From Candidatus Kaiserbacteria bacterium (GTDB lineage: Bacteria > Patescibacteriota > Minisyncoccia > Phycocordibacterales > UBA2100): DNA of 64,000 bases. The stretch is from positions 320,210 through 384,209 of the forward strand of contig CP070993.1 in assembly GCA_017134395.1 (NCBI GenBank). Direction: 5' to 3'. How positions within the stretch are numbered: the stretch's first letter is position 1; every line of letters starts with the position of its first letter. Under the pieces are notes generated by a model. The model did no database searches and was not told the DNA's origin. It worked only from the letters and a program-made list of their open reading frames with translations. The position numbers and the translations under genes are program-made. Of the stretch, positions 1 to 64,000 are shown piece by piece.

Positions 1-159
1 AATTCAGCTTCGCCTTCTGATACGCCAATAATCACTGGAACAGAAAGTTCTCGAGCTGCTGCCGCAATACCATTGAGCTGATTTGAGTCAGAAATATTAA
101 AGTGTCCTACCGCTACTTTGCGCTCAAGCGCATCTTGCATTACTTCTTTTAGTGTCATC
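1..159 (-). CDS. fba: class II fructose-bisphosphate aldolase, N-terminal ~53 codons only (5' part of a gene that continues off the left window edge)
   Basis: The reverse complement of 1..159 translates MMTLKEVMQDALERKVAVGHFNISDSNQLNGIAAAARELSVPVIIGVSEGEAE, with the start ATG at 157..159. This matches the conserved class II FBA N-terminus (..YAVGQFN.. / ..ILGVSEGA..). It is absent from the ORF track because the window edge truncates it. Confidence 0.6.
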
Positions 160-254
160 ATACAAAAATAGTATAACGCACCTATCCAGCTTAGAAAGTA
201 CCCTACATTGCTGTGGTACTATGTACCCATACTACGTAAAATAGACACAATACT

Positions 255-1238
255 ATGCGGTACACATTTGTAGGACTTGGAGACATCGTCACTGATGCAT
301 TCATTAAATTAAAAGACGGCGTTCATGTCGAAGAAGAAGTCACAGGAAAAGAACTCTGCATAAATTTCGGTGACAAACTAGAATATGAAGATGTAACTGT
401 TGTTGCTGCTGTTGGTAATGCACCAAATGCGAGTGTATCTGCCCACCGACTAGGTCTTTCAACTGCGCTCGTTACAGACCTTGGTGATGATGATTTTGGA
501 AAAGAGAAACTTAAAGCATTAGAGGCCGAAGGGGTCAGTACCGAATTTGTTGATGTACACGAAGGAATGCAAAGTAACTATCACTACGTGCTACGATTTG
601 GTCCGGAGAGAACTATTCTTATAAAACACCACGAATATCCGTATGCTGTTCCAGAATTTGCAGAGGCACCTGAATGGATTTATTTTTCAAGCGTTGGAGA
701 ACACGGTATCGAATACCACCACGAACTTGCTACCTATTGTAAAGAAAACAATGTAAAACTAGCATTCCAACCTGGAAGTTTTCAAATCTCTCTTGGTGCA
801 GAAAAACTGAAAGATGTATACGAAGCAGCAGAGATTTTCTTCTGCAACAAAGAAGAAGCTCAAAAGATTCTTAATAACACGAGTAATGACATGAAAGAAC
901 TTCTTGATGGAGTTCGAGCATTAGGCCCAACTATTGCTGTGGTAACTGATGGGCCAACAGGAGCCTTCGCCTCAGACGGTACAGGCTACTGGAAGATGCC
1001 CATGTATCCAGACCCAGCACCTCCAGTCGATCGTACCGGTGCGGGAGACTCATTCTCCAGCACTGTTGTTTCTATGCTTGCTGAAGGATTACCACTTCCT
1101 GAAGCGCTCCGCCGTGGTCCAATTAACTCAATGTCAGTTGTGCAACATATTGGTGCACAAAAAGGACTCCTTACCCGCGACCAGCTAGAAAAGTATGTCG
1201 AGGAGGCTCCTGAAAGTTATAAACTGGAAGAATTGTAA
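255..1238 (+). CDS. pfkB-family carbohydrate kinase (ribokinase/6-phosphofructokinase-II-like)
   Basis: 327-aa ORF. It has an N-terminal GLGDIVTD/AAVGNAPNAS Gly-rich region and the C-terminal pfkB signature DRTGAGDSFSSTVV. It lies next to fba, which suggests a sugar-phosphate kinase role (inference). Confidence 0.8.
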   Translation: MRYTFVGLGDIVTDAFIKLKDGVHVEEEVTGKELCINFGDKLEYEDVTVVAAVGNAPNASVSAHRLGLSTALVTDLGDDDFGKEKLKALEAEGVSTEFVDVHEGMQSNYHYVLRFGPERTILIKHHEYPYAVPEFAEAPEWIYFSSVGEHGIEYHHELATYCKENNVKLAFQPGSFQISLGAEKLKDVYEAAEIFFCNKEEAQKILNNTSNDMKELLDGVRALGPTIAVVTDGPTGAFASDGTGYWKMPMYPDPAPPVDRTGAGDSFSSTVVSMLAEGLPLPEALRRGPINSMSVVQHIGAQKGLLTRDQLEKYVEEAPESYKLEEL

Positions 1239-1266
1239 AAAAGGTTTCTATTGCTACTATAACTAT

Positions 1267-1725
1267 ATGAATAGACAAAAAAGTCAGCGTGGTTTTACCC
1301 TTATTGAACTCTTGGTAGTTATTGCCATTATCGGCATGCTTTCATCAGTGGTGCTTGCCTCACTTAATTCAGCACGAGAGAGTGCGCGCGATGCCCGACG
1401 TCTTGCTGATATACGTCAAATACAAACGGCACTTGAGCTTCGATTCGATGGTGTATCACCAGCAGAATATCCCGACAGTCTTTCACTACTAGTATCAGGT
1501 GGCTACATGCCCAGCATTGCAACTGATCCTCGCACTGGTATTGAGTATTATTACGACAACCTCACCAGTGCCGCAGGAGCATGTGCCACTGCAACAGGAG
1601 TATGTACAAGTTATGTGCTTGGCGCAAACTTAGAAAACACGGCTCATAACGTACTGGTGGGTGACGCTGATGGCACAGTTGGCGCTGTGACCTGTACTGA
1701 CCCAGTCTATTGTGTACGTCCTTAA
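1267..1725 (+). CDS. type IV pilin / pseudopilin-like protein with prepilin (class III) signal
   Basis: Starting at the ATG at 1267 gives MNRQKSQRG|FTLIELLVVIAIIGMLSSVVLASL. This is the canonical prepilin peptidase cleavage/N-methylation motif (G/FTLIE) followed by a hydrophobic helix. The C-terminal region is Cys-containing. The track ORF extends upstream to 1195, but 1267 is the conserved pilin start. Confidence 0.75.
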   Translation: MNRQKSQRGFTLIELLVVIAIIGMLSSVVLASLNSARESARDARRLADIRQIQTALELRFDGVSPAEYPDSLSLLVSGGYMPSIATDPRTGIEYYYDNLTSAAGACATATGVCTSYVLGANLENTAHNVLVGDADGTVGAVTCTDPVYCVRP

Positions 1726-1744
1726 AAAGCACTCTGTGAAAACC

Positions 1745-1795
1745 AAAACGAATGCCTCATCCGCCAGCTGGCGGATGAGGCATTCGTTTTGTGGC
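1745..1795. terminator. bidirectional rho-independent terminator between the convergent pilin and transketolase genes
   Basis: A perfect 19-bp stem (aacgaatgcctcatccgcc / ggcggatgaggcattcgtt) with a 4-nt loop. An A-run lies upstream and a T-run downstream (cgttttgtgg), so it can function on both strands. Confidence 0.75.
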
Positions 1796-1816
1796 ACATT
1801 TTATTCCAAGTAACCA

Positions 1817-2815
1817 CTAGGCTACTTTTTTGCGTGCAATAGCCATATGCACGGCATCAATAATAGCACTGGTGTCCAACTGATAATGTTCAATAAGTTC
1901 TTCTGGTGTTCCTGATTGTCCAAATAAATCATCAACTCCTACAAACTCTATCGGCACCGGCTCATTCTTTGCTAATACTTCAGCAACTGCTCCGCCAAGC
2001 CCGCCTGAGGCTTGATGCTCTTCTAGGGTAACCACCGCGCCAACTTCACGCGCGAGCGCAACAATAGTTTCATCATCAAGGGGTTTAATAGTATGGCTAT
2101 TAAGCACTACTGTGCCAATATCTTTTTCTTCTAATTTTTTTGCTGCAAGTAGCGCGCCGTGAAGAAGCGGGCCGCAGCCAATTATTGCAACATCAACGTT
2201 TTTACCTCGCCACATTTCATACGCCTTCCCTATTTCAAATGAAGTTTCTTCGGTCGTCATCACCGGAGTCTTTTCGCGTGCAAGTCGCATGTACGTTGGA
2301 GCCTTACTGCTAGCAATTTCTATAGTTGCCTTTTTAGCCTCGTTTGTATCACAAGGTGAAATAACTTCAATGCGTGGTATCACACGCATAATTGCCATGT
2401 CTTCAATTGCCTGATGCGTCCCTCCGTCAGGGCCAACAGAAACACCTGCATGACTTCCAATTATTTTCACAGGTTGATTATTGTAACAGATGGTTGTTCG
2501 TATTTGTTCCCAATTCCGCCCGGGAGAAAACATGGCGTATGATGTAATGAAAGGAACTTTTCCCAATGCCGCCAACCCACTTGCAACACTTGCAAGATTT
2601 TGTTCGGCGACACCAATTTGTACAAACCGCTCTGGGTACTTCTTAGCGAATGCATCCATGCGAGTTGAGCCGGTCAAATCAGCACACAGTCCAACTACGT
2701 TTTCATCAGTGTCCGCCGCTTCTACAAGACCCTCTCCAAACCCATTGCGCAGTGGTACCTGTTCTACGTCGGTATTAAATACGTTCTCATTTATGTTTTG
2801 TTTTTTATTTAACAT
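1817..2815 (-). CDS. transketolase, C-terminal subunit (pyrimidine-binding + C-terminal domains of a split transketolase)
   Basis: 332 aa. Motifs FGEGLVEAA..VVGLCADLTGSTRMDAFAKKYPERFVQIGVAEQNLASVASGLA are typical of the transketolase central and C-terminal domains. It sits immediately downstream of the N-terminal-subunit gene, separated by a 3-nt gap. Confidence 0.85.
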   Translation of the reverse strand: MLNKKQNINENVFNTDVEQVPLRNGFGEGLVEAADTDENVVGLCADLTGSTRMDAFAKKYPERFVQIGVAEQNLASVASGLAALGKVPFITSYAMFSPGRNWEQIRTTICYNNQPVKIIGSHAGVSVGPDGGTHQAIEDMAIMRVIPRIEVISPCDTNEAKKATIEIASSKAPTYMRLAREKTPVMTTEETSFEIGKAYEMWRGKNVDVAIIGCGPLLHGALLAAKKLEEKDIGTVVLNSHTIKPLDDETIVALAREVGAVVTLEEHQASGGLGGAVAEVLAKNEPVPIEFVGVDDLFGQSGTPEELIEHYQLDTSAIIDAVHMAIARKKVA

Positions 2816-2818
2816 ATA

Positions 2819-3685
2819 TTAATCGCAATCATGACACACTATCCTGTCGCCAAGCGTACGAAGTTCCTTTAGTGCCATATCTCCTTCTTCCTTACTCGGT
2901 GGTTTACCGTGCCACTGGTAATCTCGTTCAAATTCTTTCACTCCTTTTCCAGGAATAGTATGGGCGATTAATACCGAAGGCTTATCGTTTACCGCTTTCG
3001 CTTCTCCAATTGCGTCGTTAAGTGCAGTGAAATTATGTCCATCCACCTCGATAACATGCCAACCAAATGATTCCCATTTGTCTTTTAAAGGTTCAAGAGG
3101 CATGACATCCCATGTGTACCCGTCTATCTGAATACCATTCCTATCAACAATACCTATAAGGTTCTGTAGTTTTTCGCGCCCAGCGAGCATCGCACTCTCC
3201 CAAATAATTCCACAGTCTAATTCGCCGTCACCCATCAACGCATATATGTAGCTCTCTGTACTTCTCCCACTATTCATCCTTTGAGCTAATGCCATTCCCA
3301 CTGCTTGTCCGAGCCCACTCCCAAGAGGGCCAGAGCTGGCCTCTATACCAGGTAGATATTCTCTATGTGGATGCCCCTGTAGACGTGAATGCAATTTTCG
3401 TAAAGTCTTTAACTCTTCAACAGGAAAATAACCAGAACGTGCCATAGCGGCATACTGTACGGGGCAAATGTGACCGTTGGAAAGTACGAGCCTGTCTCTC
3501 TCTTCCCATTCTGGGTTTTTTGGATCATGTTTTAATGTATTGAAATACAGCAGTGTAAATACGTCTGCCATTCCAAGTGGTCCTGCAGTGTGTCCACTTC
3601 CTGCTTCAAGAAGCATTTCTATAATATCTTTACGAATAGTGTTCGCTGTCTGCTCAAGCTCTAAAACTTTTTCATTAGTTAACAT
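2819..3685 (-). CDS. transketolase, N-terminal (TPP-binding) subunit
   Basis: 288 aa. GSGHTAGPLGMADVFTLLYF...DRLVLSNGHICPVQYAAMA...MGDGELDCG is the thiamine-diphosphate-binding motif set of transketolase. Confidence 0.85.
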   Translation of the reverse strand: MLTNEKVLELEQTANTIRKDIIEMLLEAGSGHTAGPLGMADVFTLLYFNTLKHDPKNPEWEERDRLVLSNGHICPVQYAAMARSGYFPVEELKTLRKLHSRLQGHPHREYLPGIEASSGPLGSGLGQAVGMALAQRMNSGRSTESYIYALMGDGELDCGIIWESAMLAGREKLQNLIGIVDRNGIQIDGYTWDVMPLEPLKDKWESFGWHVIEVDGHNFTALNDAIGEAKAVNDKPSVLIAHTIPGKGVKEFERDYQWHGKPPSKEEGDMALKELRTLGDRIVCHDCD

Positions 3686-3731
3686 ATATCTATCCTTAGT
3701 ATAGCATCTCTAAAAACAGTATCGTTATTTA

Positions 3732-4412
3732 TTAACGCTCTATGCTTTCATTAAAAGAAGTAAGCGCTGCCACAGGATTTTCTGATTTCATAATGGCCGA
3801 ACCGACTCCAAGTAACTCAGCCCCTCTCTCAATAAGTTGCGGAACAGTATCAATCTTCACGCCTCCATCAACTGCAATAGTAATATCTGGATATCTTTCT
3901 CGTAATACAGAAATTCGTTCATACGTACGCTCATCAAATTGTTCACCCTGATACCCAATACGTGCGATGCTCATTATTTGTACTATAGAAACAGCACCAG
4001 ATTGTATTAAAGAGTCCACCACCTCTAATGGAGTGTCGAGAAGTAAAGAAACGCCTGTTTCGACTCCCTGTTCTTTCCATTCTAAAAACACCCTTTCTGC
4101 TTCCCCTGCTCTGAAGCCTTCAATTTGAGCAATAATAGTATCGGCTCCTGCCGCAATAAATCTCTCACCTACTTCTTGCGGGTGTTGCACCATTAAATGT
4201 ACATCGTAGTGAATGGAATCTGTATGAGGAAATCGCTGATCACTCAGCATTGTTTTATTGTAAGGAAAACTAAACGACGGTACGAGTTGGCCGTCCATTA
4301 CATCTATTTGTACCCTCTTAGCTACAGGAGTAATGAGCTCGAGCTGCGCTACGAGACTCTCCCACTCATCGGCCATTATTGCTGGCACGATTAAAGGATG
4401 CAGGTCTCTCAT
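3732..4412 (-). CDS. rpe: ribulose-phosphate 3-epimerase
   Basis: 226 aa. IVPAIMADEW...VQIDVMDGQLVPSFSFP...HYDVHLMV...VDGGV is the RPE TIM-barrel motif pattern. Pentose-phosphate context. Confidence 0.75.
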   Translation of the reverse strand: MRDLHPLIVPAIMADEWESLVAQLELITPVAKRVQIDVMDGQLVPSFSFPYNKTMLSDQRFPHTDSIHYDVHLMVQHPQEVGERFIAAGADTIIAQIEGFRAGEAERVFLEWKEQGVETGVSLLLDTPLEVVDSLIQSGAVSIVQIMSIARIGYQGEQFDERTYERISVLRERYPDITIAVDGGVKIDTVPQLIERGAELLGVGSAIMKSENPVAALTSFNESIER

Positions 4413-4413
4413 G

Positions 4414-4668
4414 TTAGCGACTTAAGTATGAAATTCCCAAACCTGGCTGTGGTACCAGTTCGTACTCTGAACCTCGAGGGAAAAAGATAAATGCAACAAT
4501 AACCGCAAGGACAGCAACAGCTATAAGCACCACGGTCGCCTGCTTCGTATCTTTAGCAAGACCTAATTTCATTACAAGCTTAGTAGGCCATGATTGTCGA
4601 GGACCACGCGACCCTTTATTAAATCCTGGCATCGGTTCATCAAATTGTACTCGATTGTTATTTACCAT
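4414..4668 (-). CDS. small hypothetical membrane protein (single predicted TM helix)
   Basis: 84-aa ORF packed between rpiB and rpe, with the hydrophobic stretch VVLIAVAVLAVIVAFIFF. No recognisable family. Confidence 0.3.
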   Translation of the reverse strand: MVNNNRVQFDEPMPGFNKGSRGPRQSWPTKLVMKLGLAKDTKQATVVLIAVAVLAVIVAFIFFPRGSEYELVPQPGLGISYLSR

Positions 4669-4704
4669 ACTGTAATACTATCATTGGTAAAAAGAGCACA
4701 AAAA

Positions 4705-5157
4705 TTATGTGTGGAGAACCTTCTCAATTTTTTCTATCCTTCGAACATGACGTTCGTCGTGAGTAAATTCTGTCTCAAGCCATATTTTGACTGCTTCTTG
4801 TGCGTGAGTAATATCCACGAAACGCGCTCCTATACTTAATACATTCGCATCATTATGTTCTCTTGATGCCGTCAAAACTCCCGTACCTCCCCCGTACCAG
4901 ACAACTGCACGTACCCCCTTAAATCGATTTGCAACGATTGCTTCACCCTGCCCTGAACCTCCAAAAATAATCGCTTTAGAGTCTGGATGCTGAGAAACTC
5001 TCTCTGCCGCACGTGCTATGTACTCTGGATAATCATCACCGCCTACATATTCGTGTGCACCTAAATCTTCTACTTCGTATCCAAGATCACTAACAAACAC
5101 AAGGAGTTGTTCTTTTAACTCAAAGCCTGCATGGTCAGTCGCAAAAAAAACTTTCAT
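4705..5157 (-). CDS. rpiB: ribose-5-phosphate isomerase B (RpiB/LacAB family)
   Basis: 150 aa. MKVFFATDHAGFELKE...IIFGGSGQGEAIVANRFKGVRAV is the RpiB signature. Confidence 0.85.
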   Translation of the reverse strand: MKVFFATDHAGFELKEQLLVFVSDLGYEVEDLGAHEYVGGDDYPEYIARAAERVSQHPDSKAIIFGGSGQGEAIVANRFKGVRAVVWYGGGTGVLTASREHNDANVLSIGARFVDITHAQEAVKIWLETEFTHDERHVRRIEKIEKVLHT

Positions 5158-5159
5158 AT

Positions 5160-6167
5160 CTATATATGTGAACCAGAGGTAATTACATGCTCAACTAGTG
5201 CTTGTGCATATCCTACTTCATTATCGTACCAAGCTAAAACTTTTACCAAATTCCCACCCACCACACGTGTCATACCGAGGTCAGCGATAGATGCATGTGT
5301 ATCGCCAATAATGTCAGTAGAGACCAGTGGTTCGTTTGTTACCGCAAATACCTTACTCCACCGTACATTTCCCGCAGCACTACTCAGCACTTCATTTACC
5401 TCTTCTACACTTGTATCACGTTTTGCAATAAAAGTGATGTCTGCAATAGAGCCTGAAGGAACAGGAACTCGCAATGCAATGCCATCAAATTTATCTTCGA
5501 GTTGCGTATGCGCTTGGGTTGTCGCTTTCGCAGCGCCGGTCGACGTTGGGATAATGTTCACTGCGGCAGCGCGACCTCGACGTGGGTCTTTAGCTGACGG
5601 TCCATCAACAGTTCTCTGCGTTGCAGTATAACCGTGTACTGTGTTAAGCATCGCTTTATCAATACCTATAACTTCATCAAGAATTCCTATCACGGGACTC
5701 CCAGCATTTGTTGTACACGATGCGTTCGAACTTATTTCACATGTCTCGAGGTCATCATCATTTACTCCCATAAGCACCGTTGCGCCAGTCACTCCAGCAT
5801 CTTCCGGATTATCTTTAACCGGAGCCGAAACAACGACTCGTTTAGCACCCGAAGTAAGGTGTACCTTAGCTTTTTCATAACTCGCGAATACACCTGTTGC
5901 TTCAACTACGATATCAATGTCTAAATCTCCCCATGGAAGCTTCTCTGGATCACGTTCTTGTAAAAACTCTACTGAACTAAACTGTTTTAAAATACTTTCA
6001 CCGGTCTTTCCATATACTGAATCATATGTAAGTAAGTATTCTAAATTTGATTTATCACCTAAATCATTAACAGCGACTATTTCTAACTCACTACGCATTG
6101 CTGCTAATTTAAAGAATGCGCGACCGATACGTCCAAAACCATTTATAGCTATTTTTGTCTTTTTCAT
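5160..6167 (-). CDS. gap: glyceraldehyde-3-phosphate dehydrogenase (type I)
   Basis: 335 aa. INGFGRIGRAFFK (NAD-binding), the catalytic ASCTTN motif, and WYDNEVGYA near the C-terminus. Confidence 0.9.
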   Translation of the reverse strand: MKKTKIAINGFGRIGRAFFKLAAMRSELEIVAVNDLGDKSNLEYLLTYDSVYGKTGESILKQFSSVEFLQERDPEKLPWGDLDIDIVVEATGVFASYEKAKVHLTSGAKRVVVSAPVKDNPEDAGVTGATVLMGVNDDDLETCEISSNASCTTNAGSPVIGILDEVIGIDKAMLNTVHGYTATQRTVDGPSAKDPRRGRAAAVNIIPTSTGAAKATTQAHTQLEDKFDGIALRVPVPSGSIADITFIAKRDTSVEEVNEVLSSAAGNVRWSKVFAVTNEPLVSTDIIGDTHASIADLGMTRVVGGNLVKVLAWYDNEVGYAQALVEHVITSGSHI

Positions 6168-6199
6168 AATTCTTTAATAATCAGCATTTAAACATCTTG

Positions 6200-6227
6200 A
6201 TATATGGACATCGGATGTCCATATATA
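6200..6227. repeat. REP-like hairpin palindrome, family A copy 1 (tatatggacat-cgg-atgtccatata)
   Basis: 11-bp perfect arms around a 3-nt centre. It is intergenic, between the divergent gap and RAYT genes. The centre (cgg vs ccg) is the reverse complement of copies 2 and 3, so this copy is inverted relative to them. Confidence 0.6.
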
Positions 6228-6293
6228 GGATTACCTTTCATGTTAGTACCGTTTAGTATTATTACACGTCATCCTCTTTTTCCTTCTCCTCTA

Positions 6294-6334
6294 TCCCCAC
6301 ATATATGGACATCCGATGTCCATATATGTGGGGA
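6294..6334. repeat. REP-like hairpin palindrome, family A copy 2 (41-nt perfect palindrome ccccacatatatggacat-ccg-atgtccatatatgtgggg)
   Basis: 19-bp perfect arms. It sits 18 nt upstream of the RAYT-like gene start. Confidence 0.65.
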
Positions 6335-6351
6335 TACGTTAAGATAGAATT

Positions 6352-7002
6352 ATGTTCTTCCATGTACTGAATCGTGGTGTAGAAAAACGACCTATAGTCC
6401 ACGATGATATTGACCGAATACGTTTTGTTCATGACCTTTTCATATTCAACAACAAGTGCTCTGTAGACCCAAATCATAGGCTTAAAGAAAATCCATTTGG
6501 TGACCAAGGTAGAGACCCTTTAGTGCATATACATGCGTGGTGTCTTATGGATAATCACTATCACCTACTTCTCTCTCCTGTCGATAATGATGTCGCAAAT
6601 ATTTCGCTTTTCATGAAAAAGTTAAATATGGGGTATGCAAAGTACTTTAATGAAAAATATGAGCGCTCGGGCTACCTGTGGCAAGGAAAGTACAAAAAGA
6701 TAGAAATAGAAAGAGATGCACATTTTCTCTATATCCCTTTCTATATCCATCTTAACCCGCTTGACTACACCCATCCAAATTGGCGCAACGGATCTATTAA
6801 GAATCTAAAAAAGATGTTGTCTGATTTATCTTCATATCGCTGGAGTAGTTACCTAGATTATATGGGCACCAAAAATTTTCCTTCTGTTATAGAAGAACAA
6901 ACATTACATGAAGTGCTCGGTTCGTCATCTAGTCAGAAAAAGCAAATTGCTCAAATTGTTACACAAGCAGATGTAGCTACTCTCTCGAACAACTTCGAAT
7001 AA
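6352..7002 (+). CDS. HuH-family Y1 transposase, REP-associated tyrosine transposase (RAYT) / IS200-like TnpA family
   Basis: 216 aa. The N-terminus is FHVLNRG.EKRPIV, the HuH motif is CLMDNHYHLLLSP, and the C-terminal region is GYAKYFNEKYERSGYLWQGKYK (catalytic-Tyr WQ..Y region). It is flanked on both sides by the family-A palindromes. Confidence 0.65.
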   Translation: MFFHVLNRGVEKRPIVHDDIDRIRFVHDLFIFNNKCSVDPNHRLKENPFGDQGRDPLVHIHAWCLMDNHYHLLLSPVDNDVANISLFMKKLNMGYAKYFNEKYERSGYLWQGKYKKIEIERDAHFLYIPFYIHLNPLDYTHPNWRNGSIKNLKKMLSDLSSYRWSSYLDYMGTKNFPSVIEEQTLHEVLGSSSSQKKQIAQIVTQADVATLSNNFE

Positions 7003-7052
7003 GAACCTCGTTTTGATGATTCTTTCATACGTTTATAGTGTATTCACATCGT

Positions 7053-7091
7053 ACACAAATATATGGACATCCGATGTCCATATATTTGTGT
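7053..7091. repeat. REP-like hairpin palindrome, family A copy 3 (acacaaatatatggacat-ccg-atgtccatatatttgtgt)
   Basis: 18-bp perfect arms. The outer arm sequence differs from copy 2 (acacaa vs ccccac) but is compensated on the other arm, which indicates selection for hairpin structure. It lies between the convergent RAYT and giant gene. Confidence 0.65.
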
Positions 7092-7095
7092 TGGG

Positions 7096-7135
7096 TTAAT
7101 TAAATTTAATTTAATTTAATCTTATCTTATCTTAT
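7096..7135. repeat. pentanucleotide tandem repeats (TTAAT/TAAAT)x5 followed by (CTTAT)x3
   Basis: ttaat taaat ttaat ttaat ttaat cttat cttat cttat. The last CTTAT unit overlaps the stop codon (7132..7134) and last codon of the giant gene. Confidence 0.7.
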
Positions 7136-10100
7136 ATTGTTGAGTCGGTAGTGGTTGCTGTTTCTTCTGCAGGTGTGTCTGTTGCCACTGGTTCAATGAC
7201 TTCGTCCACTGTGTCCTCTACCACTTCCTCTTCTACTGTTTCTTCTACTACAGGTTCTGTTGTGTCGTTTACGACTGGTTCAGTACTTGTGGCTGTAGTG
7301 TCTTCTACAACTTCTTCTTCTACGATAACGGGGTCTGTACTGGTTGCTGTGTCGTCTTCAATGACTACGGCAGGAGTTGAAGTGGCTGTGTCTTCTACTA
7401 CTGGTTCTTCAGTTGGTGTTCCTGTTCCCACTATCACGGTGCGTTCGATTGTTGCTGTTTGTTCGTTGGTGTCTGTAGCACTGTAGGTAATGGTGTGGGT
7501 GGCATCTGTGGTGGTGTCTATATCTATAGTGGTGACTGCTTCACCGTTGAGGGTGAGTGTGATGCTTAAGTCGTTACCGTCTGCGTCTTGTGCGGTGATA
7601 CCGAGGTCGCTGTAGTTAGCGTTAAGAGCAATTTCAGCGGGGTTGGTTCCGATGAGGGTGAGGGTTGGTGGGGTTGAAGTAGTTGTTGATGTAGCTTCTG
7701 TTTGAGTGGTTGCTGAAGCGACACCGGCGAGCTGTGCCTCTACCGCTACGAGTCGCTCTTCAAGTGCCGCAATTTGTATGTCCTTAGAACTCTGCCAGTC
7801 AATGAGTTCGGCGATCCTTTTTGTATTCTCCTGCACAATCACCCACAATTCTTTAATTGCCTGTATTAAATACAAAGGTAAGTCAGAAAGGTTAGTATCA
7901 AAATATTCTGTTCCATTAATAGTTGTTGTGCCTACCATTTCAGGGAACGTAACCTTTAATTCTTGTGCAATGAAACCAGAAATACGGCGACTTCGTGTTT
8001 CTTCATCATATCCAGTCAATTCGTTATAGTTATAAGTTACTGGACGTAATTCACTAATTCTTTCGAGGGTAGTAGTATCCTCTGTCGATAACTCGGTAAT
8101 GTTTTCCTTTAGGCGTCGATCGGAATAGTTCGTCCATGCAGTATACCCATTTGCTGCAGGCTGGCCGTTTAATTGAAGTTTATACGTTGGGTTTGTTACA
8201 CCAATACCGACTTCGCCAGCGGGGTCGATAACTATTGCATCATTAGTTATACCACTACCGTAACTATTTGAAGTTCCAAAATGCAATTCCGTTCCAGAAG
8301 GAGTTATCTTTGCTGCTATTCTTGCTAAAGGTACAGCGCTAGATCCAGACGCACCAGCAAAATCAATACTATTGAAATAATTTGCTGTATATGGACTACT
8401 TATTCTTAATACACCATCACTGGTACCAGTAAAAGATGAGATAGATGTTCCTTCTACATGCAATTTCGTGTCGGGAGTATCAATACCAATACCGACGTTG
8501 CCACCTTCAAGAATACGCATGCGTTCGGTTAGTGAACCTGCTGAAGGAGTAGTTGAGAATGTTAAATACCCTTGGTAGTTTGATGAAGCAGTACTTCCTA
8601 CACCCATAGTTATGCTTGAAAGGTCTTGGCGAGCCACTGTACCGGTTGTTGTGATGGTATTTTTAAGAACGGGACTCACACCAGAAACGGCAAAGTTAAC
8701 GGTTGAGTCATTAGAACCAAGGTTAACTGAGAGCTTTGATTCTGGCGTTGTGGTGCCGATACCGACGTTGCCAAGTAGATAGTTGTTTCCTGTACCATCT
8801 ATGGAAAGAGCACCATCTAATTGTAAGTCACCAGCGCGAGATACACTTCCGACAACTGTTGCAGCACCATCTCCAAATTTTATCCCTCCACCAGTAGAGC
8901 CTTCGTCCCAGTTTAAATACACACTTCCCCCTGCGGTAATTGGGTTTATGACGGTATTTACATTGTCTGTCAGTCGAAGTACGTGTGTACCGGCGTCCGC
9001 GATAATGCTTCCGGTAACGTTTATATTTCCTTGTACATCAAGTACTTGCGATGGTGTCGTCGTACCAATACCCACACTACCTTGTACTGCCAAACCATTG
9101 TCGAGCTCGGTTGTGTAGTATGAATCTCCAATTGAAACTCCACCTATTACACCTACGTGACTTCTATCGTATACGCCACTACCTGGGTCGAGCACAATAC
9201 CCGTAGCAAAAGACACTTGTAGTTGTTGATACGTATTTGCTGTCCATGCACCTGCAGTTCTGTAAATTCCGTACCCGGAAGCAGTATGCCAGTAAATACC
9301 TTGACTTCCATCAGTCGTGACATTGTCACCAAAGGTTATTTGCCCTGTCGTTGATAAGTCTAAGTCTCTCGCGGGAGTTGCCGTACCAATACCGACGTTA
9401 TCAGTCCCCGTTGCTAAGTACACATCAGTACCGCCATCAGTCCACCCACCGCCAGATGATGCCGAGAAGTCAGTCCATGCGCCTGCGTTGTTTTTATATT
9501 GAATAGTTCCTGCGTTGTCGCGGAAACCGTAGCCAGTAGTGCCCGTGGTATCGCCCCAGTTGATGTAGCTTGAGGCTGTAAGACCGATGTTGCCTGCAAC
9601 ATCGAGTTTGTGGTCTGGTGTTGAATCTCCAATACCGACGTTGCCACCAACAAGATGCATAATATTTGCCGCGCCTGCACTGAAGAACAGACGGTCAGTA
9701 GCATGATCGTATTGAATACGTCCTATGTCATTATCACTCGGATCACCAAACAAAACCGAACCAACACTTGATGCAGTATTGAAAATGGTCAAGCCAGTAT
9801 TGCCGCTACTTTCAAGAACAAGTTCGTCGCCATTTGAAATTGGACTTCCTACCGCACCAGCGGAACTGTCATAAATCCATACTTTTGCTGAAGGCGTCGT
9901 GGTGCCGATGCCGACGTTGCCTGCATCGTTTACATACAGTTCAGGGTTTCCTGAGATAGTGCCTCCTCCCCATATACCAATACCACCATTTGAACCATCG
10001 CCGTAACCACCAATCGCTCCAGAATATACATCTGATGATCCTTGGAAGGAAATAATCTGCCCGCTCCCTGCCACGGAAACATTCTGTGTATTAGTGTCGA

Positions 10101-13100
10101 GAGTTAGTAGATTTACTATAGAACCATTACTTCCATTTTCTACCAATTGCAATTTCGTAGCTGGGGTGGTGGTTCCGATACCGACGTTGCCGGTGTTGGT
10201 AAAGGTAAGTACATCACCTGCACCATCAATAAAGAGTCGCCCATCATCACCAGTAGGGTTATATAACCAAGCATTACTACCTGAGCTATCACGTGGTCCT
10301 GCAAGGAAGCCTGCACGCGAATCATTACCCGAACGTACAACACCGATAACATCAAGTTTTTCAGTTGGTGTCGTGGTTCCGATGCCGACGTTGCCTGCGG
10401 TGTAGCTGATGTCGGGGCTGTTGTGTGTCCAGAGACCGTTACCGCCGTCAATGCGGGAGCCGGTGAAAGAAGTATATGCACTCCAGCCATTTATATCTTT
10501 ATTGCTTGCACTCGATTGATGGACGTAGACTTCGAAATAATCTGTTGTTCCATTTGCATCTACTACAACACTCACTTGATTCGTTCTAAAAGTACCTGTC
10601 GAAGTCTTATAGTCACTGCTATATAATGCCCCATTCTTGTAAATTGCCATATATGTCTGGTCACTATCTGAGACACTCTCGAATCTTGTTTTTGTTGTTA
10701 ACAAATATTTACCAGCAACCGTTGGGGTAAATCTATCACTCGCAAAATCAGAGTTAGTATCAAAGTGCTCTGTTGTCCAAGCCACCTTTGTCCATGTATT
10801 TCCTGGGATGCTTTGAGCCACATTGTTTCGATGTACCGAGAAGGATGGTGAAATACCGTCCCCTGCGGTGGCAAAGGAGAGGTTGCCACTGGCGTCAGTG
10901 GTGAGGAACTGTCCTGCGGTACCGTCAGCAGTTGGGAGGGTGAAGGTGGTGTTGCTGGTGATGGCGTCTGGTGCCTTCAGAGCAACATAGTTGTCACCGT
11001 TAGCTTCGAGCTCTTCAAAGCGTACTTCACCGGTGTTGCCTGCGGAGGTGCCGAATGGATTAAGTGAAAGTGCTGATGCTGATTCATCAAAGAATAGCGG
11101 TGCGTCACTTGTTGTTCCTCCAATGGCAAGGTCGTCGGTGAGTGAGGTGAGGTAGGTGGTGGTGCCACCGTCGGTGAAGAGTGCGGCACCACTGCCTACT
11201 GCACTACCATTCCAGTACAAACTACCACTAACGTTGTAGAGTGCGTTAACGGTAGTTGCAGGAGTCGTTGAGGCAAGTGAGAGAGCGCCATTAACTGAGA
11301 GTTTGGTGGTGGGGGTGGTGGTGCCGATACCGACGTTGCCTGAGGAGTTGATAGTCAAGTCGCTACCTGAACCAGTTCCAAATTGCACGGCGTATTCTCC
11401 ACGTATAACCATAGCGTTCGTAAGTGCATCGCTAAAGACTTGACCTGGTGTCGCGTAACCAGAATACCCAACCAAAGCGTTTGAATTGTTTTTATATGTT
11501 ATGTACCCAGCAAGATCTGAACCTTGGAAAATAGCGAGGTCAGGGTTGTTTTTATAAAGATGTAATAGCGCTTGAGGGGATGTGGTGCCGATACCGACGT
11601 TGCCTGTACTGTCAATCACCAAATCTGAAGCTGAGTTCGTCCATAAATGTAGGTCACCAGTTGTTTGGTGAACACCTATATTCGCTTCTTGATCTCCGGC
11701 ATTATCGAAGAACGCTAGACCTGGGTAACCACCAGGTGTACCGATTCTTACTGCGTCACCACTACTTATTCCCGTTTTTACACTTAGACCCCAACCAGCC
11801 AACGTAGATGTGCCAATTCCCACATTCCCATTGCTGACATCTGCGAACAACGCTGGTGTACTTGAGGTGCCGACGCGGAAGTCACCCCAGACGTCCAGTT
11901 TAGATGCGGGGGAAGAGGTGCCGATACCAACGTTGCCTGATGAAAGTGTTGATTGAGTACCATCAAGACCTGTACCGTAAATGAGATTTCCAATGACTAA
12001 TTGATTATTGGCTGTTGCGCTCGGTACAGCCACGTTGTAACCAATAGAAATGTTATTTGCACCACTTGTTATTTGGTTTTGTGCTCCAGATAAAGTTGCT
12101 GCACCAATAATAGTGTTATTTGAACCAGTAGTAACTCCATATCCTGATTTGAATCCGAGGAAGGTGTTGTAGTTGCTGCTTGTTGCTGCTGAATACCCAG
12201 ACTGTGTACCAACGTACGTTCCTCCTTCGTTATAATAGTTACTTAAACCTGCTGCTGCTGCTGCACCGACAGCTACTACACTATCTGGTGATGTATTGAA
12301 TCTTAAGGTTCCAATTGCATTACTTAAACCACCAATAGCAACGTTTGAAGAACCGTCAATATTTCCGATACCAGTATAGTATCCAAGAAACACATTTGCG
12401 TTACCAGTAGTGTTGTTAAGCCCTGCATTTGCTCCAAGAAATGAATTGGCAAACCCAGTGGTGTTGTTCATTCCTGATTGTACTCCAATAGCAATACTGC
12501 TCCCACCAATATATGCTGCTCCGCCCGCAGTTGAACTTCGCAGTGCGCGATACCCGATAGCTACGTTGCTTGCCGTTGATGTGGCATTCTCGAGCGCCTG
12601 ATAACCAACCGCAACATTCTTGGTTCCAGTTGTAAGTGAGGAAAGAGCACTCGTTCCTAAAGCGGTGTTTTCATTTCCTGTATGTGTTGTATTGCCAGTG
12701 TTACCAACAAATAGTGAACCCGTAGTTGTGCTTGCTTGCAATATTGTGTTTCCCTCTAACTTGTAACCGTTGCTAGTGTTTATGTAACCAAGTACATCTA
12801 GTTTGGAGCTAGGATTAGTAGTGCCGATGCCGACGTTGCCTGCGCTTGTGACAACCATTTGGTCATTAACACCATTTGTTCTGAATGAGAATCCGTTGCC
12901 AACGTTATCGTAAATTATCCTACCCATAACAGCACTGTCTGTGTCACCAAAATCTAAGAATGATTTTGTAGTAGGTGAGCTAATTATAGAAACTATAGTG
13001 TCACCGCTTCTTTGGAATGAAGCCACCGTTTGTGCAGAAGCAGTTATTGCTGTTCCACTTTGGACGACCTGCAGATTAGTACTTGGTGAGTCTGTTCCGA

Positions 13101-16100
13101 TACCGACGTTGCCTTGATTCATTATTACGTCTCCATCTGACTGAACAAGCAGACTGTCTTGCCCGGCTCCAGCTTGAACAGTAAACGGATAAACGCTTCC
13201 AGCTGTCAAATCTCTAAGGCTAAAATTACCGCCCAGAGAATGAACAAACCATTCCTGATTAGATGCATCACTTTCTTTAAACACTATACCTGGATCATTT
13301 CGCGTAATTCTAAGTTTTTGGTTTGAATCTAATCCATAAGTTGATGCGTCATTTATTGTCAGGGCTGTGCCAACTTCGAGTAATGCACCGCTACCAGATA
13401 TATCTAACTTTGAAGACGGACTCGCTGTACCTATACCCACATTCCCACTACTTACATCAGTAAACAATGCAGGAGTGCTTGAGGTTCCGACACGTAAGTC
13501 GCCCCAGACGTCGAGGGTTGATGCAGGTGAAGTGGTGCCGATACCGACGTTGCCTGTACTTCCGTCTAGCATCAGTAGCCCAGGATAAGACGTTGATGGA
13601 CTGAATGCTATATCACTAGAACCAGAAGCTCCTCTAACAACAAGATTTTTTGTATTTAAATCTGAAAGTCCGGTGTCTCCTACTTCAAAAGAGAAACTTT
13701 GCTGATTACCCGATGTAGTTGAGCCACCAAACAACTGTACTAGACTTGAATCTAAACCTATGCCGTCATAACCAAATTTGCTTACACCAGCAACATGCAG
13801 TAGTGAGTCAGGTGTTGTGGTGCCAATACCGACGTTGCCTGTATTACCCTCCACGAAGAGCATACCGCTACCAACATTTAAGTCAGTGTCGGAATCAAGC
13901 GTAGCGTTAATATCACTCGTGCCTCCAGGCTGGAAAACAATGTTACCTGGCGGCTGTAAGGTAGCAGTACCATCTAATTTCACTTCAGCATTTGCTCCAA
14001 CTATCGTTTGGTTGCCAGAATTGTATCCAATTAGGTTAACCGAGGTTCCAGTCGTCAATCTCGATTTCAAGTATTGATTATTATCTATCTGGATATTACC
14101 TCCCACAACTTCGAGTTTTTGTTCAGGAGTTGTTGTACCGATACCGACGTTGCCTGAAGTATTATTGATATTTAGATTACCAGCATCAAGTGCATTGTTC
14201 CCTCCAATAGATGTATAGCCATCCTCGGCCAAAAGATAGCTTGTTGTATCGTCATCAGAAATAGTGATTACTGCATTGTTATCAGAACTATTAAACAGTG
14301 CCACCGCATTGTAAGTATTAGAGTAGACTCTTAGAGGATTAGCTACTGCCGTTTCGTAAATAGAAAGTGTTGCGTCTGGGGTTGTGGTACCAATACCGAC
14401 GTTGCCGGAGGAATCAATGGTTAGCCTCTCTGTTGCAGTAGTCCAAAGTGATAAATCGTTTGCATTATTATCGTATACGATTCGTCCCATTGTTTGACTT
14501 CCGCTATCACCAAAAAAGATACTAGTGTCTGATGACGTTCCACCCACAATAGATATTCCGGCTGGTCCAATGCCTTCAACAACCAACTCATCCGCACTAC
14601 TAGATACAGCCGGAGCTCCTGATACTGCGCTTGATATGTGCAACTTCCCCAGTGGCGTCGTAGTACCAATACCGACGTTACCCGTACTGGTAATTCGCAG
14701 GCGTTCTGCACGATTAGAACTCGTAATAGTACCTGTGGTGAACGCGAGGCCGTATGCTGCTCCTGTTGCACTGTCTGAGATTGCGCTGATTTCAGCTCCG
14801 ATACCATCTGCATAGGTACCTGTGTAGCTCGCATCATTTGTGATGAAGTTAAGAGAACCTATTCCATCTCCTGTGGTGCGCGCTCCTTGTGTAGAAATGG
14901 AGAGTGCTGTTCCTGTGAGAATTGAGTCTGGATTGGTGGTGCCGATACCAATATTTCCACTCTCATTAACCGTTAAGCGGTCTTGTAGTGTTCCACCTGA
15001 ATCTGAAACCTGTAGCTTGAAATCGCCACCACTACGTTGGAATGCTGCCTTATTTGTAGAGTTATAGGTTATTTGAAATTGTGGCTGGTCTGTCGATAAT
15101 ATCTCTAGGGCAGTGTCTGGACTTGCTGTCCCAATACCAACATTACCTGAGCTTCCTTCGACGAATAATGCATTGACTTCACCAACTCCTTCTACTCTAA
15201 AATCAATGTCTGCTCCGAGTTCGTTGAAAGTGTATGAAGTGGCTAATGCTCTTGAGACCTCTACACCGCCAGCATAGGTTCGTATACCATTAAGGCTATC
15301 CTGGATATAAAAACCTTCTCCGGTAGCTAATGCGTTATTACCTATCCATCCACCATTTACGTCACCTGCAATTATTATACCTTCATGTACTGAATCTGAA
15401 TCTTTAAATCGAGCGAGAACACCGCCGTTTTCGTTATGAACATCAAGTTTGTATGAAGCAGAAGTTGTACCAATACTTACGTTGCCATTTGGGAAAAATA
15501 CAGTACCAACATTATTCGCAGCTCCCATTACTTGAGTAAGATTGGTTCCTGAGTAAATACCAAATCCATTATTTGTATCCCAATTGTGAGATATCACGGA
15601 ACGATAGCTGCTAGGACTGCTAGCATTTGTGAGCTTTACACTAGGATCACTATTGTAAATATGCAATGTCTCTTCTGGCGTCGTGGTACCTATACCAATG
15701 TTGCCAGAGAAGAAACCGTCAATGGTGTACAAATCTTGCCATTGCTTAGATGCAGTACCCAGATCATTTGCATCATTAAAATATGGAGAGAAATCGCTTG
15801 TTAAAAATTGATACTCCCAATTATCATTTTGTCTAACAAATATCTGCCCGTCTCGTATATCAAAGAGATCGCCGCTATCTTTACCGAAGTTACCACCATT
15901 AACACCATCGTATGCATAGATAGTACCCGTAGCTGCACCAAGATCTCCTCCGACATTTAATCCCGTTGCTATAATTACGTCGCCTTCTACATCCAACTTC
16001 GCTCCTGGACCTGTCGTTCCGATACCTACATTACCTTCTATAATCGCACCGTTAGATGGAGCGACAACATTGTTATAGCCAGAACCTACTCGTAATGCTC

Positions 16101-19100
16101 CCTGCACATCAAGTTTGTTAGAAGGAGTTGGATCACCAATACCAATCATATTCGCACTTGAGTCAATGTAGAGCGTATTGTTGTCGAAATCCAAATCAGC
16201 ACTGTTGGTGTCGAGATCGAAGGTGGTGGTGGCGTCTACGGTGAGTGCATCCTTGAACTCAGTGAAGTCGAGTGTGTCTGCGTCGATGAGACTTGCATCA
16301 ATAGTGGTGGTTGAGACGACACCTGAGCTGTTGGTGGTGAGGATGCCTCCGGTGAGTGCAGCAAACTGTACAGAGCCGGTGGTGGTGAGTTGGTTGGCAG
16401 GGGTGGTGGTGCCGATGCCGATGTTGCCTGTGTTTGTTATTCTGAATCTCTCTGCACCACCAGTTTGAACGTTGAAGTCTCCTCCAGTTGCTACTAAATT
16501 AACGAGTCCAGTTCCTGTTTTTAACTGCAATGCAGTAAATCCTCCGTCAGTTTCTATTACAGCAGGTGTACCGGCTGATGCTTGGTACACGATAAGTTTT
16601 TGACTTGGGCTCGCCGTCCCAATACCTACATTCCCACTACTTACATCGGTAAACAACGCTGGTGTGCTTGAAGTACCTACACGTAGGTCACCCCAGACGT
16701 CGAGTTTTGATGCTGGCGTCGTTGTGCCGATTCCGACATTTCCTGCACCTGTTACATATAAATCATCGCTGTTAACGGCAAATACGCCATCTGTGGCGTC
16801 ATGAATAAATACCGTTCCTCCGTCAGTATTCAAATACAAAGAACTGGCAACGCCGGACCCAATTGCTTGAATTTCATTATTATCTATAGCGATAAAATCA
16901 GTATTTGAAGCACCAACCCTTAATGCTCCACCTCCCGAGGAACTGACATCGGTTGAATCCCATACTACAAGTTTTGCCTCTGGTGTTGAAGTACCGATAC
17001 CGACGTTGCCTGAAGTATCTATAGATAGTCTTTCAGTATTCCCAACCATCAAATCTAGTTGATGAGATGATTGTGTACCAAATTTTGCTGCTTGAGGTGT
17101 TCCTGAATCAAACCATCCAGATAATTTTGTCGCTGCATCGTCACCATAAATGGTAACGGCTCCACCATAAGTACCTCCTGCGATATCGAGATTGGTTCTG
17201 AAGTTCATGTTTCCAGGTGTACTAGTACCTATACCGACGTTGCCGGCGCTCGTTATTCTTAACCTCTCAGATGTATCGGATGCACCGGCTGATCCAGTGT
17301 GTAAAGAAACATAATCTTGTCTGAAAACTGCATTTAGAGCAGAGCTAGTGGCTGTTTGATTATTATTTCCCAATTTAGACGAATAAATTCTTATATCGTC
17401 TCCATAGTTTCCCGTATATGTGGAGCCTATCCAAGCTCTGGATGCATTTGTTCCTACCCCCCCTCGTGGAAAGCGAATCCAGCCGCCTTCCTTCCCGTAA
17501 GCTCCACCAGCTGCAATGTCAAAAATATTTGTGGAGTCATCTGCACCTCCAACCAATATACCAAAGGGAGTTCCTCCTGTTATTGTTGTATTCTCACTGT
17601 AGAATCCTGTGGTTGCTAATACCTCCCCAACTACTGCAAGGTTTGCTACAGGACTAGTAGTGCCGATGCCGACGTTGCCTGAATCTGTTATCCGCACCGC
17701 TTCAGTTGCTCCATCTGGGAAAAATCCTATTTTCTTTGAAGCTGTACCTGCATATATATTTACGTCACCAGTAACACTAGTTCCTGAATGCCCGATAATT
17801 AAGTTTTCCGTTGCATCATATCCGATAAGATTTCTATCAAAACCACTAGCTAAACTCCCCTTTAAGAATTGATTATTATCTAAAAGGATATCGCCTTCAC
17901 TAACATGTAATTTTTCAGCGGGTGTAGTAGTTCCAATACCGACGTTGCCAGAGGCATCAATCCTTAACGCCTCGCTACCACTTGTGGAAAAAGCAAGCGA
18001 ATCATTTGCGTGTTCATAATCTATGAGACCTGGACTTCCACTTGTGTCAGAGAAAGTAAGTACTGAATTCCCCGTATCTCCTGCAACATTGGCTTTAATA
18101 TCAACCTGTGTATATCCAGATCCAGAAGTTCTTTCAAACGTAGAGACTAGTTGATCTGCACTTGTTACATGCAGTTTCCCAGAGGGCGTAGTAGTACCAA
18201 TACCTACGTTGCCAGTGTTATCAAGTGTAAGTCGAGGTGTTGATGTCAAATCAGTACCATCAGTAATACGGAATGTATCGTCTACATTGTAATATCCTAC
18301 TGAGTAATCTGTACCACTTCCGAATCGTAGTGGTGTGTTGTTATTTACACGCAGGAATCCACTACCCCACTGCAAAAGATCTGCGCCATTGCTTTTTATA
18401 TAACCATTGACTAAAGCGTTTACATTCAAATATCCTGTCGCATCAACATAAAATTCGCCATAACGTGTTGAACGGTCATCGTACCCGTATACTCGCAAAC
18501 CGTTGTCATCTGCGTTTTGGGCAATCGTCAGACCGAGTGCTGGAGTGGCAGTGTTGATACCAACATTCCCACTACTCACATCGGTAAACAATGTAGGAGT
18601 GCTTGAAGTACCTACACGTAGATCACCCCAGACGTCGAGTGCTGATGCGGGTGAAGTGGTGCCGATACCTACGTTGCCTGAAGTATCTATTGTTAATCTT
18701 GCACCAGCATTTGTTATTAATTGAAGAGGATGACTAGTCTGTGTTCCAATCTGCCCAGCTGACGCTTGTGCCTGTACTTTTACCTTTGCACCTCCTGAGC
18801 GCTCTGCAAGAATATCTGCATTTCCTGTATCAAACACATGTAAAGTACCGTCTGGAGTAGTCGTTCCAATACCGACGTTACCGCCTGTAAGGCGAATGTA
18901 CTCCGTACCACGGTTACTTATTGTCGTATCAACACCAAACGCATAGACTGATCCGAAGTTAATGGTTGAACCATCGTACCCTACAAATCCATAGTTATTA
19001 GTTGCACTTCCTGTTCCAAATTCAATTCCTGCAGGACGTCCTGTTGAGTTTGAGTGTACTCCAACAAGCACTGTTGTTCCTGGGTTTCGTACATCCAGCT

Positions 19101-22100
19101 TATATTCTGAATCTGGTGTTGCTTGAATACCTACACTCCCATTAGAATCAATAATAAACGGAGTTGTATCGCTTGCTGAATCGTTCACAACAAAACTGTT
19201 GCCCGTACCTGTGTTAGTGATGGAGAGTACTTCAGTACCATCTGCTGCTATGTCAGTTGAAGCATCGAGTGCAAGCGCATCCTTAAATTCAGTGAAATCG
19301 AGCGTGTCGGCAGTAACATCAGCACCGTCAACGGTGGTGGTTGAGACAACACCTGAGCTGTTGGTGGTGAGGATGCCTCCGGTGAGTGCGCTAAGAGTAA
19401 GTGCTGATTCAAGTATGGTGTTGCCGGTGATACGTGCGGTGCCTGAGACATCTAGTTTGTATGATGGCGCAGCGTTTCCAAGACCTAACTGCCCAGTATT
19501 ATCAATATAAACAGTCTGAGTGTTATTGGAACCTCCTCCACGCAACTCTAACTTATGTGAATTAGAGTTCTCACCGATGTATGTATTTTGGTTACTAAAA
19601 TAGATATGAGAATTATCGGGACTCAACCCTATAGAGCCAGCAACATCGAGCGCATACGATGGGGTGCTGTCGCCAATCCCCACATTTCCACTACTCACAT
19701 CAGCAAACAATGCGGGAGTACTTGAGGTACCGACGCGTAGGTCGCCCCAGACGTCGAGTGCTGATGCGGGTGAAGTAGTGCCGATACCGACGTTGCCACC
19801 ATCTGCTATCACAATTCCGTCGCCAGCACCTTCACCCCATACATTGAGGTAACCAAAATTAGAGGCTTCGTTGTATCCGATAACAAGGGCGTCATCTGCA
19901 ATTGCGCTTTGTCCTATTGCTATGAAGTCAACATCGTTATCATCTGCATTAGTATTAAAGAAGCTTGCTATGTTTACCGTTCCACTTGAATCAGCTTCTA
20001 CATGCAATTTGGAGTTTGGCGAGGTGGTGCCAATACCGACGTTGCCTCCGGTTGATGGATTGATGTAAGTTTCTGCTCCTTCCAACCATAAATTTTTGTA
20101 AGAAGATGCGCCACGATCGTATGCCTGAACAAATCCATATCCGTTATATCCTAATTCGACTCCAGCACCGGAGGCTGTCATTGACGGCGCTCCAGTTGCA
20201 CGAAGATTTCCGGATACATCTAGAGTTGCCACAGGCGACGCCACCCCCACCCCAACTCTATTCGTTGAACTATCAATCACGAGAGTGTTTGCATCAAAGT
20301 TGAGATCAGCAGAGTTGGTGTCGAGGTCGAAGGTGGTGGTGGCGTCTACGGTGAGTGCATCTTTGAATTCAGTGAAGTCGAGTGTGTCTGCGTCGATGAC
20401 ACTTGCGTCGATAGTGGTGGTTGAGACGACACCTGAGCTGTTGGTGGTGAGGATGCCTCCGGTGAGTGCGCTGAGAGTAAGTGCTGATTCAAGTATGGTG
20501 TTGCCGGTGATACGTGCGGTGCCTGCTACGGTGAGTTTTTCAGCGGGAGTGGTGGTGCCGATACCGACGTTACCTAAATTATTTATCACAATCCCTTTAC
20601 TTGAACCATCAAAACCGTCTCTAGTAATTTTTAAGTTGTCTTCAGAATAATCAACCCCAATGAAACCGTATCTGGGTGTGCCATCAGCATCAGATGCCAT
20701 TCTGATGAATGAGTTGTCTGTATCATTTGTACTCAACCCAATATCTGCAATTCCGGTTGTTGAAAGTACATCTAATTTCCTACCTGGACTACCTGTACCA
20801 ATCCCAACCCTGTTCGTTGAACTGTCAATGTACAAGGTGTTTGAGTCGAAGTTTAAGTCAGCGGAGTTGGTGTCGAGATCGAAAGTTGTGGTGGTATCTA
20901 CCACTAGTGAGTCTGAGAGCTGTGCGAAGTTGAGTGAGTCGTTAACGATGTCTAAGGTGACGGCTGCTGATTCAGTACCAGAATTAGAAACCGTAAAGAA
21001 AGCGTTGCCTGCGTCTGCAAGCGTTGCGAGATAATTACCTGTTGTGTGTGTACCGAGTGTGATGAGGTTGTTAAGTGTGGTGGTTCCTGTGCCTCCGTTG
21101 GTTACAGGAAGAACTCCAGTGACCTCAGTGGTGAGATCAACCGAGGTACCAAGTGTTGTTTCGAGTGATCCTGAATTGAGAGTAAGTCCAGTACCAGTGA
21201 AGTCGGTGATTGTTTCTGAGTTGGTGCGGAATCCACCAGAGGCTCGTGTGACACCAACAACGTCGAGTGGATATGATGGAGTTACTCCTATACCAAAATT
21301 ACCAGATGAATCGAAACGAGCCACCTCTGTATTTGACGTACTAAACAATATCGCGCCAGCTTCCCTGTTGATAATAGCTAGATTTAGTCCGTTTCCTTGA
21401 ATAAGGCTACCGTCAGCAGCCAAAGTGCCTGTTGTTCCGTTAGTAAGTTTTAATTCGGGAAATGAAGTTGCATTGATGTGTAGCCCTGTTCCTCCACCAG
21501 CAAGAGCAGGTGCCGCGGTACCAATACCCACATTTCCTGCTATTTCTATGTCCCCATCACTTTGTGCTACCAACAATTCTGTACCTGCAGAATTTTCCAA
21601 ACGGATTGAACCACCACTTACTATTGGCCTGATATTTGAAAGCCACGCTATGTCAGCACCGTCATTCAATTGTAAATCTCCATCGATATGCAACTTCGAT
21701 CCAGGTGTTGTGGTACCAATACCGACGTTGCCTGCTCCATTAATGATCATTTGTGTATCGAGAGTTCCGTTCGAAGTGGAAAATCGCAAATCGCCGTACT
21801 CTGCACCAGATTCATTTTCAGAACTTATACGAGCACCTATATAATTTTCAGGACTTGCATCATTATTATCCCAATTCTGAAAATCTAAACGTCCATAATC
21901 TGCTCCCGCACTTTGCTTTGCGCCTCCAATGGTAACGGTGCGTTGTACATCAGCACTTCCCCCTCTATCTGCAACTATGTTCCCACCGTAAATATGTAGT
22001 TTCTCACTTGGTGAAGTAGTACCGATACCGATGTTGCCATCCACACCAACAGTCAGTACGCGACTACCACTGAAATCATCAGCTACAAAAATAGGTGCAG

Positions 22101-25044
22101 TTTGCGTATTAGAGCCTACAAGATGCAGTGTTGGTACAGTTGTAGTGCTTGAATCATTTTGAATAAAGAACGGTTGGTTTATATCAAACCGTTCGGACGT
22201 TGAATCCCATTTAACGACAGCATTTGGTACTACTGTTCCGCGGAAAAAGACAAGGTTCGAATCCTCCGTATCAACGGAGGCATTATCTGTATTAATCGTG
22301 AATGAATTATTACTCGTGCCTCCAATAGTTGTTGAAGCTGCAGAGATACTGTTCACGTTGATGTTATCAGCGTAAATTTCGTCCCAATAATATGATGGCG
22401 AACCGAGATCTCGCACTGCATTTACGTCAGGGATTAAATCTGAATTGATAGATGCATTAACGGTCAATGTATCAGAAGATGTGTCTCCGATAATGTTTGC
22501 ATTTCCGTTTACCGTTAAGCTACCGGTTACTGTTGTTGTTGCGAGATTCGCGCTGTTCGTTGCGACAAGATTAGTTGTTGTTGCGTTTGTTGCTGTGAGA
22601 TTTGTAAAAATGCTTGTAAGCGAAGTGAAGAGTGAGGTGTAAAAATTAGTTGAAGTTGCATTGGTAAATACAGAATTTGTTGCAACCAAATTTGTTGATG
22701 TTGCGTTAGTAAACACACCTGTACTTGGAGTTGCTGCACCAATGGGTGTGTTTTCGATGGTTCCTGCGGTGATGGTGAGGTCGTCTGCAACGTTTGCGTC
22801 TGGAAGAACTCCTGTTACGTCTGCTGTGAGGTCTATGAGTGACGTTGCAACACTACCCGCTGTTGCCTTTAGAAAGCCTGTGAGTGAGCCGAGTGAAAGT
22901 GAGGCAATTGTTGTTGTAGCGAGGGTTGTGGTACCGGTTGCAACGAGATTCGTTGACGTTGCATTTGTTGCAGTTAAATCAGTTACGACGCCGGTCGTAA
23001 TAGTTGCATCCGTAATAGTTGTTGTAGCAAGATTTGAATTTCCTGAAACGATGAGTGTTCCTGATGTTGTGTCGTTTGCAGCAAGATTTGTGATTGTCGT
23101 AGTCGCGAGAGTTGCTGAGTTGGTTGCAACAAAATCAGTTGTTGTTGCGTTGGTAAACGTGGCTTCAGTCGCGGTTAGGTTTGTTGTGAATGTGTTCGTG
23201 CTGGTTGCGTTCACTGCGGTAACATTTGTAAATTCGGCGGTGAGTGCTGAGAGGAATGAGCTAAAGAAATTAGTACTCGTTGCATTTACCAATACAGAAC
23301 TTGTTGCAAAAAGATTCGCTGTCGTGGCATTTGTTGTGAGTAAGTCGGTAATATTTCCTGTTGTAATAGTTGCATCGGTGATGGTTGTGGTTGCAAGGTT
23401 CGCGCTGTTCGTTGCGACAAGGTTTGTTGTTGTTGCGTTGGTGAGTATTGCATCATCTGCGGTGAGATTAGCAAATGCACCAGTGATGGCAGTGATAAGC
23501 GAAGTGTAAAAATTGGTACTCGTTGCGTTGGTGAGTACTGCGTCTGTTGCTACAAAGTTTGTGGCAGTTGCGTTGTTGACAGTGAGTTCTGTGATGGTCG
23601 TGGTTGCGAGAGTAGTAAGACCTGTTGCAGTAAAATCATTTACGGTAAGTGCACCTCCGAGAGATGTAGCTCCAGTCACTGAAAGATTCCCAGCAATACT
23701 TACATTATCACCAAACGTTGCTGCATTATTTACAGAAAGTGTCGTGGCTGCAACTGATGTATTGGTAATTCGTGAATTACTAATATCAACATCGCCAAGA
23801 TTATCGATACGCTGTGTAAGAGCTACTGCATGGAAGTTTCCGGCAACACCGCCGGCGTTTCTTGTCGAAACGCGCACTATTTCCTGACGTAATTCATTTT
23901 CTAACTGTTGCAGATCTACCAGCGATACACCGCTTTGAGTAACGATACGTTGTGTTTCTACAACACGTTCTACTACTGGTTGGTTAATTACATTGGTTAT
24001 ATTTCCTGAACCAGTTTGTTGTATCGGTACATATAGTGCATCGGTGTTTGGCGTTGTGGTAACAGTAATTTGAGGAGTATCTGTATTGTTCTGTGCAATA
24101 GCTTTTACTGAAAGTTCAACACGACCACGGCTATTTCCTGAATGTACGAACATCAAACTCGAACCGATGTCAGCATTAACCCCAGCAAAGAAACCTTGAA
24201 CATTAACATATACTTTTCCGAACAAATCCAATGCGCTCACTTGCGCCACTACGTTTTTTCCCAAAACAGAAGCTGCTGGCTGTGAAGCAAAGTCGTCTAG
24301 AGCGATAACTGAATTACTAAAATCTGTGTTGATCTTTGTAATAAGATTAGGTAACGCATCAAAAACACTTGCAACCTTAATTATTTCTTCTTCGAAAGTA
24401 TCAAGTGCAGTAGTTCGATACTGTGCATGAGAAAGTGCTGAGGTACTAAACACCAATGTGACTGCAGTTATGAGAGCCACGGACTTTTGCACAAAAGTGT
24501 ACACAGGATTCGCGGGCACAATTGGCGTACGAACAATTACCTCTTGCCGAAGACCATCGGCGGCAGCACCAGTTTCAAGCAAACGCTTTCGGAAGTACGT
24601 ACCGGTGATTGGTTGTTCTAGTTTGTGAACACTAACGGCCTTTTGTACACTTTTGGCTTTTGAAACAATTGGGGTAACGAGATTCTTTTCTACCTTATTT
24701 TTGTTTGCTGCGTATACTTCTTCTGCAATTTCTTTTGCCTGCTTTGCGTGTGCAGCAATTTTCTGTGCAAGAATTTTTTGTGCAGGAGCAATTTCTGGTG
24801 TCTTATATTCGTCCTTACGCTCTTTAGAAAGTTCTTCCTTGCGTACTACACGAGCATGTTCGATTCGTACAATGTGCTCCTTTAATGAAGTCTCTTCGAC
24901 AAACCACGCTCGTCCGATTCGGCGACAACTCACAGAACCTTCGCGGCACATTTTTCCAATATAGTCAGGAGTATACCCAGCAGCTTTACCAGCGGCATCC
25001 GATGAAAGGTACTTTTTGTTGTCGAGAGTTAAATGTTTGCTCAC
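7132..25044 (-). CDS. giant (5970 aa) membrane-anchored, fibre-like surface protein. It has an N-terminal excisionase-type HTH-like module, one TM helix, and a very long extracellular region. That region contains about 48 GNVGIGTTxPxxKL repeats, phage tail-fibre-like NxAIGYxAL repeats, a C1q/TNF-like domain, a peptidase-S74-like intramolecular chaperone motif, an Ig-like domain and an acidic T/E/V-rich tail.
   Basis: One uninterrupted 17,913-nt ORF, essentially impossible by chance. The start is GTG at 25044, with no ATG in frame until residue 32 and no SD within 20 nt. Residues ~12-50 read YLSSDAAGKAAGYTPDYIGKMCREGSVSCRRIGRAWFV, which is HTH_17-like. The TM helix is FVQKSVALITAVTLVFSTSAL at 24425..24500. 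The repeated motifs are listed in the findings. Confidence 0.85.
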   Translation of the reverse strand: MSKHLTLDNKKYLSSDAAGKAAGYTPDYIGKMCREGSVSCRRIGRAWFVEETSLKEHIVRIEHARVVRKEELSKERKDEYKTPEIAPAQKILAQKIAAHAKQAKEIAEEVYAANKNKVEKNLVTPIVSKAKSVQKAVSVHKLEQPITGTYFRKRLLETGAAADGLRQEVIVRTPIVPANPVYTFVQKSVALITAVTLVFSTSALSHAQYRTTALDTFEEEIIKVASVFDALPNLITKINTDFSNSVIALDDFASQPAASVLGKNVVAQVSALDLFGKVYVNVQGFFAGVNADIGSSLMFVHSGNSRGRVELSVKAIAQNNTDTPQITVTTTPNTDALYVPIQQTGSGNITNVINQPVVERVVETQRIVTQSGVSLVDLQQLENELRQEIVRVSTRNAGGVAGNFHAVALTQRIDNLGDVDISNSRITNTSVAATTLSVNNAATFGDNVSIAGNLSVTGATSLGGALTVNDFTATGLTTLATTTITELTVNNATATNFVATDAVLTNATSTNFYTSLITAITGAFANLTADDAILTNATTTNLVATNSANLATTTITDATITTGNITDLLTTNATTANLFATSSVLVNATSTNFFSSFLSALTAEFTNVTAVNATSTNTFTTNLTATEATFTNATTTDFVATNSATLATTTITNLAANDTTSGTLIVSGNSNLATTTITDATITTGVVTDLTATNATSTNLVATGTTTLATTTIASLSLGSLTGFLKATAGSVATSLIDLTADVTGVLPDANVADDLTITAGTIENTPIGAATPSTGVFTNATSTNLVATNSVFTNATSTNFYTSLFTSLTSIFTNLTATNATTTNLVATNSANLATTTVTGSLTVNGNANIIGDTSSDTLTVNASINSDLIPDVNAVRDLGSPSYYWDEIYADNINVNSISAASTTIGGTSNNSFTINTDNASVDTEDSNLVFFRGTVVPNAVVKWDSTSERFDINQPFFIQNDSSTTTVPTLHLVGSNTQTAPIFVADDFSGSRVLTVGVDGNIGIGTTSPSEKLHIYGGNIVADRGGSADVQRTVTIGGAKQSAGADYGRLDFQNWDNNDASPENYIGARISSENESGAEYGDLRFSTSNGTLDTQMIINGAGNVGIGTTTPGSKLHIDGDLQLNDGADIAWLSNIRPIVSGGSIRLENSAGTELLVAQSDGDIEIAGNVGIGTAAPALAGGGTGLHINATSFPELKLTNGTTGTLAADGSLIQGNGLNLAIINREAGAILFSTSNTEVARFDSSGNFGIGVTPSYPLDVVGVTRASGGFRTNSETITDFTGTGLTLNSGSLETTLGTSVDLTTEVTGVLPVTNGGTGTTTLNNLITLGTHTTGNYLATLADAGNAFFTVSNSGTESAAVTLDIVNDSLNFAQLSDSLVVDTTTTFDLDTNSADLNFDSNTLYIDSSTNRVGIGTGSPGRKLDVLSTTGIADIGLSTNDTDNSFIRMASDADGTPRYGFIGVDYSEDNLKITRDGFDGSSKGIVINNLGNVGIGTTTPAEKLTVAGTARITGNTILESALTLSALTGGILTTNSSGVVSTTTIDASVIDADTLDFTEFKDALTVDATTTFDLDTNSADLNFDANTLVIDSSTNRVGVGVASPVATLDVSGNLRATGAPSMTASGAGVELGYNGYGFVQAYDRGASSYKNLWLEGAETYINPSTGGNVGIGTTSPNSKLHVEADSSGTVNIASFFNTNADDNDVDFIAIGQSAIADDALVIGYNEASNFGYLNVWGEGAGDGIVIADGGNVGIGTTSPASALDVWGDLRVGTSSTPALFADVSSGNVGIGDSTPSYALDVAGSIGLSPDNSHIYFSNQNTYIGENSNSHKLELRGGGSNNTQTVYIDNTGQLGLGNAAPSYKLDVSGTARITGNTILESALTLSALTGGILTTNSSGVVSTTTVDGADVTADTLDFTEFKDALALDASTDIAADGTEVLSITNTGTGNSFVVNDSASDTTPFIIDSNGSVGIQATPDSEYKLDVRNPGTTVLVGVHSNSTGRPAGIEFGTGSATNNYGFVGYDGSTINFGSVYAFGVDTTISNRGTEYIRLTGGNVGIGTTTPDGTLHVFDTGNADILAERSGGAKVKVQAQASAGQIGTQTSHPLQLITNAGARLTIDTSGNVGIGTTSPASALDVWGDLRVGTSSTPTLFTDVSSGNVGINTATPALGLTIAQNADDNGLRVYGYDDRSTRYGEFYVDATGYLNVNALVNGYIKSNGADLLQWGSGFLRVNNNTPLRFGSGTDYSVGYYNVDDTFRITDGTDLTSTPRLTLDNTGNVGIGTTTPSGKLHVTSADQLVSTFERTSGSGYTQVDIKANVAGDTGNSVLTFSDTSGSPGLIDYEHANDSLAFSTSGSEALRIDASGNVGIGTTTPAEKLHVSEGDILLDNNQFLKGSLASGFDRNLIGYDATENLIIGHSGTSVTGDVNIYAGTASKKIGFFPDGATEAVRITDSGNVGIGTTSPVANLAVVGEVLATTGFYSENTTITGGTPFGILVGGADDSTNIFDIAAGGAYGKEGGWIRFPRGGVGTNASRAWIGSTYTGNYGDDIRIYSSKLGNNNQTATSSALNAVFRQDYVSLHTGSAGASDTSERLRITSAGNVGIGTSTPGNMNFRTNLDIAGGTYGGAVTIYGDDAATKLSGWFDSGTPQAAKFGTQSSHQLDLMVGNTERLSIDTSGNVGIGTSTPEAKLVVWDSTDVSSSGGGALRVGASNTDFIAIDNNEIQAIGSGVASSLYLNTDGGTVFIHDATDGVFAVNSDDLYVTGAGNVGIGTTTPASKLDVWGDLRVGTSSTPALFTDVSSGNVGIGTASPSQKLIVYQASAGTPAVIETDGGFTALQLKTGTGLVNLVATGGDFNVQTGGAERFRITNTGNIGIGTTTPANQLTTTGSVQFAALTGGILTTNSSGVVSTTTIDASLIDADTLDFTEFKDALTVDATTTFDLDTNSADLDFDNNTLYIDSSANMIGIGDPTPSNKLDVQGALRVGSGYNNVVAPSNGAIIEGNVGIGTTGPGAKLDVEGDVIIATGLNVGGDLGAATGTIYAYDGVNGGNFGKDSGDLFDIRDGQIFVRQNDNWEYQFLTSDFSPYFNDANDLGTASKQWQDLYTIDGFFSGNIGIGTTTPEETLHIYNSDPSVKLTNASSPSSYRSVISHNWDTNNGFGIYSGTNLTQVMGAANNVGTVFFPNGNVSIGTTSASYKLDVHNENGGVLARFKDSDSVHEGIIIAGDVNGGWIGNNALATGEGFYIQDSLNGIRTYAGGVEVSRALATSYTFNELGADIDFRVEGVGEVNALFVEGSSGNVGIGTASPDTALEILSTDQPQFQITYNSTNKAAFQRSGGDFKLQVSDSGGTLQDRLTVNESGNIGIGTTNPDSILTGTALSISTQGARTTGDGIGSLNFITNDASYTGTYADGIGAEISAISDSATGAAYGLAFTTGTITSSNRAERLRITSTGNVGIGTTTPLGKLHISSAVSGAPAVSSSADELVVEGIGPAGISIVGGTSSDTSIFFGDSGSQTMGRIVYDNNANDLSLWTTATERLTIDSSGNVGIGTTTPDATLSIYETAVANPLRVYSNTYNAVALFNSSDNNAVITISDDDTTSYLLAEDGYTSIGGNNALDAGNLNINNTSGNVGIGTTTPEQKLEVVGGNIQIDNNQYLKSRLTTGTSVNLIGYNSGNQTIVGANAEVKLDGTATLQPPGNIVFQPGGTSDINATLDSDTDLNVGSGMLFVEGNTGNVGIGTTTPDSLLHVAGVSKFGYDGIGLDSSLVQLFGGSTTSGNQQSFSFEVGDTGLSDLNTKNLVVRGASGSSDIAFSPSTSYPGLLMLDGSTGNVGIGTTSPASTLDVWGDLRVGTSSTPALFTDVSSGNVGIGTASPSSKLDISGSGALLEVGTALTINDASTYGLDSNQKLRITRNDPGIVFKESDASNQEWFVHSLGGNFSLRDLTAGSVYPFTVQAGAGQDSLLVQSDGDVIMNQGNVGIGTDSPSTNLQVVQSGTAITASAQTVASFQRSGDTIVSIISSPTTKSFLDFGDTDSAVMGRIIYDNVGNGFSFRTNGVNDQMVVTSAGNVGIGTTNPSSKLDVLGYINTSNGYKLEGNTILQASTTTGSLFVGNTGNTTHTGNENTALGTSALSSLTTGTKNVAVGYQALENATSTASNVAIGYRALRSSTAGGAAYIGGSSIAIGVQSGMNNTTGFANSFLGANAGLNNTTGNANVFLGYYTGIGNIDGSSNVAIGGLSNAIGTLRFNTSPDSVVAVGAAAAAGLSNYYNEGGTYVGTQSGYSAATSSNYNTFLGFKSGYGVTTGSNNTIIGAATLSGAQNQITSGANNISIGYNVAVPSATANNQLVIGNLIYGTGLDGTQSTLSSGNVGIGTSSPASKLDVWGDFRVGTSSTPALFADVSNGNVGIGTSTLAGWGLSVKTGISSGDAVRIGTPGGYPGLAFFDNAGDQEANIGVHQTTGDLHLWTNSASDLVIDSTGNVGIGTTSPQALLHLYKNNPDLAIFQGSDLAGYITYKNNSNALVGYSGYATPGQVFSDALTNAMVIRGEYAVQFGTGSGSDLTINSSGNVGIGTTTPTTKLSVNGALSLASTTPATTVNALYNVSGSLYWNGSAVGSGAALFTDGGTTTYLTSLTDDLAIGGTTSDAPLFFDESASALSLNPFGTSAGNTGEVRFEELEANGDNYVALKAPDAITSNTTFTLPTADGTAGQFLTTDASGNLSFATAGDGISPSFSVHRNNVAQSIPGNTWTKVAWTTEHFDTNSDFASDRFTPTVAGKYLLTTKTRFESVSDSDQTYMAIYKNGALYSSDYKTSTGTFRTNQVSVVVDANGTTDYFEVYVHQSSASNKDINGWSAYTSFTGSRIDGGNGLWTHNSPDISYTAGNVGIGTTTPTEKLDVIGVVRSGNDSRAGFLAGPRDSSGSNAWLYNPTGDDGRLFIDGAGDVLTFTNTGNVGIGTTTPATKLQLVENGSNGSIVNLLTLDTNTQNVSVAGSGQIISFQGSSDVYSGAIGGYGDGSNGGIGIWGGGTISGNPELYVNDAGNVGIGTTTPSAKVWIYDSSAGAVGSPISNGDELVLESSGNTGLTIFNTASSVGSVLFGDPSDNDIGRIQYDHATDRLFFSAGAANIMHLVGGNVGIGDSTPDHKLDVAGNIGLTASSYINWGDTTGTTGYGFRDNAGTIQYKNNAGAWTDFSASSGGGWTDGGTDVYLATGTDNVGIGTATPARDLDLSTTGQITFGDNVTTDGSQGIYWHTASGYGIYRTAGAWTANTYQQLQVSFATGIVLDPGSGVYDRSHVGVIGGVSIGDSYYTTELDNGLAVQGSVGIGTTTPSQVLDVQGNINVTGSIIADAGTHVLRLTDNVNTVINPITAGGSVYLNWDEGSTGGGIKFGDGAATVVGSVSRAGDLQLDGALSIDGTGNNYLLGNVGIGTTTPESKLSVNLGSNDSTVNFAVSGVSPVLKNTITTTGTVARQDLSSITMGVGSTASSNYQGYLTFSTTPSAGSLTERMRILEGGNVGIGIDTPDTKLHVEGTSISSFTGTSDGVLRISSPYTANYFNSIDFAGASGSSAVPLARIAAKITPSGTELHFGTSNSYGSGITNDAIVIDPAGEVGIGVTNPTYKLQLNGQPAANGYTAWTNYSDRRLKENITELSTEDTTTLERISELRPVTYNYNELTGYDEETRSRRISGFIAQELKVTFPEMVGTTTINGTEYFDTNLSDLPLYLIQAIKELWVIVQENTKRIAELIDWQSSKDIQIAALEERLVAVEAQLAGVASATTQTEATSTTTSTPPTLTLIGTNPAEIALNANYSDLGITAQDADGNDLSITLTLNGEAVTTIDIDTTTDATHTITYSATDTNEQTATIERTVIVGTGTPTEEPVVEDTATSTPAVVIEDDTATSTDPVIVEEEVVEDTTATSTEPVVNDTTEPVVEETVEEEVVEDTVDEVIEPVATDTPAEETATTTDSTI

Positions 25045-25502
25045 AAAGTGTTTGATGACTTGTTCGGAACTCCGTTATATCTATATAATACTAGGTATTT
25101 CGGCACTCTCCCAACTCTCGCTTGGGGATAAAGTCTGCGCCTTTTTTTGACAAAAAGGACTCTGAAAACAGTCAAAAACCTTCTACTAAAAATAATCAAT
25201 ATCTGGCAATCTCAATTTTTATGCATAATCAAAGTTTCCCAGATACTTTTTTATCTTGAAGAACCTTCCTAACTCACTGCAACTATTTTTATTACTCGAT
25301 AAGCACGATAACCACCTCCTAACCCTAACAACCCAGGAAAGTACTCAGTGACTTCACAGTCCCTTGTAAGCAGCCAAAGATTACCATTGTCGAGATCTTT
25401 AAGGGACAACGATGTGTTCTTCTTAGCGTCTAATTGTTCTTAGAAATATAAACAAAGCGGTTTGTGGGCAGCATTTGTATAGAATTATATAAAATGGCTC
25501 TA

Positions 25503-25561
25503 AATCTCGGCTAGTGCAGGTATACAGTGCCAATCTCGGATATTATCTCGCTATATCTCGG
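25503..25561. promoter_or_regulatory. cluster of four direct ATCTCG[G/C] repeats in the 807-bp region upstream of the giant gene
   Basis: atctcgg at 25503, 25533 and 25555, and atctcgc at 25545. Spacing is irregular. The sequence between and around them is AT-rich, with TATAAT-like hexamers nearby. Confidence 0.3.
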
Positions 25562-25680
25562 TTATCCGAGGTTCATATTTGCACATCTTATCTTGCACTT
25601 TGCTGCCCTTTAGGCGTTTAAAACTAAATAATTCATACTACCATGCAGGAAAAGAGAGCTTATAAGTCCAGTAATCTGCG

Positions 25681-25717
25681 AGTACCAATTCAGACATGGG
25701 ATGTCTGAATTGGTACT
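25681..25717. repeat. 37-nt perfect palindrome agtaccaattcagacat-ggg-atgtctgaattggtact (family A-related core GACAT-NNN-ATGTC)
   Basis: 17-bp perfect arms. It lies between the stub-paralog stop and the giant gene start. Confidence 0.6.
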
Positions 25718-25769
25718 ATCCTGTATAACTCACCCCTCCCACACACATAATGCCTACATACCATCAAAA

Positions 25770-25797
25770 ATATATGGACATCGGATGTTCATATATG
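25770..25797. repeat. REP-like hairpin palindrome, family A copy 4 (tatatggacat-cgg-atgttcatata). It doubles as the likely intrinsic terminator of the upstream minus-strand gene.
   Basis: One arm mismatch relative to copies 1-3. On the minus-strand transcript the hairpin is followed by UUUUUGAUGG. It lies 55 nt downstream of the stop of gene 25852..26904. Confidence 0.55.
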
Positions 25798-25851
25798 TGA
25801 ATTTTTTAGGAAACGTAAGAGGAGAAAGCTAAAAAAGCTATTATTGTAGTT

Positions 25852-26904
25852 CTATTCAGAAGAGTAGTTGAATTCTGATCCAGGTAGTATGTCTCCGTAC
25901 TTATCTTGCATCATTTCGATGAAAGTATTGTCTTCAAATAAGTTGCTCACAGCATCAAGACCAGAGAGACCAAACAGGTATAGATATGCTCCAGTAGAGA
26001 TAAGAATGAGCGCTAAAATTAGCATGCCTATAACTCCAACAATTGGAAATGAACGCTTTGCGGGTTTACTCTGAATGAAGTAGCTTTCCTCTCGTTCCCT
26101 TTTTTGTACCCCGCCTTCCCGAGATGGTATATTTCTAGGCGTGGTTTGAGTAGTTATCGGTGGAACTGCTCTAGGAGTGGAGACAGGACGAATATCGGGG
26201 TTCATTTGCTTAATTGGAGGGCGTTCACTTAATATATCACCAGACGCATAGGTTTGGGCTTCATTAAATGCAGTTTCTTTTTTTACAGAAGGAATTTCTG
26301 GATTACTTTCAGCTACGTAGCGTACGTTGAAATTGATGTCTCCAGGATCAATATCAGTTTGGATATTTACAGCAACTCCAGTAGCATCCTTTCCAACTGC
26401 TCCCTTCTCAGTACTATAACCTTCAGTGCGTACACCACTGGACTGTGCCTGAACTTCAGCCAGTAGACCATCGTTGTGTTTTTTGTGAGCGATAAGTGAG
26501 TCCTTACCTACAAACCAACGGCGACCTACTTTTCGTGCTTCTAATTCACCACTTCTGGCAAGCTGACCAATATAATCTTGTGCGTAGCCAGTAACAGCAG
26601 CAGCGCGAGATGTTGCGATGTACTCTGTGCCGTCATACTTGAATGTGTCGTCACGAACATTCCCTACCTTCATACCAAGTGCGCTCTTGCCTTGCTCATT
26701 TTTATTTTTTGTATCAGCTTCAACACCATTTTCTTGGTACCGCTTCAACCCATTTTCATCGACATACCAATGCCCAGACACTCGTCGACACTCAATTTTA
26801 TCTTCCCTGCAAAGCTGGCCAATATAGTCCTTCGAATAACCACTCAGCTCTGAAGCACGAGTAGTTGATATTAAAGTGTCATCACCGATAGTAACGTCTT
26901 CCAT
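25852..26904 (-). CDS. membrane protein with two tandem excisionase-type HTH-like modules, a low-complexity linker and a C-terminal TM anchor. It is a 'stub' paralog of the giant protein N-terminus.
   Basis: 350 aa. The modules are RASELSGYSKDYIGQLCREDKIECRRVSGHWYV and SRAAAVTGYAQDYIGQLARSGELEARKVGRRWFV. Both match the giant protein's N-terminal module and the HTH_17 pattern (A..G.s...I..l.R.G.l...rvGrrW.v). The TM helix is IVGVIGMLILALILISTGAYLYLFGL near the C-terminus. Confidence 0.6.
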   Translation of the reverse strand: MEDVTIGDDTLISTTRASELSGYSKDYIGQLCREDKIECRRVSGHWYVDENGLKRYQENGVEADTKNKNEQGKSALGMKVGNVRDDTFKYDGTEYIATSRAAAVTGYAQDYIGQLARSGELEARKVGRRWFVGKDSLIAHKKHNDGLLAEVQAQSSGVRTEGYSTEKGAVGKDATGVAVNIQTDIDPGDINFNVRYVAESNPEIPSVKKETAFNEAQTYASGDILSERPPIKQMNPDIRPVSTPRAVPPITTQTTPRNIPSREGGVQKREREESYFIQSKPAKRSFPIVGVIGMLILALILISTGAYLYLFGLSGLDAVSNLFEDNTFIEMMQDKYGDILPGSEFNYSSE

Positions 26905-26973
26905 TTAAGCATTGTACAATATCCGCCGAGATATGCGAGATCCCCTCTAAAATGTGTGGATAACGTACCTCGC

Positions 26974-28416
26974 TTAAGCGAGTTTAGCCTTTATAAGCTC
27001 TTTAAGCTTTGCAGGATTCGCAGAACCCTTACTGAGTTTCATACCTTGCCCGACAAGATATTGCAGAGCTTGCTCCTTCCCTTCTTTGTATTCTTTTACC
27101 ACTTCTTCATTTTGAGATACAAGCGCTTCTATGATTTCGTTAAGTGCCTCATCATCATTTTGTTGCAGCAGACCTGCTTCCTCTGCCAATTCTTTAATGG
27201 TCTTACTCTGCTCATGAGGTTTAGCTAAGTGTCCAATTAACTCTACGGCGCCATTAGAAGATATGTCGCCTTGAAGTGCCAGTAGTACAAGCTCACTAAA
27301 TTCATTTGGACCTATATTCTCTGTAACATGCTCATTGTTCTCTCCTCGTAATGCCACGAGGTTGTTTGTTATGTAGTTAGAAGCAAGCTTTGCGTGTTTA
27401 GCTTGATCTTCACTATTAGATTGAGATAATTCGACAACGACTCTCTCGAAAAACTCACAAAGTCTTATATCAGCAACATAGGCTTCTACATCCTCTACCT
27501 GTAGCCCGTACGCCTTCTGTAGGCGCTCACGCTTCGCCTGAGGCAGTTCTGGAAGTGTTTCTTGTAAATTGTCTACGGATAGTTCTGGAAGCTCTGAGAG
27601 TTTCAATTTGGGCAAATCTGGCTCTGGGAAGTATCGGTAGTCGGCTGCCTCTTCTTTTACACGCTGACTGAATGTAACGGCTTTATTTTCGTCCCATCCC
27701 CGTGTTTCTTGAATGATATTCTCGCCTTTTTCTATTATTTCAATCTGCCGCTTTATTTCAAAATCTATGGCACGTTCTACTGCTCTGAATGAGTTCAAAT
27801 TTTTTACCTCTACCTTAGTTCCTAATTGACCCTTTACTTTAGAGACGGAGATATTCGCTTCCACTCGCATCTCTCCCTTTTCCATATTAGCATCAGATGC
27901 TTCTAAGGTGCGTAATAGTAACTGTAACTCACGTGCAAATGCTACGGAATCTTTTGCATTATGTAAGACAGGTTCGGTTACCAGCTCCATAAGCGGTACG
28001 CCTGCACGATTAAAATCAACAAGGCTATGGTCTGACTCGTTTGTGTGTGATGAACGAGCAGTATCTTCTTCAAGATGAATACGAGTTAATTCCACACCGT
28101 GTAAGATACCTCCAGAAACGAGTGGAAATTCGTACTGACTCAACTGAAAAGCCTTTGGTATGTCAGGATAAAAGTAATTCTTTCTATCAAACTCAGAGTA
28201 GTCAGCAAGCTCACCGTTCATTGCCAGACCGACACGCAACACCTGCTTTACTGCTTCCTTGTTGATTGTTGGCAAGACACCAGGGTGTGCCATGCACACC
28301 GGACATATATTTACATTTGGTTTTTTTTCGTTTGGGTCGTTCTTAGAATTACAAAACATCTTCGTGTGAGTACGAAGTTCTGCATGCACTTCTAGACCAA
28401 TTGTAGGCTCAAACAT
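26974..28416 (-). CDS. gatB: Asp-tRNA(Asn)/Glu-tRNA(Gln) amidotransferase subunit B
   Basis: 480 aa. MFEPTIGLEVHAEL...CPVCMAHPGVLP is the GatB N-terminal signature. A GatB/YqeY-like C-terminal domain is present. Confidence 0.9.
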   Translation of the reverse strand: MFEPTIGLEVHAELRTHTKMFCNSKNDPNEKKPNVNICPVCMAHPGVLPTINKEAVKQVLRVGLAMNGELADYSEFDRKNYFYPDIPKAFQLSQYEFPLVSGGILHGVELTRIHLEEDTARSSHTNESDHSLVDFNRAGVPLMELVTEPVLHNAKDSVAFARELQLLLRTLEASDANMEKGEMRVEANISVSKVKGQLGTKVEVKNLNSFRAVERAIDFEIKRQIEIIEKGENIIQETRGWDENKAVTFSQRVKEEAADYRYFPEPDLPKLKLSELPELSVDNLQETLPELPQAKRERLQKAYGLQVEDVEAYVADIRLCEFFERVVVELSQSNSEDQAKHAKLASNYITNNLVALRGENNEHVTENIGPNEFSELVLLALQGDISSNGAVELIGHLAKPHEQSKTIKELAEEAGLLQQNDDEALNEIIEALVSQNEEVVKEYKEGKEQALQYLVGQGMKLSKGSANPAKLKELIKAKLA

Positions 28417-28457
28417 GTAGGCGTCATGGTAAAACGATTTGAACTAAAAAGCCACCT

Positions 28458-29435
28458 TTACTTCGTGAGCGACCTTAGGAAAATGATTATCTCGTCAGCA
28501 AATGTCTTTAGTATCTCATCATCATATATTGAGATTGGGTACACTTTGTCGGTTACTTTCTGTAAATCTTTCACACATTTGGCAACTTCCTCTTCTGAAG
28601 CAAGATCCGTTTTGGTTAGTGCAATCATGAATGGTAATTCTGCCATAGCTGGGTCGTACTTCAGCAACTCGTCAAACAGAGCTCGGTAAGCCGATATGGG
28701 GTCTTCTTGCTCAACCGAGATACAGAATATAAGGGTTTTAGTGCGATTTATGTGCTTCAAGAATTTATGACCCAACCCCTTACCAGTAGATGCCCCTTCA
28801 ATAATACCTGGTATATCAGCTATGATATACCCAAACAGGTTCCCGAGATTTGGATCAAGTGTGGTAAATGCATAATCTCCCACTTTTGCTTTTGCATTTG
28901 TAAGCGCATTTAACAGAGAAGATTTACCTGCATTAGGATACCCAACTAAGCCAATGTCTGCTATAAGTTTAAGCTCAACTTCTAAAATATCTCGTTCCCC
29001 AGATTTTCCTTTAGTAGATTCCTGTGGACTTACATTTGTTGAACTCTTAAAGTGCTCGTTCCCGAGACCGCCATTACCTCCTTTCAATATTACATGTTCT
29101 TCTCCTTCTTCGAGAAGTTCGAAAGTCTTACCTTTTTCTTTCAAGGTAACGACAGAACCGATTGGCAAATGTATTACAACATTTTCACCATCAAGTCCAT
29201 GCAAACTACTTTTTCCTCCACCTCCACCGTGACCAGCTTGGAAAATATTATTTCCTCTGTACTTACTAAGGAGTGAATTATCTCGAAAAGCCCGAATGAG
29301 CACATCGCCGCCTCTTCCACCATTGCCACCGGCTGGTCCACCCTTCGGATTGTTTCGATTTGCATGCCATCGAACAACTCCATCGCCTCCATTTCCGGCA
29401 TGAGCCTGTAAAATTATTTCATCAACAAATTTCAT
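28458..29435 (-). CDS. obg: GTPase Obg/CgtA (short form, no TGS extension)
   Basis: 325 aa. The Obg fold begins MKFVDE..AGNGGDGVV.W and is glycine-rich (GGxGGxGG). The G1 motif is GYPNAGKSSL and G3 is DIPG. Confidence 0.9.
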   Translation of the reverse strand: MKFVDEIILQAHAGNGGDGVVRWHANRNNPKGGPAGGNGGRGGDVLIRAFRDNSLLSKYRGNNIFQAGHGGGGGKSSLHGLDGENVVIHLPIGSVVTLKEKGKTFELLEEGEEHVILKGGNGGLGNEHFKSSTNVSPQESTKGKSGERDILEVELKLIADIGLVGYPNAGKSSLLNALTNAKAKVGDYAFTTLDPNLGNLFGYIIADIPGIIEGASTGKGLGHKFLKHINRTKTLIFCISVEQEDPISAYRALFDELLKYDPAMAELPFMIALTKTDLASEEEVAKCVKDLQKVTDKVYPISIYDDEILKTFADEIIIFLRSLTK

Positions 29436-29558
29436 ATTATTTTTTATCCCTTCTGGGATTAATTACTATAGTCTAGAATCTTCTTAAACCCTAATTTTTT
29501 ACAAAAAAGGCGCTTTAATTAACTAAAGTTTGCCAAAAAGTCACCACCTATTCTTTAG

Positions 29559-29867
29559 CTAACAAGTGCGCTTTGCAGTTTGCTCGAGTTTGCCTATCAT
29601 GAGACCGTAACCACCTGATCCTTCCTCCATTGCTTTGCGAATTCGTGACACTGTGGCAGAACTCATGCCTGTTACACGCTCTATTTTTCGGTAACTGGCA
29701 CCGAAAGTAAGCATCTTTGCAGCCTTCCAACGGTTTGCAGCCTCTTGAATTTCACTTTTAGTAAATATGTCACCAAGAAATGCACGTGCCTCTGCAAGGT
29801 TGTCTAACTCGAGCACAGAAAGCATGAATTCATCAGTGTCGTCGTTTATCCATTTGTGTTCTTTCAT
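29559..29867 (-). CDS. TrpR/YerC/YecD-like small DNA-binding protein
   Basis: 102 aa. The C-terminal HTH LTFGASYRKIERVTGMSSATVSRIRK resembles the Trp-repressor-like YerC family. Confidence 0.45.
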   Translation of the reverse strand: MKEHKWINDDTDEFMLSVLELDNLAEARAFLGDIFTKSEIQEAANRWKAAKMLTFGASYRKIERVTGMSSATVSRIRKAMEEGSGGYGLMIGKLEQTAKRTC

Positions 29868-29935
29868 ATTGCTTTATTATAATAAAGCGTTTCGTGAAGT
29901 AAAGCACTCTGTTTGTGGGTAACTCCCCTTTTAGA

Positions 29936-30262
29936 CTATGAGAAGTGCGTACCGAGAGTTCCGGCAAGAGATACTGCGAGTGAGCCAAGAAGTGCTGGTA
30001 TGAACCCTGCGACTGCAAAGCCTTCTATAAATGTTGATAGGAACCAAAAAATTCCAGCGTTCACTAGAAATGCTGATAATCCAAAGGTAACTAAATGGAT
30101 TGGTAATGTAAGAATTGTAAGTAGTGGTTTGATGGTGATGCTTGCTAAACCAAGAAGTATTGCAACTATGAGGGCGATGTAAAAACTTTCGACCTCGATT
30201 CCTGGTATCCAGCGTTCCGAAGCAAGAAGTGCAAGAACGATAAGTGCGAGTCTAATGAACAT
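29936..30262 (-). CDS. phage-holin-family 4 / YvlD-like small membrane protein (3-4 TM)
   Basis: 108 aa. MFIRLALIVLALLASERWIPGIEVESFYIALIVAILLGLASITIKPLLTILTLPIHLVTFGLSAFLVNAGIFW closely follows the YvlD/Phage_holin_4_2 pattern (MFIR...W.VPGI.V.GF..AL..A.VLGL.N..I.P.L..LTLP...LTLGLF.LV.NA). Confidence 0.55.
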   Translation of the reverse strand: MFIRLALIVLALLASERWIPGIEVESFYIALIVAILLGLASITIKPLLTILTLPIHLVTFGLSAFLVNAGIFWFLSTFIEGFAVAGFIPALLGSLAVSLAGTLGTHFS

Positions 30263-30268
30263 ACGTAT

Positions 30269-30799
30269 TTATTTTAATTTGGTAACTAGTGCTGTGAGGG
30301 CGTCATTGACGAAACCAATGTATCTCTCGTCGGTTGGTATCCCCTCTTCATTGAACAGAGATTCTACATTTGAAGTAGCAATAGTATCCCCTAACGTTTC
30401 AATAGACGCAGCAAGTAGTACTGGCGCGAGCTGCTGTATAACACGAACGCCACCATATTGCCCTGAGGACACACCTACAAGAATAGCTGGTTTTCCTTTA
30501 TATTCTTTAAACGCTGAGTCAAAAAAGAGCTTAAATTCGCCAGGAAAGCTTCTATTGTACTCTGGAACTACAAATACGAATCCGGCAGCCTCATGGGCTA
30601 TTTTGCGCCATTTAGCGGCGTTTTCGTCCTCTACCCAAGCTGGAATAGTGAAGGGAGACACGAGATGATTGCGTACATCCACCAATTCTGACTTAACGTC
30701 CTCAAAACCAGACAATTGCGTGTGTACGAAGCGTGCCACTTTTTCTGATTGACGTTCTAGACGCCCTGTTCCTAATACTACTGGAATAGAAATATTCAT
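30269..30799 (-). CDS. NAD(P)H-dependent FMN reductase (flavodoxin-like fold)
   Basis: Preferred start is the ATG at 30799 (MNISIPVVLGTGRLE...). FVFVVPEYNRSFPGEFK is the FMN_red family motif. Confidence 0.65.
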   Translation of the reverse strand: MNISIPVVLGTGRLERQSEKVARFVHTQLSGFEDVKSELVDVRNHLVSPFTIPAWVEDENAAKWRKIAHEAAGFVFVVPEYNRSFPGEFKLFFDSAFKEYKGKPAILVGVSSGQYGGVRVIQQLAPVLLAASIETLGDTIATSNVESLFNEEGIPTDERYIGFVNDALTALVTKLK

Positions 30800-30900
30800 G
30801 AATCGAAGTGTATCACACACCTTTCGTATCAAAAAATAAAACCGGCAGTGTCACGGGAAATGACACTGCCGGTTTTATGTATTATATATTTAGTAGTGCT

Positions 30901-33516
30901 CTACCCGCCTATTTTAGTTTGAGTTTGGTTTTGACTTTGATTCTGAGTTTGAGTGGTGGCGCCTTGCCCGCCGCTTTGGGTACGTTTTTGATGTTCTTCT
31001 GAGTTCATGATGCCACACTTTTTGTACTTCTGACCTGAGCCACACGGGCATGGTTCGTTACGTCCGACGCTGTTTTCTTGAGTGCGCTTTACTGCGTGAG
31101 CTTTTGAATCGCCATCTTTCTTTCCGAGTATCGCTGCGTTTTCGTGTACTTCTTGCATTTTTTGGTTTTCGCGTTGCGCGAACATTTCACCTGAAAGCTG
31201 CGGGAGAAGACGGGTCACGTGTTCTTCGTATGACAGCTCAAGGTCATTGAACAATCGGAGTCCTTCTTTTTTATATTCCAACAGTGGGTCACGTTGACCG
31301 TACGCACGCAGGTTTACACTGCTTCGGAGGTAGTCCATCGTTTCAAGATGCTCTACCCAAAGCATATCGAGTGTTTGCAAGAAGACCCGCTGTAGTGCGA
31401 CATAGAATGCCTCCTCCCCTATTTCTTTTTTCTTTTCTGCTATGACTTGTATGTTCTTTTCGTCAGTCCCAATGATGGTTTCTAGTTCTGCATCGAGTGC
31501 ATCGTTTCCACCGAGTAGTATGTTGTTTCGTCGTTTGTAGAGACCTGTTCGTTGGAGGCTTAACACATCATCGTATGCGAGAACTTGTTTTCGTGAATCA
31601 AAGTGGAAGCCCTCGATTTTCTTTTGCGCTGTTTCAAGAGAGCGAGTGATGATTTTGTTTTGAATCGGCTCGTCTTCTGGAATACCAAAACGTCCCATCA
31701 TTCCTTTGATTGTGTCGCTCGCAAACACTCGCATGAGTGTGTCTTCAAGAGATACGAAGAATTGCGTTTCTCCAGGATCTCCTTGGCGCCCAGAACGACC
31801 CCGTAGTTGGTTGTCGATACGACGTGCTTCGTGACGTTCTGTACCAAGTACAAACAAACCACCAATGTCTCTTATTTCCTGCTGTTGTTCTGGAGTTGCG
31901 TTTTCTCCACCAAGTTTAATGTCTACTCCGCGACCAGCCATGTTAGTTGAAACAGTTACCGCACCTTTGTGCCCAGCATCAGCAATAATACTTCCCTCTC
32001 GTGCGTGATTCTTAGCATTTAAAATTTCGTGAGGAATGCCCTCTTGCTTTAAATAAGCGCCTAAAAGCTCGTTTTTTTCGACTGAAACAGTACCAATAAG
32101 TACCGGTTGACCCTTTTCGTTTAGTTCTTTTACCTTCCGTGCGATTGCCTTGAACTTTCCACTTTCGGTTTGAAAAATGAAGTCATCGTGGTCGATTCGT
32201 TTTATGTGCTGATTGGTTGGAACTTCAACGGTGTTAAGGCCGTATACTTTAAAGAATTCTTCTGAGCTCGTAACAGCCGTTCCTGTCATTCCGGCTAACT
32301 TTCCATAATTACGGAAATAGTTTTGATACGTAATAGATGCAAAGGTACGTGATTCTTGCTGTACTTCTACATTTTCTTTTGCTTCCATCGCTTGATGTAG
32401 TCCTTCGCTCCACCTGCGACCTGGTTGCATACGTCCGGTGAATTCGTCAACTATAATGACTTCACCATTGTTTACCACGTAATCTTTATCTCGTTCGAAA
32501 AGTGCTCGTGCACGGACCGCAGTCTCGAGGTGGTGAACGTATTTAATGCCTTTGTCGGTATAAATATTGTCTACTCCGAGTATCTTCTCGGCTTTTTCAA
32601 TCCCTTCATTGGTAAGCTGTATGGCCTTTAATTTTTCATCAACTGTATAGTCTGTCTCTCTTTCCATTGTTTGTGCGATTTGTGCAAACTGCCCGTAGAG
32701 TTTTTCGGCGTCGGACGCAGGGGCTGAGATAATTAGCGGGGTACGAGCTTCATCAATAAGAATGGAGTCGATTTCGTCAACGATAGCGAAGTTATATCCC
32801 CCATTGTCAGGAGTACGTTGTCGTAATTCTTCTTTATTATATGAAATATTGTCACGTAGATAGTCGAAGCCAAACTCATTGTTTGTTCCATAGGTGATAT
32901 CAGCGGCGTACGCTTCTTTACGAGTACACACTGTAAGAAAGTCTTCTACTACTTCTGACCCTCCTTTTTCATCTCGTTCTTTATCGGCTTCCAAAAGTTC
33001 TTCTTTAGGTACGTGCATTTCGTCGTACAAATATGATGCCTCGTGATTAATGATTCCAGTACTGAGACCCAAGAACGCATACACTTGTCCCATCCAAACT
33101 GCGTCACGACGTGACAGATAGTCGTTAACCGTGACCACATGTACACCCTTTCCGGTAAGCGCGTTGAGATACGCAGGAAGTGTTGCTACGAGAGTTTTAC
33201 CTTCACCAGTACGCATTTCCGCAATATCGCCGTTATGTAATACAGCACCACCAATAATTTGCACATCGTAGTGTCGTTGTCCCAAAGTGCGTTTTGAGGC
33301 TTCGCGAACGGCGGCGAACGCTTCGGCCATTATATCTTCAAGTGTCTCCCCTTTTTCTAAACGAGCCTTAAATTCAGCTGTTTTTCCGCGAAGGGCTTCG
33401 TCAGATAGTGCGACGTATTCATCTTCTAGTGCATTAACACGCGTCACAATACGAGACGCTTTTTTCAAAGCCCCTGCATTTTCGTCACCAAGTAATTTTT
33501 TTATTCCTTCAAACAT
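30901..33516 (-). CDS. secA: preprotein translocase ATPase SecA
   Basis: 871 aa. The DEAD-motor motifs start with MRTGEGKTLVATLPAYLNAL. The C-terminal zinc-binding motif is CPCGSGQKYKKCG, followed by an extra Q/T-rich ~30-aa tail. Confidence 0.95.
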   Translation of the reverse strand: MFEGIKKLLGDENAGALKKASRIVTRVNALEDEYVALSDEALRGKTAEFKARLEKGETLEDIMAEAFAAVREASKRTLGQRHYDVQIIGGAVLHNGDIAEMRTGEGKTLVATLPAYLNALTGKGVHVVTVNDYLSRRDAVWMGQVYAFLGLSTGIINHEASYLYDEMHVPKEELLEADKERDEKGGSEVVEDFLTVCTRKEAYAADITYGTNNEFGFDYLRDNISYNKEELRQRTPDNGGYNFAIVDEIDSILIDEARTPLIISAPASDAEKLYGQFAQIAQTMERETDYTVDEKLKAIQLTNEGIEKAEKILGVDNIYTDKGIKYVHHLETAVRARALFERDKDYVVNNGEVIIVDEFTGRMQPGRRWSEGLHQAMEAKENVEVQQESRTFASITYQNYFRNYGKLAGMTGTAVTSSEEFFKVYGLNTVEVPTNQHIKRIDHDDFIFQTESGKFKAIARKVKELNEKGQPVLIGTVSVEKNELLGAYLKQEGIPHEILNAKNHAREGSIIADAGHKGAVTVSTNMAGRGVDIKLGGENATPEQQQEIRDIGGLFVLGTERHEARRIDNQLRGRSGRQGDPGETQFFVSLEDTLMRVFASDTIKGMMGRFGIPEDEPIQNKIITRSLETAQKKIEGFHFDSRKQVLAYDDVLSLQRTGLYKRRNNILLGGNDALDAELETIIGTDEKNIQVIAEKKKEIGEEAFYVALQRVFLQTLDMLWVEHLETMDYLRSSVNLRAYGQRDPLLEYKKEGLRLFNDLELSYEEHVTRLLPQLSGEMFAQRENQKMQEVHENAAILGKKDGDSKAHAVKRTQENSVGRNEPCPCGSGQKYKKCGIMNSEEHQKRTQSGGQGATTQTQNQSQNQTQTKIGG

Positions 33517-33657
33517 TTTCTATTTCGGTCGTATCGTGCGCAAATACTGAAGGAGCAGTATACCATTTAGAAGATACGAGAGCACGAAAATGAAGAATCC
33601 TTGCCTGGGCGAGGATTCTTATGATTTTATAAGCTGTACTACGAGATTATTCTTGTT

Positions 33658-35889
33658 TTATTGAGATAGCGTACGTATCTCTTCAAGTGCTTGGTCTGCG
33701 ATTACAGTGAATTTTGGATATTCTTTTTTTATGTGCAAAACTTCACTGCGTGCGTTATTTAAATCACCTATTGCGACATATATTCTCGCAAGTGAGAAAA
33801 GTGCACCAACATCGTCTTTTTCAACACTTTCATTTGCCACGAGTGCTTTGGACCACATGTCACGTGCTTGTACATGCAGACCCTTACTTATGAGTGCTGC
33901 GAGTATGTCGGTGTCCCCTGCGTATATAGGTGTTTCGCTTAGTAAAGCAATAGCGTCACTCGCTAAATTAGCCCTAATTAATACATTCGCGTATAAAATG
34001 CGAGCTGATTGATATTCTTTTTCTGCTTCAAAAGAAGTTTTTGCGTATGTGAGAGCGCTTTCCAGATCACCTGAATTTGCAGTCGAAGCTACGAGGAGTG
34101 CCAAAATACGTTGTCTGTCTGGACTGAGTTCAAGAGCTCTTTTGAAATTCTCAGTTGCTTTTGCAAAATCACCAAAACTATAGTGTGTTGAACCAATAAA
34201 GAAAGGGTAGCGTGCATCATTAGGCACACGCTCTTGTTGGTGTGTAAGTGAATTAATAGATGCGTTGTACCATTCGTTCTTTTGTTCTGTAGAAACCCAC
34301 GTAGCTGCGGCTACCTTTCTTGCGGCTTCGCTCCACTGTTCAGCAACCTCTTGCGAACCGTAGGTATCAAATGCGTACGCTTTCTCAAATAATTCTAAAG
34401 CTCTATCTACATTAGATACTGCAGACTCTATACCATTTTCTTGATCTTGATTTGCTTGCAGTTGTGCCACATGTATAGCCGACAAAGCATCAAGTAGTGT
34501 TGTTGATGTACGCCACGGTTGTATGTTTATAAACCATATAGAAATACCGATAGCGAGAACGAGGAGAGGTGCCCCTACTAATACACCAATCTTTTCTGAA
34601 AGAATCAATGTCGTCTGTTCTTTATTTTTCCTAAAGGTCCATACATCATGTGCAGATCCATATATCCATGCGAGTACTGTGAAGAACAGGAGGTAGCTTA
34701 TAACATTATCAAACACTGTTAGGTTATGTATTCCGTACGCAGCGAGTAGCCCTAACAGCAACCACTTTTGGATAATTGTGAAAGCCTCTGTTCTATAGAG
34801 TGTCCATACTGTCGTAAGGAAAATAGAAATATATGTGAGCAACCCAAGAATTCCTGCCGCGATTAACCAGTCAAAAACAACGTTGTGTGTTCTATCGAAC
34901 CACGGTTCTTGACCATACATTCGAGGGTCGTAATACTTATTGAATACGAAGTTGAAGTTCTCTTGACCCCACCCTAGCAATGGCCGCTCCTTAACACCCT
35001 CCCACGCAACTCCCCATATAAGTGTACGAGCGTATACCGTCCCTTCGGAAAGTGAAAGAGTTGCGAACCTTTTAAGAACAGGGCTGTCCTGCACAAATGC
35101 TGTGTCTTTAGCAATCCAAAATGATCCAACACCTAAGACCATGACCACAGTAAGTAAAGCGGCACCAAGCCTAACTTTTCTGTTACCTTTGAGAGATAGC
35201 GAGATTCCAATAACAGCTAGCAACAGTCCCCCAATCACACCAAGTGTTGCACCTCTTGTCGCGGTAAAAAATAGTACGGTAAAGAGAAGCGGTAATGTAA
35301 TGGCAGTAAGAATTTGCTCAGTGCGTTCACTATTGCGCCGTGCTAGTAAAACTAGGGCAATGAAAATATGGAACAAAACGTACACTGCTAAATAAATAGG
35401 ATTTCCCAATGTTGAATCTAAACGACCCTTTTCTGTCAAAAGGAGTTGCCCGATAGCATGCATCGAAACAAATGTGCTGACGACAAGAGATGCGCGCCAA
35501 AGCCATAACCATAGGTTTTGTGTATTCATAACAGCTCCAGCTGCGATTACATACATGAGTGCGTGTATCAACGTCACTAGTCCGTCCATTCTCTCGAAAT
35601 TGCTCCAGATACTTTTAAACGGGTTCTCTCCAAACAAATCAGCCACTGCAACAACCGCCACGAAAGCAAGAATCGATAGTAATAGTGCCGTCCATCGTGG
35701 ACGATACGCAGCGTTGAGTAATGCGAGCAGAATCCAAGCACCAAACATTATTTCAATGATAGAGCGGAAGGCTATATTTTTTCCAACGATGTACGGAAAA
35801 AACGTACTGCCAGAGACAATGAAAACAATCAGTGGCAATGAGAATACACCTGCCAATACAATTCCTCGTAATACCTTCTCTAAATTCAC
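33658..35889 (-). CDS. polytopic membrane protein with an O-antigen-ligase/Wzy_C-like domain and C-terminal TPR repeats (PglL/O-oligosaccharyltransferase-like or O-antigen ligase-like)
   Basis: 743 aa. The N-terminal half has at least 10 hydrophobic helices with FFTATRGATLGVIGGLLLAV (Wzy_C-like). The C-terminal ~300 aa are TPR-like (ALELSPDRQRILALL..., AIGDLNNARSE...). Confidence 0.6.
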   Translation of the reverse strand: MNLEKVLRGIVLAGVFSLPLIVFIVSGSTFFPYIVGKNIAFRSIIEIMFGAWILLALLNAAYRPRWTALLLSILAFVAVVAVADLFGENPFKSIWSNFERMDGLVTLIHALMYVIAAGAVMNTQNLWLWLWRASLVVSTFVSMHAIGQLLLTEKGRLDSTLGNPIYLAVYVLFHIFIALVLLARRNSERTEQILTAITLPLLFTVLFFTATRGATLGVIGGLLLAVIGISLSLKGNRKVRLGAALLTVVMVLGVGSFWIAKDTAFVQDSPVLKRFATLSLSEGTVYARTLIWGVAWEGVKERPLLGWGQENFNFVFNKYYDPRMYGQEPWFDRTHNVVFDWLIAAGILGLLTYISIFLTTVWTLYRTEAFTIIQKWLLLGLLAAYGIHNLTVFDNVISYLLFFTVLAWIYGSAHDVWTFRKNKEQTTLILSEKIGVLVGAPLLVLAIGISIWFINIQPWRTSTTLLDALSAIHVAQLQANQDQENGIESAVSNVDRALELFEKAYAFDTYGSQEVAEQWSEAARKVAAATWVSTEQKNEWYNASINSLTHQQERVPNDARYPFFIGSTHYSFGDFAKATENFKRALELSPDRQRILALLVASTANSGDLESALTYAKTSFEAEKEYQSARILYANVLIRANLASDAIALLSETPIYAGDTDILAALISKGLHVQARDMWSKALVANESVEKDDVGALFSLARIYVAIGDLNNARSEVLHIKKEYPKFTVIADQALEEIRTLSQ

Positions 35890-35971
35890 TCAGTGATTAT
35901 AGCAACGTCATATCCTCTCGCAATCTTAGATAATAATAGTATTATAGAAGTTCATTCAACACGTCTCATTT

Positions 35972-37054
35972 ATGAAAAAAGCACTCATTACAGGAATAAC
36001 CGGACAAGACGGATCGTATCTTGCAGAACTGCTTTTGGAAAAAGGATATGAAGTTCACGGTATTATTCGTCGCTCAAGCTCGTTCAATACAGAACGTATA
36101 GATCATTTATACCAAGGACCTGAAGAAAAAAATCGACATCTTGTTCTTCATTATGGTGACTTAAGTGGAACAACTAGCCTCATTCGCATCATTCAAGAGA
36201 TACAACCTGATGAGATCTATAATCTGGGCGCAATGAGTCATGTAAAAGTTTCGTTTGAAACTCCCGAATATACTGGCGACATTGACGGACTCGGTGCACT
36301 GCGTCTTCTTGAAGCACTACGTATTCTTGGACTCGAAAGGAAAACTCGTTTTTATCAAGCCTCTACTTCAGAAATGTTTGGTGCTAGTAAAGCACCTCAA
36401 TCTCTAGAAACTCCGTTTTACCCAAGAAGTCCTTATGGTGTTGCGAAACTCTATGCTCATTGGACTACTATTAATTATCGCGAGGCCTATGGGTTACATG
36501 CGAGTACAGGTATTCTTTTTAATCACGAATCACCACGTCGAGGTGAGACTTTTGTAACACGCAAGATCACTCGTGCTGCTGCTCGTATAAAACTTGGTGT
36601 TCAGGAAACCTTATATCTCGGGAACTTGGATGCGCTACGCGATTGGGGACACGCCCGTGACTATGTGGAGGGTATGTGGCTCATGCTTCAACAGAATACT
36701 CCTGACGATTATATTCTAGCTTCTGGCGAACAACATAGTGTTCGGGAATTTTGCGAAATTGCATTCAATAGGATTGGTATCGAATTGAAATTTAAAGGAA
36801 CTGGCGAGAATGAAAAAGGTATTGACGTTAAGACTGGTAATACAATTGTGGCAGTTGACCCACGCTACTATCGCCCTACCGAGGTTGAAACATTACTTGG
36901 TGACCCTAGTTACGCTGAACAGAAACTGAGTTGGAAACGCGAAGTTTCTTTTACTCAACTCATTGCAGAAATGGTAGATCACGATATGCATGAAACAAAA
37001 CGTGAACTACACTTAAAAAATGGTGGTTTTGAAGTACGAGCTGATTCGGAATAA
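35972..37054 (+). CDS. gmd: GDP-mannose 4,6-dehydratase
   Basis: 360 aa. [47 protein letters not shown] matches Gmd almost residue for residue, and the catalytic triad region is present. Confidence 0.9.
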
Positions 37055-37075
37055 TTGCGATAATATATAAAGATT

Positions 37076-38014
37076 ATGGAAAAGAACTCAAAAATCTTTA
37101 TAGCAGGACATCAGGGGTTGGTTGGCTCTGCCATTGTTCGCAAACTAGAAACTGAAGGCTATACTAATAGTATTACTCGTACTCGTAACGAATTAGACTT
37201 ACTTGACCAACAAGCTGTGGCTGATTTCTTTGCCAATGAGAAACCAGAGTACGTATTCCAAGCCGCCGCGAAAGTTGGCGGTATTATGGCAAATAAAACT
37301 TATCCTGCTCATTTTATTTATGAGAATCTACAAATCCAGAATAACATCATACATTCTGCGTATGTGAATAATGTGAATAAGCTCATATTCCTTGGTTCCT
37401 CTTGCATTTATCCAAAGATGGCAGAACAACCAATAAAAGAAGATTCCCTTCTCACTGGACCTCTCGAATCGACTAATGACGCTTATGCCATTGCTAAGAT
37501 AGCAGGTATCAAGTTATGTCAATCCTATAATCAACAATACGGCACCAACTTTATAAGTCTCATGCCAACTAATCTTTATGGACCAGGTGATAATTTCGAT
37601 CCGCAGACATCGCATGTACTCCCCGCTTTTATCAGAAAGTTCCATGAGGCTAAAAAGTCAAATATCCCAAGTGTGACGTTATGGGGTAGTGGTAATGCAA
37701 TGCGCGAATTTTTGCATGTTGACGATCTTGCTGATGCTTGTATCCACTTGATGAAATATTATGATGGCACTGAAATAGTTAATGTCGGCACAGGCAAAGA
37801 CATGACCATAAAGGATCTAGCAGCCACTGTACAAGAGATTGTCGGGTATAAAGGAGATATTATCTGGGATACTTCAAAACCAGATGGTACCCCAAGAAAA
37901 CTTCTTGATGTTTCTAAACTTTCTGCACTTGGATGGGAACCTAAGATAAAATTTATGGATGGTATCGTTGAAACGTATGAATGGTTCCAAGTAAATCATG
38001 GACGACATGATTAG
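37076..38014 (+). CDS. fcl: GDP-L-fucose synthase family (Fcl, or the homologous GDP-L-colitose synthase ColC)
   Basis: 312 aa. [34 protein letters not shown] (YxxxK), and [10 protein letters not shown]. It sits immediately downstream of gmd. Confidence 0.85.
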
Positions 38015-39170
38015 ATTGATGGAAAAAAGCTTTTTCAAGAACGAGGAAACTAAAGAGGCATTGATAGAATTCATTAGAAACACTGACCGTTTCAGTATGG
38101 GTCAACAATGCGCAGAATTTGAAACTGCTTTCGCAAAATGGCAGGGACGTAAGTATGCTGCTTTTGTATCAAGCGGTAGCATGGCTAACTTAGTCCTTAT
38201 TCAATCGCTCCTCAATAGTGGAAAATTACAAAAAGGTGACAAAGTTGGGTTTTCAGCTGTTACTTGGCCAACCAATGTGATGCCGCTTTTACAGCTTGGC
38301 TTAGAACCTGTGCCACTTGATTGTGAATTAGACACACTTAATACTTCAAGTGCTCAGTTAGTTGAATTGTTATCGCACACCGACCTGAAAGCTTTTTTTA
38401 TAACTAACGTACTTGGTTTTGCTGACGATATTGATACGATTACGAATATATGTAGAGAACGAGGTATCCTTCTCATTGAAGACAATTGTGAATCTATCGG
38501 AACTAAACTCAACGATACAAAACTAGGAAATTTTGGTCTAGCATCAACATTCTCTACTTTTATCGGACACCACCTCTCTACGATTGAAGGTGGTGTCGTC
38601 TGCACTGATGATGAAGATTTATACCATCACTTACTTATGTGCCGTGCTCACGGCTGGGATAGAAATTTACCTGAGCAATACAAAAATGACCTGCGCTCAA
38701 AAAATGACGTGGATGACTTTTATTCACTGTATACCTTTTATGAACTTGCTTACAATGCTCGCCCAACGGAAATCCAGGGGTTCTTGGGAAATCATCAGAT
38801 TCAATACTTAGACCAGATGATTGAGCAGAGACATCTAAACTTTGAAGAGCTGAATGCGGCAGTAATTAATGCTGGAGCAATAGGGATTAATTCTAGTCAC
38901 CTTTCTCTCGTTTCAAACTTTTCAATTCCAGTCGTCTTTAAGGAAATTGAACCATTTGAAATACTCAGAGATCTTTTTATTAAGAATGGAGTAGAGATTA
39001 GGCCGATTATTGCCGGCAATATATTAAATCAGCCATTTTATAAAAAGCAGGGCTTGCATTCTTCACGATTGCCAAATGCTGAAATCATCCACAACAATGG
39101 CTTCTATTTTACAAACCGGCCTGATCTTACAAATCAAGATAAAGATCTGCTTATAAAAATTCTTTCTTGA
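37998..39170 (+). CDS. DegT/DnrJ/EryC1-family PLP enzyme with His-His in place of the Schiff-base lysine. This makes it ColD-like (GDP-4-keto-6-deoxy-D-mannose 3-dehydratase), not an aminotransferase.
   Basis: 390 aa. It has the DegT fold motifs ([24 protein letters not shown]). At the position of the PLP lysine (FSF..xK....GEGG) the sequence is [15 protein letters not shown], with H191/H192 at nt 38568..38573. The ColD active site uses a histidine here (established knowledge). The gene follows gmd and fcl and overlaps the fcl stop. Confidence 0.55.
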
Positions 39171-39182
39171 ATATAAATTTAT

Positions 39183-40190
39183 ATGCCTTCTTACACCTTT
39201 AACTACATTGTTACAATCCACAATAAACAAGACCTAATTGAGTCAGTGATGATGGGTTTGATCAGCAGCTGTGGAGAGAATAGTACAATCTACCCTGTCC
39301 TTGATGGCTGCACTGATGACACTGAAAAAATTATAGATGGTTTGATAGAAAAAAACAAAAATATTTCTATAAAGAAAATATACGCCCCCGATGTTCATGA
39401 GATAAAATCAATAAACTTAGCACTCAAACAAATACCTCAAAAAGGCAAAGCGTTAAATATAACGCTGCAGGATGATGTTATTTTGTCTGACAAAAATCTG
39501 GAAGAGAATTTGGCAAAAATCTATGATGAGCTTGGGTTTGAAAATGTTGGGACACTTAGTTTCCGACATGGCACAAGCTTAATCCTCGATCATCGTAAGA
39601 AAGAAGTTCGAGAAAAAGGTTTAATTGAGAGTTGTTTTGGTGTAGGTATGTCAAATACGATACTCCTCCCTTATCACCTTGTAGAACGGATGGTGAGTGT
39701 CCGTAGCCCTGAGTGTATTTCAAGCTACGTACTAGAAAATGTTGGATATCTAGATGAAGCACTTGCCCCCTACACTTGGGATAATCACGACCTCTCGATA
39801 CGATGTCTTAAAAAGGGCTTGCGTAACTTTGTTTTTGCTCTCCCTTTTGTTTCTGATGTTCAATGGGGCGGTATGCGCACGAACCCTCATCCAGAATTTG
39901 ACCGCATTCAAATTCGTAATAAACAGTATCTTTATAATAAACATCATGATTTTTTGATGCAGTTTAAAAAAACAAACAGATACCTTGAAGTACGTCTGGC
40001 ACAACCATTCTTACTGACCACTCTTATCACTGACCAGTCACCCGTGATTATTGATGTAATTAAAAATTACCAATTGAAGCGTTCACAATTACTAAACTCA
40101 AAATGGAAGGAATTCTATATTGATGTAATCAGAAAAAATTTGCGTGATTTATTTTACACTTTATTGAGGGTTAAAAGAATCTTCGGGTAA
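39183..40190 (+). CDS. putative GT2-like (GT-A fold) glycosyltransferase
   Basis: 335 aa. The N-terminal region reads YIVTIHNKQDLIESVMMGLISS...IYPVLDGCTDDTEKII, which is GT2-like (nucleotide-binding D..DD pattern), and there is a QDDVIL motif. The assignment is weak. Confidence 0.4.
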   Translation: MPSYTFNYIVTIHNKQDLIESVMMGLISSCGENSTIYPVLDGCTDDTEKIIDGLIEKNKNISIKKIYAPDVHEIKSINLALKQIPQKGKALNITLQDDVILSDKNLEENLAKIYDELGFENVGTLSFRHGTSLILDHRKKEVREKGLIESCFGVGMSNTILLPYHLVERMVSVRSPECISSYVLENVGYLDEALAPYTWDNHDLSIRCLKKGLRNFVFALPFVSDVQWGGMRTNPHPEFDRIQIRNKQYLYNKHHDFLMQFKKTNRYLEVRLAQPFLLTTLITDQSPVIIDVIKNYQLKRSQLLNSKWKEFYIDVIRKNLRDLFYTLLRVKRIFG

Positions 40191-40277
40191 ACTTCTCACA
40201 TGAGTATTTTGTGGGTCAAAAACAAAAATATAGAAGGTTATCTGTATGTTTACGTCGTATTCTAAAAAACGCCTAAA

Positions 40278-41549
40278 ATGAAAAACTTACTAAAAACGAA
40301 AATGCCATTCTCTTTTTATGGCTTGAGACGTTACGCTGGCAGTGCTGGCTGGTCACTTTTCGGCAAATTAATAACCATGAGCATTGGTTTATTTGCCACA
40401 CTTTATATTGCCCGAGCACTTGGACCCACCAATTTTGGAGAGTTGAGTTACGCGCTTAGTTTCATTGCCTTATTCTCCTTTATTGCTTCGCTAGGCATCG
40501 ACAACGTTCTCTACCGAGAACTTGTAAAAAACCCAGGGCAGAAAAACTTTTTGCTAGGATCTGCTCTCGTCATCAAGCTCACTACCGGTAGCGGTGCGGC
40601 TGTATTAGCAATTCTCACTGCCTGGATATTATCGTCTCCTGATGTTTCTTTACTGCTCATCGCCCTCTTGTCTATTACCTTCATAAGTCAATCTGTATTT
40701 TTTATAAGTTATGAATTTGGCGCAGCAGTCAAAGCACGTGCAGTCGCTTTGCTTTCAATTTTTGTTGTTATCGTTATCAACTTTTTAAAAATTGGTGCTA
40801 TTTACTTAGGTGGCGGAGTTATTTACTTAGCGATCATCTTAGTGTTTGAATCCTTGCTCTATGCAATAGGATACATATTCATCCGTCAAAGAACTTTCGG
40901 TACTCTTAGAGAATGGAAATTTGACCTTTCGACCACCAAAGGTTTATTGATAGATTCATGGCCATATATGTTTATCACTGCCTTCGCTCTGATATACTCT
41001 CGCGTCGATCAAGTTCTACTTAAAAACTTGATTGATTCAACTGAAGTCGGTTTATACGATGCTGCTGTCCGATTGAGTGAATTGTGGTATTTTATCCCGA
41101 CACTGCTGGCAGGATCCTTGCTCCCTGCGCTTATTAATGCAAAACAGCATTCATTAGAAGATTATATTCACCGTTTTATTTTACTCATTCTTCTTTCTTT
41201 TGGATTAGCCGTTTCTATCGCTATTGGTGTTTATTTACTTGCGCCAACTATTGTCCACGTAATTTATGGTCCTGATTTTGTAGGAACCGCCGGCATTTTA
41301 CGCATCTACATCTGGGCACTTATACCAATGTCGCTAATAATTGTTATTAATCAATTTTTCCTTGCTGAAAATGAGCGTTTTATGATATTTGTTTCGGCTT
41401 TTTCCGGCATGTTTATTAATATTGTGGCAAATATTTGGCTCATCCCACTTTATCAAGGGATTGGTGCTGCTATAGCTACTCTTATATCAAGCTGTGTAAT
41501 GGTTGCTGTTTCCACGTTGTTGTACGTAGTATACAAAAGGTTATCATGA
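40278..41549 (+). CDS. Wzx-type oligosaccharide flippase (polysaccharide biosynthesis protein, MOP superfamily)
   Basis: 423 aa with about 12 predicted TM helices. The N-terminus SLFGKLITMSIGLFATLYIARALGPTNFGELSYALSF is typical of Polysacc_synt/Wzx. Confidence 0.7.
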   Translation: MKNLLKTKMPFSFYGLRRYAGSAGWSLFGKLITMSIGLFATLYIARALGPTNFGELSYALSFIALFSFIASLGIDNVLYRELVKNPGQKNFLLGSALVIKLTTGSGAAVLAILTAWILSSPDVSLLLIALLSITFISQSVFFISYEFGAAVKARAVALLSIFVVIVINFLKIGAIYLGGGVIYLAIILVFESLLYAIGYIFIRQRTFGTLREWKFDLSTTKGLLIDSWPYMFITAFALIYSRVDQVLLKNLIDSTEVGLYDAAVRLSELWYFIPTLLAGSLLPALINAKQHSLEDYIHRFILLILLSFGLAVSIAIGVYLLAPTIVHVIYGPDFVGTAGILRIYIWALIPMSLIIVINQFFLAENERFMIFVSAFSGMFINIVANIWLIPLYQGIGAAIATLISSCVMVAVSTLLYVVYKRLS

Positions 41550-41598
41550 GCTTATATTGTTTTAAGGAAACAAAAAGTATTATAATCCACCCCTAAAT

Positions 41599-42471
41599 AT
41601 GAAAACCTCCGACACACGATCGATTGTCACATCTGCCTCTAACAAATTTTTTCCATCTGTTTTAAATTTAATTGGTTCGATAAAAGAAAATTACGAAGAA
41701 CATCCACATATCTACGTTTGGGATCTTGGCTTATTTCCAACATTTCGTTACGAACTTGCCACTATTGACGGGGTCACTGTCGTACCAATGCCCCACTTCA
41801 ATTCTTTTTGGAGGAAATGCTACACATGGAAAACATATATTTTTACTAAACCATTCACTGACATAACTTTATATTTGGACGCCGGTACGCAAGTCTTACA
41901 GCCACTCGATGAAGTGTTTGCGCAAATTAAAAAAGATGGATATATAGCGGTCGGACAAGACATCTCGTGCGAATTGCTAGTGCCACGTGAGTACATAACT
42001 ACCCTTTCAATGCGTGTACCAGAACTCCAAAAAGAAGTTGTCACCGCTGGAATATTCGGTTTCTCTAAGCATTACGCTGACATACAGAAAGTGATCGAGG
42101 CCACGCATGACGCATCTTTATGTGGACTCTGTCTTGGATTTTCCCCCAGTGAACAATGGAAAAATAAACGTCCGAACAAGACTTTTTTTGTAAGAGATTG
42201 TAAGTTATTTCGACACGACACTACCTTACTGAGCGTTTTTCTCCACAAAATAATGCCTGACGCTAAAATAACCGACCTATCTTTATTTTCTGCTGAAAGA
42301 CATGGTGGAGAACAATTTGTCTGGAACCTGCGTTTACTGTACTCAAAACTTGATTACATCTCTCCTAGTTATACCAAATCAAAGAAACATGTTATCACTT
42401 TGATAAATAGAGCGTATGTGCAAGTATTCTTTATCCTAAAGAGAATTAGTAAAATAGTTAAAAGAAACTAG
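41599..42471 (+). CDS. hypothetical protein of the glycan island (possibly a GT-A-fold glycosyltransferase)
   Basis: 290 aa with no confident motif. It lies in the operonic context between wzx and GT2 genes. Confidence 0.3.
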   Translation: MKTSDTRSIVTSASNKFFPSVLNLIGSIKENYEEHPHIYVWDLGLFPTFRYELATIDGVTVVPMPHFNSFWRKCYTWKTYIFTKPFTDITLYLDAGTQVLQPLDEVFAQIKKDGYIAVGQDISCELLVPREYITTLSMRVPELQKEVVTAGIFGFSKHYADIQKVIEATHDASLCGLCLGFSPSEQWKNKRPNKTFFVRDCKLFRHDTTLLSVFLHKIMPDAKITDLSLFSAERHGGEQFVWNLRLLYSKLDYISPSYTKSKKHVITLINRAYVQVFFILKRISKIVKRN

Positions 42472-42474
42472 GTT

Positions 42475-43173
42475 ATGTCTATTTCAATCATTATTTCAAT
42501 GTATCGTACTGATCAGCATCTTGATAGATTTTTGTATGATGCCACGAAATTGAGTCATGCCTTGAAACTGGCGAAAGTCGATCACAACTTCATTTTAATT
42601 GTTAATGACGGGACTAAAAAAGAAAGGTCTGCATTGGCTAGTCTCGCAAGTCAGTTCAAAGTTTTGTTTGTTGAACGCGAACCAATCTACGCTAGTTGGA
42701 ACAGAGGGGTAAAGGAAGCTGAAGGGAAATTTGTTACCTTCTGGGGAGTGGACGACACTCGTTTTGGCGAGGCAATTATTGATGGTCTCAACGCCCTACA
42801 AAATAGTAGAGCAGATATTGGTTACTTCCCCTTCCGTTATCATCGATTCGTACAAGTATTCGGTTTGAAAATCTTAGCAAAAGTAAAAACATTTACCCCA
42901 CCAAAATTTGAAAAAGAACGTTTTCTTAAAGAAATGCACCTTGGCCCACACTTTATAGCACGGCGCTCGCTTTTTGAGCGCGTCGGTTACTTCGATGAAT
43001 CATTTAAAATCGCCGGTGATTATGAATTCCAAACAAGAGCAGTTAAAGCGGGCGCTTACCTTATACGCATCTTATCTATCAGTGGAATATTCCGGAACGA
43101 CGGGACTACCCTTTCGGGTTCCCGTAATAAATTGCAAGCAGAAGAAAATGAACGAGCAACTGTATACATATGA
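42475..43173 (+). CDS. GT2-family glycosyltransferase
   Basis: 232 aa. ISIIISMYRTDQHL...FILIVNDGT is a GT2 N-terminal nucleotide-sugar binding pattern. Confidence 0.5.
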   Translation: MSISIIISMYRTDQHLDRFLYDATKLSHALKLAKVDHNFILIVNDGTKKERSALASLASQFKVLFVEREPIYASWNRGVKEAEGKFVTFWGVDDTRFGEAIIDGLNALQNSRADIGYFPFRYHRFVQVFGLKILAKVKTFTPPKFEKERFLKEMHLGPHFIARRSLFERVGYFDESFKIAGDYEFQTRAVKAGAYLIRILSISGIFRNDGTTLSGSRNKLQAEENERATVYI

Positions 43174-44096
43174 AAACTATTACACTCCTCCCTGTAAAAA
43201 ATGAAGCTTGGATACTTCCCTACACATTAGAAAATTTTTCCCAATTCTCTGATCATATTATTATTGCAGACCAGCATTCTAGCGACGGATCTCGAGAGAT
43301 ATACAAACGATTTCCTAAAGTATCAGTTATCGATAACAACTCAACCGGTGCTTCAAATAAGATACGCTGGCGATTACTGAGAGAGGCACGTAAAATCCCT
43401 GGGAATAACCTCATTATCTGCCTCGACGCTGATGAGCTCCTTTCTCCAAAAGTAGTTAGAACAATGAAAAAATTAAGTAACGGAAAAGCCATTTCTTTCC
43501 AAGCTAATTGGATACAATTAATAGAAGATGGGACGAAATACAGGATTGACGGTGTATGGAAAGATAGTGTAAAAGAGTTTGCCTTTATTGATGATAGACT
43601 AAGTGTACAATACGACGAAAAAGAATTGTTGATTGACCATACGGCTCGCATACCAAGTATCAAAACTCAATTCAAAGTGGAGTATCCGATATTGCACCTC
43701 CATTATATGGCAAAAGCGCGTTCTGAAATAAAGCAGGTATGGTATATGTGTATAGAATTGCTTAATGATGTCAAACCATTCCGCATTAATCACCGTTACG
43801 CTGCTGCAAAATTCAAAAACATTATATCAGCACCCATTGAATCAAAATGGGTAGAAAATATCACCATGCCTCCTTTAGATGTTTTCGCTGATACTTACGC
43901 AAAAAGACGCGACGAAGTCTCTGATATGTTCGTAGAGAAAGGTATACTGTATTTTGAACCGCTCGATATTTGGCACATCCCCGAATTACGGGACTTATTT
44001 ATAAAAGAGGTTGGGCGTGAGCCCAAACCATCTTTGGCACCAAGATGGTTATTAAGGCTCAATGATATAAGAAATGCGCTTAAAATAAAGAAATAA
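43170..44096 (+). CDS. putative glycosyltransferase (GT-A-like, DxD motif)
   Basis: 308 aa. ITLLPVKNEAWILPYTLENF...HIIIADQHSSDGS...ICLDADELL. Its start overlaps the upstream stop by 4 nt. Confidence 0.4.
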   Translation: MKTITLLPVKNEAWILPYTLENFSQFSDHIIIADQHSSDGSREIYKRFPKVSVIDNNSTGASNKIRWRLLREARKIPGNNLIICLDADELLSPKVVRTMKKLSNGKAISFQANWIQLIEDGTKYRIDGVWKDSVKEFAFIDDRLSVQYDEKELLIDHTARIPSIKTQFKVEYPILHLHYMAKARSEIKQVWYMCIELLNDVKPFRINHRYAAAKFKNIISAPIESKWVENITMPPLDVFADTYAKRRDEVSDMFVEKGILYFEPLDIWHIPELRDLFIKEVGREPKPSLAPRWLLRLNDIRNALKIKK

Positions 44097-44138
44097 AAGT
44101 TAGCCTACTAAACTTCAAATCGTTCATAGACATTTACA

Positions 44139-45392
44139 ATGAGAAATCTTACTAAGAAAATACTGCTCGTACTACCCCATTCTGCACGAATATTGGCACT
44201 TAGGATACGCGAATGGTATTGGCGAACACGGATGCTACGGTGGGAGAAAAAGCAGTACCCTAACCTACCGGATCAAACCCATCCTAACCAACATGTCAAA
44301 AATATTCTTGTTTATCATATTACTGGCCTAGCATTTGCTGGCACAGAAAAATGCCTCCAATTGATAGCTAGTTCTCTCGCGAAAGAATACAAAGTATTTT
44401 TTGTGTATGGTGAAAAAACTAGTGCCGAAGAGCGAAAGCAAACGATGCATCCTGATATTACCTTCATACCATTTTCATACAAAACTTCTGAACTTGCAGT
44501 CCCTCATCGTATCACCGAAATGCAACCACATATTAAAAATATTTTGTCTGAGCATGCTATTGATTTGATTGTTACCGCCAGCCCTGGCTACTCTCACTAC
44601 CCCTGGAATGTAATTACTAACGTCCCAATAATCCTCATAAACATTTTTGGAGCTCCTACGTTACAGAAAAATGTACGCAAATTCATTAGCATATCAGATA
44701 CCGTTCGTTTGCATGCCGAAAAATGGACGGGTAAATTATCTGACCGTGATATCACTATGTATGCACCCTTGGCAAAGTTACCACCTGAAAATATTACTGA
44801 AATGGGTCGTGACCTAAGAGCGAAATTAAATATTCCGGAAACTGATTTTGTGTTTGGACGTATTGGACGCAATGATGACAGTATCTTTGATCCAATTGGC
44901 ATACGAGCTTGGCAAAGAATTGCACCGGAGTATCCAAACGTTCATTATTTAATAATGTCACCACCTCCAGTACTAGTTGATTTAGTTAAACGCGAAAATA
45001 TACCACGTGTGCACTTCGTACCTCAAAGTGCATCCGAAGACGCTGTATGGGCTTTTCATGGGGCTATTAATTCTATGGCACATTTCCGGCGAGATGGCGA
45101 GACAAGTGGCGTAGCTATTGCTGAGTCACTTATAGCGGGTAATCCCATAATTACCCACCGTTCACATATTTGGAACGCACACCTAGAGTATCTTGATGAT
45201 TCTTGCGCCTTGATTGCAGGGCTTGATAACGTAGATGAATACAGCCTACACATGAAGGCATTTTTTGAAATATTTAACAAACAACCTTCAAAATGGTCAA
45301 ATATGTGTGCCGCTGCTCGAACAGTCGGAATGGATAAATTTTCTCCTCACACATATTCTGTTAGAATGAGGGAGATAGTGGCTACTATCTAA
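44139..45392 (+). CDS. GT4-like (GT-B fold) glycosyltransferase
   Basis: 417 aa. The C-terminal GETSGVAIAESLIAGNPIITHRS resembles the GT1/GT4 E..(G)...E.a.G.P.I. motif. Confidence 0.45.
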   Translation: MRNLTKKILLVLPHSARILALRIREWYWRTRMLRWEKKQYPNLPDQTHPNQHVKNILVYHITGLAFAGTEKCLQLIASSLAKEYKVFFVYGEKTSAEERKQTMHPDITFIPFSYKTSELAVPHRITEMQPHIKNILSEHAIDLIVTASPGYSHYPWNVITNVPIILINIFGAPTLQKNVRKFISISDTVRLHAEKWTGKLSDRDITMYAPLAKLPPENITEMGRDLRAKLNIPETDFVFGRIGRNDDSIFDPIGIRAWQRIAPEYPNVHYLIMSPPPVLVDLVKRENIPRVHFVPQSASEDAVWAFHGAINSMAHFRRDGETSGVAIAESLIAGNPIITHRSHIWNAHLEYLDDSCALIAGLDNVDEYSLHMKAFFEIFNKQPSKWSNMCAAARTVGMDKFSPHTYSVRMREIVATI

Positions 45393-45398
45393 TCATCT

Positions 45399-46508
45399 AT
45401 GAAAAATAAAAACTTCTGGTTTGGAAAGAGAGTATTAGTTACTGGGGCTGATGGGTTTGTAGCAGCTCACCTTATCAAGAAACTAATTGACAACGATGCT
45501 GTGGTAATTGCCACTGTAAGACATAAGCGTTCGCTGAAAACCCTTGATTTATTACGGGAAGGAAAAGTAGCCAACCAACCAGATATGGAGTACTGTGACC
45601 TCCTTGATTATGAAGAAATCAGACGCGTATGTGATCGTCATCAAATCGATACTATTTTCCACTTAGCCGCTACAGCTATCGTAAGTGATGCTGCTAATGC
45701 ACCGATGTCCACGATTGAGAATAATGTTATGGGAACGCTTAACGTACTTGAAGTTGCCCGTATCAACAACATACCCCGTGTGTTGATTGCTTCTTCTGAT
45801 AAATCTTATGGTGATCACACTACTGATAAATATGAAAAACTCCCCTACAAAGAAAACTATGCTCTGCGTGGTCTAGATGTGTATAGTTCGTCAAAAGTGT
45901 GTTCTGACATGATCGCTCAAACCTACGCTTTTCAATTTAAGCTGCCAGTCATGATTTGCCGTTCAAGTAATATTTATGGACCGGGAGATATGAATTTCAC
46001 TAGACTTATTCCTCGTACAATAATGCGCTTGATGTCTGATAAGCCTCCAGTTATTAACACTGGGAATGAGAATGTTTTGCGTGAATACATTTATGTAGAG
46101 GATGTTGTGGATGCCTATATGTTGATGGCAGAACAAGCAGAAACCTACTATGGCGCTGATCATAAAAATATACCGCGGGACGGAGTTGATACATATGGTT
46201 GGCCAGCATTTAATGTTGGTTCTTACACCAAAAAGGATTTGATTGACATTAATAAGTGTTCAAGCATCAAGAGCGTTAATTCTCTTATAAAAATACTGCG
46301 TGAAAAAGTACGAGATATAGAACCAAATATTATTCCCAAGCCATCAAATTTTATTGAAATACCTGATCAGTATATTGATGCATCAAAGTTGTTTGATTTG
46401 GGATTTAAGCCAAAAGTATCTTTCGAGGAGGGTATAGAAAAAACAACGGCCTGGTACAAGAAAAACTTCTCAAAACTTGAGCCGTTAGCTGCCAAGTACT
46501 TAGAGTAA
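45399..46508 (+). CDS. NAD-dependent sugar epimerase/dehydratase (extended SDR; CDP/NDP-hexose 4,6-dehydratase-like)
   Basis: 369 aa. The Rossmann motif is VLVTGADGFVAAHLIKKL and the catalytic motif is YSSSKVCSDMIAQTY (YxxxK). Confidence 0.75.
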   Translation: MKNKNFWFGKRVLVTGADGFVAAHLIKKLIDNDAVVIATVRHKRSLKTLDLLREGKVANQPDMEYCDLLDYEEIRRVCDRHQIDTIFHLAATAIVSDAANAPMSTIENNVMGTLNVLEVARINNIPRVLIASSDKSYGDHTTDKYEKLPYKENYALRGLDVYSSSKVCSDMIAQTYAFQFKLPVMICRSSNIYGPGDMNFTRLIPRTIMRLMSDKPPVINTGNENVLREYIYVEDVVDAYMLMAEQAETYYGADHKNIPRDGVDTYGWPAFNVGSYTKKDLIDINKCSSIKSVNSLIKILREKVRDIEPNIIPKPSNFIEIPDQYIDASKLFDLGFKPKVSFEEGIEKTTAWYKKNFSKLEPLAAKYLE

Positions 46509-46516
46509 AGTCTGGT

Positions 46517-47341
46517 ATGCGAGAAATATTTTTTAAACTAATCTCACTGCTCAATAAAGTTACGGGCAAAAAGTTTTTATACATTACCCCAAATCAGTAT
46601 AATGATCTCGGGAAAACTGCCGTCTGGTGTGACCTTGGTTTCTGGTATGTTGGCAATGTTTACAATAATTCTGACATAGCTTACGGTATTGCTCAGAATG
46701 GTGTAGTAGAAAAAGAAGATACCAGCTTAGTGACAAGTATACTTAACACGCTTGACTCCCCAACCGTATACGATGTAGGTGCTAACACTGGTTACTATGG
46801 CATTCTTGCTGCGACAAAATTTAATGCGTCAGTCTATGCTTTCGAGCCTATACCAGATTATATCTCTTGTATAAAGGAATCTTCACGAATCAACAGAGTA
46901 GAGGATAGGGTCACTACACACGCCCTCGCTCTTGGTGATCATGAGTCAGAGCTTGACCTGAATTTATCTGGTTCCGGCTCCACTCTCGCTAAAGATTTCC
47001 TTGGTGATATCACTACTCCACACATGTCCGTAGCTGTTAAAACGCTGGATTCGCTTGATCTTCCTCCGCCAGATTTTATTAAAATTGATGTTGAAGGATA
47101 TGAGTGGGAGGTGCTACAAGGTGCATATAAAACCATTTCTCGTTACAAGCCTATCTGTTTTATTGAGATAGCTAGAACATTGTCTGAACGGAATTTTATA
47201 CACCCTCATTTCGAGGACATTGTAGAATTTTTTGAAAAAATCGGATACAAAATAGAAAGAAATACTAAGAACGGCTTAGTTCCCATTGATAATGTGTCAG
47301 ATGGTGTGTCAATGTACCTTTGTAAGCCTTCAAAACAATGA
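46517..47341 (+). CDS. FkbM-family SAM-dependent methyltransferase
   Basis: 274 aa. VYDVGANTGYYGILAA...VYAFEPIP...FIKIDVEGYEWEVLQG is the FkbM-domain pattern. Confidence 0.7.
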   Translation: MREIFFKLISLLNKVTGKKFLYITPNQYNDLGKTAVWCDLGFWYVGNVYNNSDIAYGIAQNGVVEKEDTSLVTSILNTLDSPTVYDVGANTGYYGILAATKFNASVYAFEPIPDYISCIKESSRINRVEDRVTTHALALGDHESELDLNLSGSGSTLAKDFLGDITTPHMSVAVKTLDSLDLPPPDFIKIDVEGYEWEVLQGAYKTISRYKPICFIEIARTLSERNFIHPHFEDIVEFFEKIGYKIERNTKNGLVPIDNVSDGVSMYLCKPSKQ

Positions 47342-48228
47342 TCCTCACTATTTATACTCATAGCAGTTCGCCTTTTTCAAGAGAATTTTGGAAATCTTTG
47401 GTGCAGAAAATTAGTGGTAAATACTCAGGGCCAAATGCTGTACGAGATAGTTTACTTCGTGGCCTTGAGGAAAACGGGATCGATTATGAACTAAATCCAG
47501 CTAAACCTAGTGGGGATACCGTTTTAGTACTTTCGGGTGTTGAGGCGCTTAAAAATGCAATTCGTGCTAAAGAACGTGGAGAAATAAAAAGACTTATTGC
47601 AGGCCCAAATATAGTTGTCACTCCACATGACTCGAATTGTTTAATACACGCCAATGCTATTGATACAATCTTAGTCCCATCGCAATGGGTTGCTGACTTT
47701 TGGAAACGCGAAGCAGCAGAACTTTCGGAAAAAATATTTGTATGGACAGCAGGTGTTGCTATAAAAAATCCAAGCTCACGAGCTGGCGCCCCTGTTATAT
47801 ACGATAAAATGAGGAGCAAGGAGTTACTTACTATAGTTGATGAAGTTGTTAAAAGTACTGGCAAAATCCCTAACGTCTTCACCTACGGAACATATAGACA
47901 TTCTACATATCTTGAAGCTCTTTCTAATGCGCCGTATCTTATTTACCTTGCACAGTCAGAAAGCCAAGGCCTCTCTCTACAAGAGGCCTGGTCATATAAT
48001 GTTCCAACTTTTGTTAACAAAAGTACAAAGTGGGAAAATAAAAACTACTCTTTTGAATCAACACAAATAAATGCGCCGTATCTTACTAACCAGCTAGGTG
48101 GTATATTTGGCAACAAGAACGAACTTTCTTCGCTTATAGCTGATGCAAAAACCTTCAATCCTAAGCACTATTGCGACGAGCGCTTGTCTGATGGTATCAG
48201 CACAAAAACCTTACTTACTGTACTATGA
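47338..48228 (+). CDS. hypothetical protein, possible GT-B-like glycosyltransferase
   Basis: 296 aa. The only hint is weak: the C-terminal PYLIYLAQSESQGLSLQEAWSYNVPTF resembles a GT1 E..G....EA...G.P motif. Confidence 0.3.
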   Translation: MILTIYTHSSSPFSREFWKSLVQKISGKYSGPNAVRDSLLRGLEENGIDYELNPAKPSGDTVLVLSGVEALKNAIRAKERGEIKRLIAGPNIVVTPHDSNCLIHANAIDTILVPSQWVADFWKREAAELSEKIFVWTAGVAIKNPSSRAGAPVIYDKMRSKELLTIVDEVVKSTGKIPNVFTYGTYRHSTYLEALSNAPYLIYLAQSESQGLSLQEAWSYNVPTFVNKSTKWENKNYSFESTQINAPYLTNQLGGIFGNKNELSSLIADAKTFNPKHYCDERLSDGISTKTLLTVL

Positions 48229-48965
48229 AAAAAGCTGTAAAAAAGATACTTCGAATAGTGCAAATACCTTTTATATTTCTGGATTTTTTGCGTTTCCGTA
48301 AAAATAATACCGACAAACGGTTCGTATCAAAAATCTCTAATGCTTACCCGTGTATTAAAGATAGGACTGTGAAAACTGGGTTTGATAGGCACTATGTGTA
48401 CCATACCTCTTGGGCAGCGCGCGTATTGAGAGAAATTAACCCAAAAGAACATACAGATATAGCATCGAGTCTCTTTTTTTCTTCTATAGTCTCTGCCTTT
48501 ATACCTATAAAATTTTTTGATTATAGACCTGCGGATCTAGAATTAGATAACTTGGAAACAGGATCGGTTGACCTTACACGTTTAGATTTCGCTGATGACT
48601 CTATTCCTTCTCTTTCTTGCATGCATACTCTTGAACATATAGGGCTCGGCCGTTATGGTGACCCAATCGACCCAGAAGGCGATAAAAAAGCAGCAAAAGA
48701 ATTAGCCCGAGTAGTCTCTGAAGGAGGTTCACTTCTTTTTGTAGTCCCTATTGGAGAAAAGGCGTTAATCGAATTTAATGCTCATCGCATCTACACGTAT
48801 ACTCAAGTTCTTGAATTATTTCCAGGCTTAGAGTTAGAGGAATTTTCTCTCATTCCTGAATATTCAGAAAGAGGCGGCTTAATAAGAAATGCTGATCCGG
48901 CTCTACTGGAAGGAGAACATTATGCCTGCGGTTGTTTTTGGTTTAAGAAGCCAAGAAAAAATTAA
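48225..48965 (+). CDS. putative class I SAM-dependent methyltransferase (DUF268-like)
   Basis: 246 aa. LSCMHTLEHIG and GGSLLFVVP are consistent with a methyltransferase fold, but the match is weak. Confidence 0.35.
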   Translation: MKKAVKKILRIVQIPFIFLDFLRFRKNNTDKRFVSKISNAYPCIKDRTVKTGFDRHYVYHTSWAARVLREINPKEHTDIASSLFFSSIVSAFIPIKFFDYRPADLELDNLETGSVDLTRLDFADDSIPSLSCMHTLEHIGLGRYGDPIDPEGDKKAAKELARVVSEGGSLLFVVPIGEKALIEFNAHRIYTYTQVLELFPGLELEEFSLIPEYSERGGLIRNADPALLEGEHYACGCFWFKKPRKN

Positions 48966-48966
48966 G

Positions 48967-49839
48967 ATGATTATCGTTAATGTTAAAGGAGGGTTGGGAA
49001 ATCAAATGTTTCAGTATGCGCTGGGTCGTAAGCTTTCTTTGAAAACCAAGCAACAGCTTAAACTAGACATTACTACATTAAAAAGGGTTGATAGCGGTAA
49101 AGATACGCATCGTTCGTTTACTCTTGATGCGTACACTATAGAAAAAAATATAGCTGCTGCAGAAGAAATACAACGTCTCAAGTATCCATACGGACTATTT
49201 TCGAAAGCACTACGTTGGTTTACATGTAAGATACTACGAAACACGAACACAGGGTTCGAACCCGCTGCTCTCTTAAAGAAAGGTGATGTGTACTTAGATG
49301 GATACTGGCAATCACCAAAATATTTTGAAGATATTCGCGACGTGTTACTCGAGGATTTCCAGCTCACAACACCATTATCAAAAACGGTTGTATCATATTG
49401 TGCAAAGATAGATCATGGAGCATCTGTTTCTGTTCATATTCGTCGTGGCGACTACGTAAAAAATCCGCGCGTTTTGAAAGAATTTGGGATCTGTTCAAAG
49501 ACTTATTACCAAAAAGCTGTTTCGTATATACAAGAACATGTTACCGAGCCTTCTTTCTTTATATTTTCAGATGATATTGCTTGGGTAAAAGAAAACATAC
49601 CTTTGCCCAATAGTACAACATACGTTTCTGACCCCGCCCTTTCGGCTGAAGAAGAACTCATACTTATGAGCAGATGTTCCCACAATATCATAGCCAACAG
49701 TACGTTTAGCTGGTGGGGCGCATGGCTTAACCAAAATCGAGAAAAGATTGTGATCGCCCCCACTCCTTGGTTTAATGAAAACAATCATCTTTTTAAAGAT
49801 TTGATTCCTGATTCATGGATACAATTACCGAGAAATTAA
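48967..49839 (+). CDS. GT11-family alpha-1,2-fucosyltransferase-like glycosyltransferase (may transfer fucose or colitose)
   Basis: Starts at the ATG at 48967 (MIIVNVKGGLGNQMFQYALGRKL). Both GT11 hallmarks are present: GGLGNQMFQYA near the N-terminus and ANSTFSWWGAWLN near the C-terminus. Confidence 0.8.
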   Translation: MIIVNVKGGLGNQMFQYALGRKLSLKTKQQLKLDITTLKRVDSGKDTHRSFTLDAYTIEKNIAAAEEIQRLKYPYGLFSKALRWFTCKILRNTNTGFEPAALLKKGDVYLDGYWQSPKYFEDIRDVLLEDFQLTTPLSKTVVSYCAKIDHGASVSVHIRRGDYVKNPRVLKEFGICSKTYYQKAVSYIQEHVTEPSFFIFSDDIAWVKENIPLPNSTTYVSDPALSAEEELILMSRCSHNIIANSTFSWWGAWLNQNREKIVIAPTPWFNENNHLFKDLIPDSWIQLPRN

Positions 49840-50603
49840 ATAAACGCCCATTGGTAAGCATCTTGATGCTTACGTATAATCGAGCGCATTATATACCTGA
49901 CGCTATTGAAAGCGTGTTGGCACAAACATATCAAAACTGGGAATTAGTAATTATTGATGATGGCTCAACAGATCACACTGAAAGTGTTGTACTGTCTTAC
50001 AATGACAGTCGTATACAATATAAAAAGCATGCAAAAAACGAAGGTTTGTTTGTGCGCAGGCAGGAATCACTTACGTACGCAAACGGCCACTATGTCGCCG
50101 TTCTTGATAGTGATGATATATGGAGCTCTCCTCTAAAACTCGAACAGCAAGTACTGCTCCTAGAGAATAACTTAGACCACGTTCTGGTTGGTACTTTTAT
50201 TACAGTAATCGACGCAAAAGGAAATGCTGTAGGTAAGGATTCTTATCACATAACTGATCAAGATATAAGAAATAAGGTGCTCATTCGTAACCAATTTACT
50301 CATTCTAGTGTTCTCATTCGTAAAACAGCCCTTGATCAAACAAAGGGATACCAACCAACACTTGCAGAAGATTTAGAACTCTTTTTACAACTTGGGAAAT
50401 TTGGGGAGTTGGCAAATATTCCAGAATTCCTTACAGAACACAGAGTTCATAAAGAAGGTACGAATGATTACGGTATTGAAATGGCACACGCATTACGCGC
50501 AATTATAAAAGCTCACGATAATTATCCTCACTCGCATATAGCATCACTTAAAAACTTTTTCCGCATTCTTATTGGGTACGTAAAATTATACTTGCCGCAC
50601 TAG
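49815..50603 (+). CDS. GT2-family glycosyltransferase
   Basis: 262 aa. VSILMLTYNRAHYIPDAIESVLAQTYQNWELVIIDDGSTDHT is the classic GT2 N-terminus, and there is a DSDD motif. Confidence 0.8.
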   Translation: MDTITEKLNKRPLVSILMLTYNRAHYIPDAIESVLAQTYQNWELVIIDDGSTDHTESVVLSYNDSRIQYKKHAKNEGLFVRRQESLTYANGHYVAVLDSDDIWSSPLKLEQQVLLLENNLDHVLVGTFITVIDAKGNAVGKDSYHITDQDIRNKVLIRNQFTHSSVLIRKTALDQTKGYQPTLAEDLELFLQLGKFGELANIPEFLTEHRVHKEGTNDYGIEMAHALRAIIKAHDNYPHSHIASLKNFFRILIGYVKLYLPH

Positions 50604-51754
50604 TCTTTAAAATATAATTCTTTTGTTTTTTGGAACATTGCTGTTTTGGTGAATGTGCTTGCGACATACTGTTTGAGATTACTGCCAAGCTCTTTACGTT
50701 TCTCACTATCAGTAACGAGTATCTCTAGCTCATTTACGAATAGTTCTTCATTATTCACTGGAGTTAGTACCCCCCTATCTTCACCGAGTATTTCTGGAAT
50801 ACCCCCAACTTCCGACGCAACTACCGCTAATCCTACTGAGCCTGCTTCAAGTAGTGTGTAGGGCAATCCTTCTTTGAGAGAAGGTAGCGTGAAGATATCA
50901 AGTGCTTTGAGGTACTTGCTTGCATTCTCGTCAAACCCTAGCCAATACACGGCATCTTGAAGGTTATGCCTCCGCGTTTCCTTTTCTAATGCATCTTTTA
51001 ATTCCCCATCACCAAAATGAATATATATGAAGTTTGGATTGTTTTCTTTTAATTGAGAAAGGATCGGTAAGAACTCGATGAGCCCTTTATTTTTTGTGAG
51101 TTCTGCAATACTTCCAATTACACATGTATTTTCAAGTGGAATTCCAATTCGAGAAGAAATGATTTTGCGTGCCTCTTCTTGTGAAAAGTACTCGACAGCG
51201 TCTACCCCATTATAAATCCTTACTACCTTATTCTTAACACCGAACCACTTGCTCACTTCGTGTAGCTCTTTATCTGATACGACAATAACTTTGTGAGAAA
51301 GTAAGAACGTAAACCATGTAATAAACTTAATAGTAATTCTCTGCCATCGGGGGCGAGGTTCCATGTGTGGCAGACCGTGTGTCGTATAGATAATTCGTGG
51401 ACACCCTGCAATACGGGCTGCTAAAGCCCCTAAGGCACCTATTTTAGAGCTATTGAGATGCACTATATCTGGTGACCACTTGCGAAATAAACGTATTAAT
51501 TCAAAAAAGACTTTAGTATCGGAAAAAAAGTGGACATCGCGATTAAGGCTTTTGATATGTATTATGCGTGCTCCTGCCTCCTGCAGAATACGGTCAAACA
51601 TGCTGCTATCCACGAAATTATTTTTTCCGTGTGCGACTATAATTTCGCAGCCCTCTTTTGCACTCATAGATGCGAGGTCGGCTACATATTTTTGGGCGCC
51701 GCCAAAATCCGATTTTGTGATGACATAGAGTATTTTCTTTTTTACAGTATTCAT
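50600..51754 (-). CDS. GT4-family glycosyltransferase (Glycos_transf_1)
   Basis: 384 aa. The N-terminus ILYVITKSDFGGAQKYVADLA and the C-terminal region FTLPSLKEGLPYTLLEAGSVGLAVVASEVGGIPEIL match the GT4 E..G..LLEA.A.G.PVV pattern. It is convergent with the upstream GT2 and their stops overlap. Confidence 0.8.
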   Translation of the reverse strand: MNTVKKKILYVITKSDFGGAQKYVADLASMSAKEGCEIIVAHGKNNFVDSSMFDRILQEAGARIIHIKSLNRDVHFFSDTKVFFELIRLFRKWSPDIVHLNSSKIGALGALAARIAGCPRIIYTTHGLPHMEPRPRWQRITIKFITWFTFLLSHKVIVVSDKELHEVSKWFGVKNKVVRIYNGVDAVEYFSQEEARKIISSRIGIPLENTCVIGSIAELTKNKGLIEFLPILSQLKENNPNFIYIHFGDGELKDALEKETRRHNLQDAVYWLGFDENASKYLKALDIFTLPSLKEGLPYTLLEAGSVGLAVVASEVGGIPEILGEDRGVLTPVNNEELFVNELEILVTDSEKRKELGSNLKQYVASTFTKTAMFQKTKELYFKD

Positions 51755-51756
51755 AC

Positions 51757-53097
51757 TTATTCTTTTACTTCAATCACCTCGTATCCTTCTACTACAAGCT
51801 TTCGCGGTCGGATAAGTAGTACACCGACTATAGCAAATAAGAGCATCGCTCCCAATGCGATATACCAATACAGAGCACTTCCTCCGGTTTGTACAGGCTC
51901 GCTAAGAATAATAGCTGCTGCTTGGCTTGAACTGGCGTTTTGAGTTATTTCCTTTTCTGGTTCAACGCTCTCTTGTACATCCTGTTTTGGAGTATACGTT
52001 TCAATGCTAACAAGCGGATATCCAATAACGGTAGCACCAGATGATCCGCCTGTTTGAGAAGCTACACCTACTGATGCATCAGTAGGTGTAGCTTCTTGCA
52101 TAGTTTCAGTGAGTGCAGTAGTTGTAGCTAGAGACACCGCGACATCTTCATTTTGTGTCGCACTGTCGAGTGCCACTTCGTCATTAGGATATTTTAAGAA
52201 CGCGCGCTGTGTTCCTGATAATCGTGAGAGTTTTGTTATCTGGGTTGGAAAACGAACCTCTGCCCCACTTTGGATGTAGGTGCCTTCTGGGATAATAAAA
52301 TATTGACTATCAGTAGTGAGCCGCCAGTTTGATACATTTAAAGGCGTGGTGCTGTGATTCGCAATAGCTACCCATTCTCCTTTCTCAGAAATGACAAGCG
52401 ACGCATCAAGTGGTAGTACTGTCACCGTAATAGTCTTGGTGTCACTCAGCGCACCTAGTTCAAGCAAAATATGCACGATGTATGTCCCTTCGTACATGAA
52501 ACTATGCCCAACGTCTCTTCCATTTGCTGTGGCGCCATCGCCAAATGCCCACGAAACGTTGCCGTCCTCAACAACTGCACCGGTTGCATCGTAACTCTCA
52601 AACTCAAAAGGAGTAAACGAACCGGCAACTGTGGTGAGGGTTTCTGGTACACGAATATATACGTCCTCGGGTGGCTGGATAGTGACACTTTCGTACTGGA
52701 ATTGTGTCACATTGGTAATTGTTGTTCCGCTTGCCTGACTTTGTGTTGTTGTAGTAGTGCTAGATGTGTCAGCTGATTCATCGACCGTAATATGGTCTTT
52801 TATTTTTTCGTACGAAGACGAACCCGGCTCACCAATACCTGAAACATTACTAATGTCTTCAATAGTAGCAAAGAGGCCGTTGTTCGTTCGATAGTCGATA
52901 ATATCTTGAGCCCGTGACGGACCAATTCCATCGAGTGTATCGAGAAGCTCACTGTCCGCAGTATTAATATTTATAAGTTCACCGTCACCGTGAGCGGCAA
53001 AAAGAAGTACAGGCGAAAAAGTATAAAGCGAGACACAGAATAATAATGCTGATGTGAGTAGTGCCCGGAGCACTACGTTAGTCGAAGTAATAGCCAT
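51757..53097 (-). CDS. ComEA-like helix-hairpin-helix DNA-binding protein fused to PKD-like and lamin-tail-like (LTD) domains, with a C-terminal TM anchor
   Basis: 446 aa. There is an N-terminal signal/TM. INTADSELLDTLDGIGPSRAQDIIDYRTNNGLFATIEDISNVSGIG is the ComEA HhH motif. NVSWAFGDGATANGRDVGHSFMYEGTYIV is PKD-like. GEWVAIANHSTTPLNVSNWRL is LTD-like. The C-terminal helix is LYWYIALGAMLLFAIVGVLLI. Confidence 0.6.
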   Translation of the reverse strand: MAITSTNVVLRALLTSALLFCVSLYTFSPVLLFAAHGDGELININTADSELLDTLDGIGPSRAQDIIDYRTNNGLFATIEDISNVSGIGEPGSSSYEKIKDHITVDESADTSSTTTTTQSQASGTTITNVTQFQYESVTIQPPEDVYIRVPETLTTVAGSFTPFEFESYDATGAVVEDGNVSWAFGDGATANGRDVGHSFMYEGTYIVHILLELGALSDTKTITVTVLPLDASLVISEKGEWVAIANHSTTPLNVSNWRLTTDSQYFIIPEGTYIQSGAEVRFPTQITKLSRLSGTQRAFLKYPNDEVALDSATQNEDVAVSLATTTALTETMQEATPTDASVGVASQTGGSSGATVIGYPLVSIETYTPKQDVQESVEPEKEITQNASSSQAAAIILSEPVQTGGSALYWYIALGAMLLFAIVGVLLIRPRKLVVEGYEVIEVKE

Positions 53098-53770
53098 AAA
53101 ATTCTTTTTTAACTTTTTCTATCTCGCTTTTGTCAACCTCGCTTCTTTCGCGTGCGATTGCTTTTGTTGTTTCTTTCGCAAAACGAAGGTATGTTTCTAG
53201 TGAATTAAATTGTTCTAGTATTATATCCTTGCTGCACAAAGCACTTTTATTCTTTTTACCAGTATATTCAAGCCAACTTGACCTAACCAACTTAGTATTC
53301 GAAGCACTAAGTTGGTGTACACGGTTGTTGAGATTTACATATGCGCTCATACGCAACAAATCTGCATCGTTTGATATATGCCGTGCTTTAAACTTCCCTT
53401 GAAATAATACTCCTGTTCTTTCGTACTTCTCGTTGAAATACCGAGTGTACCCTGTTCCAAACTTCTGCATAAATTTTGATATTCCGCCATCGCTTATTTG
53501 CTTAAGAAGAAAATGAAAATGATTCGTGTTAAAGCAATAGCATACAATATCAACCAATGGATCGTCGATTTTAGTAACCGGACTACTTAAATTTATTTTA
53601 TTCTTGTAATAGTGACTATATATACTCCCTATTGATGATGCGGTGTTAAATGCAATAAGGCTTTGAACGAGCCTGTTGGCGTCTTCTGCGTCTAGAACAA
53701 TCTTGCGTTTATCAGTACCGCGATTATATACATGATAATACTCATCGTTTGCTAGTTGTGTTTTTCGCAT
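53078..53770 (-). CDS. HuH-family Y1 transposase, RAYT/IS200-like (second paralog)
   Basis: 230 aa. YYHVYNRGTDKRKIV, the HuH motif CYCFNTNHFHFLL, and GYTRYFNEKYERTGVLFQGKFK. These are clearly paralogous to the ORF at 6352..7002, with identical YFNEKYER.G..QGK.K spacing. Confidence 0.65.
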   Translation of the reverse strand: MRKTQLANDEYYHVYNRGTDKRKIVLDAEDANRLVQSLIAFNTASSIGSIYSHYYKNKINLSSPVTKIDDPLVDIVCYCFNTNHFHFLLKQISDGGISKFMQKFGTGYTRYFNEKYERTGVLFQGKFKARHISNDADLLRMSAYVNLNNRVHQLSASNTKLVRSSWLEYTGKKNKSALCSKDIILEQFNSLETYLRFAKETTKAIARERSEVDKSEIEKVKKEFYGYYFD

Positions 53771-53833
53771 ACTTTTGGAATTCAGCGTGCCCGGAGTACT
53801 GCTTTTTAAGTAACCGGACTACTTAATTTATGG

Positions 53834-55570
53834 TTACTCTTCTACATTAAGTAGTTTTTCGAGGGACTCTTTAGAAACCTCGCTGTTGGATTCTTCTTTT
53901 GCCGATTCTTTCTTTATAGGTGTCGGTGAAGGTTTCGTGTCTTGCTGCTCTTTTTGGGGAGCCACTGTACCCTTATTTCCCTTTTCTGGCTCCTTATTTT
54001 TAACAGATTTGGTAATTTCTGCCAGTGCGTCACGAAGTGCTGAATTCCCATTCTTGGGTGTTACCTCTTTAGATTTAGTGATCTTCTTCGCTTTTTTTCC
54101 ACCAGCTGGTTGATTATTGTCTTTAACCACTGCATCCTTTTTTTCTACGGATTGTTGTGTTGGAGTATTTCCGTTGTTCGCATCGTTGCCATTGCCATTG
54201 CCGTCCCCGTTTTTCTTTTTTTTCTTTGGCCACTGACTGGCTGGTTTTTCAAACCCTCCTGGAGCAATCTTAGAATCAACCTCGCCTATCATTTTTTCAA
54301 CCTCTGCGCGTGGCTTGCTGTAGACAGTTCGTGAATTCTCAATAATTTGCCCAACAAAATTAGAAGGTGCATTCTCCACCGGTGGAAGTGTTTTTGCAGA
54401 GAATGGTTTAGACCCAACACCATCTATCATGAGTGTGAGATAAATTTGAGCAAATCCAAGATTTACCAAGTCTTCCGCATAAAACGTGGGCTCAAATACT
54501 GTTTTCAGCACTTCTGCATCAAATGGACCGACGCGGAATGTAATAATACTTCCTACGTTTCCAAAAATTGCCGCTCGGATATCTTCATCTACCTGCTCTA
54601 TATACTGATGAGCAATGGTAAGCGACAGTTTGTATTTACGAGCTTCAGAGAGTATGTTCGCAAACGATGCGTTAACCACTGACTGAAATTCATCAACGTA
54701 TAAGTAAAACGGGGGTAACTGAGCAAGTGTTTCTGCTGAGTCTTCGGCACGGCTCATAGCAGCAAGGTAGATTTTTGTGGTAAGCATGCTTCCTAAAAGA
54801 TCTGCATTTTGTTCGCCCATGCGCCCTTTCGATAAGTTCACAATAAAAATCTTTTGGGTATCCATCATTTCTCGTATATCAAAGGTAGATTTCGGTTGCG
54901 CAATAATGTTTCGCACCAATGGATTTGACGCAAATTGCCCTATTTTGTTTTGAATTGCCGGCGTTGCTTCTTGAGTATACCGATCGGTGTAGGCAGCAAA
55001 TTCTTCTGTCCAAAAACGTTTTACGATTGGGTCGGTAACATACTCAACAACTTTTTTGCGAAATTCCTTGTTGATGAGCATGCGGTTTACATCAATAAGC
55101 GTCGTGCCTGGATACTCAAGCAAGGCTAAAAGTACATTTTGCAAAATATACTCCATACGAGCAGACCACGCATCTACCCAAATACGTTGAAACGAACTCA
55201 TAAGCCCTGCAACGACAAGGTGTCGTTTGTCGTACCCAACGTCTTCCATGACGTTGAATCCTATAGGGTATTCAATATCAAACGGTGCAAAATACACAAC
55301 GTCCTTAATACGTGACTCTGGTACGTACTCTAAGAGTTTTTCTGCTGTGCTTCCGTGCGGATCGATAAAACAAACTCCTTCGCCATTTTGTATGTCTTGA
55401 ATCGCCATGTTTTCTAACAAGGTCGATTTACCCATACCAGTCTTCCCAATCACATACGTGTGGCGCATTCGGTCAAGCGCTCGAATACCAAATGGAATCT
55501 GCTTGTTTCGTGAATCAGTCGCACCAAAATAGACTACGCGTTGCGGATCGTATTCGTAGTTATCATCCAT
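53834..55570 (-). CDS. VirD4/TraG/TraD-like (T4SS coupling-protein-type, TrwB_AAD_bind-like) P-loop ATPase with a long K/E/N-rich disordered C-terminal tail
   Basis: Preferred start is the ATG at 55570 (MDDNYEYDPQRVVYFG...). Walker A is VIGKTGMGKSTLL, Walker B is FYLYVDEFQSV, and TIAHQ is also present. The C-terminal ~170 aa are low complexity (KKKKKNGDGNGNGND..., K/E-rich). No N-terminal TM segments were seen. The longer track ORF (start 55735) runs through a GC hairpin and is rejected. Confidence 0.55.
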   Translation of the reverse strand: MDDNYEYDPQRVVYFGATDSRNKQIPFGIRALDRMRHTYVIGKTGMGKSTLLENMAIQDIQNGEGVCFIDPHGSTAEKLLEYVPESRIKDVVYFAPFDIEYPIGFNVMEDVGYDKRHLVVAGLMSSFQRIWVDAWSARMEYILQNVLLALLEYPGTTLIDVNRMLINKEFRKKVVEYVTDPIVKRFWTEEFAAYTDRYTQEATPAIQNKIGQFASNPLVRNIIAQPKSTFDIREMMDTQKIFIVNLSKGRMGEQNADLLGSMLTTKIYLAAMSRAEDSAETLAQLPPFYLYVDEFQSVVNASFANILSEARKYKLSLTIAHQYIEQVDEDIRAAIFGNVGSIITFRVGPFDAEVLKTVFEPTFYAEDLVNLGFAQIYLTLMIDGVGSKPFSAKTLPPVENAPSNFVGQIIENSRTVYSKPRAEVEKMIGEVDSKIAPGGFEKPASQWPKKKKKNGDGNGNGNDANNGNTPTQQSVEKKDAVVKDNNQPAGGKKAKKITKSKEVTPKNGNSALRDALAEITKSVKNKEPEKGNKGTVAPQKEQQDTKPSPTPIKKESAKEESNSEVSKESLEKLLNVEE

Positions 55571-55627
55571 AACGATAAGTATATCGTACTTCCTTTGTGC
55601 ATATATAGTATTAATCCCCGCCGTGCT

Positions 55628-55665
55628 ACGCACGGCGGGGACTTTTGTGGTAGTTTTCACGTATC
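55628..55665. terminator. GC-rich hairpin (ccccgccgtgc-tac-gcacggcgggg) followed by a T-rich tract. It is a candidate intrinsic terminator or attenuator between two minus-strand genes.
   Basis: 11-bp perfect GC stem with a 3-nt loop. On the plus strand it is followed by acttttgtggtagttttc. Both neighbouring genes are on the minus strand, where the U-tract is weak, so the strand assignment is uncertain. Confidence 0.35.
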
Positions 55666-55895
55666 GAGATGATGCAATACTGCACCAAGAAGCACCGCTG
55701 CGGCAAACAGCACAATTACCAGAAGCAGCGCCCATTTCTCCAAAAAACCATTTAGTCTTGAGAAATCATGGCTCGCTTCCCTTATGCTTTCTCTGATTTG
55801 ATACTCTTCGTCTAACCTCATCACTGGGCACCTCCGTGCTTAAATTAGATATCTATCTGAAAACTCTACCTTAGTTCAAGCTAACACAGCACTTA

Positions 55896-57155
55896 TTATT
55901 TTGCTAACTCAAGTCCTCCTCGTGTGTAGTAGTTGCTCGGTGCCCACAGCATCCAGCTGTGTAGCCCAGCATCGTATGCTGCTTGAATTTGTGCTCGCAC
56001 TTCTACCGGTCCGTAATCCCCTCCGTAGTCAAAATCTTGCAACCAGGGCCGTAGCACATTCGGATCGCGTGCCGGCTTACTGTAGATAGCAGGAGTGCTT
56101 GTACCCATACGCTCATACGCAAATGAGCCAATTTTTGTCGTCGTTGCCGTTACCCGCTCCACTGCCCTATCCATAGAATATTTTACTACTCCGTATACTT
56201 CATCGTTCGGGTTCGCGTATCCATTAAACCCTCGTGGGTAATGAGATGGGTATACCATTGGTGCAATGTAATCGAAATATGGTGTTGCGCGTTCAAGTAC
56301 CTGCCCAATAGTGAGGTCATCTGAGTTTGTGGTCGTCATTCCAAACAAGTCGGCTGAGAGCACTGGTATATTTCCAAAAGCATCTGGTTTTCGTACTTTT
56401 TGAGAGATATATCTGAAAAACTTCTCGAGCTCTACCTGTCGTTGCGAATAGTCGGAGTGATTAAACTGCACATCACTCATTGGACCATCTGAAGGATACC
56501 GAACGTAATCGAAGTTCAATTCATCAAATCCAATTGCATACGATTCGTTTGCAATGTCTACAATGTAATCCCAGAAAGGTTTTGCTCCAACATCTACAAA
56601 TGCTAACCCTTTGTGGTCTTGCCAAGGAATTCCTTTACTTTTGCTTTGAACTGCGAGCTCGGGATAGACACTCGTGTAGAGTGGGTCTTGGAAAACAGTG
56701 ATGCGTCCAATCAAGTAAATGTCGTCTTCATGAAGTTCCTCAAGGAATTCCTTCATGTCGGATACCTTACAGCCAGTTCCACCAAGGTCTTCAACACCTT
56801 CACCTCGAGGGAAACTTACCGTGCCGGTGAAGTCTTTAATATCAATAATAATAGAGTTCACTTCTGTTTCTGCAACAAGTGATGTAATCTCCTCGCGAAA
56901 AGTATTACTCGAAGCAGCGCACTGGCTCATATATACTGAACGTACAAATGGCGGAACAGGCACGTGCTTTACAGGTGGTGGTCCTTGCGAAACATGTTGT
57001 GGTTGAGTGGTATTTTTTGCCTGTGCGTTTGGAATATAGGTAGTAACACCCTTACCAAGTACCGGTGCACCGAAGATGATGACTACTCCGATAGCTAAAA
57101 CGACTACAAGAGTAGCTACCCACAATATGGTGATGCGGGCAATTCCTTTATTCAT
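55896..57155 (-). CDS. putative glycoside hydrolase-like TIM-barrel protein (DUF4015/GHL-type), N-terminally membrane anchored
   Basis: About 420 aa. The N-terminal TM is ITILWVATLVVVLAIGVVIIF. The region VRSVYMSQCAASSNTFREEITSLVAETEVNSIIIDIKDFTG resembles the 'putative glycosyl hydrolase domain' proteins common in small genomes. The start is ambiguous among the GTG at 57188 and the ATGs at 57176 and 57155. Confidence 0.4.
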   Translation of the reverse strand: MNKGIARITILWVATLVVVLAIGVVIIFGAPVLGKGVTTYIPNAQAKNTTQPQHVSQGPPPVKHVPVPPFVRSVYMSQCAASSNTFREEITSLVAETEVNSIIIDIKDFTGTVSFPRGEGVEDLGGTGCKVSDMKEFLEELHEDDIYLIGRITVFQDPLYTSVYPELAVQSKSKGIPWQDHKGLAFVDVGAKPFWDYIVDIANESYAIGFDELNFDYVRYPSDGPMSDVQFNHSDYSQRQVELEKFFRYISQKVRKPDAFGNIPVLSADLFGMTTTNSDDLTIGQVLERATPYFDYIAPMVYPSHYPRGFNGYANPNDEVYGVVKYSMDRAVERVTATTTKIGSFAYERMGTSTPAIYSKPARDPNVLRPWLQDFDYGGDYGPVEVRAQIQAAYDAGLHSWMLWAPSNYYTRGGLELAK

Positions 57156-57387
57156 GTGCCACTGAGATATCTGCATCAGGCATAGCACTCTGTTTGTAAG
57201 ATGAAAATTCTTCTCCGTCTGCAGCGCGGGTTTTAGTACGAGTTTCAGTGTACATACGGAATGCGAGTGCAGCGATACCAGCTCCCAGTATGAGGAACAT
57301 TATATTTTTCCATGAGCTCGGGAAACCTAAAAATGGCAACAATGCCACAATGATTCCAAGTGTAACAATAGTCTTTGTATGCTTCAT
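57148..57387 (-). CDS. small hypothetical membrane protein (two predicted TM helices)
   Basis: 79 aa with TIVTLGIIVALLPFLGF and IMFLILGAGIAALAF. It overlaps the downstream gene start. Confidence 0.3.
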   Translation of the reverse strand: MKHTKTIVTLGIIVALLPFLGFPSSWKNIMFLILGAGIAALAFRMYTETRTKTRAADGEEFSSYKQSAMPDADISVAHE

Positions 57388-57408
57388 ATCGCGCCATTAT
57401 AGCATGTC

Positions 57409-58128
57409 CTAGAAAGACGCAACTATGACGACAAATTCCCCTTTTTGTTTCTCTGGAGTCTCTGTAATGAGTGTCTTTAGTTCTTCTCCAGTACCACAAA
57501 GTACTTCTTCATATATTTTTGTGAGTTCACGGGCGATACAAATTTTTCTGTCTCCTACATGTTCGGTAAGTTCATCAAGTAGTTTTACAATTCGGTGAGT
57601 TGACTCGTATAACACGACAGTGCGGTTTGTTTCTGCGATTTCTTTCAGTTGCGTTTGCCTACCTTTTTTGTGTGGTAAAAACCCTAAAAACGTAAACTCG
57701 CTTGCTGATACTCCAGTTATTGAAAGTGCTGCGGTAACAGCTGAGGCCCCTGGAATAACTTCAATAGTAAAGTTGTGTTCACGAACTCGTGCAACGAGTT
57801 GTGAACCAGGGTCAGAGACTGTTGGGGTGCCTGCGTCTGAAACATACGCCACACGCTCTCCATTTTCGAGATGAGAAAGTACTTCGTCTATTTTTATAGA
57901 CTCAGTGCGGGCGTTTAGGCTCTTAAGATGAGTATTAATTTCATACTTCTCGAACAAGCGTCGAGTGACCCGTGTGTCTTCACAAAAAACGACATCTGCT
58001 TCACCAAGAATGCGAATGGCGCGAAGGGTGATGTCTTCAAGGTTGCCTATGGGTGTCGCTACTATATAGAGTGTTCCGTTTTCCATTGGAGAAACAATAC
58101 CGTGATAGCGAGACTTTGCATAGCCCAT
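57409..58128 (-). CDS. rsmI: 16S rRNA (cytidine1402-2'-O)-methyltransferase RsmI
   Basis: GTLYIVATPIGNLEDITLRAIRILGEADVVFCEDTRVTRRL is the RsmI N-terminal signature. The start is ambiguous, with ATGs at 58128 and 58086. The track start at 58239 adds a non-conserved extension. Confidence 0.75.
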   Translation of the reverse strand: MGYAKSRYHGIVSPMENGTLYIVATPIGNLEDITLRAIRILGEADVVFCEDTRVTRRLFEKYEINTHLKSLNARTESIKIDEVLSHLENGERVAYVSDAGTPTVSDPGSQLVARVREHNFTIEVIPGASAVTAALSITGVSASEFTFLGFLPHKKGRQTQLKEIAETNRTVVLYESTHRIVKLLDELTEHVGDRKICIARELTKIYEEVLCGTGEELKTLITETPEKQKGEFVVIVASF

Positions 58129-58178
58129 ACGTACAAAACATCCAATTAATTGGATGTTTTGTATTTGATGATGAGCGA

Positions 58179-58208
58179 TAACCGGACTACTACTTAGTAG
58201 TCCGGTTA
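58179..58208. repeat. hairpin palindrome taaccggactact-actt-agtagtccggtta (family B motif, shared with two sites near the second RAYT)
   Basis: 13-bp perfect arms with a 4-nt loop. It is nested with a second inverted pair, tacttagta/tactaagta (58191..58215). A further 12-nt palindrome, ccaattaattgg, lies at 58143..58154. Confidence 0.55.
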
Positions 58209-58220
58209 CTAAGTAGTAAT

Positions 58221-58250
58221 GGTTTAAAAAAGGTCGCACTTGCGTGCGAC
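58221..58250 (-). terminator. rho-independent terminator for the minus-strand gene ending at 58314
   Basis: On the minus strand the sequence is gggtcgcacgcaagtgcgacc followed by tttttt. The stem is 8 bp with a 4-nt loop. Confidence 0.65.
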
Positions 58251-58313
58251 CCTTAATGTACTCTTAACTCCCTGAGAGGCTTCTGCCGTTACGCATGACT
58301 TTCTGTCATCTAC

Positions 58314-58598
58314 TTACCCACGACGTGGGTTTGGAAGTGGAATGCGATAGTGAGCACCAGAAGGTGCAGCTACTGCTGTCACCCCAGTCGATTCAACGAT
58401 TGAACCGTACGTGGTGGCAGTTCTTGGGAAATGCAGCTTTCCTGTTTGGGTGGTGTAGTACGCATCCACAACCAACGGGGAAATGAGCGTATACAACACG
58501 AACCCAAGAGCGCATACCAACGCTCCTCCTGCGATAGCACTGAAAAACAATGACCCGCCGGAGATAACATCTAAACCATCTCTGAAACTTTGTCGCAT
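58314..58598 (-). CDS. hypothetical small membrane protein
   Basis: 94 aa. One hydrophobic helix (LFFSAIAGGALVCALGFVLYTLI). It is followed by a good terminator, which supports expression. Confidence 0.35.
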   Translation of the reverse strand: MRQSFRDGLDVISGGSLFFSAIAGGALVCALGFVLYTLISPLVVDAYYTTQTGKLHFPRTATTYGSIVESTGVTAVAAPSGAHYRIPLPNPRRG

Positions 58599-58683
58599 CT
58601 TATAACCTCTCTCAAAAGTTGAACAGGCTATATTAAAACATAGTGTACACCCTGCGTCAATAGTATATTTAAAGCTTTCAAAA

Positions 58684-58713
58684 TGTTGATTCCCCTACCT
58701 CGCGTGTTATATT
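58684..58713 (+). promoter_or_regulatory. sigma70-like promoter of the MurC/Mpl-family ligase gene. The transcript is possibly leaderless or has a very short leader.
   Basis: TTGATT, then 16 nt, then TATATT. The -10 hexamer ends about 6 nt before the ATG at 58720, and no SD is visible. Confidence 0.35.
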
Positions 58714-58719
58714 CAGCCA

Positions 58720-60123
58720 ATGAAGAAAGCTCATATTATTGGTGTTGCTGGAGTTGCTATGAGCGCAACGGCTAAATTACTCATGGATGCTGGCTGGGAC
58801 GTCAGTGGTTCTGATGACAACTTCTACCCTCCTGCTTCTGACTATGTCGAAAAACTTGGCTTTACCTTCCACCATGGATATCGAGCGTCAAACATTCCAG
58901 AAGATGTTGATCTTGTCATTATTGGCCGCAATGCAAAGCTGACACCAGAAACAAATGCAGAAGTAGAACATGCTCACGAAATAGGTGTCGACATAAAATC
59001 CTTCCCTGAGGTAATCGCAGAACTAACCGCCGACGCGCATCGCATTATCGTAGCTGGTAGTTACGGCAAATCTACCGTTACAAGCATCGTGTCGTGGGCA
59101 TTGGTACAAGCCGAAAAAGATCCGAGCTATTTTATCGGTGCCTACCCGCTGGATATGGAATTTACTTCGCACAAGGGAGCGGGTGAAGTGGCAATAATTG
59201 AAGGAGACGAGTACCCTACCGCACACTGGGATGACAGTTCTAAGTTTCTGCATTTTAACGCCGATGATGTACTTCTCACTGCAGTTGAACACGACCATGT
59301 GAATGTGTTTCCAACCTACAAAGAATACGTACAACCTTTTATTGAGCTGCTGCGAAACATGCCAGAACACGGTCTTCTTGTTGCCTGTATTGATAACAAA
59401 GGCGTAGCGGAGGTTTTAGAACACGCACCGCAATACATTACCTACGGACTTAGTGACGAAGCACTGTGGCACGCTACAAATATTTCCTACGGCGAAACCA
59501 CTACCTTTGACCTTACGCATGACGGTGAAGTAGTCGCCAAACTACAAACGCAACTATTAGGTAGCCACAATGTACAAAATATAGTTGGCGCTGCCGCTCT
59601 TCTTCTTACACGTGAATTAGTAACAGTCGACGAACTACAATCGGCAATTGCATCGTTTAGTGGGGTGCGGAGGCGTTTAAACAAAATCTCTACGACCTCT
59701 CGCATACCAACATACGAAGGGTTTGGCTCTTCGTATGAAAAAGCTCGCGCTGCGATTGATGCGATAGCGTTACACTATCCAGACAAAAAAATAGTTACTC
59801 TCTTTGAACCACATACGTTCAGCTGGCGAAACCGCGATGCATTAGAATGGTATGACACTGTTTTTAAAGACATGAAAGAGGTGCTGGTATTCCACCCAGC
59901 TGAACAAGGATCTGATACACATAAGCAGCTCACACAAAACGAAATAGTTGGTCGTATTAAAGCGTCTGGTATATCGGCTATCCCAGTACAAGATGCAAAC
60001 AGTGTGTACGAAAAACTAACTGGAACTCTTACTGAAGATACCGTTCTACTAGTACTTACTTCGGGCAACCTAGATGGTGTACTCGATACTCTTCCTGAAT
60101 GGCTCGATAACACGTTTACTTAA
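58720..60123 (+). CDS. MurC/Mpl-family UDP-N-acetylmuramate ligase. It shows features of Mpl (UDP-N-acetylmuramate:L-Ala-gamma-D-Glu-meso-DAP ligase).
   Basis: 467 aa. HIIGVAGVAMSATAKLLMDAGWDVSGSDDNFYPPASDYVEKLGFTFHHGYRASNIPEDVDLVIIGRNA parallels the Mpl N-terminus (GSD.N.YPPMS..LE..GI....GY.AS.L....DLVIIGNA). The ATP-binding P-loop is GSYGKSTVTS. Confidence 0.7.
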   Translation: MKKAHIIGVAGVAMSATAKLLMDAGWDVSGSDDNFYPPASDYVEKLGFTFHHGYRASNIPEDVDLVIIGRNAKLTPETNAEVEHAHEIGVDIKSFPEVIAELTADAHRIIVAGSYGKSTVTSIVSWALVQAEKDPSYFIGAYPLDMEFTSHKGAGEVAIIEGDEYPTAHWDDSSKFLHFNADDVLLTAVEHDHVNVFPTYKEYVQPFIELLRNMPEHGLLVACIDNKGVAEVLEHAPQYITYGLSDEALWHATNISYGETTTFDLTHDGEVVAKLQTQLLGSHNVQNIVGAAALLLTRELVTVDELQSAIASFSGVRRRLNKISTTSRIPTYEGFGSSYEKARAAIDAIALHYPDKKIVTLFEPHTFSWRNRDALEWYDTVFKDMKEVLVFHPAEQGSDTHKQLTQNEIVGRIKASGISAIPVQDANSVYEKLTGTLTEDTVLLVLTSGNLDGVLDTLPEWLDNTFT

Positions 60124-60138
60124 TATGCATTCAGATAC

Positions 60139-60170
60139 CTATTACAGTATTACATGTAATGCTGTAATAG
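60139..60170. promoter_or_regulatory. 32-nt near-perfect palindrome ctattacagtattacatgtaatgctgtaatag between the Mpl-like gene and the next gene
   Basis: There is a single mismatched mirror pair (t/g, which is a G-U wobble in RNA). The centre is ACATGT. It may be an operator or an RNA hairpin. Confidence 0.4.
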
Positions 60171-60226
60171 ACATCGCTCTTATAACTCTTTCCATTTCAG
60201 ACTTCTACATTTAATCACGCATCATT

Positions 60227-60988
60227 ATGAAAACATTCTCCAGCGAATTTGCACACAACTACGGAACCTATTCATTTGGGTACTGTAACTATTGCGAGTA
60301 CGAGGCCGGTGACTCTTTGAGCGAGATTTACGAAAAGGGATACCTTCCCTACTCGGGCTCAGAAGATATTTGGAGTACTTTTTATATGGCTCGCAGTTCT
60401 CGTATTGAAGTTCCTCGGTGGGAACCAAATAGTGAAAACCGCCGAGTACTTCGTGCACACGAATATGCATTTACTCGCACCGTATACGCTAAGAAAGATT
60501 TTGAGACGAATCAAGACTTTAAAGATTTCTGCCTTACGTATTTTGAAACACACCATGGTGCGCACGCTATGCCAGCAGGACGCTTGGATCACATACTAGA
60601 AGAAGACGCACTAACGCATATTGTGTCTTACGAAAATGGTGACACGTTGGCAGGCTATGTATTTCTTGCAGCTGACAAAGACATGACGCATGTATGGTTT
60701 TATTTTTATGCACCTGAATTTGCTAAAAGTTCGTTTGGTATGTGGTTCTTACTTAACGAAGCATCTGTGGCAAAAAGTGAAGGTAAAAAACATTTTTATA
60801 TTGGCACTGCCTACGGCGACAAATCGCGCTACAAAACAAATTTCTCTAACTTAGAATTCTGGGATGGCAAAGAATGGCTCCAAGACAAAAATAATCGTGA
60901 GGTGAAAGGGCGTATACATAATGACCACCTCGATTTGGTTGACACAACTGATGATTTTAAATCGGGAAAGAAGAACTATTTTGCGTAA
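60227..60988 (+). CDS. hypothetical protein, possibly arginyl/leucyl-tRNA-protein transferase-like (ATE_N/ATE_C, bacterial Bpt-like)
   Basis: 253 aa. A Cys pair GYCNYCEY sits near the N-terminus (ATE_N-like C.YC). The C-terminal HFYIGTAYGDKSRYKTNFSNLEFW resembles the ATE_C 'YLGYWI...KM.YK..F.P.E' region. This is tentative. Confidence 0.3.
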   Translation: MKTFSSEFAHNYGTYSFGYCNYCEYEAGDSLSEIYEKGYLPYSGSEDIWSTFYMARSSRIEVPRWEPNSENRRVLRAHEYAFTRTVYAKKDFETNQDFKDFCLTYFETHHGAHAMPAGRLDHILEEDALTHIVSYENGDTLAGYVFLAADKDMTHVWFYFYAPEFAKSSFGMWFLLNEASVAKSEGKKHFYIGTAYGDKSRYKTNFSNLEFWDGKEWLQDKNNREVKGRIHNDHLDLVDTTDDFKSGKKNYFA

Positions 60989-60995
60989 GTATTGA

Positions 60996-61077
60996 CACAC
61001 TTGTATTTCGAGGTACTATTGTCGATAGATTAGTATGCATGTTGTAACTCGTACGTTTTAACAGAAAGGAGGCGGCA
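60996..61077 (+). promoter_or_regulatory. promoter plus strong RBS for the gene at 61078
   Basis: A consensus TTGACA at 60996 is followed about 16-17 nt later by TACTAT. AAAGGAGG lies 5 nt upstream of the ATG at 61078. Confidence 0.45.
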
Positions 61078-61917
61078 ATGCTCGAAGCATCAGCCGTTAA
61101 CAGAAGTCGCGTAGAAACCCGTACTACGGGTTTCGGGCCAGCAGAAATTCAACTCTTCAGCGGTGCTGGGGATATTGATTGGTCAGTTGACCGCAGTAAA
61201 CTGGATACTTTCGATGAAATCCTCGGGGTAACCCCTCCTAACATTCAAAAACTCTGGATGCCGCGACCGACGGAAGCAAATGGAGAACTTGCGCCTCAAG
61301 GAGACTTTAGCCCCCTGTTTGATGGACACGAACACCCGATTATCATGGGTAACTGTGATGCGGATGGTTGTATTGTTCGGCATGGAGATGCCTTCGGTCT
61401 GCTCTCGGCAGATTGTGCCACGCTCGTTGCCTACGCAGACGACATGGTAATTGCGGCTCATGCTGGGCGTGACAGCGTCATGGACAGAACTGTCATTGCA
61501 GGCGGTGATCCAAGCCGAGACTATTCCGGTATTCTCGAGTCGATTGTCGTAGAATTCCTTGATGCAGGATATCGACCGCAAGATGTTCATCTGGGTATCT
61601 TCGGCGGTATCCAGAGCAATTTCTTGCACGACCCCACTCATCCAGAGTACGGTGAGTATAATCGTGGGCTGATACACTATGCAAAACAATTTGAGGGTGC
61701 TCTCATCAATGAAGAAATTGGTGACATCAATATGAACGCTCTCATAAGAGCGAAAGCAACTCAAATATACGGCATCAACCCTGACAAAATCATTGATGAC
61801 GGTGTTGATTCTGGCTCTGACCGTGATGCGCATGGCAACCTCTTGTGGGCTAGCCATCGCCATGCAAAGAATGGACATCGCGAGAGAAACTTTATTCTCG
61901 TGCGTCACACGCAGTAA
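61078..61917 (+). CDS. YfiH/PgeF (DUF152, purine-nucleoside-phosphorylase/peptidoglycan-editing-factor) family protein
   Basis: 279 aa. LLSADCATLVAYADDMVIAAHAGRDSV matches the YfiH '.tADC.Pvl......v.a.HAGWRG' core, and the C-terminal WASHRHAKNGHRERNFIL resembles the 'SyRR...tGR....i' end. Confidence 0.45.
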   Translation: MLEASAVNRSRVETRTTGFGPAEIQLFSGAGDIDWSVDRSKLDTFDEILGVTPPNIQKLWMPRPTEANGELAPQGDFSPLFDGHEHPIIMGNCDADGCIVRHGDAFGLLSADCATLVAYADDMVIAAHAGRDSVMDRTVIAGGDPSRDYSGILESIVVEFLDAGYRPQDVHLGIFGGIQSNFLHDPTHPEYGEYNRGLIHYAKQFEGALINEEIGDINMNALIRAKATQIYGINPDKIIDDGVDSGSDRDAHGNLLWASHRHAKNGHRERNFILVRHTQ

Positions 61918-61934
61918 ATTATACAAACGTTACA

Positions 61935-61970
61935 GACGCCGGCAGCTTTAGCTGTCGGCGTTTTCTTTTT
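61935..61970 (+). terminator. rho-independent terminator of the YfiH-like gene
   Basis: acgccggcagc-ttta-gctgtcggcgt is an 11-bp stem (one G-U pair) followed by ttttcttttt. Confidence 0.75.
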
Positions 61971-61987
61971 ATACTGCATTTAATTCC

Positions 61988-62983
61988 CTACTGATCGCTA
62001 TGTGACTGCTTTGCAAATGCACGCATGTCGGGGTGGAGATCGCGCTCGTCTACAATTTCGGTGCGAATAATTTCTTCGAGCACGTCTTCGAGTGTAAGCA
62101 CGCCTGCCATACCACCAAATTCATCTCGTACGATACTCAAATGCTTTCGTGTTTTTAAGAACATTTGGAGTGCGTCATCAAGACTCGCATCTTCAAGAAT
62201 AAACCGCACTTCTCCTGAGGCAATGTCTCCTACACGCGCACCGAGATTATCTTTTCCTATCAACTGTGAGGTATACAGCATGCCAACAATAGAATCCATA
62301 TCTTCTTCGAACACTGGAAAGCGAGAAAGGCCTGATTCTCGTACTTCTTGCAATAGCTCTTCGTTTATCACGTCGTCTGCAGAAAATGCATGTACCACCG
62401 TACGTGGGGTCATAATGTCTTCCACTTTTTTGTCTGAAAATGTTAGTGCGCCTTTAATGATTCTCTCTTCATCTTCGTCTACTTCACTTTCGTGTGCGTC
62501 TTCGTGCTCTTCAATTATTTTCATCAATTCTTGCTTTGAATAGACGTTGGGTAGTTCGGCGCCAAGAACTTTGTTTAATGCCATTGCTATTGGTTTTGCC
62601 ACTGGGTACAGCACAAACATGAAAATCCGTACCAGCCACGCAAAGCGAGCACCTAAGTAGATGCCGTCTCGGTTGAATGCAGCTTGAGGTAATATCTCTC
62701 CAAACGCGACAATAAGTACTGTTGCCAGCACTACGGCGATAACACCAGTCGTAATAGACCCAAGGAAAATCGAAAGTACGGCGTTTACCAAAACGTTACC
62801 GATAAGGAGTGTAGTGAGTAGTAAGTTACCATCGTGACGTATCGGATAGAGCTCTGCTGCGTCGGTATCGCCACCGTCAGCTTTACGTTTGAGCTCTTGT
62901 GGGTCCCAACTCATGAGACCCAGAGTGAGACCTGAGAATAATGCTGAAAATGCGAGGAGGGCTATGATTATAAAATATTCCAT
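61988..62983 (-). CDS. CNNM/CorC/HlyC-family transporter-associated protein (DUF21 transmembrane domain + CBS pair)
   Basis: 331 aa. The N-terminal DUF21 helices begin MEYFIIIALLAFSALFSGLTLGLMSW. The CBS-pair region runs from VEDIMTPRTVV to LSIVRDEFGGMAGVLTLEDVLEEII. Confidence 0.8.
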   Translation of the reverse strand: MEYFIIIALLAFSALFSGLTLGLMSWDPQELKRKADGGDTDAAELYPIRHDGNLLLTTLLIGNVLVNAVLSIFLGSITTGVIAVVLATVLIVAFGEILPQAAFNRDGIYLGARFAWLVRIFMFVLYPVAKPIAMALNKVLGAELPNVYSKQELMKIIEEHEDAHESEVDEDEERIIKGALTFSDKKVEDIMTPRTVVHAFSADDVINEELLQEVRESGLSRFPVFEEDMDSIVGMLYTSQLIGKDNLGARVGDIASGEVRFILEDASLDDALQMFLKTRKHLSIVRDEFGGMAGVLTLEDVLEEIIRTEIVDERDLHPDMRAFAKQSHSDQ

Positions 62984-63018
62984 ATTTATTTAATTGTATC
63001 TATTCTTTCACTCTGTAG

Positions 63019-63582
63019 TTACTTTAATGCCCTATTAGGAATACTGCTGCATACCGTTTTACCTGAAGTGACCACCTCACCATCTTGTATGACATCTGTA
63101 TGAACGAAAGTTTGTCGCTTGTCTAATATAAGACCTTTATCTTCTTCTTCTTTTAGCTCTACATCGGTTGCCTTGCGTGAGACTACTCGTACTGGCACGC
63201 CTGTACGTACAAACCCTGGAAATTTAATATTTAGATGTTCATTGGTAATTGCTACCTGATTAGGCTTCCCTACACTCATTGCAAAGGCACCAGCACTTGA
63301 ATCAATCATAAAAGTTGAGATGCCACCATGTGATATGCCATGATGCCCTTCTTGGTCTCGAGCAGGTGTAAAAGTTATTTCAACTTTGCTTGGCTCGGTA
63401 TCTGTTGCAGGGAAATAGCGAAAATTGTCGACAGTAACACCTTCGTTTTTATACCGTTCTTTAGTGTGATTTATGTAATCTATAAGAGGAACTCTCTGGT
63501 CTTTTTCAGCAAGCTCCATCATCGTCATAGATTGACGAGGTCTTTCGGCGTCTTCTGTTGGTGTATTAGGTGTTTCTTTCAT
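63019..63582 (-). CDS. PaaI/YbgC-like hotdog-fold thioesterase
   Basis: The start was moved to the ATG at 63582 (MKETPNTP...), because the longer track ORF overlaps the tRNA. HGGISTFMIDSSAGAFAM matches the PaaI-family HGG...a.aD.a.g.a motif. Confidence 0.5.
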   Translation of the reverse strand: MKETPNTPTEDAERPRQSMTMMELAEKDQRVPLIDYINHTKERYKNEGVTVDNFRYFPATDTEPSKVEITFTPARDQEGHHGISHGGISTFMIDSSAGAFAMSVGKPNQVAITNEHLNIKFPGFVRTGVPVRVVSRKATDVELKEEEDKGLILDKRQTFVHTDVIQDGEVVTSGKTVCSSIPNRALK

Positions 63583-63660
63583 TGTTATATATAGAATAGG
63601 CGCTGATAAGCGCTCTGTAAGTAATAGTAGCCTAGTGTAGGGTTGAATGGAAGGGATTTG

Positions 63661-63734
63661 TGCGACTGCCAGGACTCGAACCTGGGACCTCGTCATTATC
63701 AGTGACGCGCTCTAACCACCTGAGCTACAGTCGC
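63661..63734 (-). tRNA. tRNA-Ile (anticodon GAU)
   Basis: The minus-strand sequence GCGACTGTAGCTCAGGTGGTTAGAGCGCGTCACTGATAATGACGAGGTCCCAGGTTCGAGTCCTGGCAGTCGCA folds as a canonical cloverleaf. It has a 7-bp acceptor stem, a D-loop AGCTCAGGTGGTTAGAGC, an anticodon stem CGTCA/TGACG with loop CTGATAA (anticodon GAT), and a T-arm GGTTCGAGTCC. CCA is not encoded. Confidence 0.85.
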
Positions 63735-63756
63735 ATATTACTTCACAACCTATCAG

Positions 63757-63808
63757 GACTCGTCACTAACCTGCCTGATACAGTCGCATATTGCTTCACA
63801 ACCTGCCT
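63757..63808 (-). repeat. degenerate, internally deleted tandem copy of the tRNA-Ile 5' half plus its 5' flank
   Basis: caggactcg...acagtcgcatattgcttcacaacct duplicates caggactcg...acagtcgcatattacttcacaacct from 63671..63757, with a ~35-nt internal deletion. Confidence 0.5.
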
Positions 63809-63955
63809 TACATGGTTGCAATGGGAGCTACTATACCGAAAATATGGCTTGGTGTAAATGAAAATTGAACAGACAAAAGTGTGTAAATACAGTTGACATG
63901 CCCTATTACCCAAGGTACTTTTGCTATAGAAACTTGGATTGGAAAGGAATCTCAC

Positions 63956-64000
63956 ATGAGTGAACAACCACCATTTGATATGTTGGCCAATGACTTTTGG
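63956..64000 (+). CDS. 5' end of an unidentified gene running off the window edge
   Basis: An ATG at 63956 is preceded by aaaggaa about 9 nt upstream. It is open to the window end (MSEQPPFDMLANDFW...). Confidence 0.25.
   Translation, partial: MSEQPPFDMLANDFW

What the first reader, a model, noticed from the sequence alone, without database searches (positions are those of the whole stretch)
6200..7091. RAYT-like HuH transposase tightly bracketed by REP-like hairpins with compensatory arm changes
The 216-aa ORF has HuH (HYHLL) and WQ..Y motifs. It is flanked by 41-nt (6294..6334) and 39-nt (7053..7091) perfect palindromes sharing the core ATATATGGACAT-CCG-ATGTCCATATAT. A third, inverted copy lies at 6200..6227 and a fourth at 25770..25797. 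The outer arm sequences differ between copies (ccccac.. vs acacaa..) but each copy stays perfectly self-complementary. That pattern indicates selection for hairpin structure, the hallmark of REP elements recognised by their cognate RAYT.
Basis: partly seen in the sequence, partly recalled or inferred. Interest (0 to 1): 0.65.

Follow-up and report, generated by a model that had tools for sequence, protein, structure and literature searches.

The report
Hairpin-bracketed RAYT-like transposase gene in Patescibacteria
A single-copy tyrosine (HUH) transposase-like gene in a candidate-phyla-radiation bacterium is bracketed by its own perfectly palindromic DNA hairpins, which also occur elsewhere in the genome; this is a new variant of the known REP/RAYT system, not a new kind of system.

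Summary
Perfect palindromes lie at 6200-6226, 6292-6336 (45 nt, longer than reported) and 7053-7091, and a one-mismatch copy lies at 25770-25796. None is expected by chance. The 216-aa ORF passes Pfam Y1_Tnp, and its AlphaFold model best matches the E. coli RAYT-REP complex (4ER8).

Related loci extend the picture:
- About 90% of 79 homologous genes from Patescibacteria carry a hairpin ending roughly 12-15 nt before the ATG.
- Most also carry a second hairpin at the stop codon, with the same core.
- The core differs between lineages, and all 13 consensus stem pairs show double (compensatory) changes.
- Solo copies are dispersed: 12 in the relative UBA2100, mostly intergenic at gene 3' ends, some in frame inside housekeeping genes.
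- Near-identical genes keep the same flanks, and each assembly has one gene. That is RAYT-like, not IS-like.

It differs from canonical REPs in four ways. There is no GTAG foot. The palindromes are perfect. The C/G centre flips freely (CCC<->GGG between relatives). The protein motifs fit TnpA-Y1 subclass 2.1, which was reported to lack REPs.

This is a new variant of a known kind, of moderate interest. Binding, cleavage and mobility are inferred, not shown.

The parts
6200..6226 (.). Distal upstream palindrome ATATATGGACATC-G-GATGTCCATATAT (13-nt arms, centre G). With the next hairpin it forms a doublet with centres 101 nt apart.
   Evidence: -9.4 kcal/mol, z -5.2. In the 98%-identical relative L064 the arms are 16 nt, because the left flank has become complementary to the right.
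6292..6336 (.). Proximal upstream palindrome TATCCCCACATATATGGACATC-C-GATGTCCATATATGTGGGGATA (22-nt arms, centre C at 6314). It ends 15 nt before the ATG.
   Evidence: -21.7 kcal/mol, z -9.2. It is 100% conserved in L064 while the adjacent spacer is only about 77% identical. A hairpin sits at this position in about 90% of 79 homolog loci. The outer TATCCCCA / TGGGGATA recurs in distant homologs such as L118.
6340..6345 (+). -10-like hexamer TAAGAT, exactly 6 nt before the ATG. This is the putative promoter of a leaderless mRNA (inferred).
   Evidence: Of 60 non-redundant homolog loci with a -10-like hexamer, 33 have it (mostly TATAAT/TATACT) exactly 6 nt before the ATG and 14 have it 7-8 nt before, directly 3' of the upstream hairpin. 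The generic sigma-70 scan found nothing here.
6352..7002 (+). Gene for a 216-aa Y1 (HUH) tyrosine transposase-like protein. NHYH is at nt 6553-6564 (H69, H71), WQ at 6679-6684, and YIHLNP at 6742-6759 (Y131 is the putative catalytic Tyr). RWSS lies in the C-terminal tail.
   Evidence: Pfam PF01797 at 31.2 bits against a GA of 23. NCBIfam REP_Tyr_transpos at 41.6 bits, below the 80-bit cut-off. H69, H71, Y131, N135, P136, W110 and Q111 are invariant in 59 homologs. The AF2 model has pLDDT 88 and pTM 0.86. The top PDB fold match is 4er8_A (RAYT + REP), followed by the IS608, ISDra2 and IS200 TnpA structures.
7053..7091 (.). Downstream palindrome ACACAAATATATGGACATC-C-GATGTCCATATATTTGTGT (19-nt arms, centre C). 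It starts 50 nt after the stop codon and lies between the convergent ends of this gene and the 5970-aa gene.
   Evidence: -17.0 kcal/mol, z -7.7. In L064 an extra A in the left arm is matched by an extra T in the right arm, giving 20-nt arms. In most homolog loci this hairpin abuts or overlaps the stop codon, at -12 to +14 nt.
25770..25796 (.). Dispersed solo copy ATATATGGACATC-G-GATGTTCATATAT (one arm mismatch) in the 800-nt non-coding stretch upstream of the giant gene.
   Evidence: The flanking region 25852-30815 is syntenic at 82% nt identity with UBA2100 contig L011. That contig has a perfect 13-nt-arm copy at the corresponding place, so the site is old and vertically inherited.
25681..25717 (.). 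Related palindrome of another specificity subtype: AGTACCAATTCAGACAT-GGG-ATGTCTGAATTGGTACT (17-nt arms).
   Evidence: It closely resembles the CCAAATTCAGACATC-G-GATGTCTGAATTTGG hairpins that flank homologs L096, L097 and L122. No cognate gene of that subtype was found in the window.

Best explanation
This is a REPtron/TIRtron-type module of a Patescibacteria (CPR) genome.

The gene encodes a class-2 TnpA-Y1 (RAYT-like, subclass-2.1-like) HUH single-strand DNA endonuclease/transposase. It is resident and apparently single-copy. It is bracketed by its cognate palindromes, and further copies of these are scattered through the genome.

Shown here:
- The palindromes and their positions relative to the gene.
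- Their co-variation with the protein lineage.
- Compensated changes in the arms.
- Dispersed solo copies.
- The HUH/Y1 fold and motifs.
- A -10 box placed 6 nt before the ATG, directly after the upstream hairpin.

Inferred:
- When the DNA is single-stranded, for example on the lagging-strand template, each palindrome folds into a hairpin.
- The enzyme recognises the conserved top of the stem (GGACAYS-S-SRTGTCC).
- It cuts and rejoins the strand through Y131 and the H69/H71 metal site. In this way it copies or recombines hairpins into new sites: gene 3' ends and tolerant loops of coding genes.
- Because the upstream hairpin overlaps the gene's own promoter region, binding probably also autoregulates expression.
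- The near-perfect symmetry of every copy and the free flipping of the C/G centre suggest that one arm is regularly re-templated from the other, or that the whole palindrome inverts. Slow independent compensatory mutation is a less likely source.
For: Protein:
- Pfam Y1_Tnp is above its cut-off.
- The HuH, WQ and Y---NP residues are invariant.
- The confident model matches 4ER8 best.
- The motifs NHYH / WQ / YIHLNP / SS fit class 2, subclass 2.1, in Table 1 of PMC6006769.

Cognate hairpins:
- In 89 homolog loci the up- and downstream hairpins share a core within each locus.
- The core differs between lineages: GGACATC, GGACACG, AGACACG, GTCATC, CAGACATC, GCGACATC, GCCGACATC, GGACGTC.
- An alignment chosen only by gene position gives a 13-pair consensus hairpin in which all 13 pairs have both-sided changes.
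- Pairing extends to positions 11-17 at 95-44%, against 41-26% in shuffles. G-T pairs are not enriched, so the constraint is on DNA rather than RNA.

Dispersal:
- 63 loci in genomes carry the core. UBA2100 has 12 solo copies and CAYZRD has 8 copies, with one gene per assembly.
- 56 of 81 copies are intergenic. The split is convergent 15, tandem 26, divergent 4.
- In-frame copies sit in LeuRS, PurL, PheT, MurD, MiaB, MnmA, ComEC, TrmD and UDG.

Residency:
- Near-identical genes keep the same flanks.
- The divergent GAPDH/Y1 arrangement is conserved in L010.

Hairpins as recombination points:
- L010 holds a gene fragment (aa 1-55) bounded exactly by the upstream and the intragenic hairpin.

Symmetrisation and flipping:
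- A compensated indel separates the window from L064.
- The centre differs in 20 of 48 orthologous comparisons, including CCC<->GGG.
- The centre is C or G in 192 of 193 copies.
- The centre states of the upstream and downstream hairpins are independent: 16/13/11/9.

Promoter:
Against: - No activity is shown. Binding, cleavage and transposition are all inferred.
- The protein scores only 41.6 bits against NCBIfam's RAYT equivalog model, whose cut-off is 80. phmmer finds no solved relative.
- The hairpins lack the 5' GT[AG]G tetranucleotide that serves as guide and cleavage landmark in canonical REPs, and no conserved foot motif exists.
- They are symmetric, so there is no obvious strand or orientation cue other than the centre base.
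- Copy number is low: 4 in 64 kb, about a dozen in a relative.
- In LeuRS and UDG the in-frame copies add only +3 and 0 residues relative to homologs. That is not what a simple insertion predicts.
- UBA2100 has hairpins but no gene next to any of them. The gene may be missing from the MAG, or the hairpins may persist without it.
- Subclass 2.1 was reported to have no REPs (PMC6006769).
Confidence: 0.8

Rival explanations
1. The roughly 800-bp unit from hairpin through gene to hairpin is an autonomous IS200-like insertion sequence. It would move as a whole by single-strand 'peel and paste', with the two hairpins as its left and right subterminal ends.
For: - The size and layout resemble IS200, with hairpins at both ends of a lone Y1 gene.
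- Many contigs that carry close homologs are only 770-950 nt long, which is unit length. That could mean a collapsed repeat.
- A few pairs at 89-93% gene identity have unrelated flanks, namely L069/L099 and L076/L078.
Against: - The motifs are class 2 (NHYH, WQ, Y---NP), not the IS200 class 1.1 motifs (DH[VI]H, Y[IV]ENQ).
- The protein is 216 aa with a C-terminal tail, and no tnpB is nearby.
- There is one gene per assembly, against several solo hairpins.
- All pairs at 96% gene identity or more share their flanks.
- The GAPDH neighbourhood is conserved across deep divergence.
- The hairpin orientation cue (the centre base) is random relative to the gene. IS200/IS605 ends, by contrast, are strand-specific.
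Confidence: 0.07
2. The palindromes are now purely host or regulatory DNA elements, such as operators, cruciform-forming sites or 3'-end stabilisers. The Y1 protein would be a domesticated sequence- or structure-specific DNA-binding protein, for example an autoregulator. There would be no ongoing transposition, and dispersed copies would be ancient relics.
For: - The upstream hairpin abuts the -10 box of the gene in nearly all homologs.
- The sites are old. The 25783 site is shared with UBA2100, and the LeuRS copy is shared by proteins 79% identical.
- Copy number is low.
- The gene sits at a fixed locus.
- RAYTs in general are argued to be domesticated (PMC5581495).
Against: - The catalytic HuH and Tyr residues are invariant across the family. 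That argues for retained nuclease/ligase chemistry.
- Copies occur at different places in different lineages, including independent in-frame copies in the same TrmD loop in two frames and in the Y1 gene's own loop in different frames. So insertions recurred.
- There is no T-tract for intrinsic termination.
- Only Watson-Crick pairs are kept. That does not fit an RNA-level role.
Confidence: 0.12
3. The association is coincidental. The palindrome would be a generic Patescibacteria motif, such as a restriction/modification or uptake-type sequence, that merely happens to sit next to this gene.
For: The same 19-nt core is shared by very divergent CPR lineages. That is unusual for REPs, which are normally species-specific.
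Against: - The hairpin core changes together with the protein lineage, and the same core sits at both ends of each gene in about 70 of 80 loci.
- About 211 of 245 long perfect palindromes in 860 kb of these loci belong to this one family, and most of them flank the gene.
Confidence: 0.01

Closest known systems
REPtron: RAYT (TnpA-REP) gene flanked by REP/REPIN sequences. The E. coli YafM/TnpA-REP structure is 4ER8; Pseudomonas RAYT-REPIN systems are another example.
   Same: - Y1 HUH fold with the HuH and Y---NP motifs.
- Low-copy resident gene.
- Gene bracketed by palindromic repeats that are also dispersed, mostly extragenic at gene 3' ends.
- The repeat sequence co-evolves with the protein.
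- Occasional in-frame repeats inside genes.

   Different: - No 5' GT[AG]G foot.
- Perfect, fully symmetric palindromes with a 1-nt (sometimes 0- or 3-nt) centre that flips, instead of imperfect hairpins in defined inverted orientation.
- Tens of copies rather than hundreds.
- The core is conserved across a whole phylum-level radiation.
- The protein is below the NCBIfam RAYT cut-off and is longer (216 aa, with an RWSS tail).
TIRtron / TIRYT (Di Nocera 2013, PMC3733652), which corresponds to TnpA-Y1 subclass 2.1 (Quentin 2018, PMC6006769; Bertels group 1).
   Same: - The protein motifs NH[YF]H, W/F-Q, Y[IV]HLNP and the SS tail motif, and a length of about 220-240 aa, match the published subclass 2.1 signature.
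- The gene is flanked by inverted repeats at a fixed distance.
- The G-run (TGGGG) at the gene-proximal end of the upstream repeat recalls the published GGGGWSAS motif. The window has GGGGATAC, a 7/8 match.
- Some TIR families were described as wholly self-complementary and moderately abundant.
   Different: - Quentin et al. found no REP-like structures for subclass 2.1. Here almost every member has them.
- The Pfam HTH/Bac_DnaA_C domains reported for the 2.1 tail are not detected.
- Membership was judged from published motifs only, not with the authors' HMMs.
TnpA-Y1 subclass 2.4 (Cyanobacteria/Bacteroidetes), which has 'double-foot' REPs and REPs inserted in frame in its own tnpA gene.
   Same: - A palindrome copy lies in frame inside the transposase gene itself in part of the family (8 of 85 loci).
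- The symmetric REP architecture is similar.
   Different: - Here the intragenic copy sits before the HuH motif (aa 48-55), not between HuH and Y.
- The motifs differ: NHYH/YIHLNP here, against NH[IFV]H/YIxNNP.
- The window's own gene lacks the intragenic copy.
IS200/IS605 TnpA with subterminal hairpins (IS608, ISDra2).
   Same: Same catalytic fold, and DNA hairpins near both ends of the gene.
   Different: - Class-1 motifs are absent.
- There is no tnpB.
- The gene is not multicopy.
- Solo hairpins are dispersed without the gene.

Rickettsia palindromic elements (RPEs).
   Same: Palindromic repeats are found in frame inside conserved housekeeping genes, in surface loops.
   Different: - RPEs are 100-150 bp and have no known dedicated transposase.
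- Here the unit is 27-45 bp and is tied to a Y1 gene.

Membership tests
Y1 HUH transposase superfamily (Pfam PF01797) | Profile match above the curated threshold | tested here: met
   31.2 bits against a gathering score of 23, residues 58-133. The in-window paralog also passes, at 30.2 bits.
Y1 HUH transposase superfamily (Pfam PF01797) | HUH fold with the His-hydrophobic-His metal site and one catalytic Tyr | tested here: met
   H69, H71 and Y131 are invariant in 59 homologs. The AF2 model has pLDDT 88. Foldseek ranks 4er8_A first (E 4e-4, probability 1.0), then 2a6o, 2xm3 and 2f4f.
RAYT / TnpA-REP (class 2 TnpA-Y1) | Class-2 signature Y---NP plus the W[QE] motif | tested here: met
   YIHLNP (131-136) and WQ (110-111) are read directly from the sequence and are invariant in the alignment. 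They were compared with Table 1 of PMC6006769.
RAYT / TnpA-REP (class 2 TnpA-Y1) | NCBIfam NF047646 REP_Tyr_transpos equivalog score | tested here: not met
   41.6 bits against a cut-off of 80. So it is not an equivalog of the canonical proteobacterial RAYT.
RAYT / TnpA-REP (class 2 TnpA-Y1) | Gene flanked on both sides by its cognate palindromic repeat | tested here: met
   Window 6292-6336 and 7053-7091. The same holds in about 70 of 80 metagenome loci and 8 genome loci.
RAYT / TnpA-REP (class 2 TnpA-Y1) | The same repeat is dispersed in many extragenic copies in the genome | tested here: inconclusive
   Dispersed solo copies exist: window 25770, 12 in UBA2100 and 5 in CAYZRD. They are mostly intergenic. 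The numbers are tens at most, not hundreds. No complete genome of this organism could be scanned.
RAYT / TnpA-REP (class 2 TnpA-Y1) | Single or low copy, vertically inherited gene (not IS-like) | tested here: met
   - One gene per assembly among 9 assemblies.
- Pairs at 96% identity or more share their flanks.
- The GAPDH neighbourhood is conserved in L010.
Limitation: the assemblies are MAGs or contigs, not closed genomes.
Canonical REP | 5' GT[AG]G tetranucleotide at the foot of an imperfect hairpin | tested here: not met
   No position within 12 nt of the foot is conserved in 388 flanks. The stems are perfect.
Canonical REPtron | Flanking REPs in defined inverted orientation | tested here: not met
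   The only asymmetric base is the centre C/G. Its states upstream and downstream are independent: GC 16, CC 13, CG 11, GG 9.
TIRYT / TnpA-Y1 subclass 2.1 | NH[YF]H, W/F-Q, Y[IV]HLNP, SS tail motif, length about 238 aa | tested here: met
   NHYH, WQ (FQ in relatives), YIHLNP and RWSS, at 216-240 aa. This is motif-level only; the authors' HMMs are not available.
TIRYT / TnpA-Y1 subclass 2.1 | C-terminal HTH-like domain (Bac_DnaA_C / HTH_23 / HTH_28) | tested here: not met
   There is no such Pfam hit at E<=1. The model's tail is helical, but it was not compared separately.
TIRYT / TnpA-Y1 subclass 2.1 | Flanking TIR with the GGGGWSAS motif | tested here: inconclusive
   The window has GGGGATAC (7/8). 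Many homologs have TTTGGG(G) followed by TATAMT at the same place, so the match is not strict.
IS200/IS605 | Class-1 motifs DH[VI]H and Y[IV]ENQ, about 150 aa, several identical copies, often tnpB | tested here: not met
   The motifs differ, no tnpB is adjacent, and the gene is not multicopy.

The most novel reading that the evidence does not exclude
The palindromes may not be ordinary REPs. They could be substrates of a hairpin-templated ('rolling-hairpin' or terminal-resolution-like) reaction carried out by a bacterial Y1 HUH enzyme. The enzyme would nick at or near the hairpin, and one arm would be re-synthesised from the other.

This single mechanism would explain four observations:
- Every copy stays a perfect Watson-Crick palindrome whatever its outer sequence.
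- Indels are mirrored in both arms.
- The C/G (or CCC/GGG) centre flips between close relatives far more often than the arms change. This resembles the flip/flop of parvovirus termini made by HUH Rep proteins.
- Copies in coding loops overwrite sequence rather than simply adding length.

If true, it would be a new way for a chromosomal repeat family to propagate and homogenise, conserved across the Patescibacteria.
Probability: 0.15. Interest if true: 0.75.

Novelty: new variant of a known kind. Interest (0 to 1): 0.5.

Why it matters
RAYT/REP systems have mostly been studied in Proteobacteria and Cyanobacteria. Their function and mechanism of spread are still debated.

This family extends the theme to ultra-small Patescibacteria genomes, where intergenic space is minimal. 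It ties cognate hairpins to subclass 2.1, the largest RAYT-related subclass (of the twelve, only the IS200 subclass 1.1 is larger), which was thought to lack REPs.

It also offers an unusually clean natural experiment:
- Hundreds of lineages in which the gene carries the same short, perfect palindrome at two fixed positions.
- Lineage-specific cores, which should reveal the protein's specificity determinants.
- A flipping centre and mirrored indels, which constrain the reaction mechanism.

The in-frame copies in essential genes such as LeuRS, TrmD, PheT and UDG show that these elements shape protein sequences in reduced genomes.

None of this changes the category. It is still a Y1 transposase with cognate hairpins.

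Tried and rejected
- Sequence search of PDB with the protein gave no meaningful hit. Only the fold search linked it to 4ER8.
- Rfam on the whole window found only a tRNA. The terminator scan found none and the hairpins have no T-tail, so the intrinsic-terminator reading was dropped.
- The generic sigma-70 scan found nothing at the gene start. The family-wide -10 spacing was more informative.
- The viral contig scan for the core gave 0 hits, so there is no phage link.
- The exact-protein look-up gave nothing on record, so the source contig could not be identified.
- A search for a conserved foot, guide or target motif outside the hairpin found none, only a mild G-depletion.
- I tested whether the window's 6200/6292 doublet encloses a remnant of a gene N-terminus, as L010's doublet does. 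No similarity was found beyond the hairpins themselves.
- L085/L086 have a 100% identical gene but a 91% identical upstream flank, which looked like recent transfer of the unit. The identity profile shows an ordinary recombination mosaic that extends well beyond the unit.
- I tested whether in-ORF copies are clean insertions. LeuRS gains +3 aa and UDG 0 aa relative to homologs, so insertion boundaries and target sites could not be defined.
- The GGGGWSAS motif of TIRYTs matches only partially.
- Literature searches found no paper that links RAYT/REP to Patescibacteria.
Full report
**1. Checking the observation**

- 6200-6226: ATATATGGACATC-G-GATGTCCATATAT, 13-nt arms.
- 6292-6336: 22-nt arms, 45 nt in all.
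- 7053-7091: 19-nt arms.
- 25770-25796: the same core with one mismatch in the right arm.

Shuffled sequence gives no match to the 27-mer. As single-stranded DNA the four fold at -9.4, -21.7, -17.0 and -6.0 kcal/mol, with z-scores between -3.5 and -9.2.

The ORF 6352-7002 encodes 216 aa. It has NHYH at 68-71, WQ at 110-111 and YIHLNP at 131-136.

The outer arms of the two gene-flanking hairpins differ at three of six positions, and each difference is mirrored in the other arm.

**2. The protein**

- It passes Pfam Y1_Tnp, at 31.2 against 23 bits.
- It is below NCBIfam's RAYT equivalog cut-off, at 41.6 against 80 bits.
- A sequence search of PDB finds nothing.
- An AlphaFold model built on 59 homologs is confident, with pLDDT 88 and pTM 0.86.
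- The model's best solved match is 4ER8, the E. coli RAYT bound to a REP hairpin. The IS608, ISDra2 and IS200 transposases follow.
- H69, H71, W110, Q111, Y131, N135 and P136 are invariant in the family.

I compared these motifs with the published TnpA-Y1 classification (PMC6006769). NHYH / WQ / YIHLNP, an SS tail motif and a length above 210 aa fit class 2, subclass 2.1 (Bertels group 1, the 'TIRYT' group). This comparison is at motif level only, because the authors' models are not available here.

The family is large. A profile search of 1.84 billion cluster representatives gives 27,886 hits at E<=1e-3 and 520 at E<=1e-30.

**3. The organism**

Close homologs and the hairpin core occur almost only in Patescibacteria/CPR assemblies. 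Two contigs of MAG UBA2100 are syntenic with the window at about 80% nucleotide identity. A Tara Oceans contig (L064) carries the same module with a 98%-identical protein.

**4. The hairpins belong to the gene**

A metagenome scan returned 80 homolog loci, and the genome scan added nine with the gene.

- In about 70 of the 80 loci a perfect palindrome ends about 12-15 nt before the ATG, and a second one starts at or within a few bases of the stop codon.
- Within a locus the two share a core.
- Between lineages the core differs: GGACATC, GGACACG, AGACACG, GTCATC, CAGACATC, GCGACATC, GCCGACATC, GGACGTC and others.

To avoid selecting for palindromy, I took the 60 nt at a fixed distance upstream of the conserved N-terminus in 79 non-redundant loci. 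The consensus fold is a 13-pair hairpin, and every pair shows both-sided changes. One pair, for example, reads UA 29, AU 23, CG 14, GC 5.

Beyond the core, pairing continues to positions 11-17 in 95-44% of copies, against 41-26% when right arms are shuffled. G-T pairs are not enriched. The constraint is therefore on DNA self-complementarity, not on an RNA helix or a fixed double-stranded binding sequence.

**5. Geometry and promoter**

A -10-like hexamer, mostly TATAAT or TATACT, lies directly after the upstream hairpin. Of the 60 loci with such a hexamer, it is exactly 6 nt before the ATG in 33 and 7-8 nt before it in 14. In the window it is TAAGAT at 6340-6345.

This points to a leaderless transcript and places the hairpin over the promoter's upstream half. 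Autoregulation by the protein is a reasonable inference, but it is not shown.

The protein's C-terminus ends in Leu-Glu-stop in most members, abutting the downstream hairpin. In the window the downstream hairpin lies 50 nt further on.

**6. Dispersed copies**

The exact 19-nt core occurs at 63 loci in species-representative genomes. All but one, a probable chance hit in Streptomyces, are CPR.
- UBA2100, the window's relative, has 12 solo copies and no gene beside any of them.
- CAYZRD has eight copies and one gene.
- Each assembly with the gene has it once.

Of 81 copies, 56 are intergenic. They often fill the spacer. They favour convergent (15) and tandem (26) over divergent (4) gene pairs, as REPs do.

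The other 25 lie in frame in long ORFs. Pfam identifies these as LeuRS (twice), PurL, PheT, MurD, MiaB, MnmA, ComEC, TrmD (twice) and UDG. The core has no stop codon in any frame.
- The TrmD copies sit in the same loop in two genomes but in different reading frames.
- The LeuRS copy is shared by proteins 79% identical and adds only three residues.
- The UDG copy adds none.

The window's fourth copy (25770) is orthologous to a perfect copy in UBA2100, so sites persist through speciation.

**7. A copy inside the gene**

In 8 of 85 loci a hairpin of the locus's own core lies in frame at residues 48-55, in a variable loop before the HuH motif. It encodes M-D-I-G/R-C-P or, in other frames or cores, other peptides. 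The window's clade lacks it.

L010 keeps only a gene fragment (residues 1-55). It is bounded by the upstream and the intragenic hairpin, next to GAPDH as in the window. This is what a deletion between two hairpins would leave.

**8. Resident gene, not an insertion sequence**

Gene pairs at 96% identity or more share their flanks. The divergent GAPDH/Y1 arrangement survives deep divergence. The motifs are not those of IS200, and there is no tnpB. One apparent case of unit-specific identity turned out to be an ordinary recombination mosaic.

**9. Symmetry and flipping**

Between the window and L064 the spacer between the two upstream hairpins is only about 77% identical, yet the 45-nt hairpin is unchanged. 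The downstream hairpin differs by an extra A that is mirrored by an extra T.

Among 48 comparisons of orthologous hairpins:
- Every difference inside the stems is double (21 cases).
- The centre differs in 20 comparisons, including CCC against GGG with identical arms.

The centre is C or G in 192 of 193 distinct copies. Its state upstream is independent of its state downstream.

So the palindrome has one asymmetric feature, and that feature inverts often. Inversion or arm-to-arm re-templating explains this better than point mutation. Which process does it is not known.

**10. What it is not**

- There is no Rfam family.
- There is no terminator-like T-tract.
- There are no viral copies.
- There is no conserved GTAG-like foot or any flank motif.
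- The TIRYT motif GGGGWSAS is matched only approximately, by GGGGATAC.

**11. Comparison with known systems and verdict**

Functionally and architecturally this is a REPtron/TIRtron: a RAYT-like Y1 enzyme with cognate palindromic repeats. It is not a canonical RAYT/REP.
- It fails the equivalog threshold.
- It lacks the REP tetranucleotide.
- Its repeats are perfect, symmetric, few and phylum-wide in their core.
- Its protein signature is that of subclass 2.1, for which no REPs had been found.
- In-frame copies in the enzyme's own gene were reported only for subclass 2.4, and at another position.

No paper in the searchable library connects RAYT/REP with Patescibacteria.

I therefore rate it a new variant of a known kind. 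Interest is moderate (0.5). The catalytic and mobility steps remain inferences.

Noticed in passing
window 53078-53770 (-), with 53061-53074, 53787-53800, 53574-53590, 53810-53826 and 58179-58208: A second Y1_Tnp paralog (230 aa, 33% identical, NHFH / FQ / YVNLN) has its own, unrelated repeats. GTGCCCGGAG[CT]ACT sits just beyond both ends of the gene. GTAACCGGACTACTTAA occurs upstream of the start and again inside the CDS at the same protein loop where the main family carries its intragenic hairpin. A 30-nt palindrome of that motif lies 4.4 kb away.
   Followed up: partly
window 25681-25717: A 37-nt palindrome of the CAGACAT subtype lies 53 nt from the degenerate GGACATC copy. It matches hairpins that flank a different lineage of the same gene family (L096, L097, L122), but no such gene is in the window. 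It may be a relic of a lost second system.
   Followed up: partly
window 7132-25044 (-): A single 5970-aa ORF with at least 25 dispersed copies (spacings of about 108-1500 nt) of a unit containing G-N-V-G-I-G-T-T-x-P. It converges on the transposase-like gene. An 800-nt non-coding stretch (25045-25851) lies upstream of it.
   Followed up: no
window 1744-1791: A 48-nt perfect palindrome (24-nt arms, no spacer) of unrelated sequence lies between the convergent ends of a pilin-like (N_methyl) gene and a transketolase gene.
   Followed up: no
window 52057-52096, 58132-58163: Two further long perfect palindromes of other sequence. One (40 nt) lies in frame in a low-complexity linker of a ComEA-like (HHH_3) protein. 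The other (33 nt) lies 16 nt from the paralog-type palindrome. The window is unusually rich in long perfect palindromes.
   Followed up: no
L010 1677-1895: An N-terminal fragment of the gene (residues 1-55, 66% identical to an intact homolog) is bounded exactly by the upstream and intragenic hairpins. It lies next to GAPDH, as the gene does in the window. This looks like a hairpin-to-hairpin deletion product.
   Followed up: yes
L043 1936, L014 4270, L032 5321, L046 1195, L024 4408, L063 2395, L005 4921, L049 3747, L035 3228, L039 6823, L041 5276: The palindrome core lies in frame inside LeuRS (two genomes), PurL, PheT, MurD, MiaB, MnmA, ComEC, TrmD (two genomes, same loop, different frames) and uracil-DNA glycosylase. 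The length change relative to homologs is small or nil (+3 aa in LeuRS, 0 in UDG).
   Followed up: partly
L070 and L071 downstream of the gene; L126 upstream of the gene: There are tandem hairpin dimers. In L070/L071 two copies with opposite centres abut without a spacer, forming a 42-nt super-palindrome. In L126 a second, slightly degenerate copy follows the upstream hairpin.
   Followed up: no
L122 vs L123; L082 vs L088/L104: L122 and L123 have 100% identical genes and about 99% identical flanks, yet they differ in the centre base of the upstream hairpin (G vs C). L082 and L088/L104 are related loci with identical upstream arms, and their three-base centres read CCC vs GGG.
   Followed up: yes
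C-termini of homologs: Most family members end in Leu-Glu-stop (YTNGARTAR) although the preceding tail is poorly conserved. The stop codon is often the first bases of the downstream hairpin arm. The reason is unknown.
   Followed up: no
L044 (Streptomyces sp. NRRL WC-3742) 416-448: This is the only non-CPR genome hit of the 19-nt core. It is embedded in a GC-rich 33-nt palindrome (16-nt arms plus centre) inside an ORF, and no related gene was seen. It is probably coincidental.
   Followed up: no

What the first reader, a model, noticed from the sequence alone, without database searches (positions are those of the whole stretch)
7132..25044. 5970-aa single-ORF giant surface protein assembled from phage tail-fibre-like modules
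One uninterrupted 17.9-kb ORF takes up 28% of the window. Architecture by eye:
- cytoplasmic excisionase-type HTH-like module (aa ~12-50);
- K/A/E-rich linker;
- single TM helix (24425..24500);
- T/N/A-rich ~8-residue periodic stalk (about 22450..23800);
- about 48 copies of the motif G-N-V-G-I-G-T-T-x-P-x-x-K-L-x-V;
- a block of N-x-A-I-G-Y-x-A-L phage-fibre-type repeats (about 11980..12720);
- a C1q/TNF-like jelly-roll;
- an S74-type intramolecular chaperone motif;
- an Ig-like domain;
- an acidic T/E/V repeat tail.
This looks like a host- or prey-attachment fibre of an episymbiotic or small-genome bacterium, but with an unusual intracellular DNA-binding-like head.
Basis: partly seen in the sequence, partly recalled or inferred. 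Interest (0 to 1): 0.8.

Follow-up and report, generated by a model that had tools for sequence, protein, structure and literature searches.

The report
Membrane-anchored phage-like giant surface fibre
A marine ultra-small (Patescibacteria) bacterium encodes a real 5,970-residue protein: a probably ~0.3-0.4 µm cell-surface fibre built from phage-tail-fibre parts. It is held in the membrane by one helix and carries a DNA-binding-type domain inside the cell, so it is a plausible but untested tool for grabbing host cells.

Summary
ORF 7132..25044(-) is uninterrupted (5,970 aa). Its internal repeats are old and diverged, so a collapsed-repeat artefact is unlikely.

- an Xis/MerR-type winged HTH head;
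- one TM helix;
- a T/N/A-rich stalk, with period 5/10/15 rather than 8;
- 41 strict and about 50 profile copies of GNVGIGTTxPxxKL;
- an internal C1q/TNF jelly-roll;
- an S74 chaperone with an intact SDRRLK motif;
- an Ig-like domain and an acidic tail.

The repeat unit is that of the Bdellovibrio MAT (mosaic adhesive trimer) fibres and of phage tail fibres.

The host genome is a Paceibacteria-type Patescibacterium. The HTH head is not a one-off. In at least 19 of 80 related genomes, gatB is followed by a small paralogous HTH-TM gene and then by a large HTH-headed ORF of 532 to 2,705 aa (eight of them cut by the end of the fetched locus). The base of these proteins is conserved and the outer part varies.

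Best reading: a type-II membrane-anchored trimeric adhesion fibre matured by S74 autocleavage. The role of the head is unknown.

This is a new variant of a known kind. The adhesion function is inferred, not shown.

The parts
7132..25044 (-). Whole gene: 5,970-aa HTH-TM-fibre protein (GTG start, stop codon at 7132-7134)
   Evidence: Start supported by homologs that begin at the same residue (P0001, P0002).
24859..25044 (-). Cytoplasmic winged HTH head (aa 1-62), Xis/MerR/HTH_17 type; holds the only two Cys residues of the protein
   Evidence: Pfam HTH_17 E 0.014, sub-threshold. Paralogue BLASTP 4e-14. Profile A1 109.8 bits. AF2 pLDDT 92-98. Foldseek matches: Xis, BldC, RdfS, RacA, TraN. Cys positions.
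24508..24858 (-). K/A/E-rich cytoplasmic linker (aa 63-179), largely one long helix followed by a disordered stretch
   Evidence: Composition. AF2 helices 51-79 and 87-139, low confidence 140-178.
24424..24489 (-). Single transmembrane helix (aa ~186-207); N-in topology inferred
   Evidence: Only hydrophobic peak in the protein. N-terminal 180 aa have net charge +12; the C-terminal flank has net -2. AF2 helix 180-205. Conserved in P0001 and P0086.
23725..24423 (-). Juxtamembrane region and conserved 'neck' (aa 208-440), including ERVVETQRIV, a heptad-like helix and ALTQRIDNLGDVDISNS
   Evidence: Conserved in P0086, P0012, P0001 and in syntenic ORFs of L002, L010, L021, L039, L044, L067, L073. 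The structure model is low-confidence here.
22435..23724 (-). T/N/A-rich stalk (aa 441-870) with 5/10/15-residue periodicity (pentapeptide-like)
   Evidence: Autocorrelation, composition, DNA repeats D10 and D12. No Pfam family.
8164..22056 (-). Fibre body (aa 997-5627): about 50 modules, each ending in the capping-loop motif GNVGIGTTxPxxKLxV; MAT/phage tail-fibre type
   Evidence: PHROG tail-fibre families. PDB matches to Bd2133 8OND, 8OJN, 8OL4, 8OML. Motif consensus from PMC10769870.
11965..12732 (-). N-x-A-[IV]-G repeat block (aa ~4105-4360), phage tail-spike / virion-protein-like
   Evidence: PHROG 6002, 4636, 23837. Pattern count. No PDB or Pfam hit.
10849..11127 (-). Small 'LPTADGTxGQxLxTDxxGxLSF' module preceding the jelly-roll; repeated many times in homologs
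   Evidence: phmmer hits to multiple copies in P0004, P0009, P0023, P0026 and others.
10453..10845 (-). Internal C1q/TNF-like jelly-roll (aa ~4734-4864)
   Evidence: Profile against PDB. AF2 pLDDT 84.4. Foldseek: phi812 spike knob 2.4e-9, C1QL2, Caprin-2, TNF family.
7675..8124 (-). S74 intramolecular chaperone domain (aa 5641-5790); catalytic Ser5641 (8122-8124) in SDRRLK; C-terminal helical part
   Evidence: Pfam PF13884 E 7e-15. SDxxxK motif. MYRF ICA domain 7DC3 E 1e-5.
7429..7662 (-). Bacterial surface Ig-like domain (aa 5795-5872), located after the S74 domain
   Evidence: Pfam PF16403 E 2e-8. The same S74-then-Ig order is found in 5 homologs.
7135..7428 (-). Acidic T/E/V/D tail (aa 5873-5970)
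   Evidence: Composition. A similar tail is present in P0012.
25852..26904 (-). Upstream paralogue: 350-aa protein with two HTH_17 domains, a linker and a C-terminal TM helix; likely partner of the fibre base (inferred)
   Evidence: Pfam HTH_17 2e-9. Family of 7,869 representatives, of which 136 of the 150 listed have a TM helix. Conserved position between gatB and the large gene.

Best explanation
The gene encodes a type-II (N-in, C-out) membrane-anchored, homotrimeric surface fibre of a Paceibacteria-type Patescibacterium.

**Shown**
- The first ~180 residues form a cytoplasmic Xis/MerR-type winged HTH followed by a long charged helix.
- A single TM helix follows.
- The remaining ~5,760 residues are Cys-free and acidic. 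In order they contain a conserved neck, a period-5 T/N/A stalk, and about 50 modules of the Bdellovibrio MAT / phage tail-fibre type (each ending in the GNVGIGTTxPxxKL 'capping loop'). A tail-spike-like repeat block and a C1q/TNF-like knob sit within this body.
- The protein ends in an S74 intramolecular chaperone with an intact Ser-Lys motif, an Ig-like domain and an acidic tail.

**Inferred**
- The polypeptide is exported through Sec, with the TM helix acting as a signal anchor.
- Three chains intertwine, with folding nucleated from the C-terminal S74 domain as in phage endosialidase, phage T5 pb1 and MAT Bd3182.
- The S74 domain then cuts at Ser5641 and releases the ~330-residue C-terminal piece.
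- The mature fibre is roughly 0.3-0.4 µm long. This extrapolates about 0.7 Å per residue from the 550 Å model of the 922-aa Bd3182. That length is of the order of the cell itself.
- The fibre contacts host-cell surface glycans or proteins through its clefts and its C1q-like knob.
- The conserved base (HTH-TM-neck) is the retention end, and the variable outer part is the specificity end.
- The cytoplasmic HTH most likely fixes the base of the fibre to DNA, or to the paralogous 2xHTH-TM protein encoded just upstream.
For: **Reality of the gene**
- establish the ORF.
- Repeats are diverged.
- An independent TARA contig carries the same 5' end at 73-75% identity.
- The same start-to-end domain order occurs in single proteins of 2,100-2,700 aa: P0012, P0122 and the large ORF of L043.

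**Fibre identity**
- PHROG tail-fibre families hit at E down to 3.5e-60.
- The repeat unit aligns to the Bd2133 crystal structure at E 1.4e-14.
- The published MAT capping-loop consensus V-G-G/N-pi-x-x-P-x-x-x-L and the SDxxxK motif both match.
- 919 homologs exist. The named ones come largely from Patescibacteria and predatory lineages (Yanofsky-, Roizman- and Kaiserbacteria, Paceibacterota, Nanoarchaeota, Oligoflexus, Halobacteriovoraceae, Pseudobdellovibrionaceae), but also from Verrucomicrobia, Bacteroidia and Bradyrhizobium.

**Knob:**

**Topology**
- There is only one hydrophobic segment.
- The N-terminal side carries net +12 charge.
- The ectodomain is Cys-free.
- AlphaFold2 predicts the TM helix.

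**Not a prophage**
- The neighbours are gatB, obg, secA, GAPDH, RPE and transketolase.
- The order gatB, small HTH gene, large HTH-headed gene recurs in at least 19 of 80 related genomes and in the P0086 locus.

**Head fold:**
Against: - No data on expression, surface exposure, trimerisation, cleavage or binding.
- The TM segment is only moderately hydrophobic (Kyte-Doolittle 1.62) and no dedicated topology predictor was available.
- Direct Pfam scores for HTH_17 and C1q are below threshold or absent.
- The S74 domain is not C-terminal. It is followed by an Ig-like domain and an acidic tail that cleavage would discard, although this order is conserved in 5 homologs. This is unexplained.
- Some syntenic HTH-headed proteins carry no fibre motif at all (L034, L073), so the conserved function of the family may lie in the base rather than in adhesion.
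- The length estimate is an extrapolation.
- No cultured host-symbiont pair exists for this lineage within the evidence I could access.
Confidence: 0.6

Rival explanations
1. Envelope or structural role. The fibre is a constitutive surface coat or spacer (an S-layer-like fringe, cell-cell tether or protective glycocalyx scaffold) rather than a host-specific adhesin.
For: - The locus is conserved next to housekeeping genes in many Paceibacteria.
- Some family members lack fibre modules entirely (L034, L073).
- The gene lies about 9 kb from an O-antigen-ligase-like gene and 11 kb from a surface-polysaccharide cluster.
- The ectodomain is highly acidic and T/S-rich.
Against: - The distal part varies strongly between related genomes while the base is conserved. 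This is the pattern expected of specificity determinants.
- The modules (S74 fibre, C1q/TNF knob, tail-spike-like block) are those used by phages and Bdellovibrio for target recognition.
Confidence: 0.2
2. Transmembrane signalling device. The protein is a membrane-tethered DNA-binding factor. Its three cytoplasmic HTH heads are brought together by extracellular trimerisation, or respond to load on the fibre, and so couple host contact to transcription or nucleoid anchoring. It may act together with the 2xHTH-TM paralogue. This is compatible with an adhesin role.
For: - The head has a genuine DNA-binding fold (Xis, BldC, RdfS, RacA, TraN).
- It has invariant D27, Y28, R34 and W47.
- The head is conserved across the family, whereas other fibre proteins use MerR-type HTH heads in the same position (P0016, P0067).
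- A paralogous membrane-anchored double-HTH gene is always adjacent.
- Known precedents, from general knowledge: ToxR and CadC (membrane-bound transcription factors), RacA (chromosome anchoring) and RodZ (HTH-TM binding MreB).
Against: - No DNA target, operator repeat or regulated gene was identified.
- The 807-bp upstream gap was not analysed for binding sites.
- HTH folds can serve as protein-binding modules, as in RodZ.
- The S74 cleavage site is on the wrong side of the membrane to release the head, unlike MYRF.
Confidence: 0.15
3. A phage or prophage tail-fibre gene (a virion component) that happens to lie in this window.
For: PHROG tail-fibre hits. IMG/VR contigs with 40-68% identical distal modules. 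A holin-family ORF at 29936-30262 and a Y1 transposase next door.
Against: - No capsid, portal, terminase or baseplate genes nearby; the flanks are housekeeping genes.
- The position is syntenic across many genomes.
- The N-terminus is an HTH plus a TM anchor, not a baseplate-attachment domain.
- 5,970 aa far exceeds the PHROG tail-fibre profiles it hits (956 and 1,178 positions).
Confidence: 0.03
4. An assembly artefact: collapsed, expanded or chimeric repeats create a false long ORF.
For: The gene is repetitive, and the related TARA contig L081 breaks inside it.
Against: - Repeats are only 60-89% identical at the DNA level and 25-63% at the protein level, so they do not confuse assemblers much.
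- The frame is open for 17.9 kb (P about 1e-164).
- Both ends match the ends of shorter intact homologs.
Confidence: 0.03

Closest known systems
Bdellovibrio bacteriovorus MAT (mosaic adhesive trimer) fibres, e.g. Bd2133, Bd3182, Bd2439 (Caulton et al. 2024, PMC10769870)
   Same: - The same ~90-residue repeat unit ending in the capping loop V-G-G/N-pi-x-x-P-x-x-x-L; direct alignment to the Bd2133 structure at E 1.4e-14.
- S74 chaperone with SDxxxK.
- TNF/C1q-like domains are used.
- Mosaic logic of a conserved base and a variable distal end.
- Both are carried by bacteria that live on other cells.
   Different: - MATs are about 600-1,000+ aa; this protein is 5,970 aa.
- MATs start with a signal peptide and a conserved ~130-aa beta-rich domain. 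This protein starts with a cytoplasmic HTH, a linker and a TM anchor.
- The C1q-like domain is internal, not at the tip.
- The S74 domain is followed by an Ig-like domain and an acidic tail.
Phage tail fibres and tailspikes with a C-terminal S74 intramolecular chaperone (K1F endosialidase, T5 pb1; PHROG 9942 and 18345)
   Same: Module homology, an S74 domain with the catalytic dyad, and close relatives on viral contigs.
   Different: - Chromosomal, in a syntenic housekeeping context.
- Membrane-anchored rather than baseplate-attached.
- About 5-10 times longer.
- The chaperone domain is not terminal.
MYRF (myelin regulatory factor), a membrane-bound transcription factor with an S74/ICA domain
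   Same: One polypeptide combines a DNA-binding-type domain, a TM helix and an S74/ICA domain; the ICA sequence matches at E 1e-5.
   Different: - In MYRF the ICA domain lies between the DNA-binding domain and the TM helix, so cleavage frees the transcription factor.
- Here the S74 domain is about 5,400 residues beyond the TM helix on the outside, so cleavage cannot release the head.
- The DNA-binding folds are unrelated.
Membrane-tethered HTH proteins: RodZ, ToxR/CadC and the chromosome anchor RacA (analogy from general knowledge; RacA also appears as a fold match)
   Same: N-terminal cytoplasmic (w)HTH, then a helix or linker, then membrane association. RacA-type MerR-like wHTH is among the fold matches.
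   Different: No sequence-family membership was shown. Their extracytoplasmic parts are small sensors or absent, not a 5,760-aa fibre.
Trimeric autotransporter adhesins (YadA family)
   Same: Long trimeric repetitive adhesin logic. The N-x-A-I-G block resembles head repeats by eye, and one homolog (P0040) carries Pfam PF05658.
   Different: No beta-barrel anchor, no Pfam YadA or Hep_Hag hit in this protein, and anchoring at the N-terminus rather than the C-terminus.

Membership tests
MAT superfamily (Caulton et al. 2024) | Fibre repeat units with the capping-loop motif V-G-G/N-pi-x-x-P-x-x-x-L | tested here: met
   41 strict and 50 profile copies. Alignment to Bd2133 8OND at E 1.4e-14, plus 8OJN, 8OL4, 8OML. 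Consensus taken.
MAT superfamily (Caulton et al. 2024) | Signal peptide followed by the conserved ~130-aa beta-rich N-terminal domain (present in all 21 Bdellovibrio MATs) | tested here: not met
   The N-terminus is an HTH (aa 1-62), a charged helix and a TM helix at about aa 186-207. There is no signal peptide. The post-TM region is modelled as helical with low confidence. The Bdellovibrio N-domain sequence itself was not available for direct comparison.
MAT superfamily (Caulton et al. 2024) | Ends in an S74 domain (SDxxxK) or an alternative adhesive tip | tested here: met
   PF13884 at E 7e-15 and SDRRLK at aa 5641-5646. However, 258 residues follow the S74 match.
MAT superfamily (Caulton et al. 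2024) | Homotrimeric and displayed on the cell surface | not testable with these tools
   Only monomer predictions were possible; there are no experimental data.
Peptidase S74 / intramolecular-chaperone tail fibre and spike proteins of phages | S74 domain with a catalytic Ser-Lys dyad | tested here: met
   MYRF ICA domain 7DC3 at E 1e-5.
Peptidase S74 / intramolecular-chaperone tail fibre and spike proteins of phages | Virion component encoded among phage structural genes | tested here: not met
   Housekeeping flanks and conserved chromosomal synteny.
HTH_17 / excisionase-family DNA-binding domain (PF12728, TIGR01764) | Score above the curated family threshold | tested here: not met
   16.1 bits against GA 27. 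NCBIfam gives no hit for the head. The neighbouring paralogue passes Pfam with 37.9 bits.
HTH_17 / excisionase-family DNA-binding domain (PF12728, TIGR01764) | Homology and winged-helix Xis-like fold | tested here: met
   BLASTP 4e-14 and 5e-13 to the paralogue's two HTH_17 domains. pLDDT 92-98. Foldseek matches: Pukovnik Xis (TM 0.72, rmsd 1.4 Å), BldC, RdfS.
HTH_17 / excisionase-family DNA-binding domain (PF12728, TIGR01764) | Binds DNA | not testable with these tools
   No experiment was possible, and no operator was sought.
C1q domain (PF00386) / TNF-like jelly-roll | Pfam C1q match | tested here: not met
   No C1q hit at E<=0.01 in the tiles, or at E<=5 in the tile covering aa 4601-5100. 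Homologs with the same domain do carry PF00386.
C1q domain (PF00386) / TNF-like jelly-roll | Profile homology to solved C1q domains and the jelly-roll fold | tested here: met
   Adiponectin 6.7e-13 and C1q 1.7e-12. Model pLDDT 84.4. Foldseek matches to C1QL, Caprin-2 and TNF family with probability 1.0.
MYRF-type self-cleaving membrane transcription factor | ICA/S74 domain located between the DNA-binding domain and the TM helix, so that cleavage frees the DNA-binding domain | tested here: not met
   The order here is HTH, TM, fibre, S74.
Trimeric autotransporter adhesins | C-terminal YadA-type beta-barrel anchor | tested here: not met
   No such Pfam hit. The C-terminus is S74, Ig-like domain and acidic tail.

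The most novel reading that the evidence does not exclude
The protein, together with the adjacent 2xHTH-TM paralogue, is a new kind of trans-envelope coupling device found across Paceibacteria. A phage-derived trimeric host-contact fibre is wired directly, through a single TM helix, to three Xis-like DNA-binding domains in the cytoplasm. Host contact or fibre load would then be read out on the chromosome, as gene regulation or as nucleoid or division-site anchoring at the attachment pole.
Probability: 0.15. Interest if true: 0.85.

Novelty: new variant of a known kind. Interest (0 to 1): 0.62.

Why it matters
How ultra-small Patescibacteria find and hold their hosts is largely unknown. Work so far centres on type IV pili in Saccharibacteria (abstract of 10.1101/2024.11.25.624915).

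This locus offers a concrete and widely conserved candidate in the much larger, uncultured Paceibacteria group. It is a fibre of the same construction that Bdellovibrio uses to handle prey and phages use to bind hosts, but anchored in a different way.

The conserved syntenic slot (gatB, then a small HTH-TM gene, then a large HTH-headed gene), with a constant base and a variable tip, gives a marker gene for host-range comparisons across metagenome-assembled genomes. It also gives defined fragments for biochemistry: the head for DNA binding, the C-terminal piece for S74 cleavage, and the C1q-like knob for glycan binding.

The analysis also uncovered an uncurated family of membrane-anchored double-HTH proteins (7,869 representatives at 50% identity) whose function is unknown.

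Tried and rejected
**Searches that failed or gave little**
- The search with the N-terminal 330 aa found only 2 proteins.
- The neck-profile search found only 3 fragments. The word-index search is poorly suited to these regions. It also listed nothing longer than about 2,470 aa, so I could not ask whether other giants exist.
- NCBIfam gave no hit on any tile. Pfam gave nothing for aa 1-5,600 apart from a weak DUF5793 hit.
- No PDB sequence hit for the N-x-A-I-G block. For the C1q region a single-sequence query gave only insignificant hits at E >= 0.088; the profile was needed.
- The cluster look-up gave no useful names.
- Rfam found only one tRNA in the window, so no rRNA-based taxonomy was possible.
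- Literature searches found no description of HTH-TM-anchored fibres, or of MAT-like fibres, in Patescibacteria.
- Plain self-BLAST returned only the diagonal; tiled masking was needed.

**Ideas rejected**
- Prophage tail fibre: excluded by genomic context and synteny.
- MYRF-like release of the head: the S74 domain is on the wrong side of the membrane.
- Trimeric autotransporter adhesin: no beta-barrel anchor.
- Polymorphic toxin: no toxin domain at the C-terminus.
- An 8-residue stalk period: the measured period is 5.
Full report

ORF 7132..25044 on the minus strand runs 5,970 codons from a GTG to a stop. At the window's base composition, an open frame of that length has a probability of about 1e-164.

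The GTG start is supported. An independent TARA Oceans gene call (P0001, 75% identical) and a shorter relative (P0002) begin at the same residues. A sigma-70-like site, TTGGGA-18-TATTAT, lies about 40 nt upstream.

- The repeated DNA segments are only 60-89% identical.
- The longest internal protein repeats are 25-52% identical, with a maximum of 63% over 84 aa.
- The beginning and the end of the ORF match the beginning and the end of intact shorter relatives with the same domain order: P0012 (2,401 aa), P0122 (2,135 aa) and the 2,705-aa ORF of L043.

Read depth could not be examined.

**2. Anatomy, N to C**

- **aa 1-62, HTH head.** Pfam HTH_17 is only sub-threshold (E 0.014). The segment is 38-40% identical to both HTH_17 domains of the upstream ORF 25852..26904 (E 4e-14 and 5e-13). 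It is modelled at pLDDT 92-98 as a beta-hairpin, two helices, a wing and a helix. Its best fold matches are mycobacteriophage Pukovnik Xis (rmsd 1.4 Å), BldC, the RdfS excisionase, TraN and RacA. So 'excisionase-type HTH' is correct.
- **aa 63-179, linker.** An A/K/E/V-rich linker, mostly one long helix.
- **aa ~186-207, TM helix.** This is the only hydrophobic segment of the protein. The side before it carries net +12 charge and the flank after it net -2. The only two cysteines of the protein are in the head. The 5,760-residue remainder is Cys-free and acidic (562 D+E against 224 K+R). That fits an extracytoplasmic location with the N-terminus inside.
- **aa 208-440, juxtamembrane region and neck.** It contains ERVVETQRIV, a heptad-like helix and ALTQRIDNLGDVDISNS. 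These are recognisable in relatives.
- **aa 441-870, T/N/A-rich stalk.** Identity autocorrelation peaks at lags 5, 10, 15, 25 and 35, not 8. The stalk is pentapeptide-like, but no Pfam family matches.
- **aa 997-5627, fibre body.** There are 41 strict copies of G-[NS]-[VI]-G-[IV]-[GND] and 50 profile hits, typically 65-110 residues apart.
- **Inside the body.** An N-x-A-[IV]-G block lies at aa ~4105-4360 and hits PHROG tail-spike and virion-protein families. A C1q/TNF-like jelly-roll lies at aa ~4734-4864.
- **The jelly-roll evidence.** Pfam misses it. A profile of 22 homologous segments hits adiponectin (6.7e-13) and C1q (1.7e-12). The AlphaFold2 model (pLDDT 84.4) matches the phage phi812 central-spike knob, C1QL, Caprin-2 and TNF-family structures.
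- **aa 5641-5790, S74 intramolecular chaperone.** Pfam gives E 7e-15, and the MYRF ICA domain 7DC3 gives E 1e-5. It starts exactly at the catalytic motif S-D-R-R-L-K.
- **C-terminus.** An Ig-like domain at aa 5795-5872 and a T/E/V/D tail.

**3. What the repeat is**

The ~90-residue unit aligns to the crystallised fibre part of Bdellovibrio Bd2133 (8OND, E 1.4e-14) and to three further MAT structures. Caulton et al. (PMC10769870) define the capping-loop consensus V-G-G/N-pi-x-x-P-x-x-x-L and the S74 motif SDxxxK for these 'mosaic adhesive trimers'. Both fit this protein. The paper also shows surface display, S74 autocleavage (Bd3182, S782A control) and glycan binding by a TNF-like tip.

PHROG tail-fibre families 9942 and 18345 hit every tile from about aa 1,900 onward, at E down to 3.5e-60. 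Ten IMG/VR contigs encode 40-68% identical distal modules.

The C-terminal 1,411 aa retrieve 919 proteins at E<=1e-8. Where named, these are 'tail fiber domain-containing protein' or similar. They come largely from Patescibacteria lineages, a Nanoarchaeota archaeon and predatory Bdellovibrionota or Oligoflexia, but also from Verrucomicrobia, Bacteroidia and Bradyrhizobium.

**4. Organism and context**

The flanking genes are split transketolase, RPE, GAPDH, GatB, Obg, SecA and a Wzy_C-TPR protein, followed by a polysaccharide cluster. The 80 best GatB matches among GTDB species representatives are almost all titled Patescibacteria or similar. The nearest is UBA2100 at 87%, then Kaiserbacteria, Paceibacterota and Parcubacteria at 55-62%. 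There are no phage structural genes nearby.

**5. The head is a family trait**

- An HMM of the head finds it in 3 further fibre homologs among the top 120: P0012, P0086 and P0122. Two others (P0016, P0067) carry a MerR-type HTH followed by a TM helix in the same position.
- In the GatB-anchored loci, gatB is followed by a small HTH(-TM) gene and then by a large HTH-headed ORF in at least 19 of 80 genomes. Complete examples range from 623 to 2,705 aa; eight others are cut by the end of the locus.
- The locus of P0086 shows SecA, GatB, a small HTH gene and then the large gene, as in the window.
- Distal content varies. Some relatives have fibre motifs and S74 (L043), and others have none (L034, L073). 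The head and neck recur throughout.
- The small paralogue belongs to a large uncurated family: 7,869 representatives at E<=1e-3. Of the 150 listed, 136 have a TM helix about 68 residues from the C-terminus. NCBIfam gives only a sub-threshold 'excise' hit.

**6. Mechanism**

Shown: domain identities, domain order, topology indicators, homology to characterised fibres, and synteny.

Inferred:
- Sec export with the TM helix as signal anchor.
- Trimerisation nucleated by the S74 domain.
- Autocleavage at Ser5641, releasing aa 5641-5970.
- A mature fibre of roughly 0.3-0.4 µm. This extrapolates from the 550 Å model of the 922-aa Bd3182.
- Host-surface binding through clefts and the C1q-like knob.
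- The head fixing the base to DNA or to the paralogous membrane protein.

Rival or complementary readings are a constitutive envelope fringe and a contact-to-chromosome signalling device. Prophage origin and assembly artefact are unlikely.

**7. Unexplained**

- Why an Ig-like domain and an acidic tail sit after the S74 cleavage site. This order recurs in five homologs and is never reversed.
- What the period-5 stalk folds into.
- What the head binds.

**8. Verdict**

The protein works like a MAT or phage S74 fibre. It fails the MAT membership criterion of the N-terminal signal peptide and beta-rich domain, replacing it with an HTH-TM anchor. It is best filed as a new variant of a known kind. 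In the literature I could search, neither MAT-like fibres in Patescibacteria nor HTH-TM-anchored fibres are described.

Noticed in passing
window 25045-25851: An unusually long (807 bp) non-coding gap lies between the small 2xHTH-TM gene and the giant gene. It contains a perfect 16-bp-stem hairpin, GTACCAATTCAGACAT-ccc-ATGTCTGAATTGGTAC, at 25683-25717. There is no Rfam match. It could hold a terminator, an operator or an unknown RNA.
   Followed up: partly
window 25852-26904 (-): A 350-aa protein with two HTH_17 domains, a linker and a C-terminal TM helix. It belongs to a very large family with no curated NCBIfam model (7,869 representatives at 50% identity; 136 of the 150 listed have the TM helix). 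It is conserved immediately after gatB in related Patescibacteria. Function unknown.
   Followed up: partly
window 6352-7002 (+); L093 1563-2246 and 13269-13940: An IS200/RAYT-like Y1 tyrosine transposase ORF sits directly 3' of the giant gene. The HTH-headed homolog P0012 is likewise flanked by Y1_Tnp genes in its own genome. The association may be coincidental or linked to module turnover.
   Followed up: partly
window 7429-8124 (-); P0021, P0028, P0047, P0100, P0105: Ig-like domain(s) always lie after the S74 chaperone, never before it, in six proteins including this one. If S74 cleaves, the Ig-like domain is discarded with the chaperone, which is hard to rationalise.
   Followed up: partly
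window 22661-23509 (+): A 282-aa antisense ORF lies inside the T/N/A repeat region. It is almost certainly a by-product of the biased repeat composition, not a gene.
   Followed up: no
window 35972-50603 (+): A block of about 15 same-strand ORFs with lower GC (0.38-0.40 against ~0.43-0.45). Of the nine scanned, six are polysaccharide-synthesis types: GDP-mannose dehydratase, epimerases, a DegT aminotransferase, a flippase and a GT2 glycosyltransferase. A Wzy_C-TPR O-antigen-ligase-like protein lies next to it at 33658-35889. The block is possibly horizontally acquired.
   Followed up: partly
window 29559-30262 (-): A YerC/TrpR-like small regulator (29559-29867) and a PF04020 'phage holin 4 TMS' family membrane protein (29936-30262) lie between obg and secA. 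No other phage genes are nearby.
   Followed up: no
window 1817-3685 (-): Transketolase is encoded as two separate ORFs: the N-terminal TPP-binding part and the pyrimidine-binding plus C-terminal part.
   Followed up: no
L095 14992-19143; L092 13713-17813: Other very large surface-type genes lie next to HTH-headed fibre genes in related genomes. One is a >2,800-aa Hint/intein-domain protein and another is a 1,366-aa Laminin_G_3/LVIVD protein. This suggests clustering of giant surface proteins.
   Followed up: no

What the first reader, a model, noticed from the sequence alone, without database searches (positions are those of the whole stretch)
7790..8140. Peptidase-S74-like intramolecular chaperone motif embedded about 330 aa before the C-terminus
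The segment ...YSDRRLKENITELSTEDTTTLERISELRPVTYNYNEL...ISGFIAQELKVTFPEMV... matches the conserved S-D-x-R-x-K-x-N-I ... GFIAQE core of the auto-cleaving C-terminal chaperone domain of phage endosialidases and tail fibres. Here it is not terminal. It is followed by a coiled-coil-like stretch, an Ig-like (DUF5011-type, 'LIGTNPAEIALNANYSDLGITAQDADGNDLS') domain and an acidic TEEPVVEDTATST repeat tail (7135..7700). Autoproteolysis at the Ser would release the distal Ig-like/acidic module from the mature fibre.
Basis: partly seen in the sequence, partly recalled or inferred. Interest (0 to 1): 0.55.

Follow-up and report, generated by a model that had tools for sequence, protein, structure and literature searches.

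The report
Self-cleaving chaperone domain inside giant fibre
A genuine self-cleaving "intramolecular chaperone" domain, best known from phage tail spikes, sits 330 residues before the end of a 5,970-residue membrane-anchored surface fibre of a tiny Candidatus Kaiserbacteria bacterium, so the fibre probably sheds a small Ig-like, acidic end-piece once it has assembled.

Summary

The host is not a phage. The gene lies among housekeeping genes of a Candidatus Kaiserbacteria (CPR) genome. The protein has an HTH_17-like N-terminus, one membrane segment and 45 "GNVGIGTxxP..L" capping loops like those of the Bdellovibrio MAT fibres.

A non-terminal chaperone domain is common in this lineage. It occurs in 32 of 196 closest relatives and in 12 of 14 relatives longer than 1,500 aa, and all 32 keep S-[D/N/E]-x-R-x-K. 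Two proteins share the same post-domain module at 56% identity.

Cleavage at Y5640|S5641, which would release a 35.7-kDa fragment, is inferred and not shown. I rate this a new variant of a known kind, of moderate interest.

The parts
7132..25044 (-). Giant ORF: 5,970 aa, 613 kDa, pI 4.2, T+G+S+A+N = 52% of residues, 2 Cys. It is the carrier of the finding.
24874..25038 (-). N-terminal HTH_17-like domain (residues 3-57), presumed cytoplasmic.
   Evidence: 36-40% identical to the two Pfam-verified HTH_17 repeats of the neighbouring ORF 25852..26904 (BLASTP E 1e-13 and 9e-12; HTH_17 in the neighbour). Direct Pfam match is only weak (E 0.084).
24424..24498 (-). The only hydrophobic, membrane-span-like segment (residues ~183-207); presumed signal-anchor, N-in/C-out.
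   Evidence: Kyte-Doolittle scan of the whole protein. The topology is inferred.
8125..22038 (-). Fibre shaft (residues 1003-5640) with 45 'G-N-V-G-I-G-T-x-x-P-x-x-x-L' capping-loop motifs, mostly 65-110 residues apart.
   Evidence: The motif equals the MAT-fibre and MyRF capping-loop consensus V-G-G/N-pi-x-x-P-x-x-x-L (PMC10769870). The only PDB sequence matches of a 1,500-aa shaft segment are Bdellovibrio fibre proteins (8ond E 4.7e-8, 8ojn E 0.0049). Pfam finds nothing significant in the shaft.
8125..8217 (-). Last capping loop and conserved pre-cleavage stalk (residues 5610-5640, GEVGIGVTNPTYKLQLNGQPAANGYTAWTNY).
   Evidence: Nearly invariant columns Y22 L24 N27 G28 Q29 P30 N33 G34 Y35 T36 T39 N40 of alignment A1. 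Aligns to the MyRF stalk in 7dc3.
8107..8124 (-). Catalytic motif S5641-D-R-R-L-K5646. The predicted scissile bond is Y5640|S5641.
   Evidence: S42, D43, R45 and K47 are invariant in 120 sequences. The Ser-Lys dyad and cleavage N-terminal to the Ser are described in PMC3742443, PMC8326128 and PMC10769870.
7696..8124 (-). Complete intramolecular chaperone (S74/ICA) domain, residues 5641-5783. The Pfam S74 core is 7933..8124. The C-terminal helix, residues 5719-5783 (7696..7890), has a continuous heptad pattern.
7663..7695 (-). Thr/Ser/Pro-rich linker (ATSTTTSTPPT). The model is disordered from about residue 5786 to 5815.
7429..7662 (-). Bact_surface_Ig-like domain (PF16403, ex-DUF5011), residues 5795-5872.
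   Evidence: Pfam E 1.6e-9, 38.1 bits, cut-off 27. AF2 models a beta-sandwich with pLDDT 75-87. 56% identical to the same module in P0002 and P0009.
7135..7404 (-). Acidic low-complexity tail, residues 5881-5970: net charge -28, no basic residue, predicted disordered. No LPXTG-type motif was seen on reading the tail and the hydropathy scan found no second membrane segment.

Best explanation
The motif is a bona fide intramolecular chaperone auto-processing domain (Peptidase S74 / ICA). It caps the beta-helical shaft of a giant trimeric cell-surface fibre of a Candidatus Kaiserbacteria (CPR/Patescibacteria) bacterium.

Proposed course of events:
1. The protein is inserted by its single N-terminal membrane segment. 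The HTH_17-like head stays in the cytoplasm and about 5,760 residues lie outside.
2. Three chains are brought into register by the parallel coiled coil formed by the domain's C-terminal helix (residues 5719-5783, here about 35 residues longer than the minimal version).
3. This templates folding of the capping-loop-studded beta-helical shaft.
4. Only in the trimer is the S5641/K5646 dyad positioned to cut the Y5640|S5641 bond.

The products are a 577-kDa membrane-anchored fibre chain, whose new C-terminal tip is the conserved ...NGQPAANGYTAWTNY, and a 35.7-kDa fragment. As a trimer, that fragment consists of the chaperone core, a coiled-coil stalk, a Thr-rich linker, an Ig-like domain and an acidic tail. 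The fragment is probably shed.

Shown here: domain identity, catalytic residues, fold, heptad pattern, architecture, cellular context, and recurrence of the arrangement in relatives. Inferred: topology, trimerisation, cleavage, and the fate and role of the released fragment.
For: Domain identity:
- Pfam S74 E 2.9e-15.
- S, D, R and K of S-D-x-R-x-K are invariant in 120 relatives and present here.
- The AF2 model is confident over the domain.
- A continuous heptad register runs through the 65-residue helix.

Precedents for cleavage:
- A non-terminal ICA domain with hundreds of residues downstream cleaves autonomously in MYRF, including in E. coli (PMC3742443).
- A bacterial fibre with the same capping loops (Bd3182) self-cleaves at the SDxxxK Ser, and S782A blocks it (PMC10769870).

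Recurrence:
- All 32 close relatives with more than 170 residues from the Ser to the C-terminus keep S-[D/N/E]-x-R-x-K.
- The same coiled coil + Ig-like + acidic tail module is 56% identical in two independent proteins. One of them is from Patescibacteria bacterium UBA3530.

Context:
- The neighbours are RpiB, GAPDH, transketolase, GatB, Obg and SecA.
- GatB is 100% identical to a Candidatus Kaiserbacteria protein on a 687,746-bp contig.
- Long relatives also lie among ATP synthase, NDK, NrdD and GAPDH genes.
- The N-terminal HTH plus a single membrane segment are shown. The 3,195-aa relative P0190 has the same MerR/HTH_17 + TM + S74 layout.
Against: - No experimental or proteomic evidence of cleavage exists for this protein or any CPR relative.
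- The structure was predicted as a monomer, so the trimer and the geometry of the dyad were not examined.
- A conserved Ig-like domain (56% identity across proteins), and the variety of small beta-sandwich or lectin-like domains that relatives carry at the same place, look like functional tip domains. It is odd to discard these.
- Relatives P0009 (two tandem S74 domains) and P0129 (about 590 further residues with more capping loops after the domain) show the domain can sit truly inside a fibre. Obligatory cleavage there would cut the fibre in pieces.
- The N-in/C-out topology rests on one hydropathy peak only.
Confidence: 0.6

Rival explanations
1. Chaperone without scissors. The S74 domain serves only as a trimerisation and folding nucleus. 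It either is not cleaved or stays bound after cleavage. The coiled-coil stalk, Ig-like domain and acidic tail would then remain as the distal adhesive tip of the mature fibre, like the beta-sandwich tips of the non-S74 Bdellovibrio MAT fibres.
For: - The post-domain module is conserved (56% identity to P0002 and P0009).
- In relatives it is replaced by other small binding-type domains: PF16403 again in P0127 (E 8.5e-19), plus sub-threshold K1-lyase_C, H_lectin and Laminin_G_3 matches. This is the pattern expected of exchangeable fibre tips.
- Because the N-terminus is the membrane anchor, the C-terminus is the distal end.
- P0009 and P0129 carry fibre-like sequence downstream of an S74 domain.
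Against: - The catalytic S, D, R and K are invariant, including in all 32 extended relatives. A purely structural role should tolerate loss of the dyad in at least some.
- Every S74/ICA domain with an intact dyad that has been tested (endoNF, T5, Bd3182, MYRF) cleaves on trimerisation.
- The closest solved relative, MyRF ICA, makes almost no contacts with its upstream stalk (PMC8326128), which argues against non-covalent retention.
Confidence: 0.2
2. Prophage or phage-derived tail fibre or endosialidase gene, as the family name suggests.
For: PHROGs tail-fibre families match the domain (phrog_1980 E 1.4e-15 and six others). NCBI names the relatives 'tail fiber domain-containing protein'.
Against: - The protein is 5,970 aa with an N-terminal HTH and a membrane anchor.
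- All Pfam-annotated flanking genes are cellular housekeeping genes, apart from an IS200-like Y1_Tnp gene at its 3' end and an HTH_17 membrane protein just upstream.
- A scan of 2.9 million viral contigs for the post-domain module found none.
- In all seven matching PHROG families the domain lies at or within about 15 positions of the end of the profile, whereas here 220 residues follow the match.
- Long relatives also sit among housekeeping genes.
Confidence: 0.02
3. Artefact: a terminal S74 domain fused to a downstream Ig-like ORF by a sequencing or assembly error or a lost stop codon.
For: Most relatives (136 of 196) end 95-130 residues after the Ser.
Against: - The helix and its heptad register run without a break through the point where short relatives stop.
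- The same fused architecture occurs in independent assemblies: TARA/UBA3530 contig L001 and a JGI contig.
- 30 further extended relatives exist.
Confidence: 0.02

Closest known systems
Bdellovibrio bacteriovorus MAT ('mosaic adhesive trimeric') fibre proteins, S74 subgroup, e.g. Bd3182 (Caulton et al. 2024, PMC10769870)
   Same: - A chromosomally encoded bacterial surface fibre.
- A repeated capping-loop motif V-G-G/N-pi-x-x-P-x-x-x-L on a beta-helical shaft (45 copies here).
- Bdellovibrio fibre proteins are the only PDB sequence matches of the shaft.
- An S74 domain with SDxxxK directly after the last capping loop.
- Self-cleavage was shown for Bd3182 and blocked by S782A.
   Different: - The Bdellovibrio S74 members 'terminate' in the S74 domain and are about 1,000 aa. 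This protein is 5,970 aa and has 187 further residues after the domain (linker, Ig-like domain, acidic tail).
- MAT proteins start with a signal peptide followed by a conserved ~130-aa beta-rich domain. This one starts with an HTH_17-like domain and a membrane anchor.
- It combines an S74 domain with the kind of beta-sandwich tip that in Bdellovibrio replaces S74.
- The host is a CPR bacterium, not a predator.
Myelin regulatory factor (MYRF/MyRF) ICA domain, PDB 7dc3
   Same: - It has the same capping loop, stalk and S...K layout.
- It is the established precedent that a non-terminal ICA domain, followed by a long downstream region, trimerises through its C-terminal coiled coil and cleaves itself (PMC3742443, PMC8326128).
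   Different: - In MYRF the DNA-binding domain and the ICA domain are on the same side of the membrane, and the membrane span lies downstream of the ICA. Cleavage therefore frees a transcription factor.
- Here the membrane span lies between the HTH and the ICA, 5,400 residues upstream. Cleavage cannot free the HTH and instead frees the C-terminal piece.
- MYRF is eukaryotic; this protein is from a CPR bacterium.
Phage C-terminal intramolecular chaperone domains: K1F endosialidase endoNF (3gw6), T5 L-shaped tail fibre pb1 (4uw8), GA-1 neck appendage (3gud)
   Different: - Sequence identity is only 9-18%.
- In phages the domain is the very end of the protein, as in all seven matching PHROG profiles.
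- The long 'tentacle' of endoNF is replaced by the short MyRF-like version.
- The carrier is cellular, not viral.

Membership tests
[quoted passage not shown] | Profile match above Pfam's gathering score | tested here: met
   56.7 bits against a cut-off of 22, E 2.9e-15, profile positions 1-57 of 58.
[quoted passage not shown] | Ser-Lys catalytic dyad in S-D-x-x-x-K (endoNF S911/K916; MyRF S587/K592) | tested here: met
   S5641 and K5646 are present. S, D, R and K are invariant in the 120-sequence alignment A1.
[quoted passage not shown] | ICD fold: beta-hairpin core followed by a long C-terminal helix | tested here: met
   [not shown]
[quoted passage not shown] | C-terminal helix forms a parallel trimeric coiled coil that drives trimerisation | tested here: inconclusive
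   A heptad pattern is present and continuous over 65 residues (a/d occupancy 0.68; a fraction of 0.001 of 2,000 shuffles reach it). The oligomeric state could not be modelled with the tools available.
[quoted passage not shown] | Trimerisation-dependent autoproteolysis N-terminal to the Ser | not testable with these tools
   This needs expression of wild-type against S5641A/K5646A constructs, or proteomics.
[quoted passage not shown] | Position at the extreme C-terminus (typical of phage members; not defining, as MYRF shows) | tested here: not met
   330 residues run from the Ser to the end, against 95-130 in 136 of 196 relatives. In the PHROG profiles the domain lies at or within about 15 positions of the profile end.
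MAT (mosaic adhesive trimeric) fibre family of Bdellovibrio | Repeated capping-loop motif V-G-G/N-pi-x-x-P-x-x-x-L on a beta-helical shaft | tested here: met
   45 motif copies between residues 1003 and 5610. PDB matches are 8ond E 4.7e-8 and 8ojn E 0.0049, and 8on4/8oml E 0.002-0.004.
MAT (mosaic adhesive trimeric) fibre family of Bdellovibrio | Signal peptide followed by a conserved ~130-aa beta-rich N-terminal domain (PMC10769870) | not tested
   No Bdellovibrio N-terminal sequence was available for comparison. The N-terminus here is visibly different: an HTH_17-like domain, then a membrane segment at residues ~183-207.
Bact_surface_Ig-like (PF16403, ex-DUF5011) | Profile match above the gathering score, and a beta-sandwich fold | tested here: met
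   38.1 bits against a cut-off of 27, E 1.6e-9, full profile 1-71. AF2 models beta strands with pLDDT 75-87. Foldseek neighbours are Ig/PKD-type domains.
MYRF-type membrane-bound transcription factor | DNA-binding domain and ICA domain on the same side of the membrane, so that self-cleavage releases the DNA-binding part | tested here: not met
   The only membrane segment (residues ~183-207) lies between the HTH (3-57) and the ICA (5641-5783). Cleavage at S5641 leaves the HTH attached to the membrane span.

The most novel reading that the evidence does not exclude
The piece behind the cleavage site is not a throw-away. It would be a second functional product, or an assembly tether, that is typical of very long CPR fibres.

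In this reading, the Ig-like or lectin-like head and the wall-spacer-like acidic tail hold the far C-terminal ends of three about 5,800-residue exported chains at the cell's own surface, so that they can find each other and nucleate the trimer. Self-cleavage then acts as a one-shot release latch. It frees the folded fibre tip and leaves (or sheds) a trimeric mini-lectin.

This would explain three things: why post-domain modules are the rule in the long relatives (12 of 14 above 1,500 aa, against 20 of 182 shorter entries; Fisher p = 3.5e-9); why they end in low-complexity Thr/Pro/Glu tails; and why the catalytic dyad is always kept.

Caveat: the length trend is confounded by lineage and by fragmentary metagenomic proteins.
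Probability: 0.2. Interest if true: 0.7.

Novelty: new variant of a known kind. Interest (0 to 1): 0.45.

Why it matters
CPR/Patescibacteria are tiny and mostly uncultured, and many live attached to other cells. How they make contact is largely unknown. This locus suggests that a Kaiserbacteria cell builds a fibre that could be hundreds of nanometres long. That figure is my extrapolation from about 0.04 nm per residue in the Bd2133 crystal structure. The building blocks are the same ones (capping-loop beta-helix plus self-cleaving chaperone) that Bdellovibrio uses to grasp prey and phages use to grasp hosts. I found no paper in the searched library linking S74/ICA domains to CPR bacteria.

The non-terminal arrangement recurs in relatives and is followed by exchangeable small binding-type domains. 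This suggests the "chaperone" fragment has a role beyond folding. That idea can be tested directly with one recombinant construct and one point mutant. It also gives a bacterial counterpart to MYRF, until now the textbook case of an internal ICA domain.

Tried and rejected
- NCBIfam scan of the last 700 aa: no family.
- Pfam on the remaining 5,270 aa of the protein: nothing significant. The shaft is recognisable only by the capping-loop motif and by the Bdellovibrio PDB entries.
- Word-indexed homologue search with the post-domain module alone (130 aa): no hit at E <= 1e-3. This spent one of the three capped searches. Pairwise BLASTP against P0002 and P0009 then showed the 56% identity.
- Scan of viral contigs for the module: none.
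- Scan of species-representative genomes: only two loci. One is UBA3530 (the same protein as P0002, cut by the contig end). The other is a Saccharibacteria surface protein that shares only the Ig-like domain and has no S74.
- Exact look-ups of the window's GAPDH and GatB to retrieve the source contig: not on record. The taxon was obtained instead from the 100%-identical NCBI GatB entry.
- Tandem-repeat search of the acidic tail: no real array.
- Single-sequence AF2 of the apparently globular insertion at residues 4590-4880: mean pLDDT 39, unusable. It has no PDB or Pfam sequence match either.
- AFDB50 fold search: library not available.
- MYRF-like logic (release of the HTH): considered and rejected on topology.
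- Prophage origin and assembly artefact: considered and rejected (see rival explanations).
Full report
**1. Observation**

The finding lies in a single open reading frame, window 7132..25044 on the minus strand, encoding 5,970 residues. The Ser of the quoted SDRRLKENI is residue 5641 (codon 8122..8124). From that Ser to the C-terminus is exactly 330 residues.

A Pfam scan of the last 700 residues gave two hits above the curated cut-offs:
- Peptidase_S74 (PF13884): E 2.9e-15, 56.7 bits against a cut-off of 22, covering profile positions 1-57 of 58, at residues 5641-5704.
- Bact_surface_Ig-like (PF16403, the former DUF5011): E 1.6e-9, 38.1 bits against a cut-off of 27, at residues 5795-5872.

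Only one such motif occurs in the window in any frame.

**2. Is it a complete, catalytically equipped domain?**

- Sequence conservation. In an alignment of the region with 119 database relatives, the invariant columns are S42, D43, R45, K47, P69, A94, Q95 and P102 of the query. These include S5641, D5642, R5644 and K5646. The Ser-Lys pair is the catalytic dyad in endosialidase (S911/K916), MYRF and Bd3182. Mutating it blocks cleavage in each (PMC3742443; PMC8326128; PMC10769870). Another 30 or so positions are at least 90% conserved. They include the 20 residues before the Ser (…LNGQPAANGYTAWTNY), so the cleavage-site "cable" and stalk are part of the conserved unit.
- Predicted structure. 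An AF2 model of residues 5600-5970, built on that alignment, is confident (pLDDT above 90) over most of the domain. It shows small beta elements followed by one 65-residue helix, residues 5719-5783.
- Direct PDB sequence search. The best hit is again MyRF (E 1e-5). The alignment runs from the capping loop before the Ser to the end of the helix.

**3. The "coiled-coil-like stretch"**

In MyRF the C-terminal helix of the ICA domain forms the parallel triple coiled coil that is the main driver of trimerisation. Mutations in its heptad positions abolish cleavage. Here the corresponding helix shows one continuous heptad register over 65 residues. Strongly hydrophobic residues occupy 68% of a/d positions, against 45 +/- 5% in shuffles, and a fraction of 0.001 of 2,000 shuffles reach that value.

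Most relatives end 95-130 residues after the Ser, and 28 of 196 end at 130-170. The coil is therefore the domain's own helix, lengthened by roughly 35 residues. It is not an extra module.

What is extra:
- a Thr/Ser/Pro linker, disordered in the model;
- the Ig-like domain (pLDDT 75-87);
- a 90-residue tail with 23% T, 20% V, 20% E, 11% D, no basic residue and net charge -28, predicted disordered.

The tail has three loose [E/D]DT(T)ATST motifs but is not a DNA-level tandem repeat.

**4. What carries it**

This is not a phage.
- The Pfam-annotated flanking genes encode a PfkB kinase, transketolase halves, ribulose-phosphate epimerase, RpiB and GAPDH on one side, and GatB, Obg and SecA on the other. 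An IS200-like Y1_Tnp gene abuts the 3' end, and an HTH_17 membrane protein lies just upstream.
- GatB is 100% identical to an NCBI protein of "Candidatus Kaiserbacteria bacterium" on a 687,746-bp contig. The next-best hits are Patescibacteria/Parcubacteria.

Layout of the giant protein:
- Residues 3-57 are 36-40% identical to the two HTH_17 repeats of the neighbouring ORF 25852..26904.
- The only hydrophobic segment in 5,970 residues is at about 183-207. I infer an N-in/C-out signal anchor, so the C-terminus is the distal end.
- Residues 1003-5610 contain 45 copies of G-N-V-G-I-G-T-x-x-P-x-x-x-L, mostly 65-110 residues apart. The last copy lies 31 residues before the Ser.
- This is the capping-loop consensus (V-G-G/N-pi-x-x-P-x-x-x-L) that Caulton et al. 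defined on the beta-helical shafts of the Bdellovibrio MAT fibres and also found in MyRF.
- In agreement, the only PDB sequence matches of a 1,500-residue shaft segment are Bdellovibrio fibre proteins (8ond E 4.7e-8; 8ojn E 0.0049).

**5. How unusual is the non-terminal position?**

All seven matching phage protein families (PHROGs) have the domain at or within about 15 positions of the end of the profile. Here 220 residues follow the match. Among the closest relatives, however, the arrangement is common.

An exhaustive phmmer search with the domain alone (residues 5610-5785) found 17,670 proteins at E <= 1e-3. I pooled the 150 best of these with the hits of the first search. In that pool, 196 proteins carry the motif:
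- 136 end 95-130 residues after the Ser.
- 28 end 130-170 residues after it.
- 32 (16%) have more than 170 residues after it.
- By length, the extended form occurs in 12 of 14 proteins above 1,500 aa, in 9 of 33 of 700-1,500 aa, and in 11 of 149 below 700 aa (Fisher p = 3.5e-9 for above versus below 1,500 aa).

This trend is confounded. Many short entries are contig-edge fragments, and the long ones that carry names are all Paceibacterota/Parcubacteria.

All 32 extended proteins keep S-[D/N/E]-x-R-x-K. Their tails fall into recurring types:
- (A) coiled coil + PF16403 Ig-like + acidic or Pro-rich tail. Members are this protein, P0002 (= Patescibacteria bacterium UBA3530), P0009 and P0127 (PF16403 E 8.5e-19).
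- (B) helix + a short Cys-loop motif + low-complexity tail.
- (C) an "EMKD..TG..YC" motif + tail.
- (D) a long coiled coil + a beta domain ending "...FDWFIVE", with sub-threshold K1-lyase_C similarity.
- Single cases with sub-threshold H-lectin-like or Laminin_G_3-like matches, and a T9SS sorting domain in P0115.

The type-A module is 56% identical between this protein and both P0002 and P0009. The ICD of P0002 differs visibly more from this protein's. The module is therefore conserved in its own right and is not an assembly artefact.

Three long relatives whose loci could be fetched also lie among housekeeping genes. One of them (P0190, 3,195 aa) repeats the MerR/HTH_17 + membrane segment + S74 layout.

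**6. Mechanism**

Established knowledge:
- S74/ICA domains nucleate trimer folding of the upstream beta-helix.
- The Ser-Lys dyad becomes competent only in the trimer, and the bond N-terminal to the Ser is then cut.
- This works autonomously in heterologous hosts, and it works with a long downstream region, as in MYRF.

Applied here (inference): the three exported chains are zipped at their C-terminal ends by the extended coiled coil, the shaft folds, and Y5640|S5641 is cut. That leaves a 577.5-kDa membrane-anchored chain ending in the conserved ...YTAWTNY, and a 35.7-kDa acidic fragment (pI 4.05). The closest solved relative, MyRF, has almost no contacts between the ICA domain and the stalk, so I expect the fragment trimer to dissociate.

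My estimates are about 0.97 for the domain identity, about 0.7 for cleavage, and about 0.55-0.6 for the full account including shedding of the fragment.

The main rival (0.2) is that the piece stays on as the adhesive tip. The conservation and exchangeability of the post-domain heads favour this, as do relatives with fibre sequence downstream of the domain (P0009, P0129). The strict retention of the catalytic residues argues against it.

**7. Comparison and novelty**

It works like the S74 subgroup of the Bdellovibrio MAT fibres and like MYRF's ICA domain. It passes every membership feature of PF13884 that could be tested, except terminal position, which is not defining.

It differs from MAT proteins in four ways: size (about six-fold longer), the N-terminal HTH + membrane anchor, having both an S74 domain and a beta-sandwich head, and its host. 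It is not MYRF-like in logic, because the membrane span separates the HTH from the cleavage site.

Full-text searches found no paper connecting S74/ICA domains with CPR/Patescibacteria. I therefore class it as a new variant of a known kind. The domain family, the chemistry and the idea of an internal ICA domain are all known. What appears undescribed is the giant CPR fibre context and the recurrent post-domain "coiled coil + small binding domain + low-complexity tail" module.

**8. Verdict**

- Observation: confirmed.
- Interpretation: partly supported. The domain calls are right. The coil belongs to the domain. The carrier is cellular, not phage. Release of the distal module is a sound inference but untested.
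- Interest: moderate (0.45).

Noticed in passing
window 6352..7002 (+); L003 15663..16322: An IS200-like Y1_Tnp gene (PF01797) lies directly at the 3' end of the giant fibre gene in the window. Another lies directly after the 3,195-aa relative P0190 in L003. The two proteins are 28% identical (E 7e-20). No such gene is present next to relatives P0153 (L005) or P0123 (L006). This may be coincidence or a recurrent association.
   Followed up: partly
window 25852..26904 (-): The ORF just upstream of the giant gene encodes two HTH_17 repeats, one membrane segment (residues ~288-306) and a short tail. It has the same HTH-then-membrane-anchor layout as the giant protein's N-terminus and is 36-40% identical to it. 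The role of a DNA-binding-type fold on the cytoplasmic side of surface proteins is unexplained.
   Followed up: partly
window 33658..51754: A Wzy_C/TPR protein is followed by a ~15-kb glycan-synthesis cluster: GDP-mannose dehydratase, epimerases, DegT aminotransferase, flippase, several GT2, a GT11 fucosyltransferase, an FkbM methyltransferase and a GT4. Its G+C is lower (0.38-0.40) than the rest of the window (0.43-0.45). It might decorate the Thr-rich fibre or the envelope. SecA lies at 30901..33516.
   Followed up: partly
window 10495..11127 (-), residues ~4640-4850 of the giant protein: A stretch without capping loops looks like a globular beta-rich insertion in the shaft. It has no Pfam or PDB sequence match, and single-sequence AF2 was unusable (mean pLDDT 39).
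   Followed up: partly
window 11995..12747 (-), residues ~4100-4350; window 22645..23757 (-), residues ~430-800: Two other shaft sub-regions have different repeat styles. One is an 'N-x-A-x-G-x-x-A-L' stretch that, from reading alone, recalls YadA-type head repeats. The other is an N-proximal 'T-N-A-T-S-T-N / L-x-A-T-x-x-x' repeat region. Pfam found nothing in either.
   Followed up: no
giant protein residues 1764, 2137, 2782, 3845, 4384 (and 1527, 1887, 2897): Near-identical internal modules recur within the protein: 'DVWGD[LF]RVGTSSTP' five times, and 'LTGGILTTNSSGVVSTTT' and 'FDLDTNSADL[ND]FD' three times each. This points to growth of the gene by internal duplication.
   Followed up: partly
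P0009 (662 aa) and P0129 (927 aa), database relatives: P0009 carries two tandem S74 domains (Ser at 198 and 367) before the same Ig-like module. P0129 has its S74 domain at residue ~240, followed by ~590 residues that contain further GNVGIG capping loops. If these domains cleave, the fibres would be cut into pieces.
   Followed up: no
P0121 (5,875 aa), database relative: This second giant capping-loop protein has 44 matching stretches. It starts and ends in mid-repeat and shows no S74 motif. It is either a fragment or a non-S74 giant fibre.
   Followed up: no
window 51757..55735 (-): A ComEA-like HHH_3 protein carries PKD and lamin-tail domains. Next to it is a TrwB/TraG-like coupling-ATPase homologue. 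They may be DNA-uptake or type IV-like machinery.
   Followed up: no
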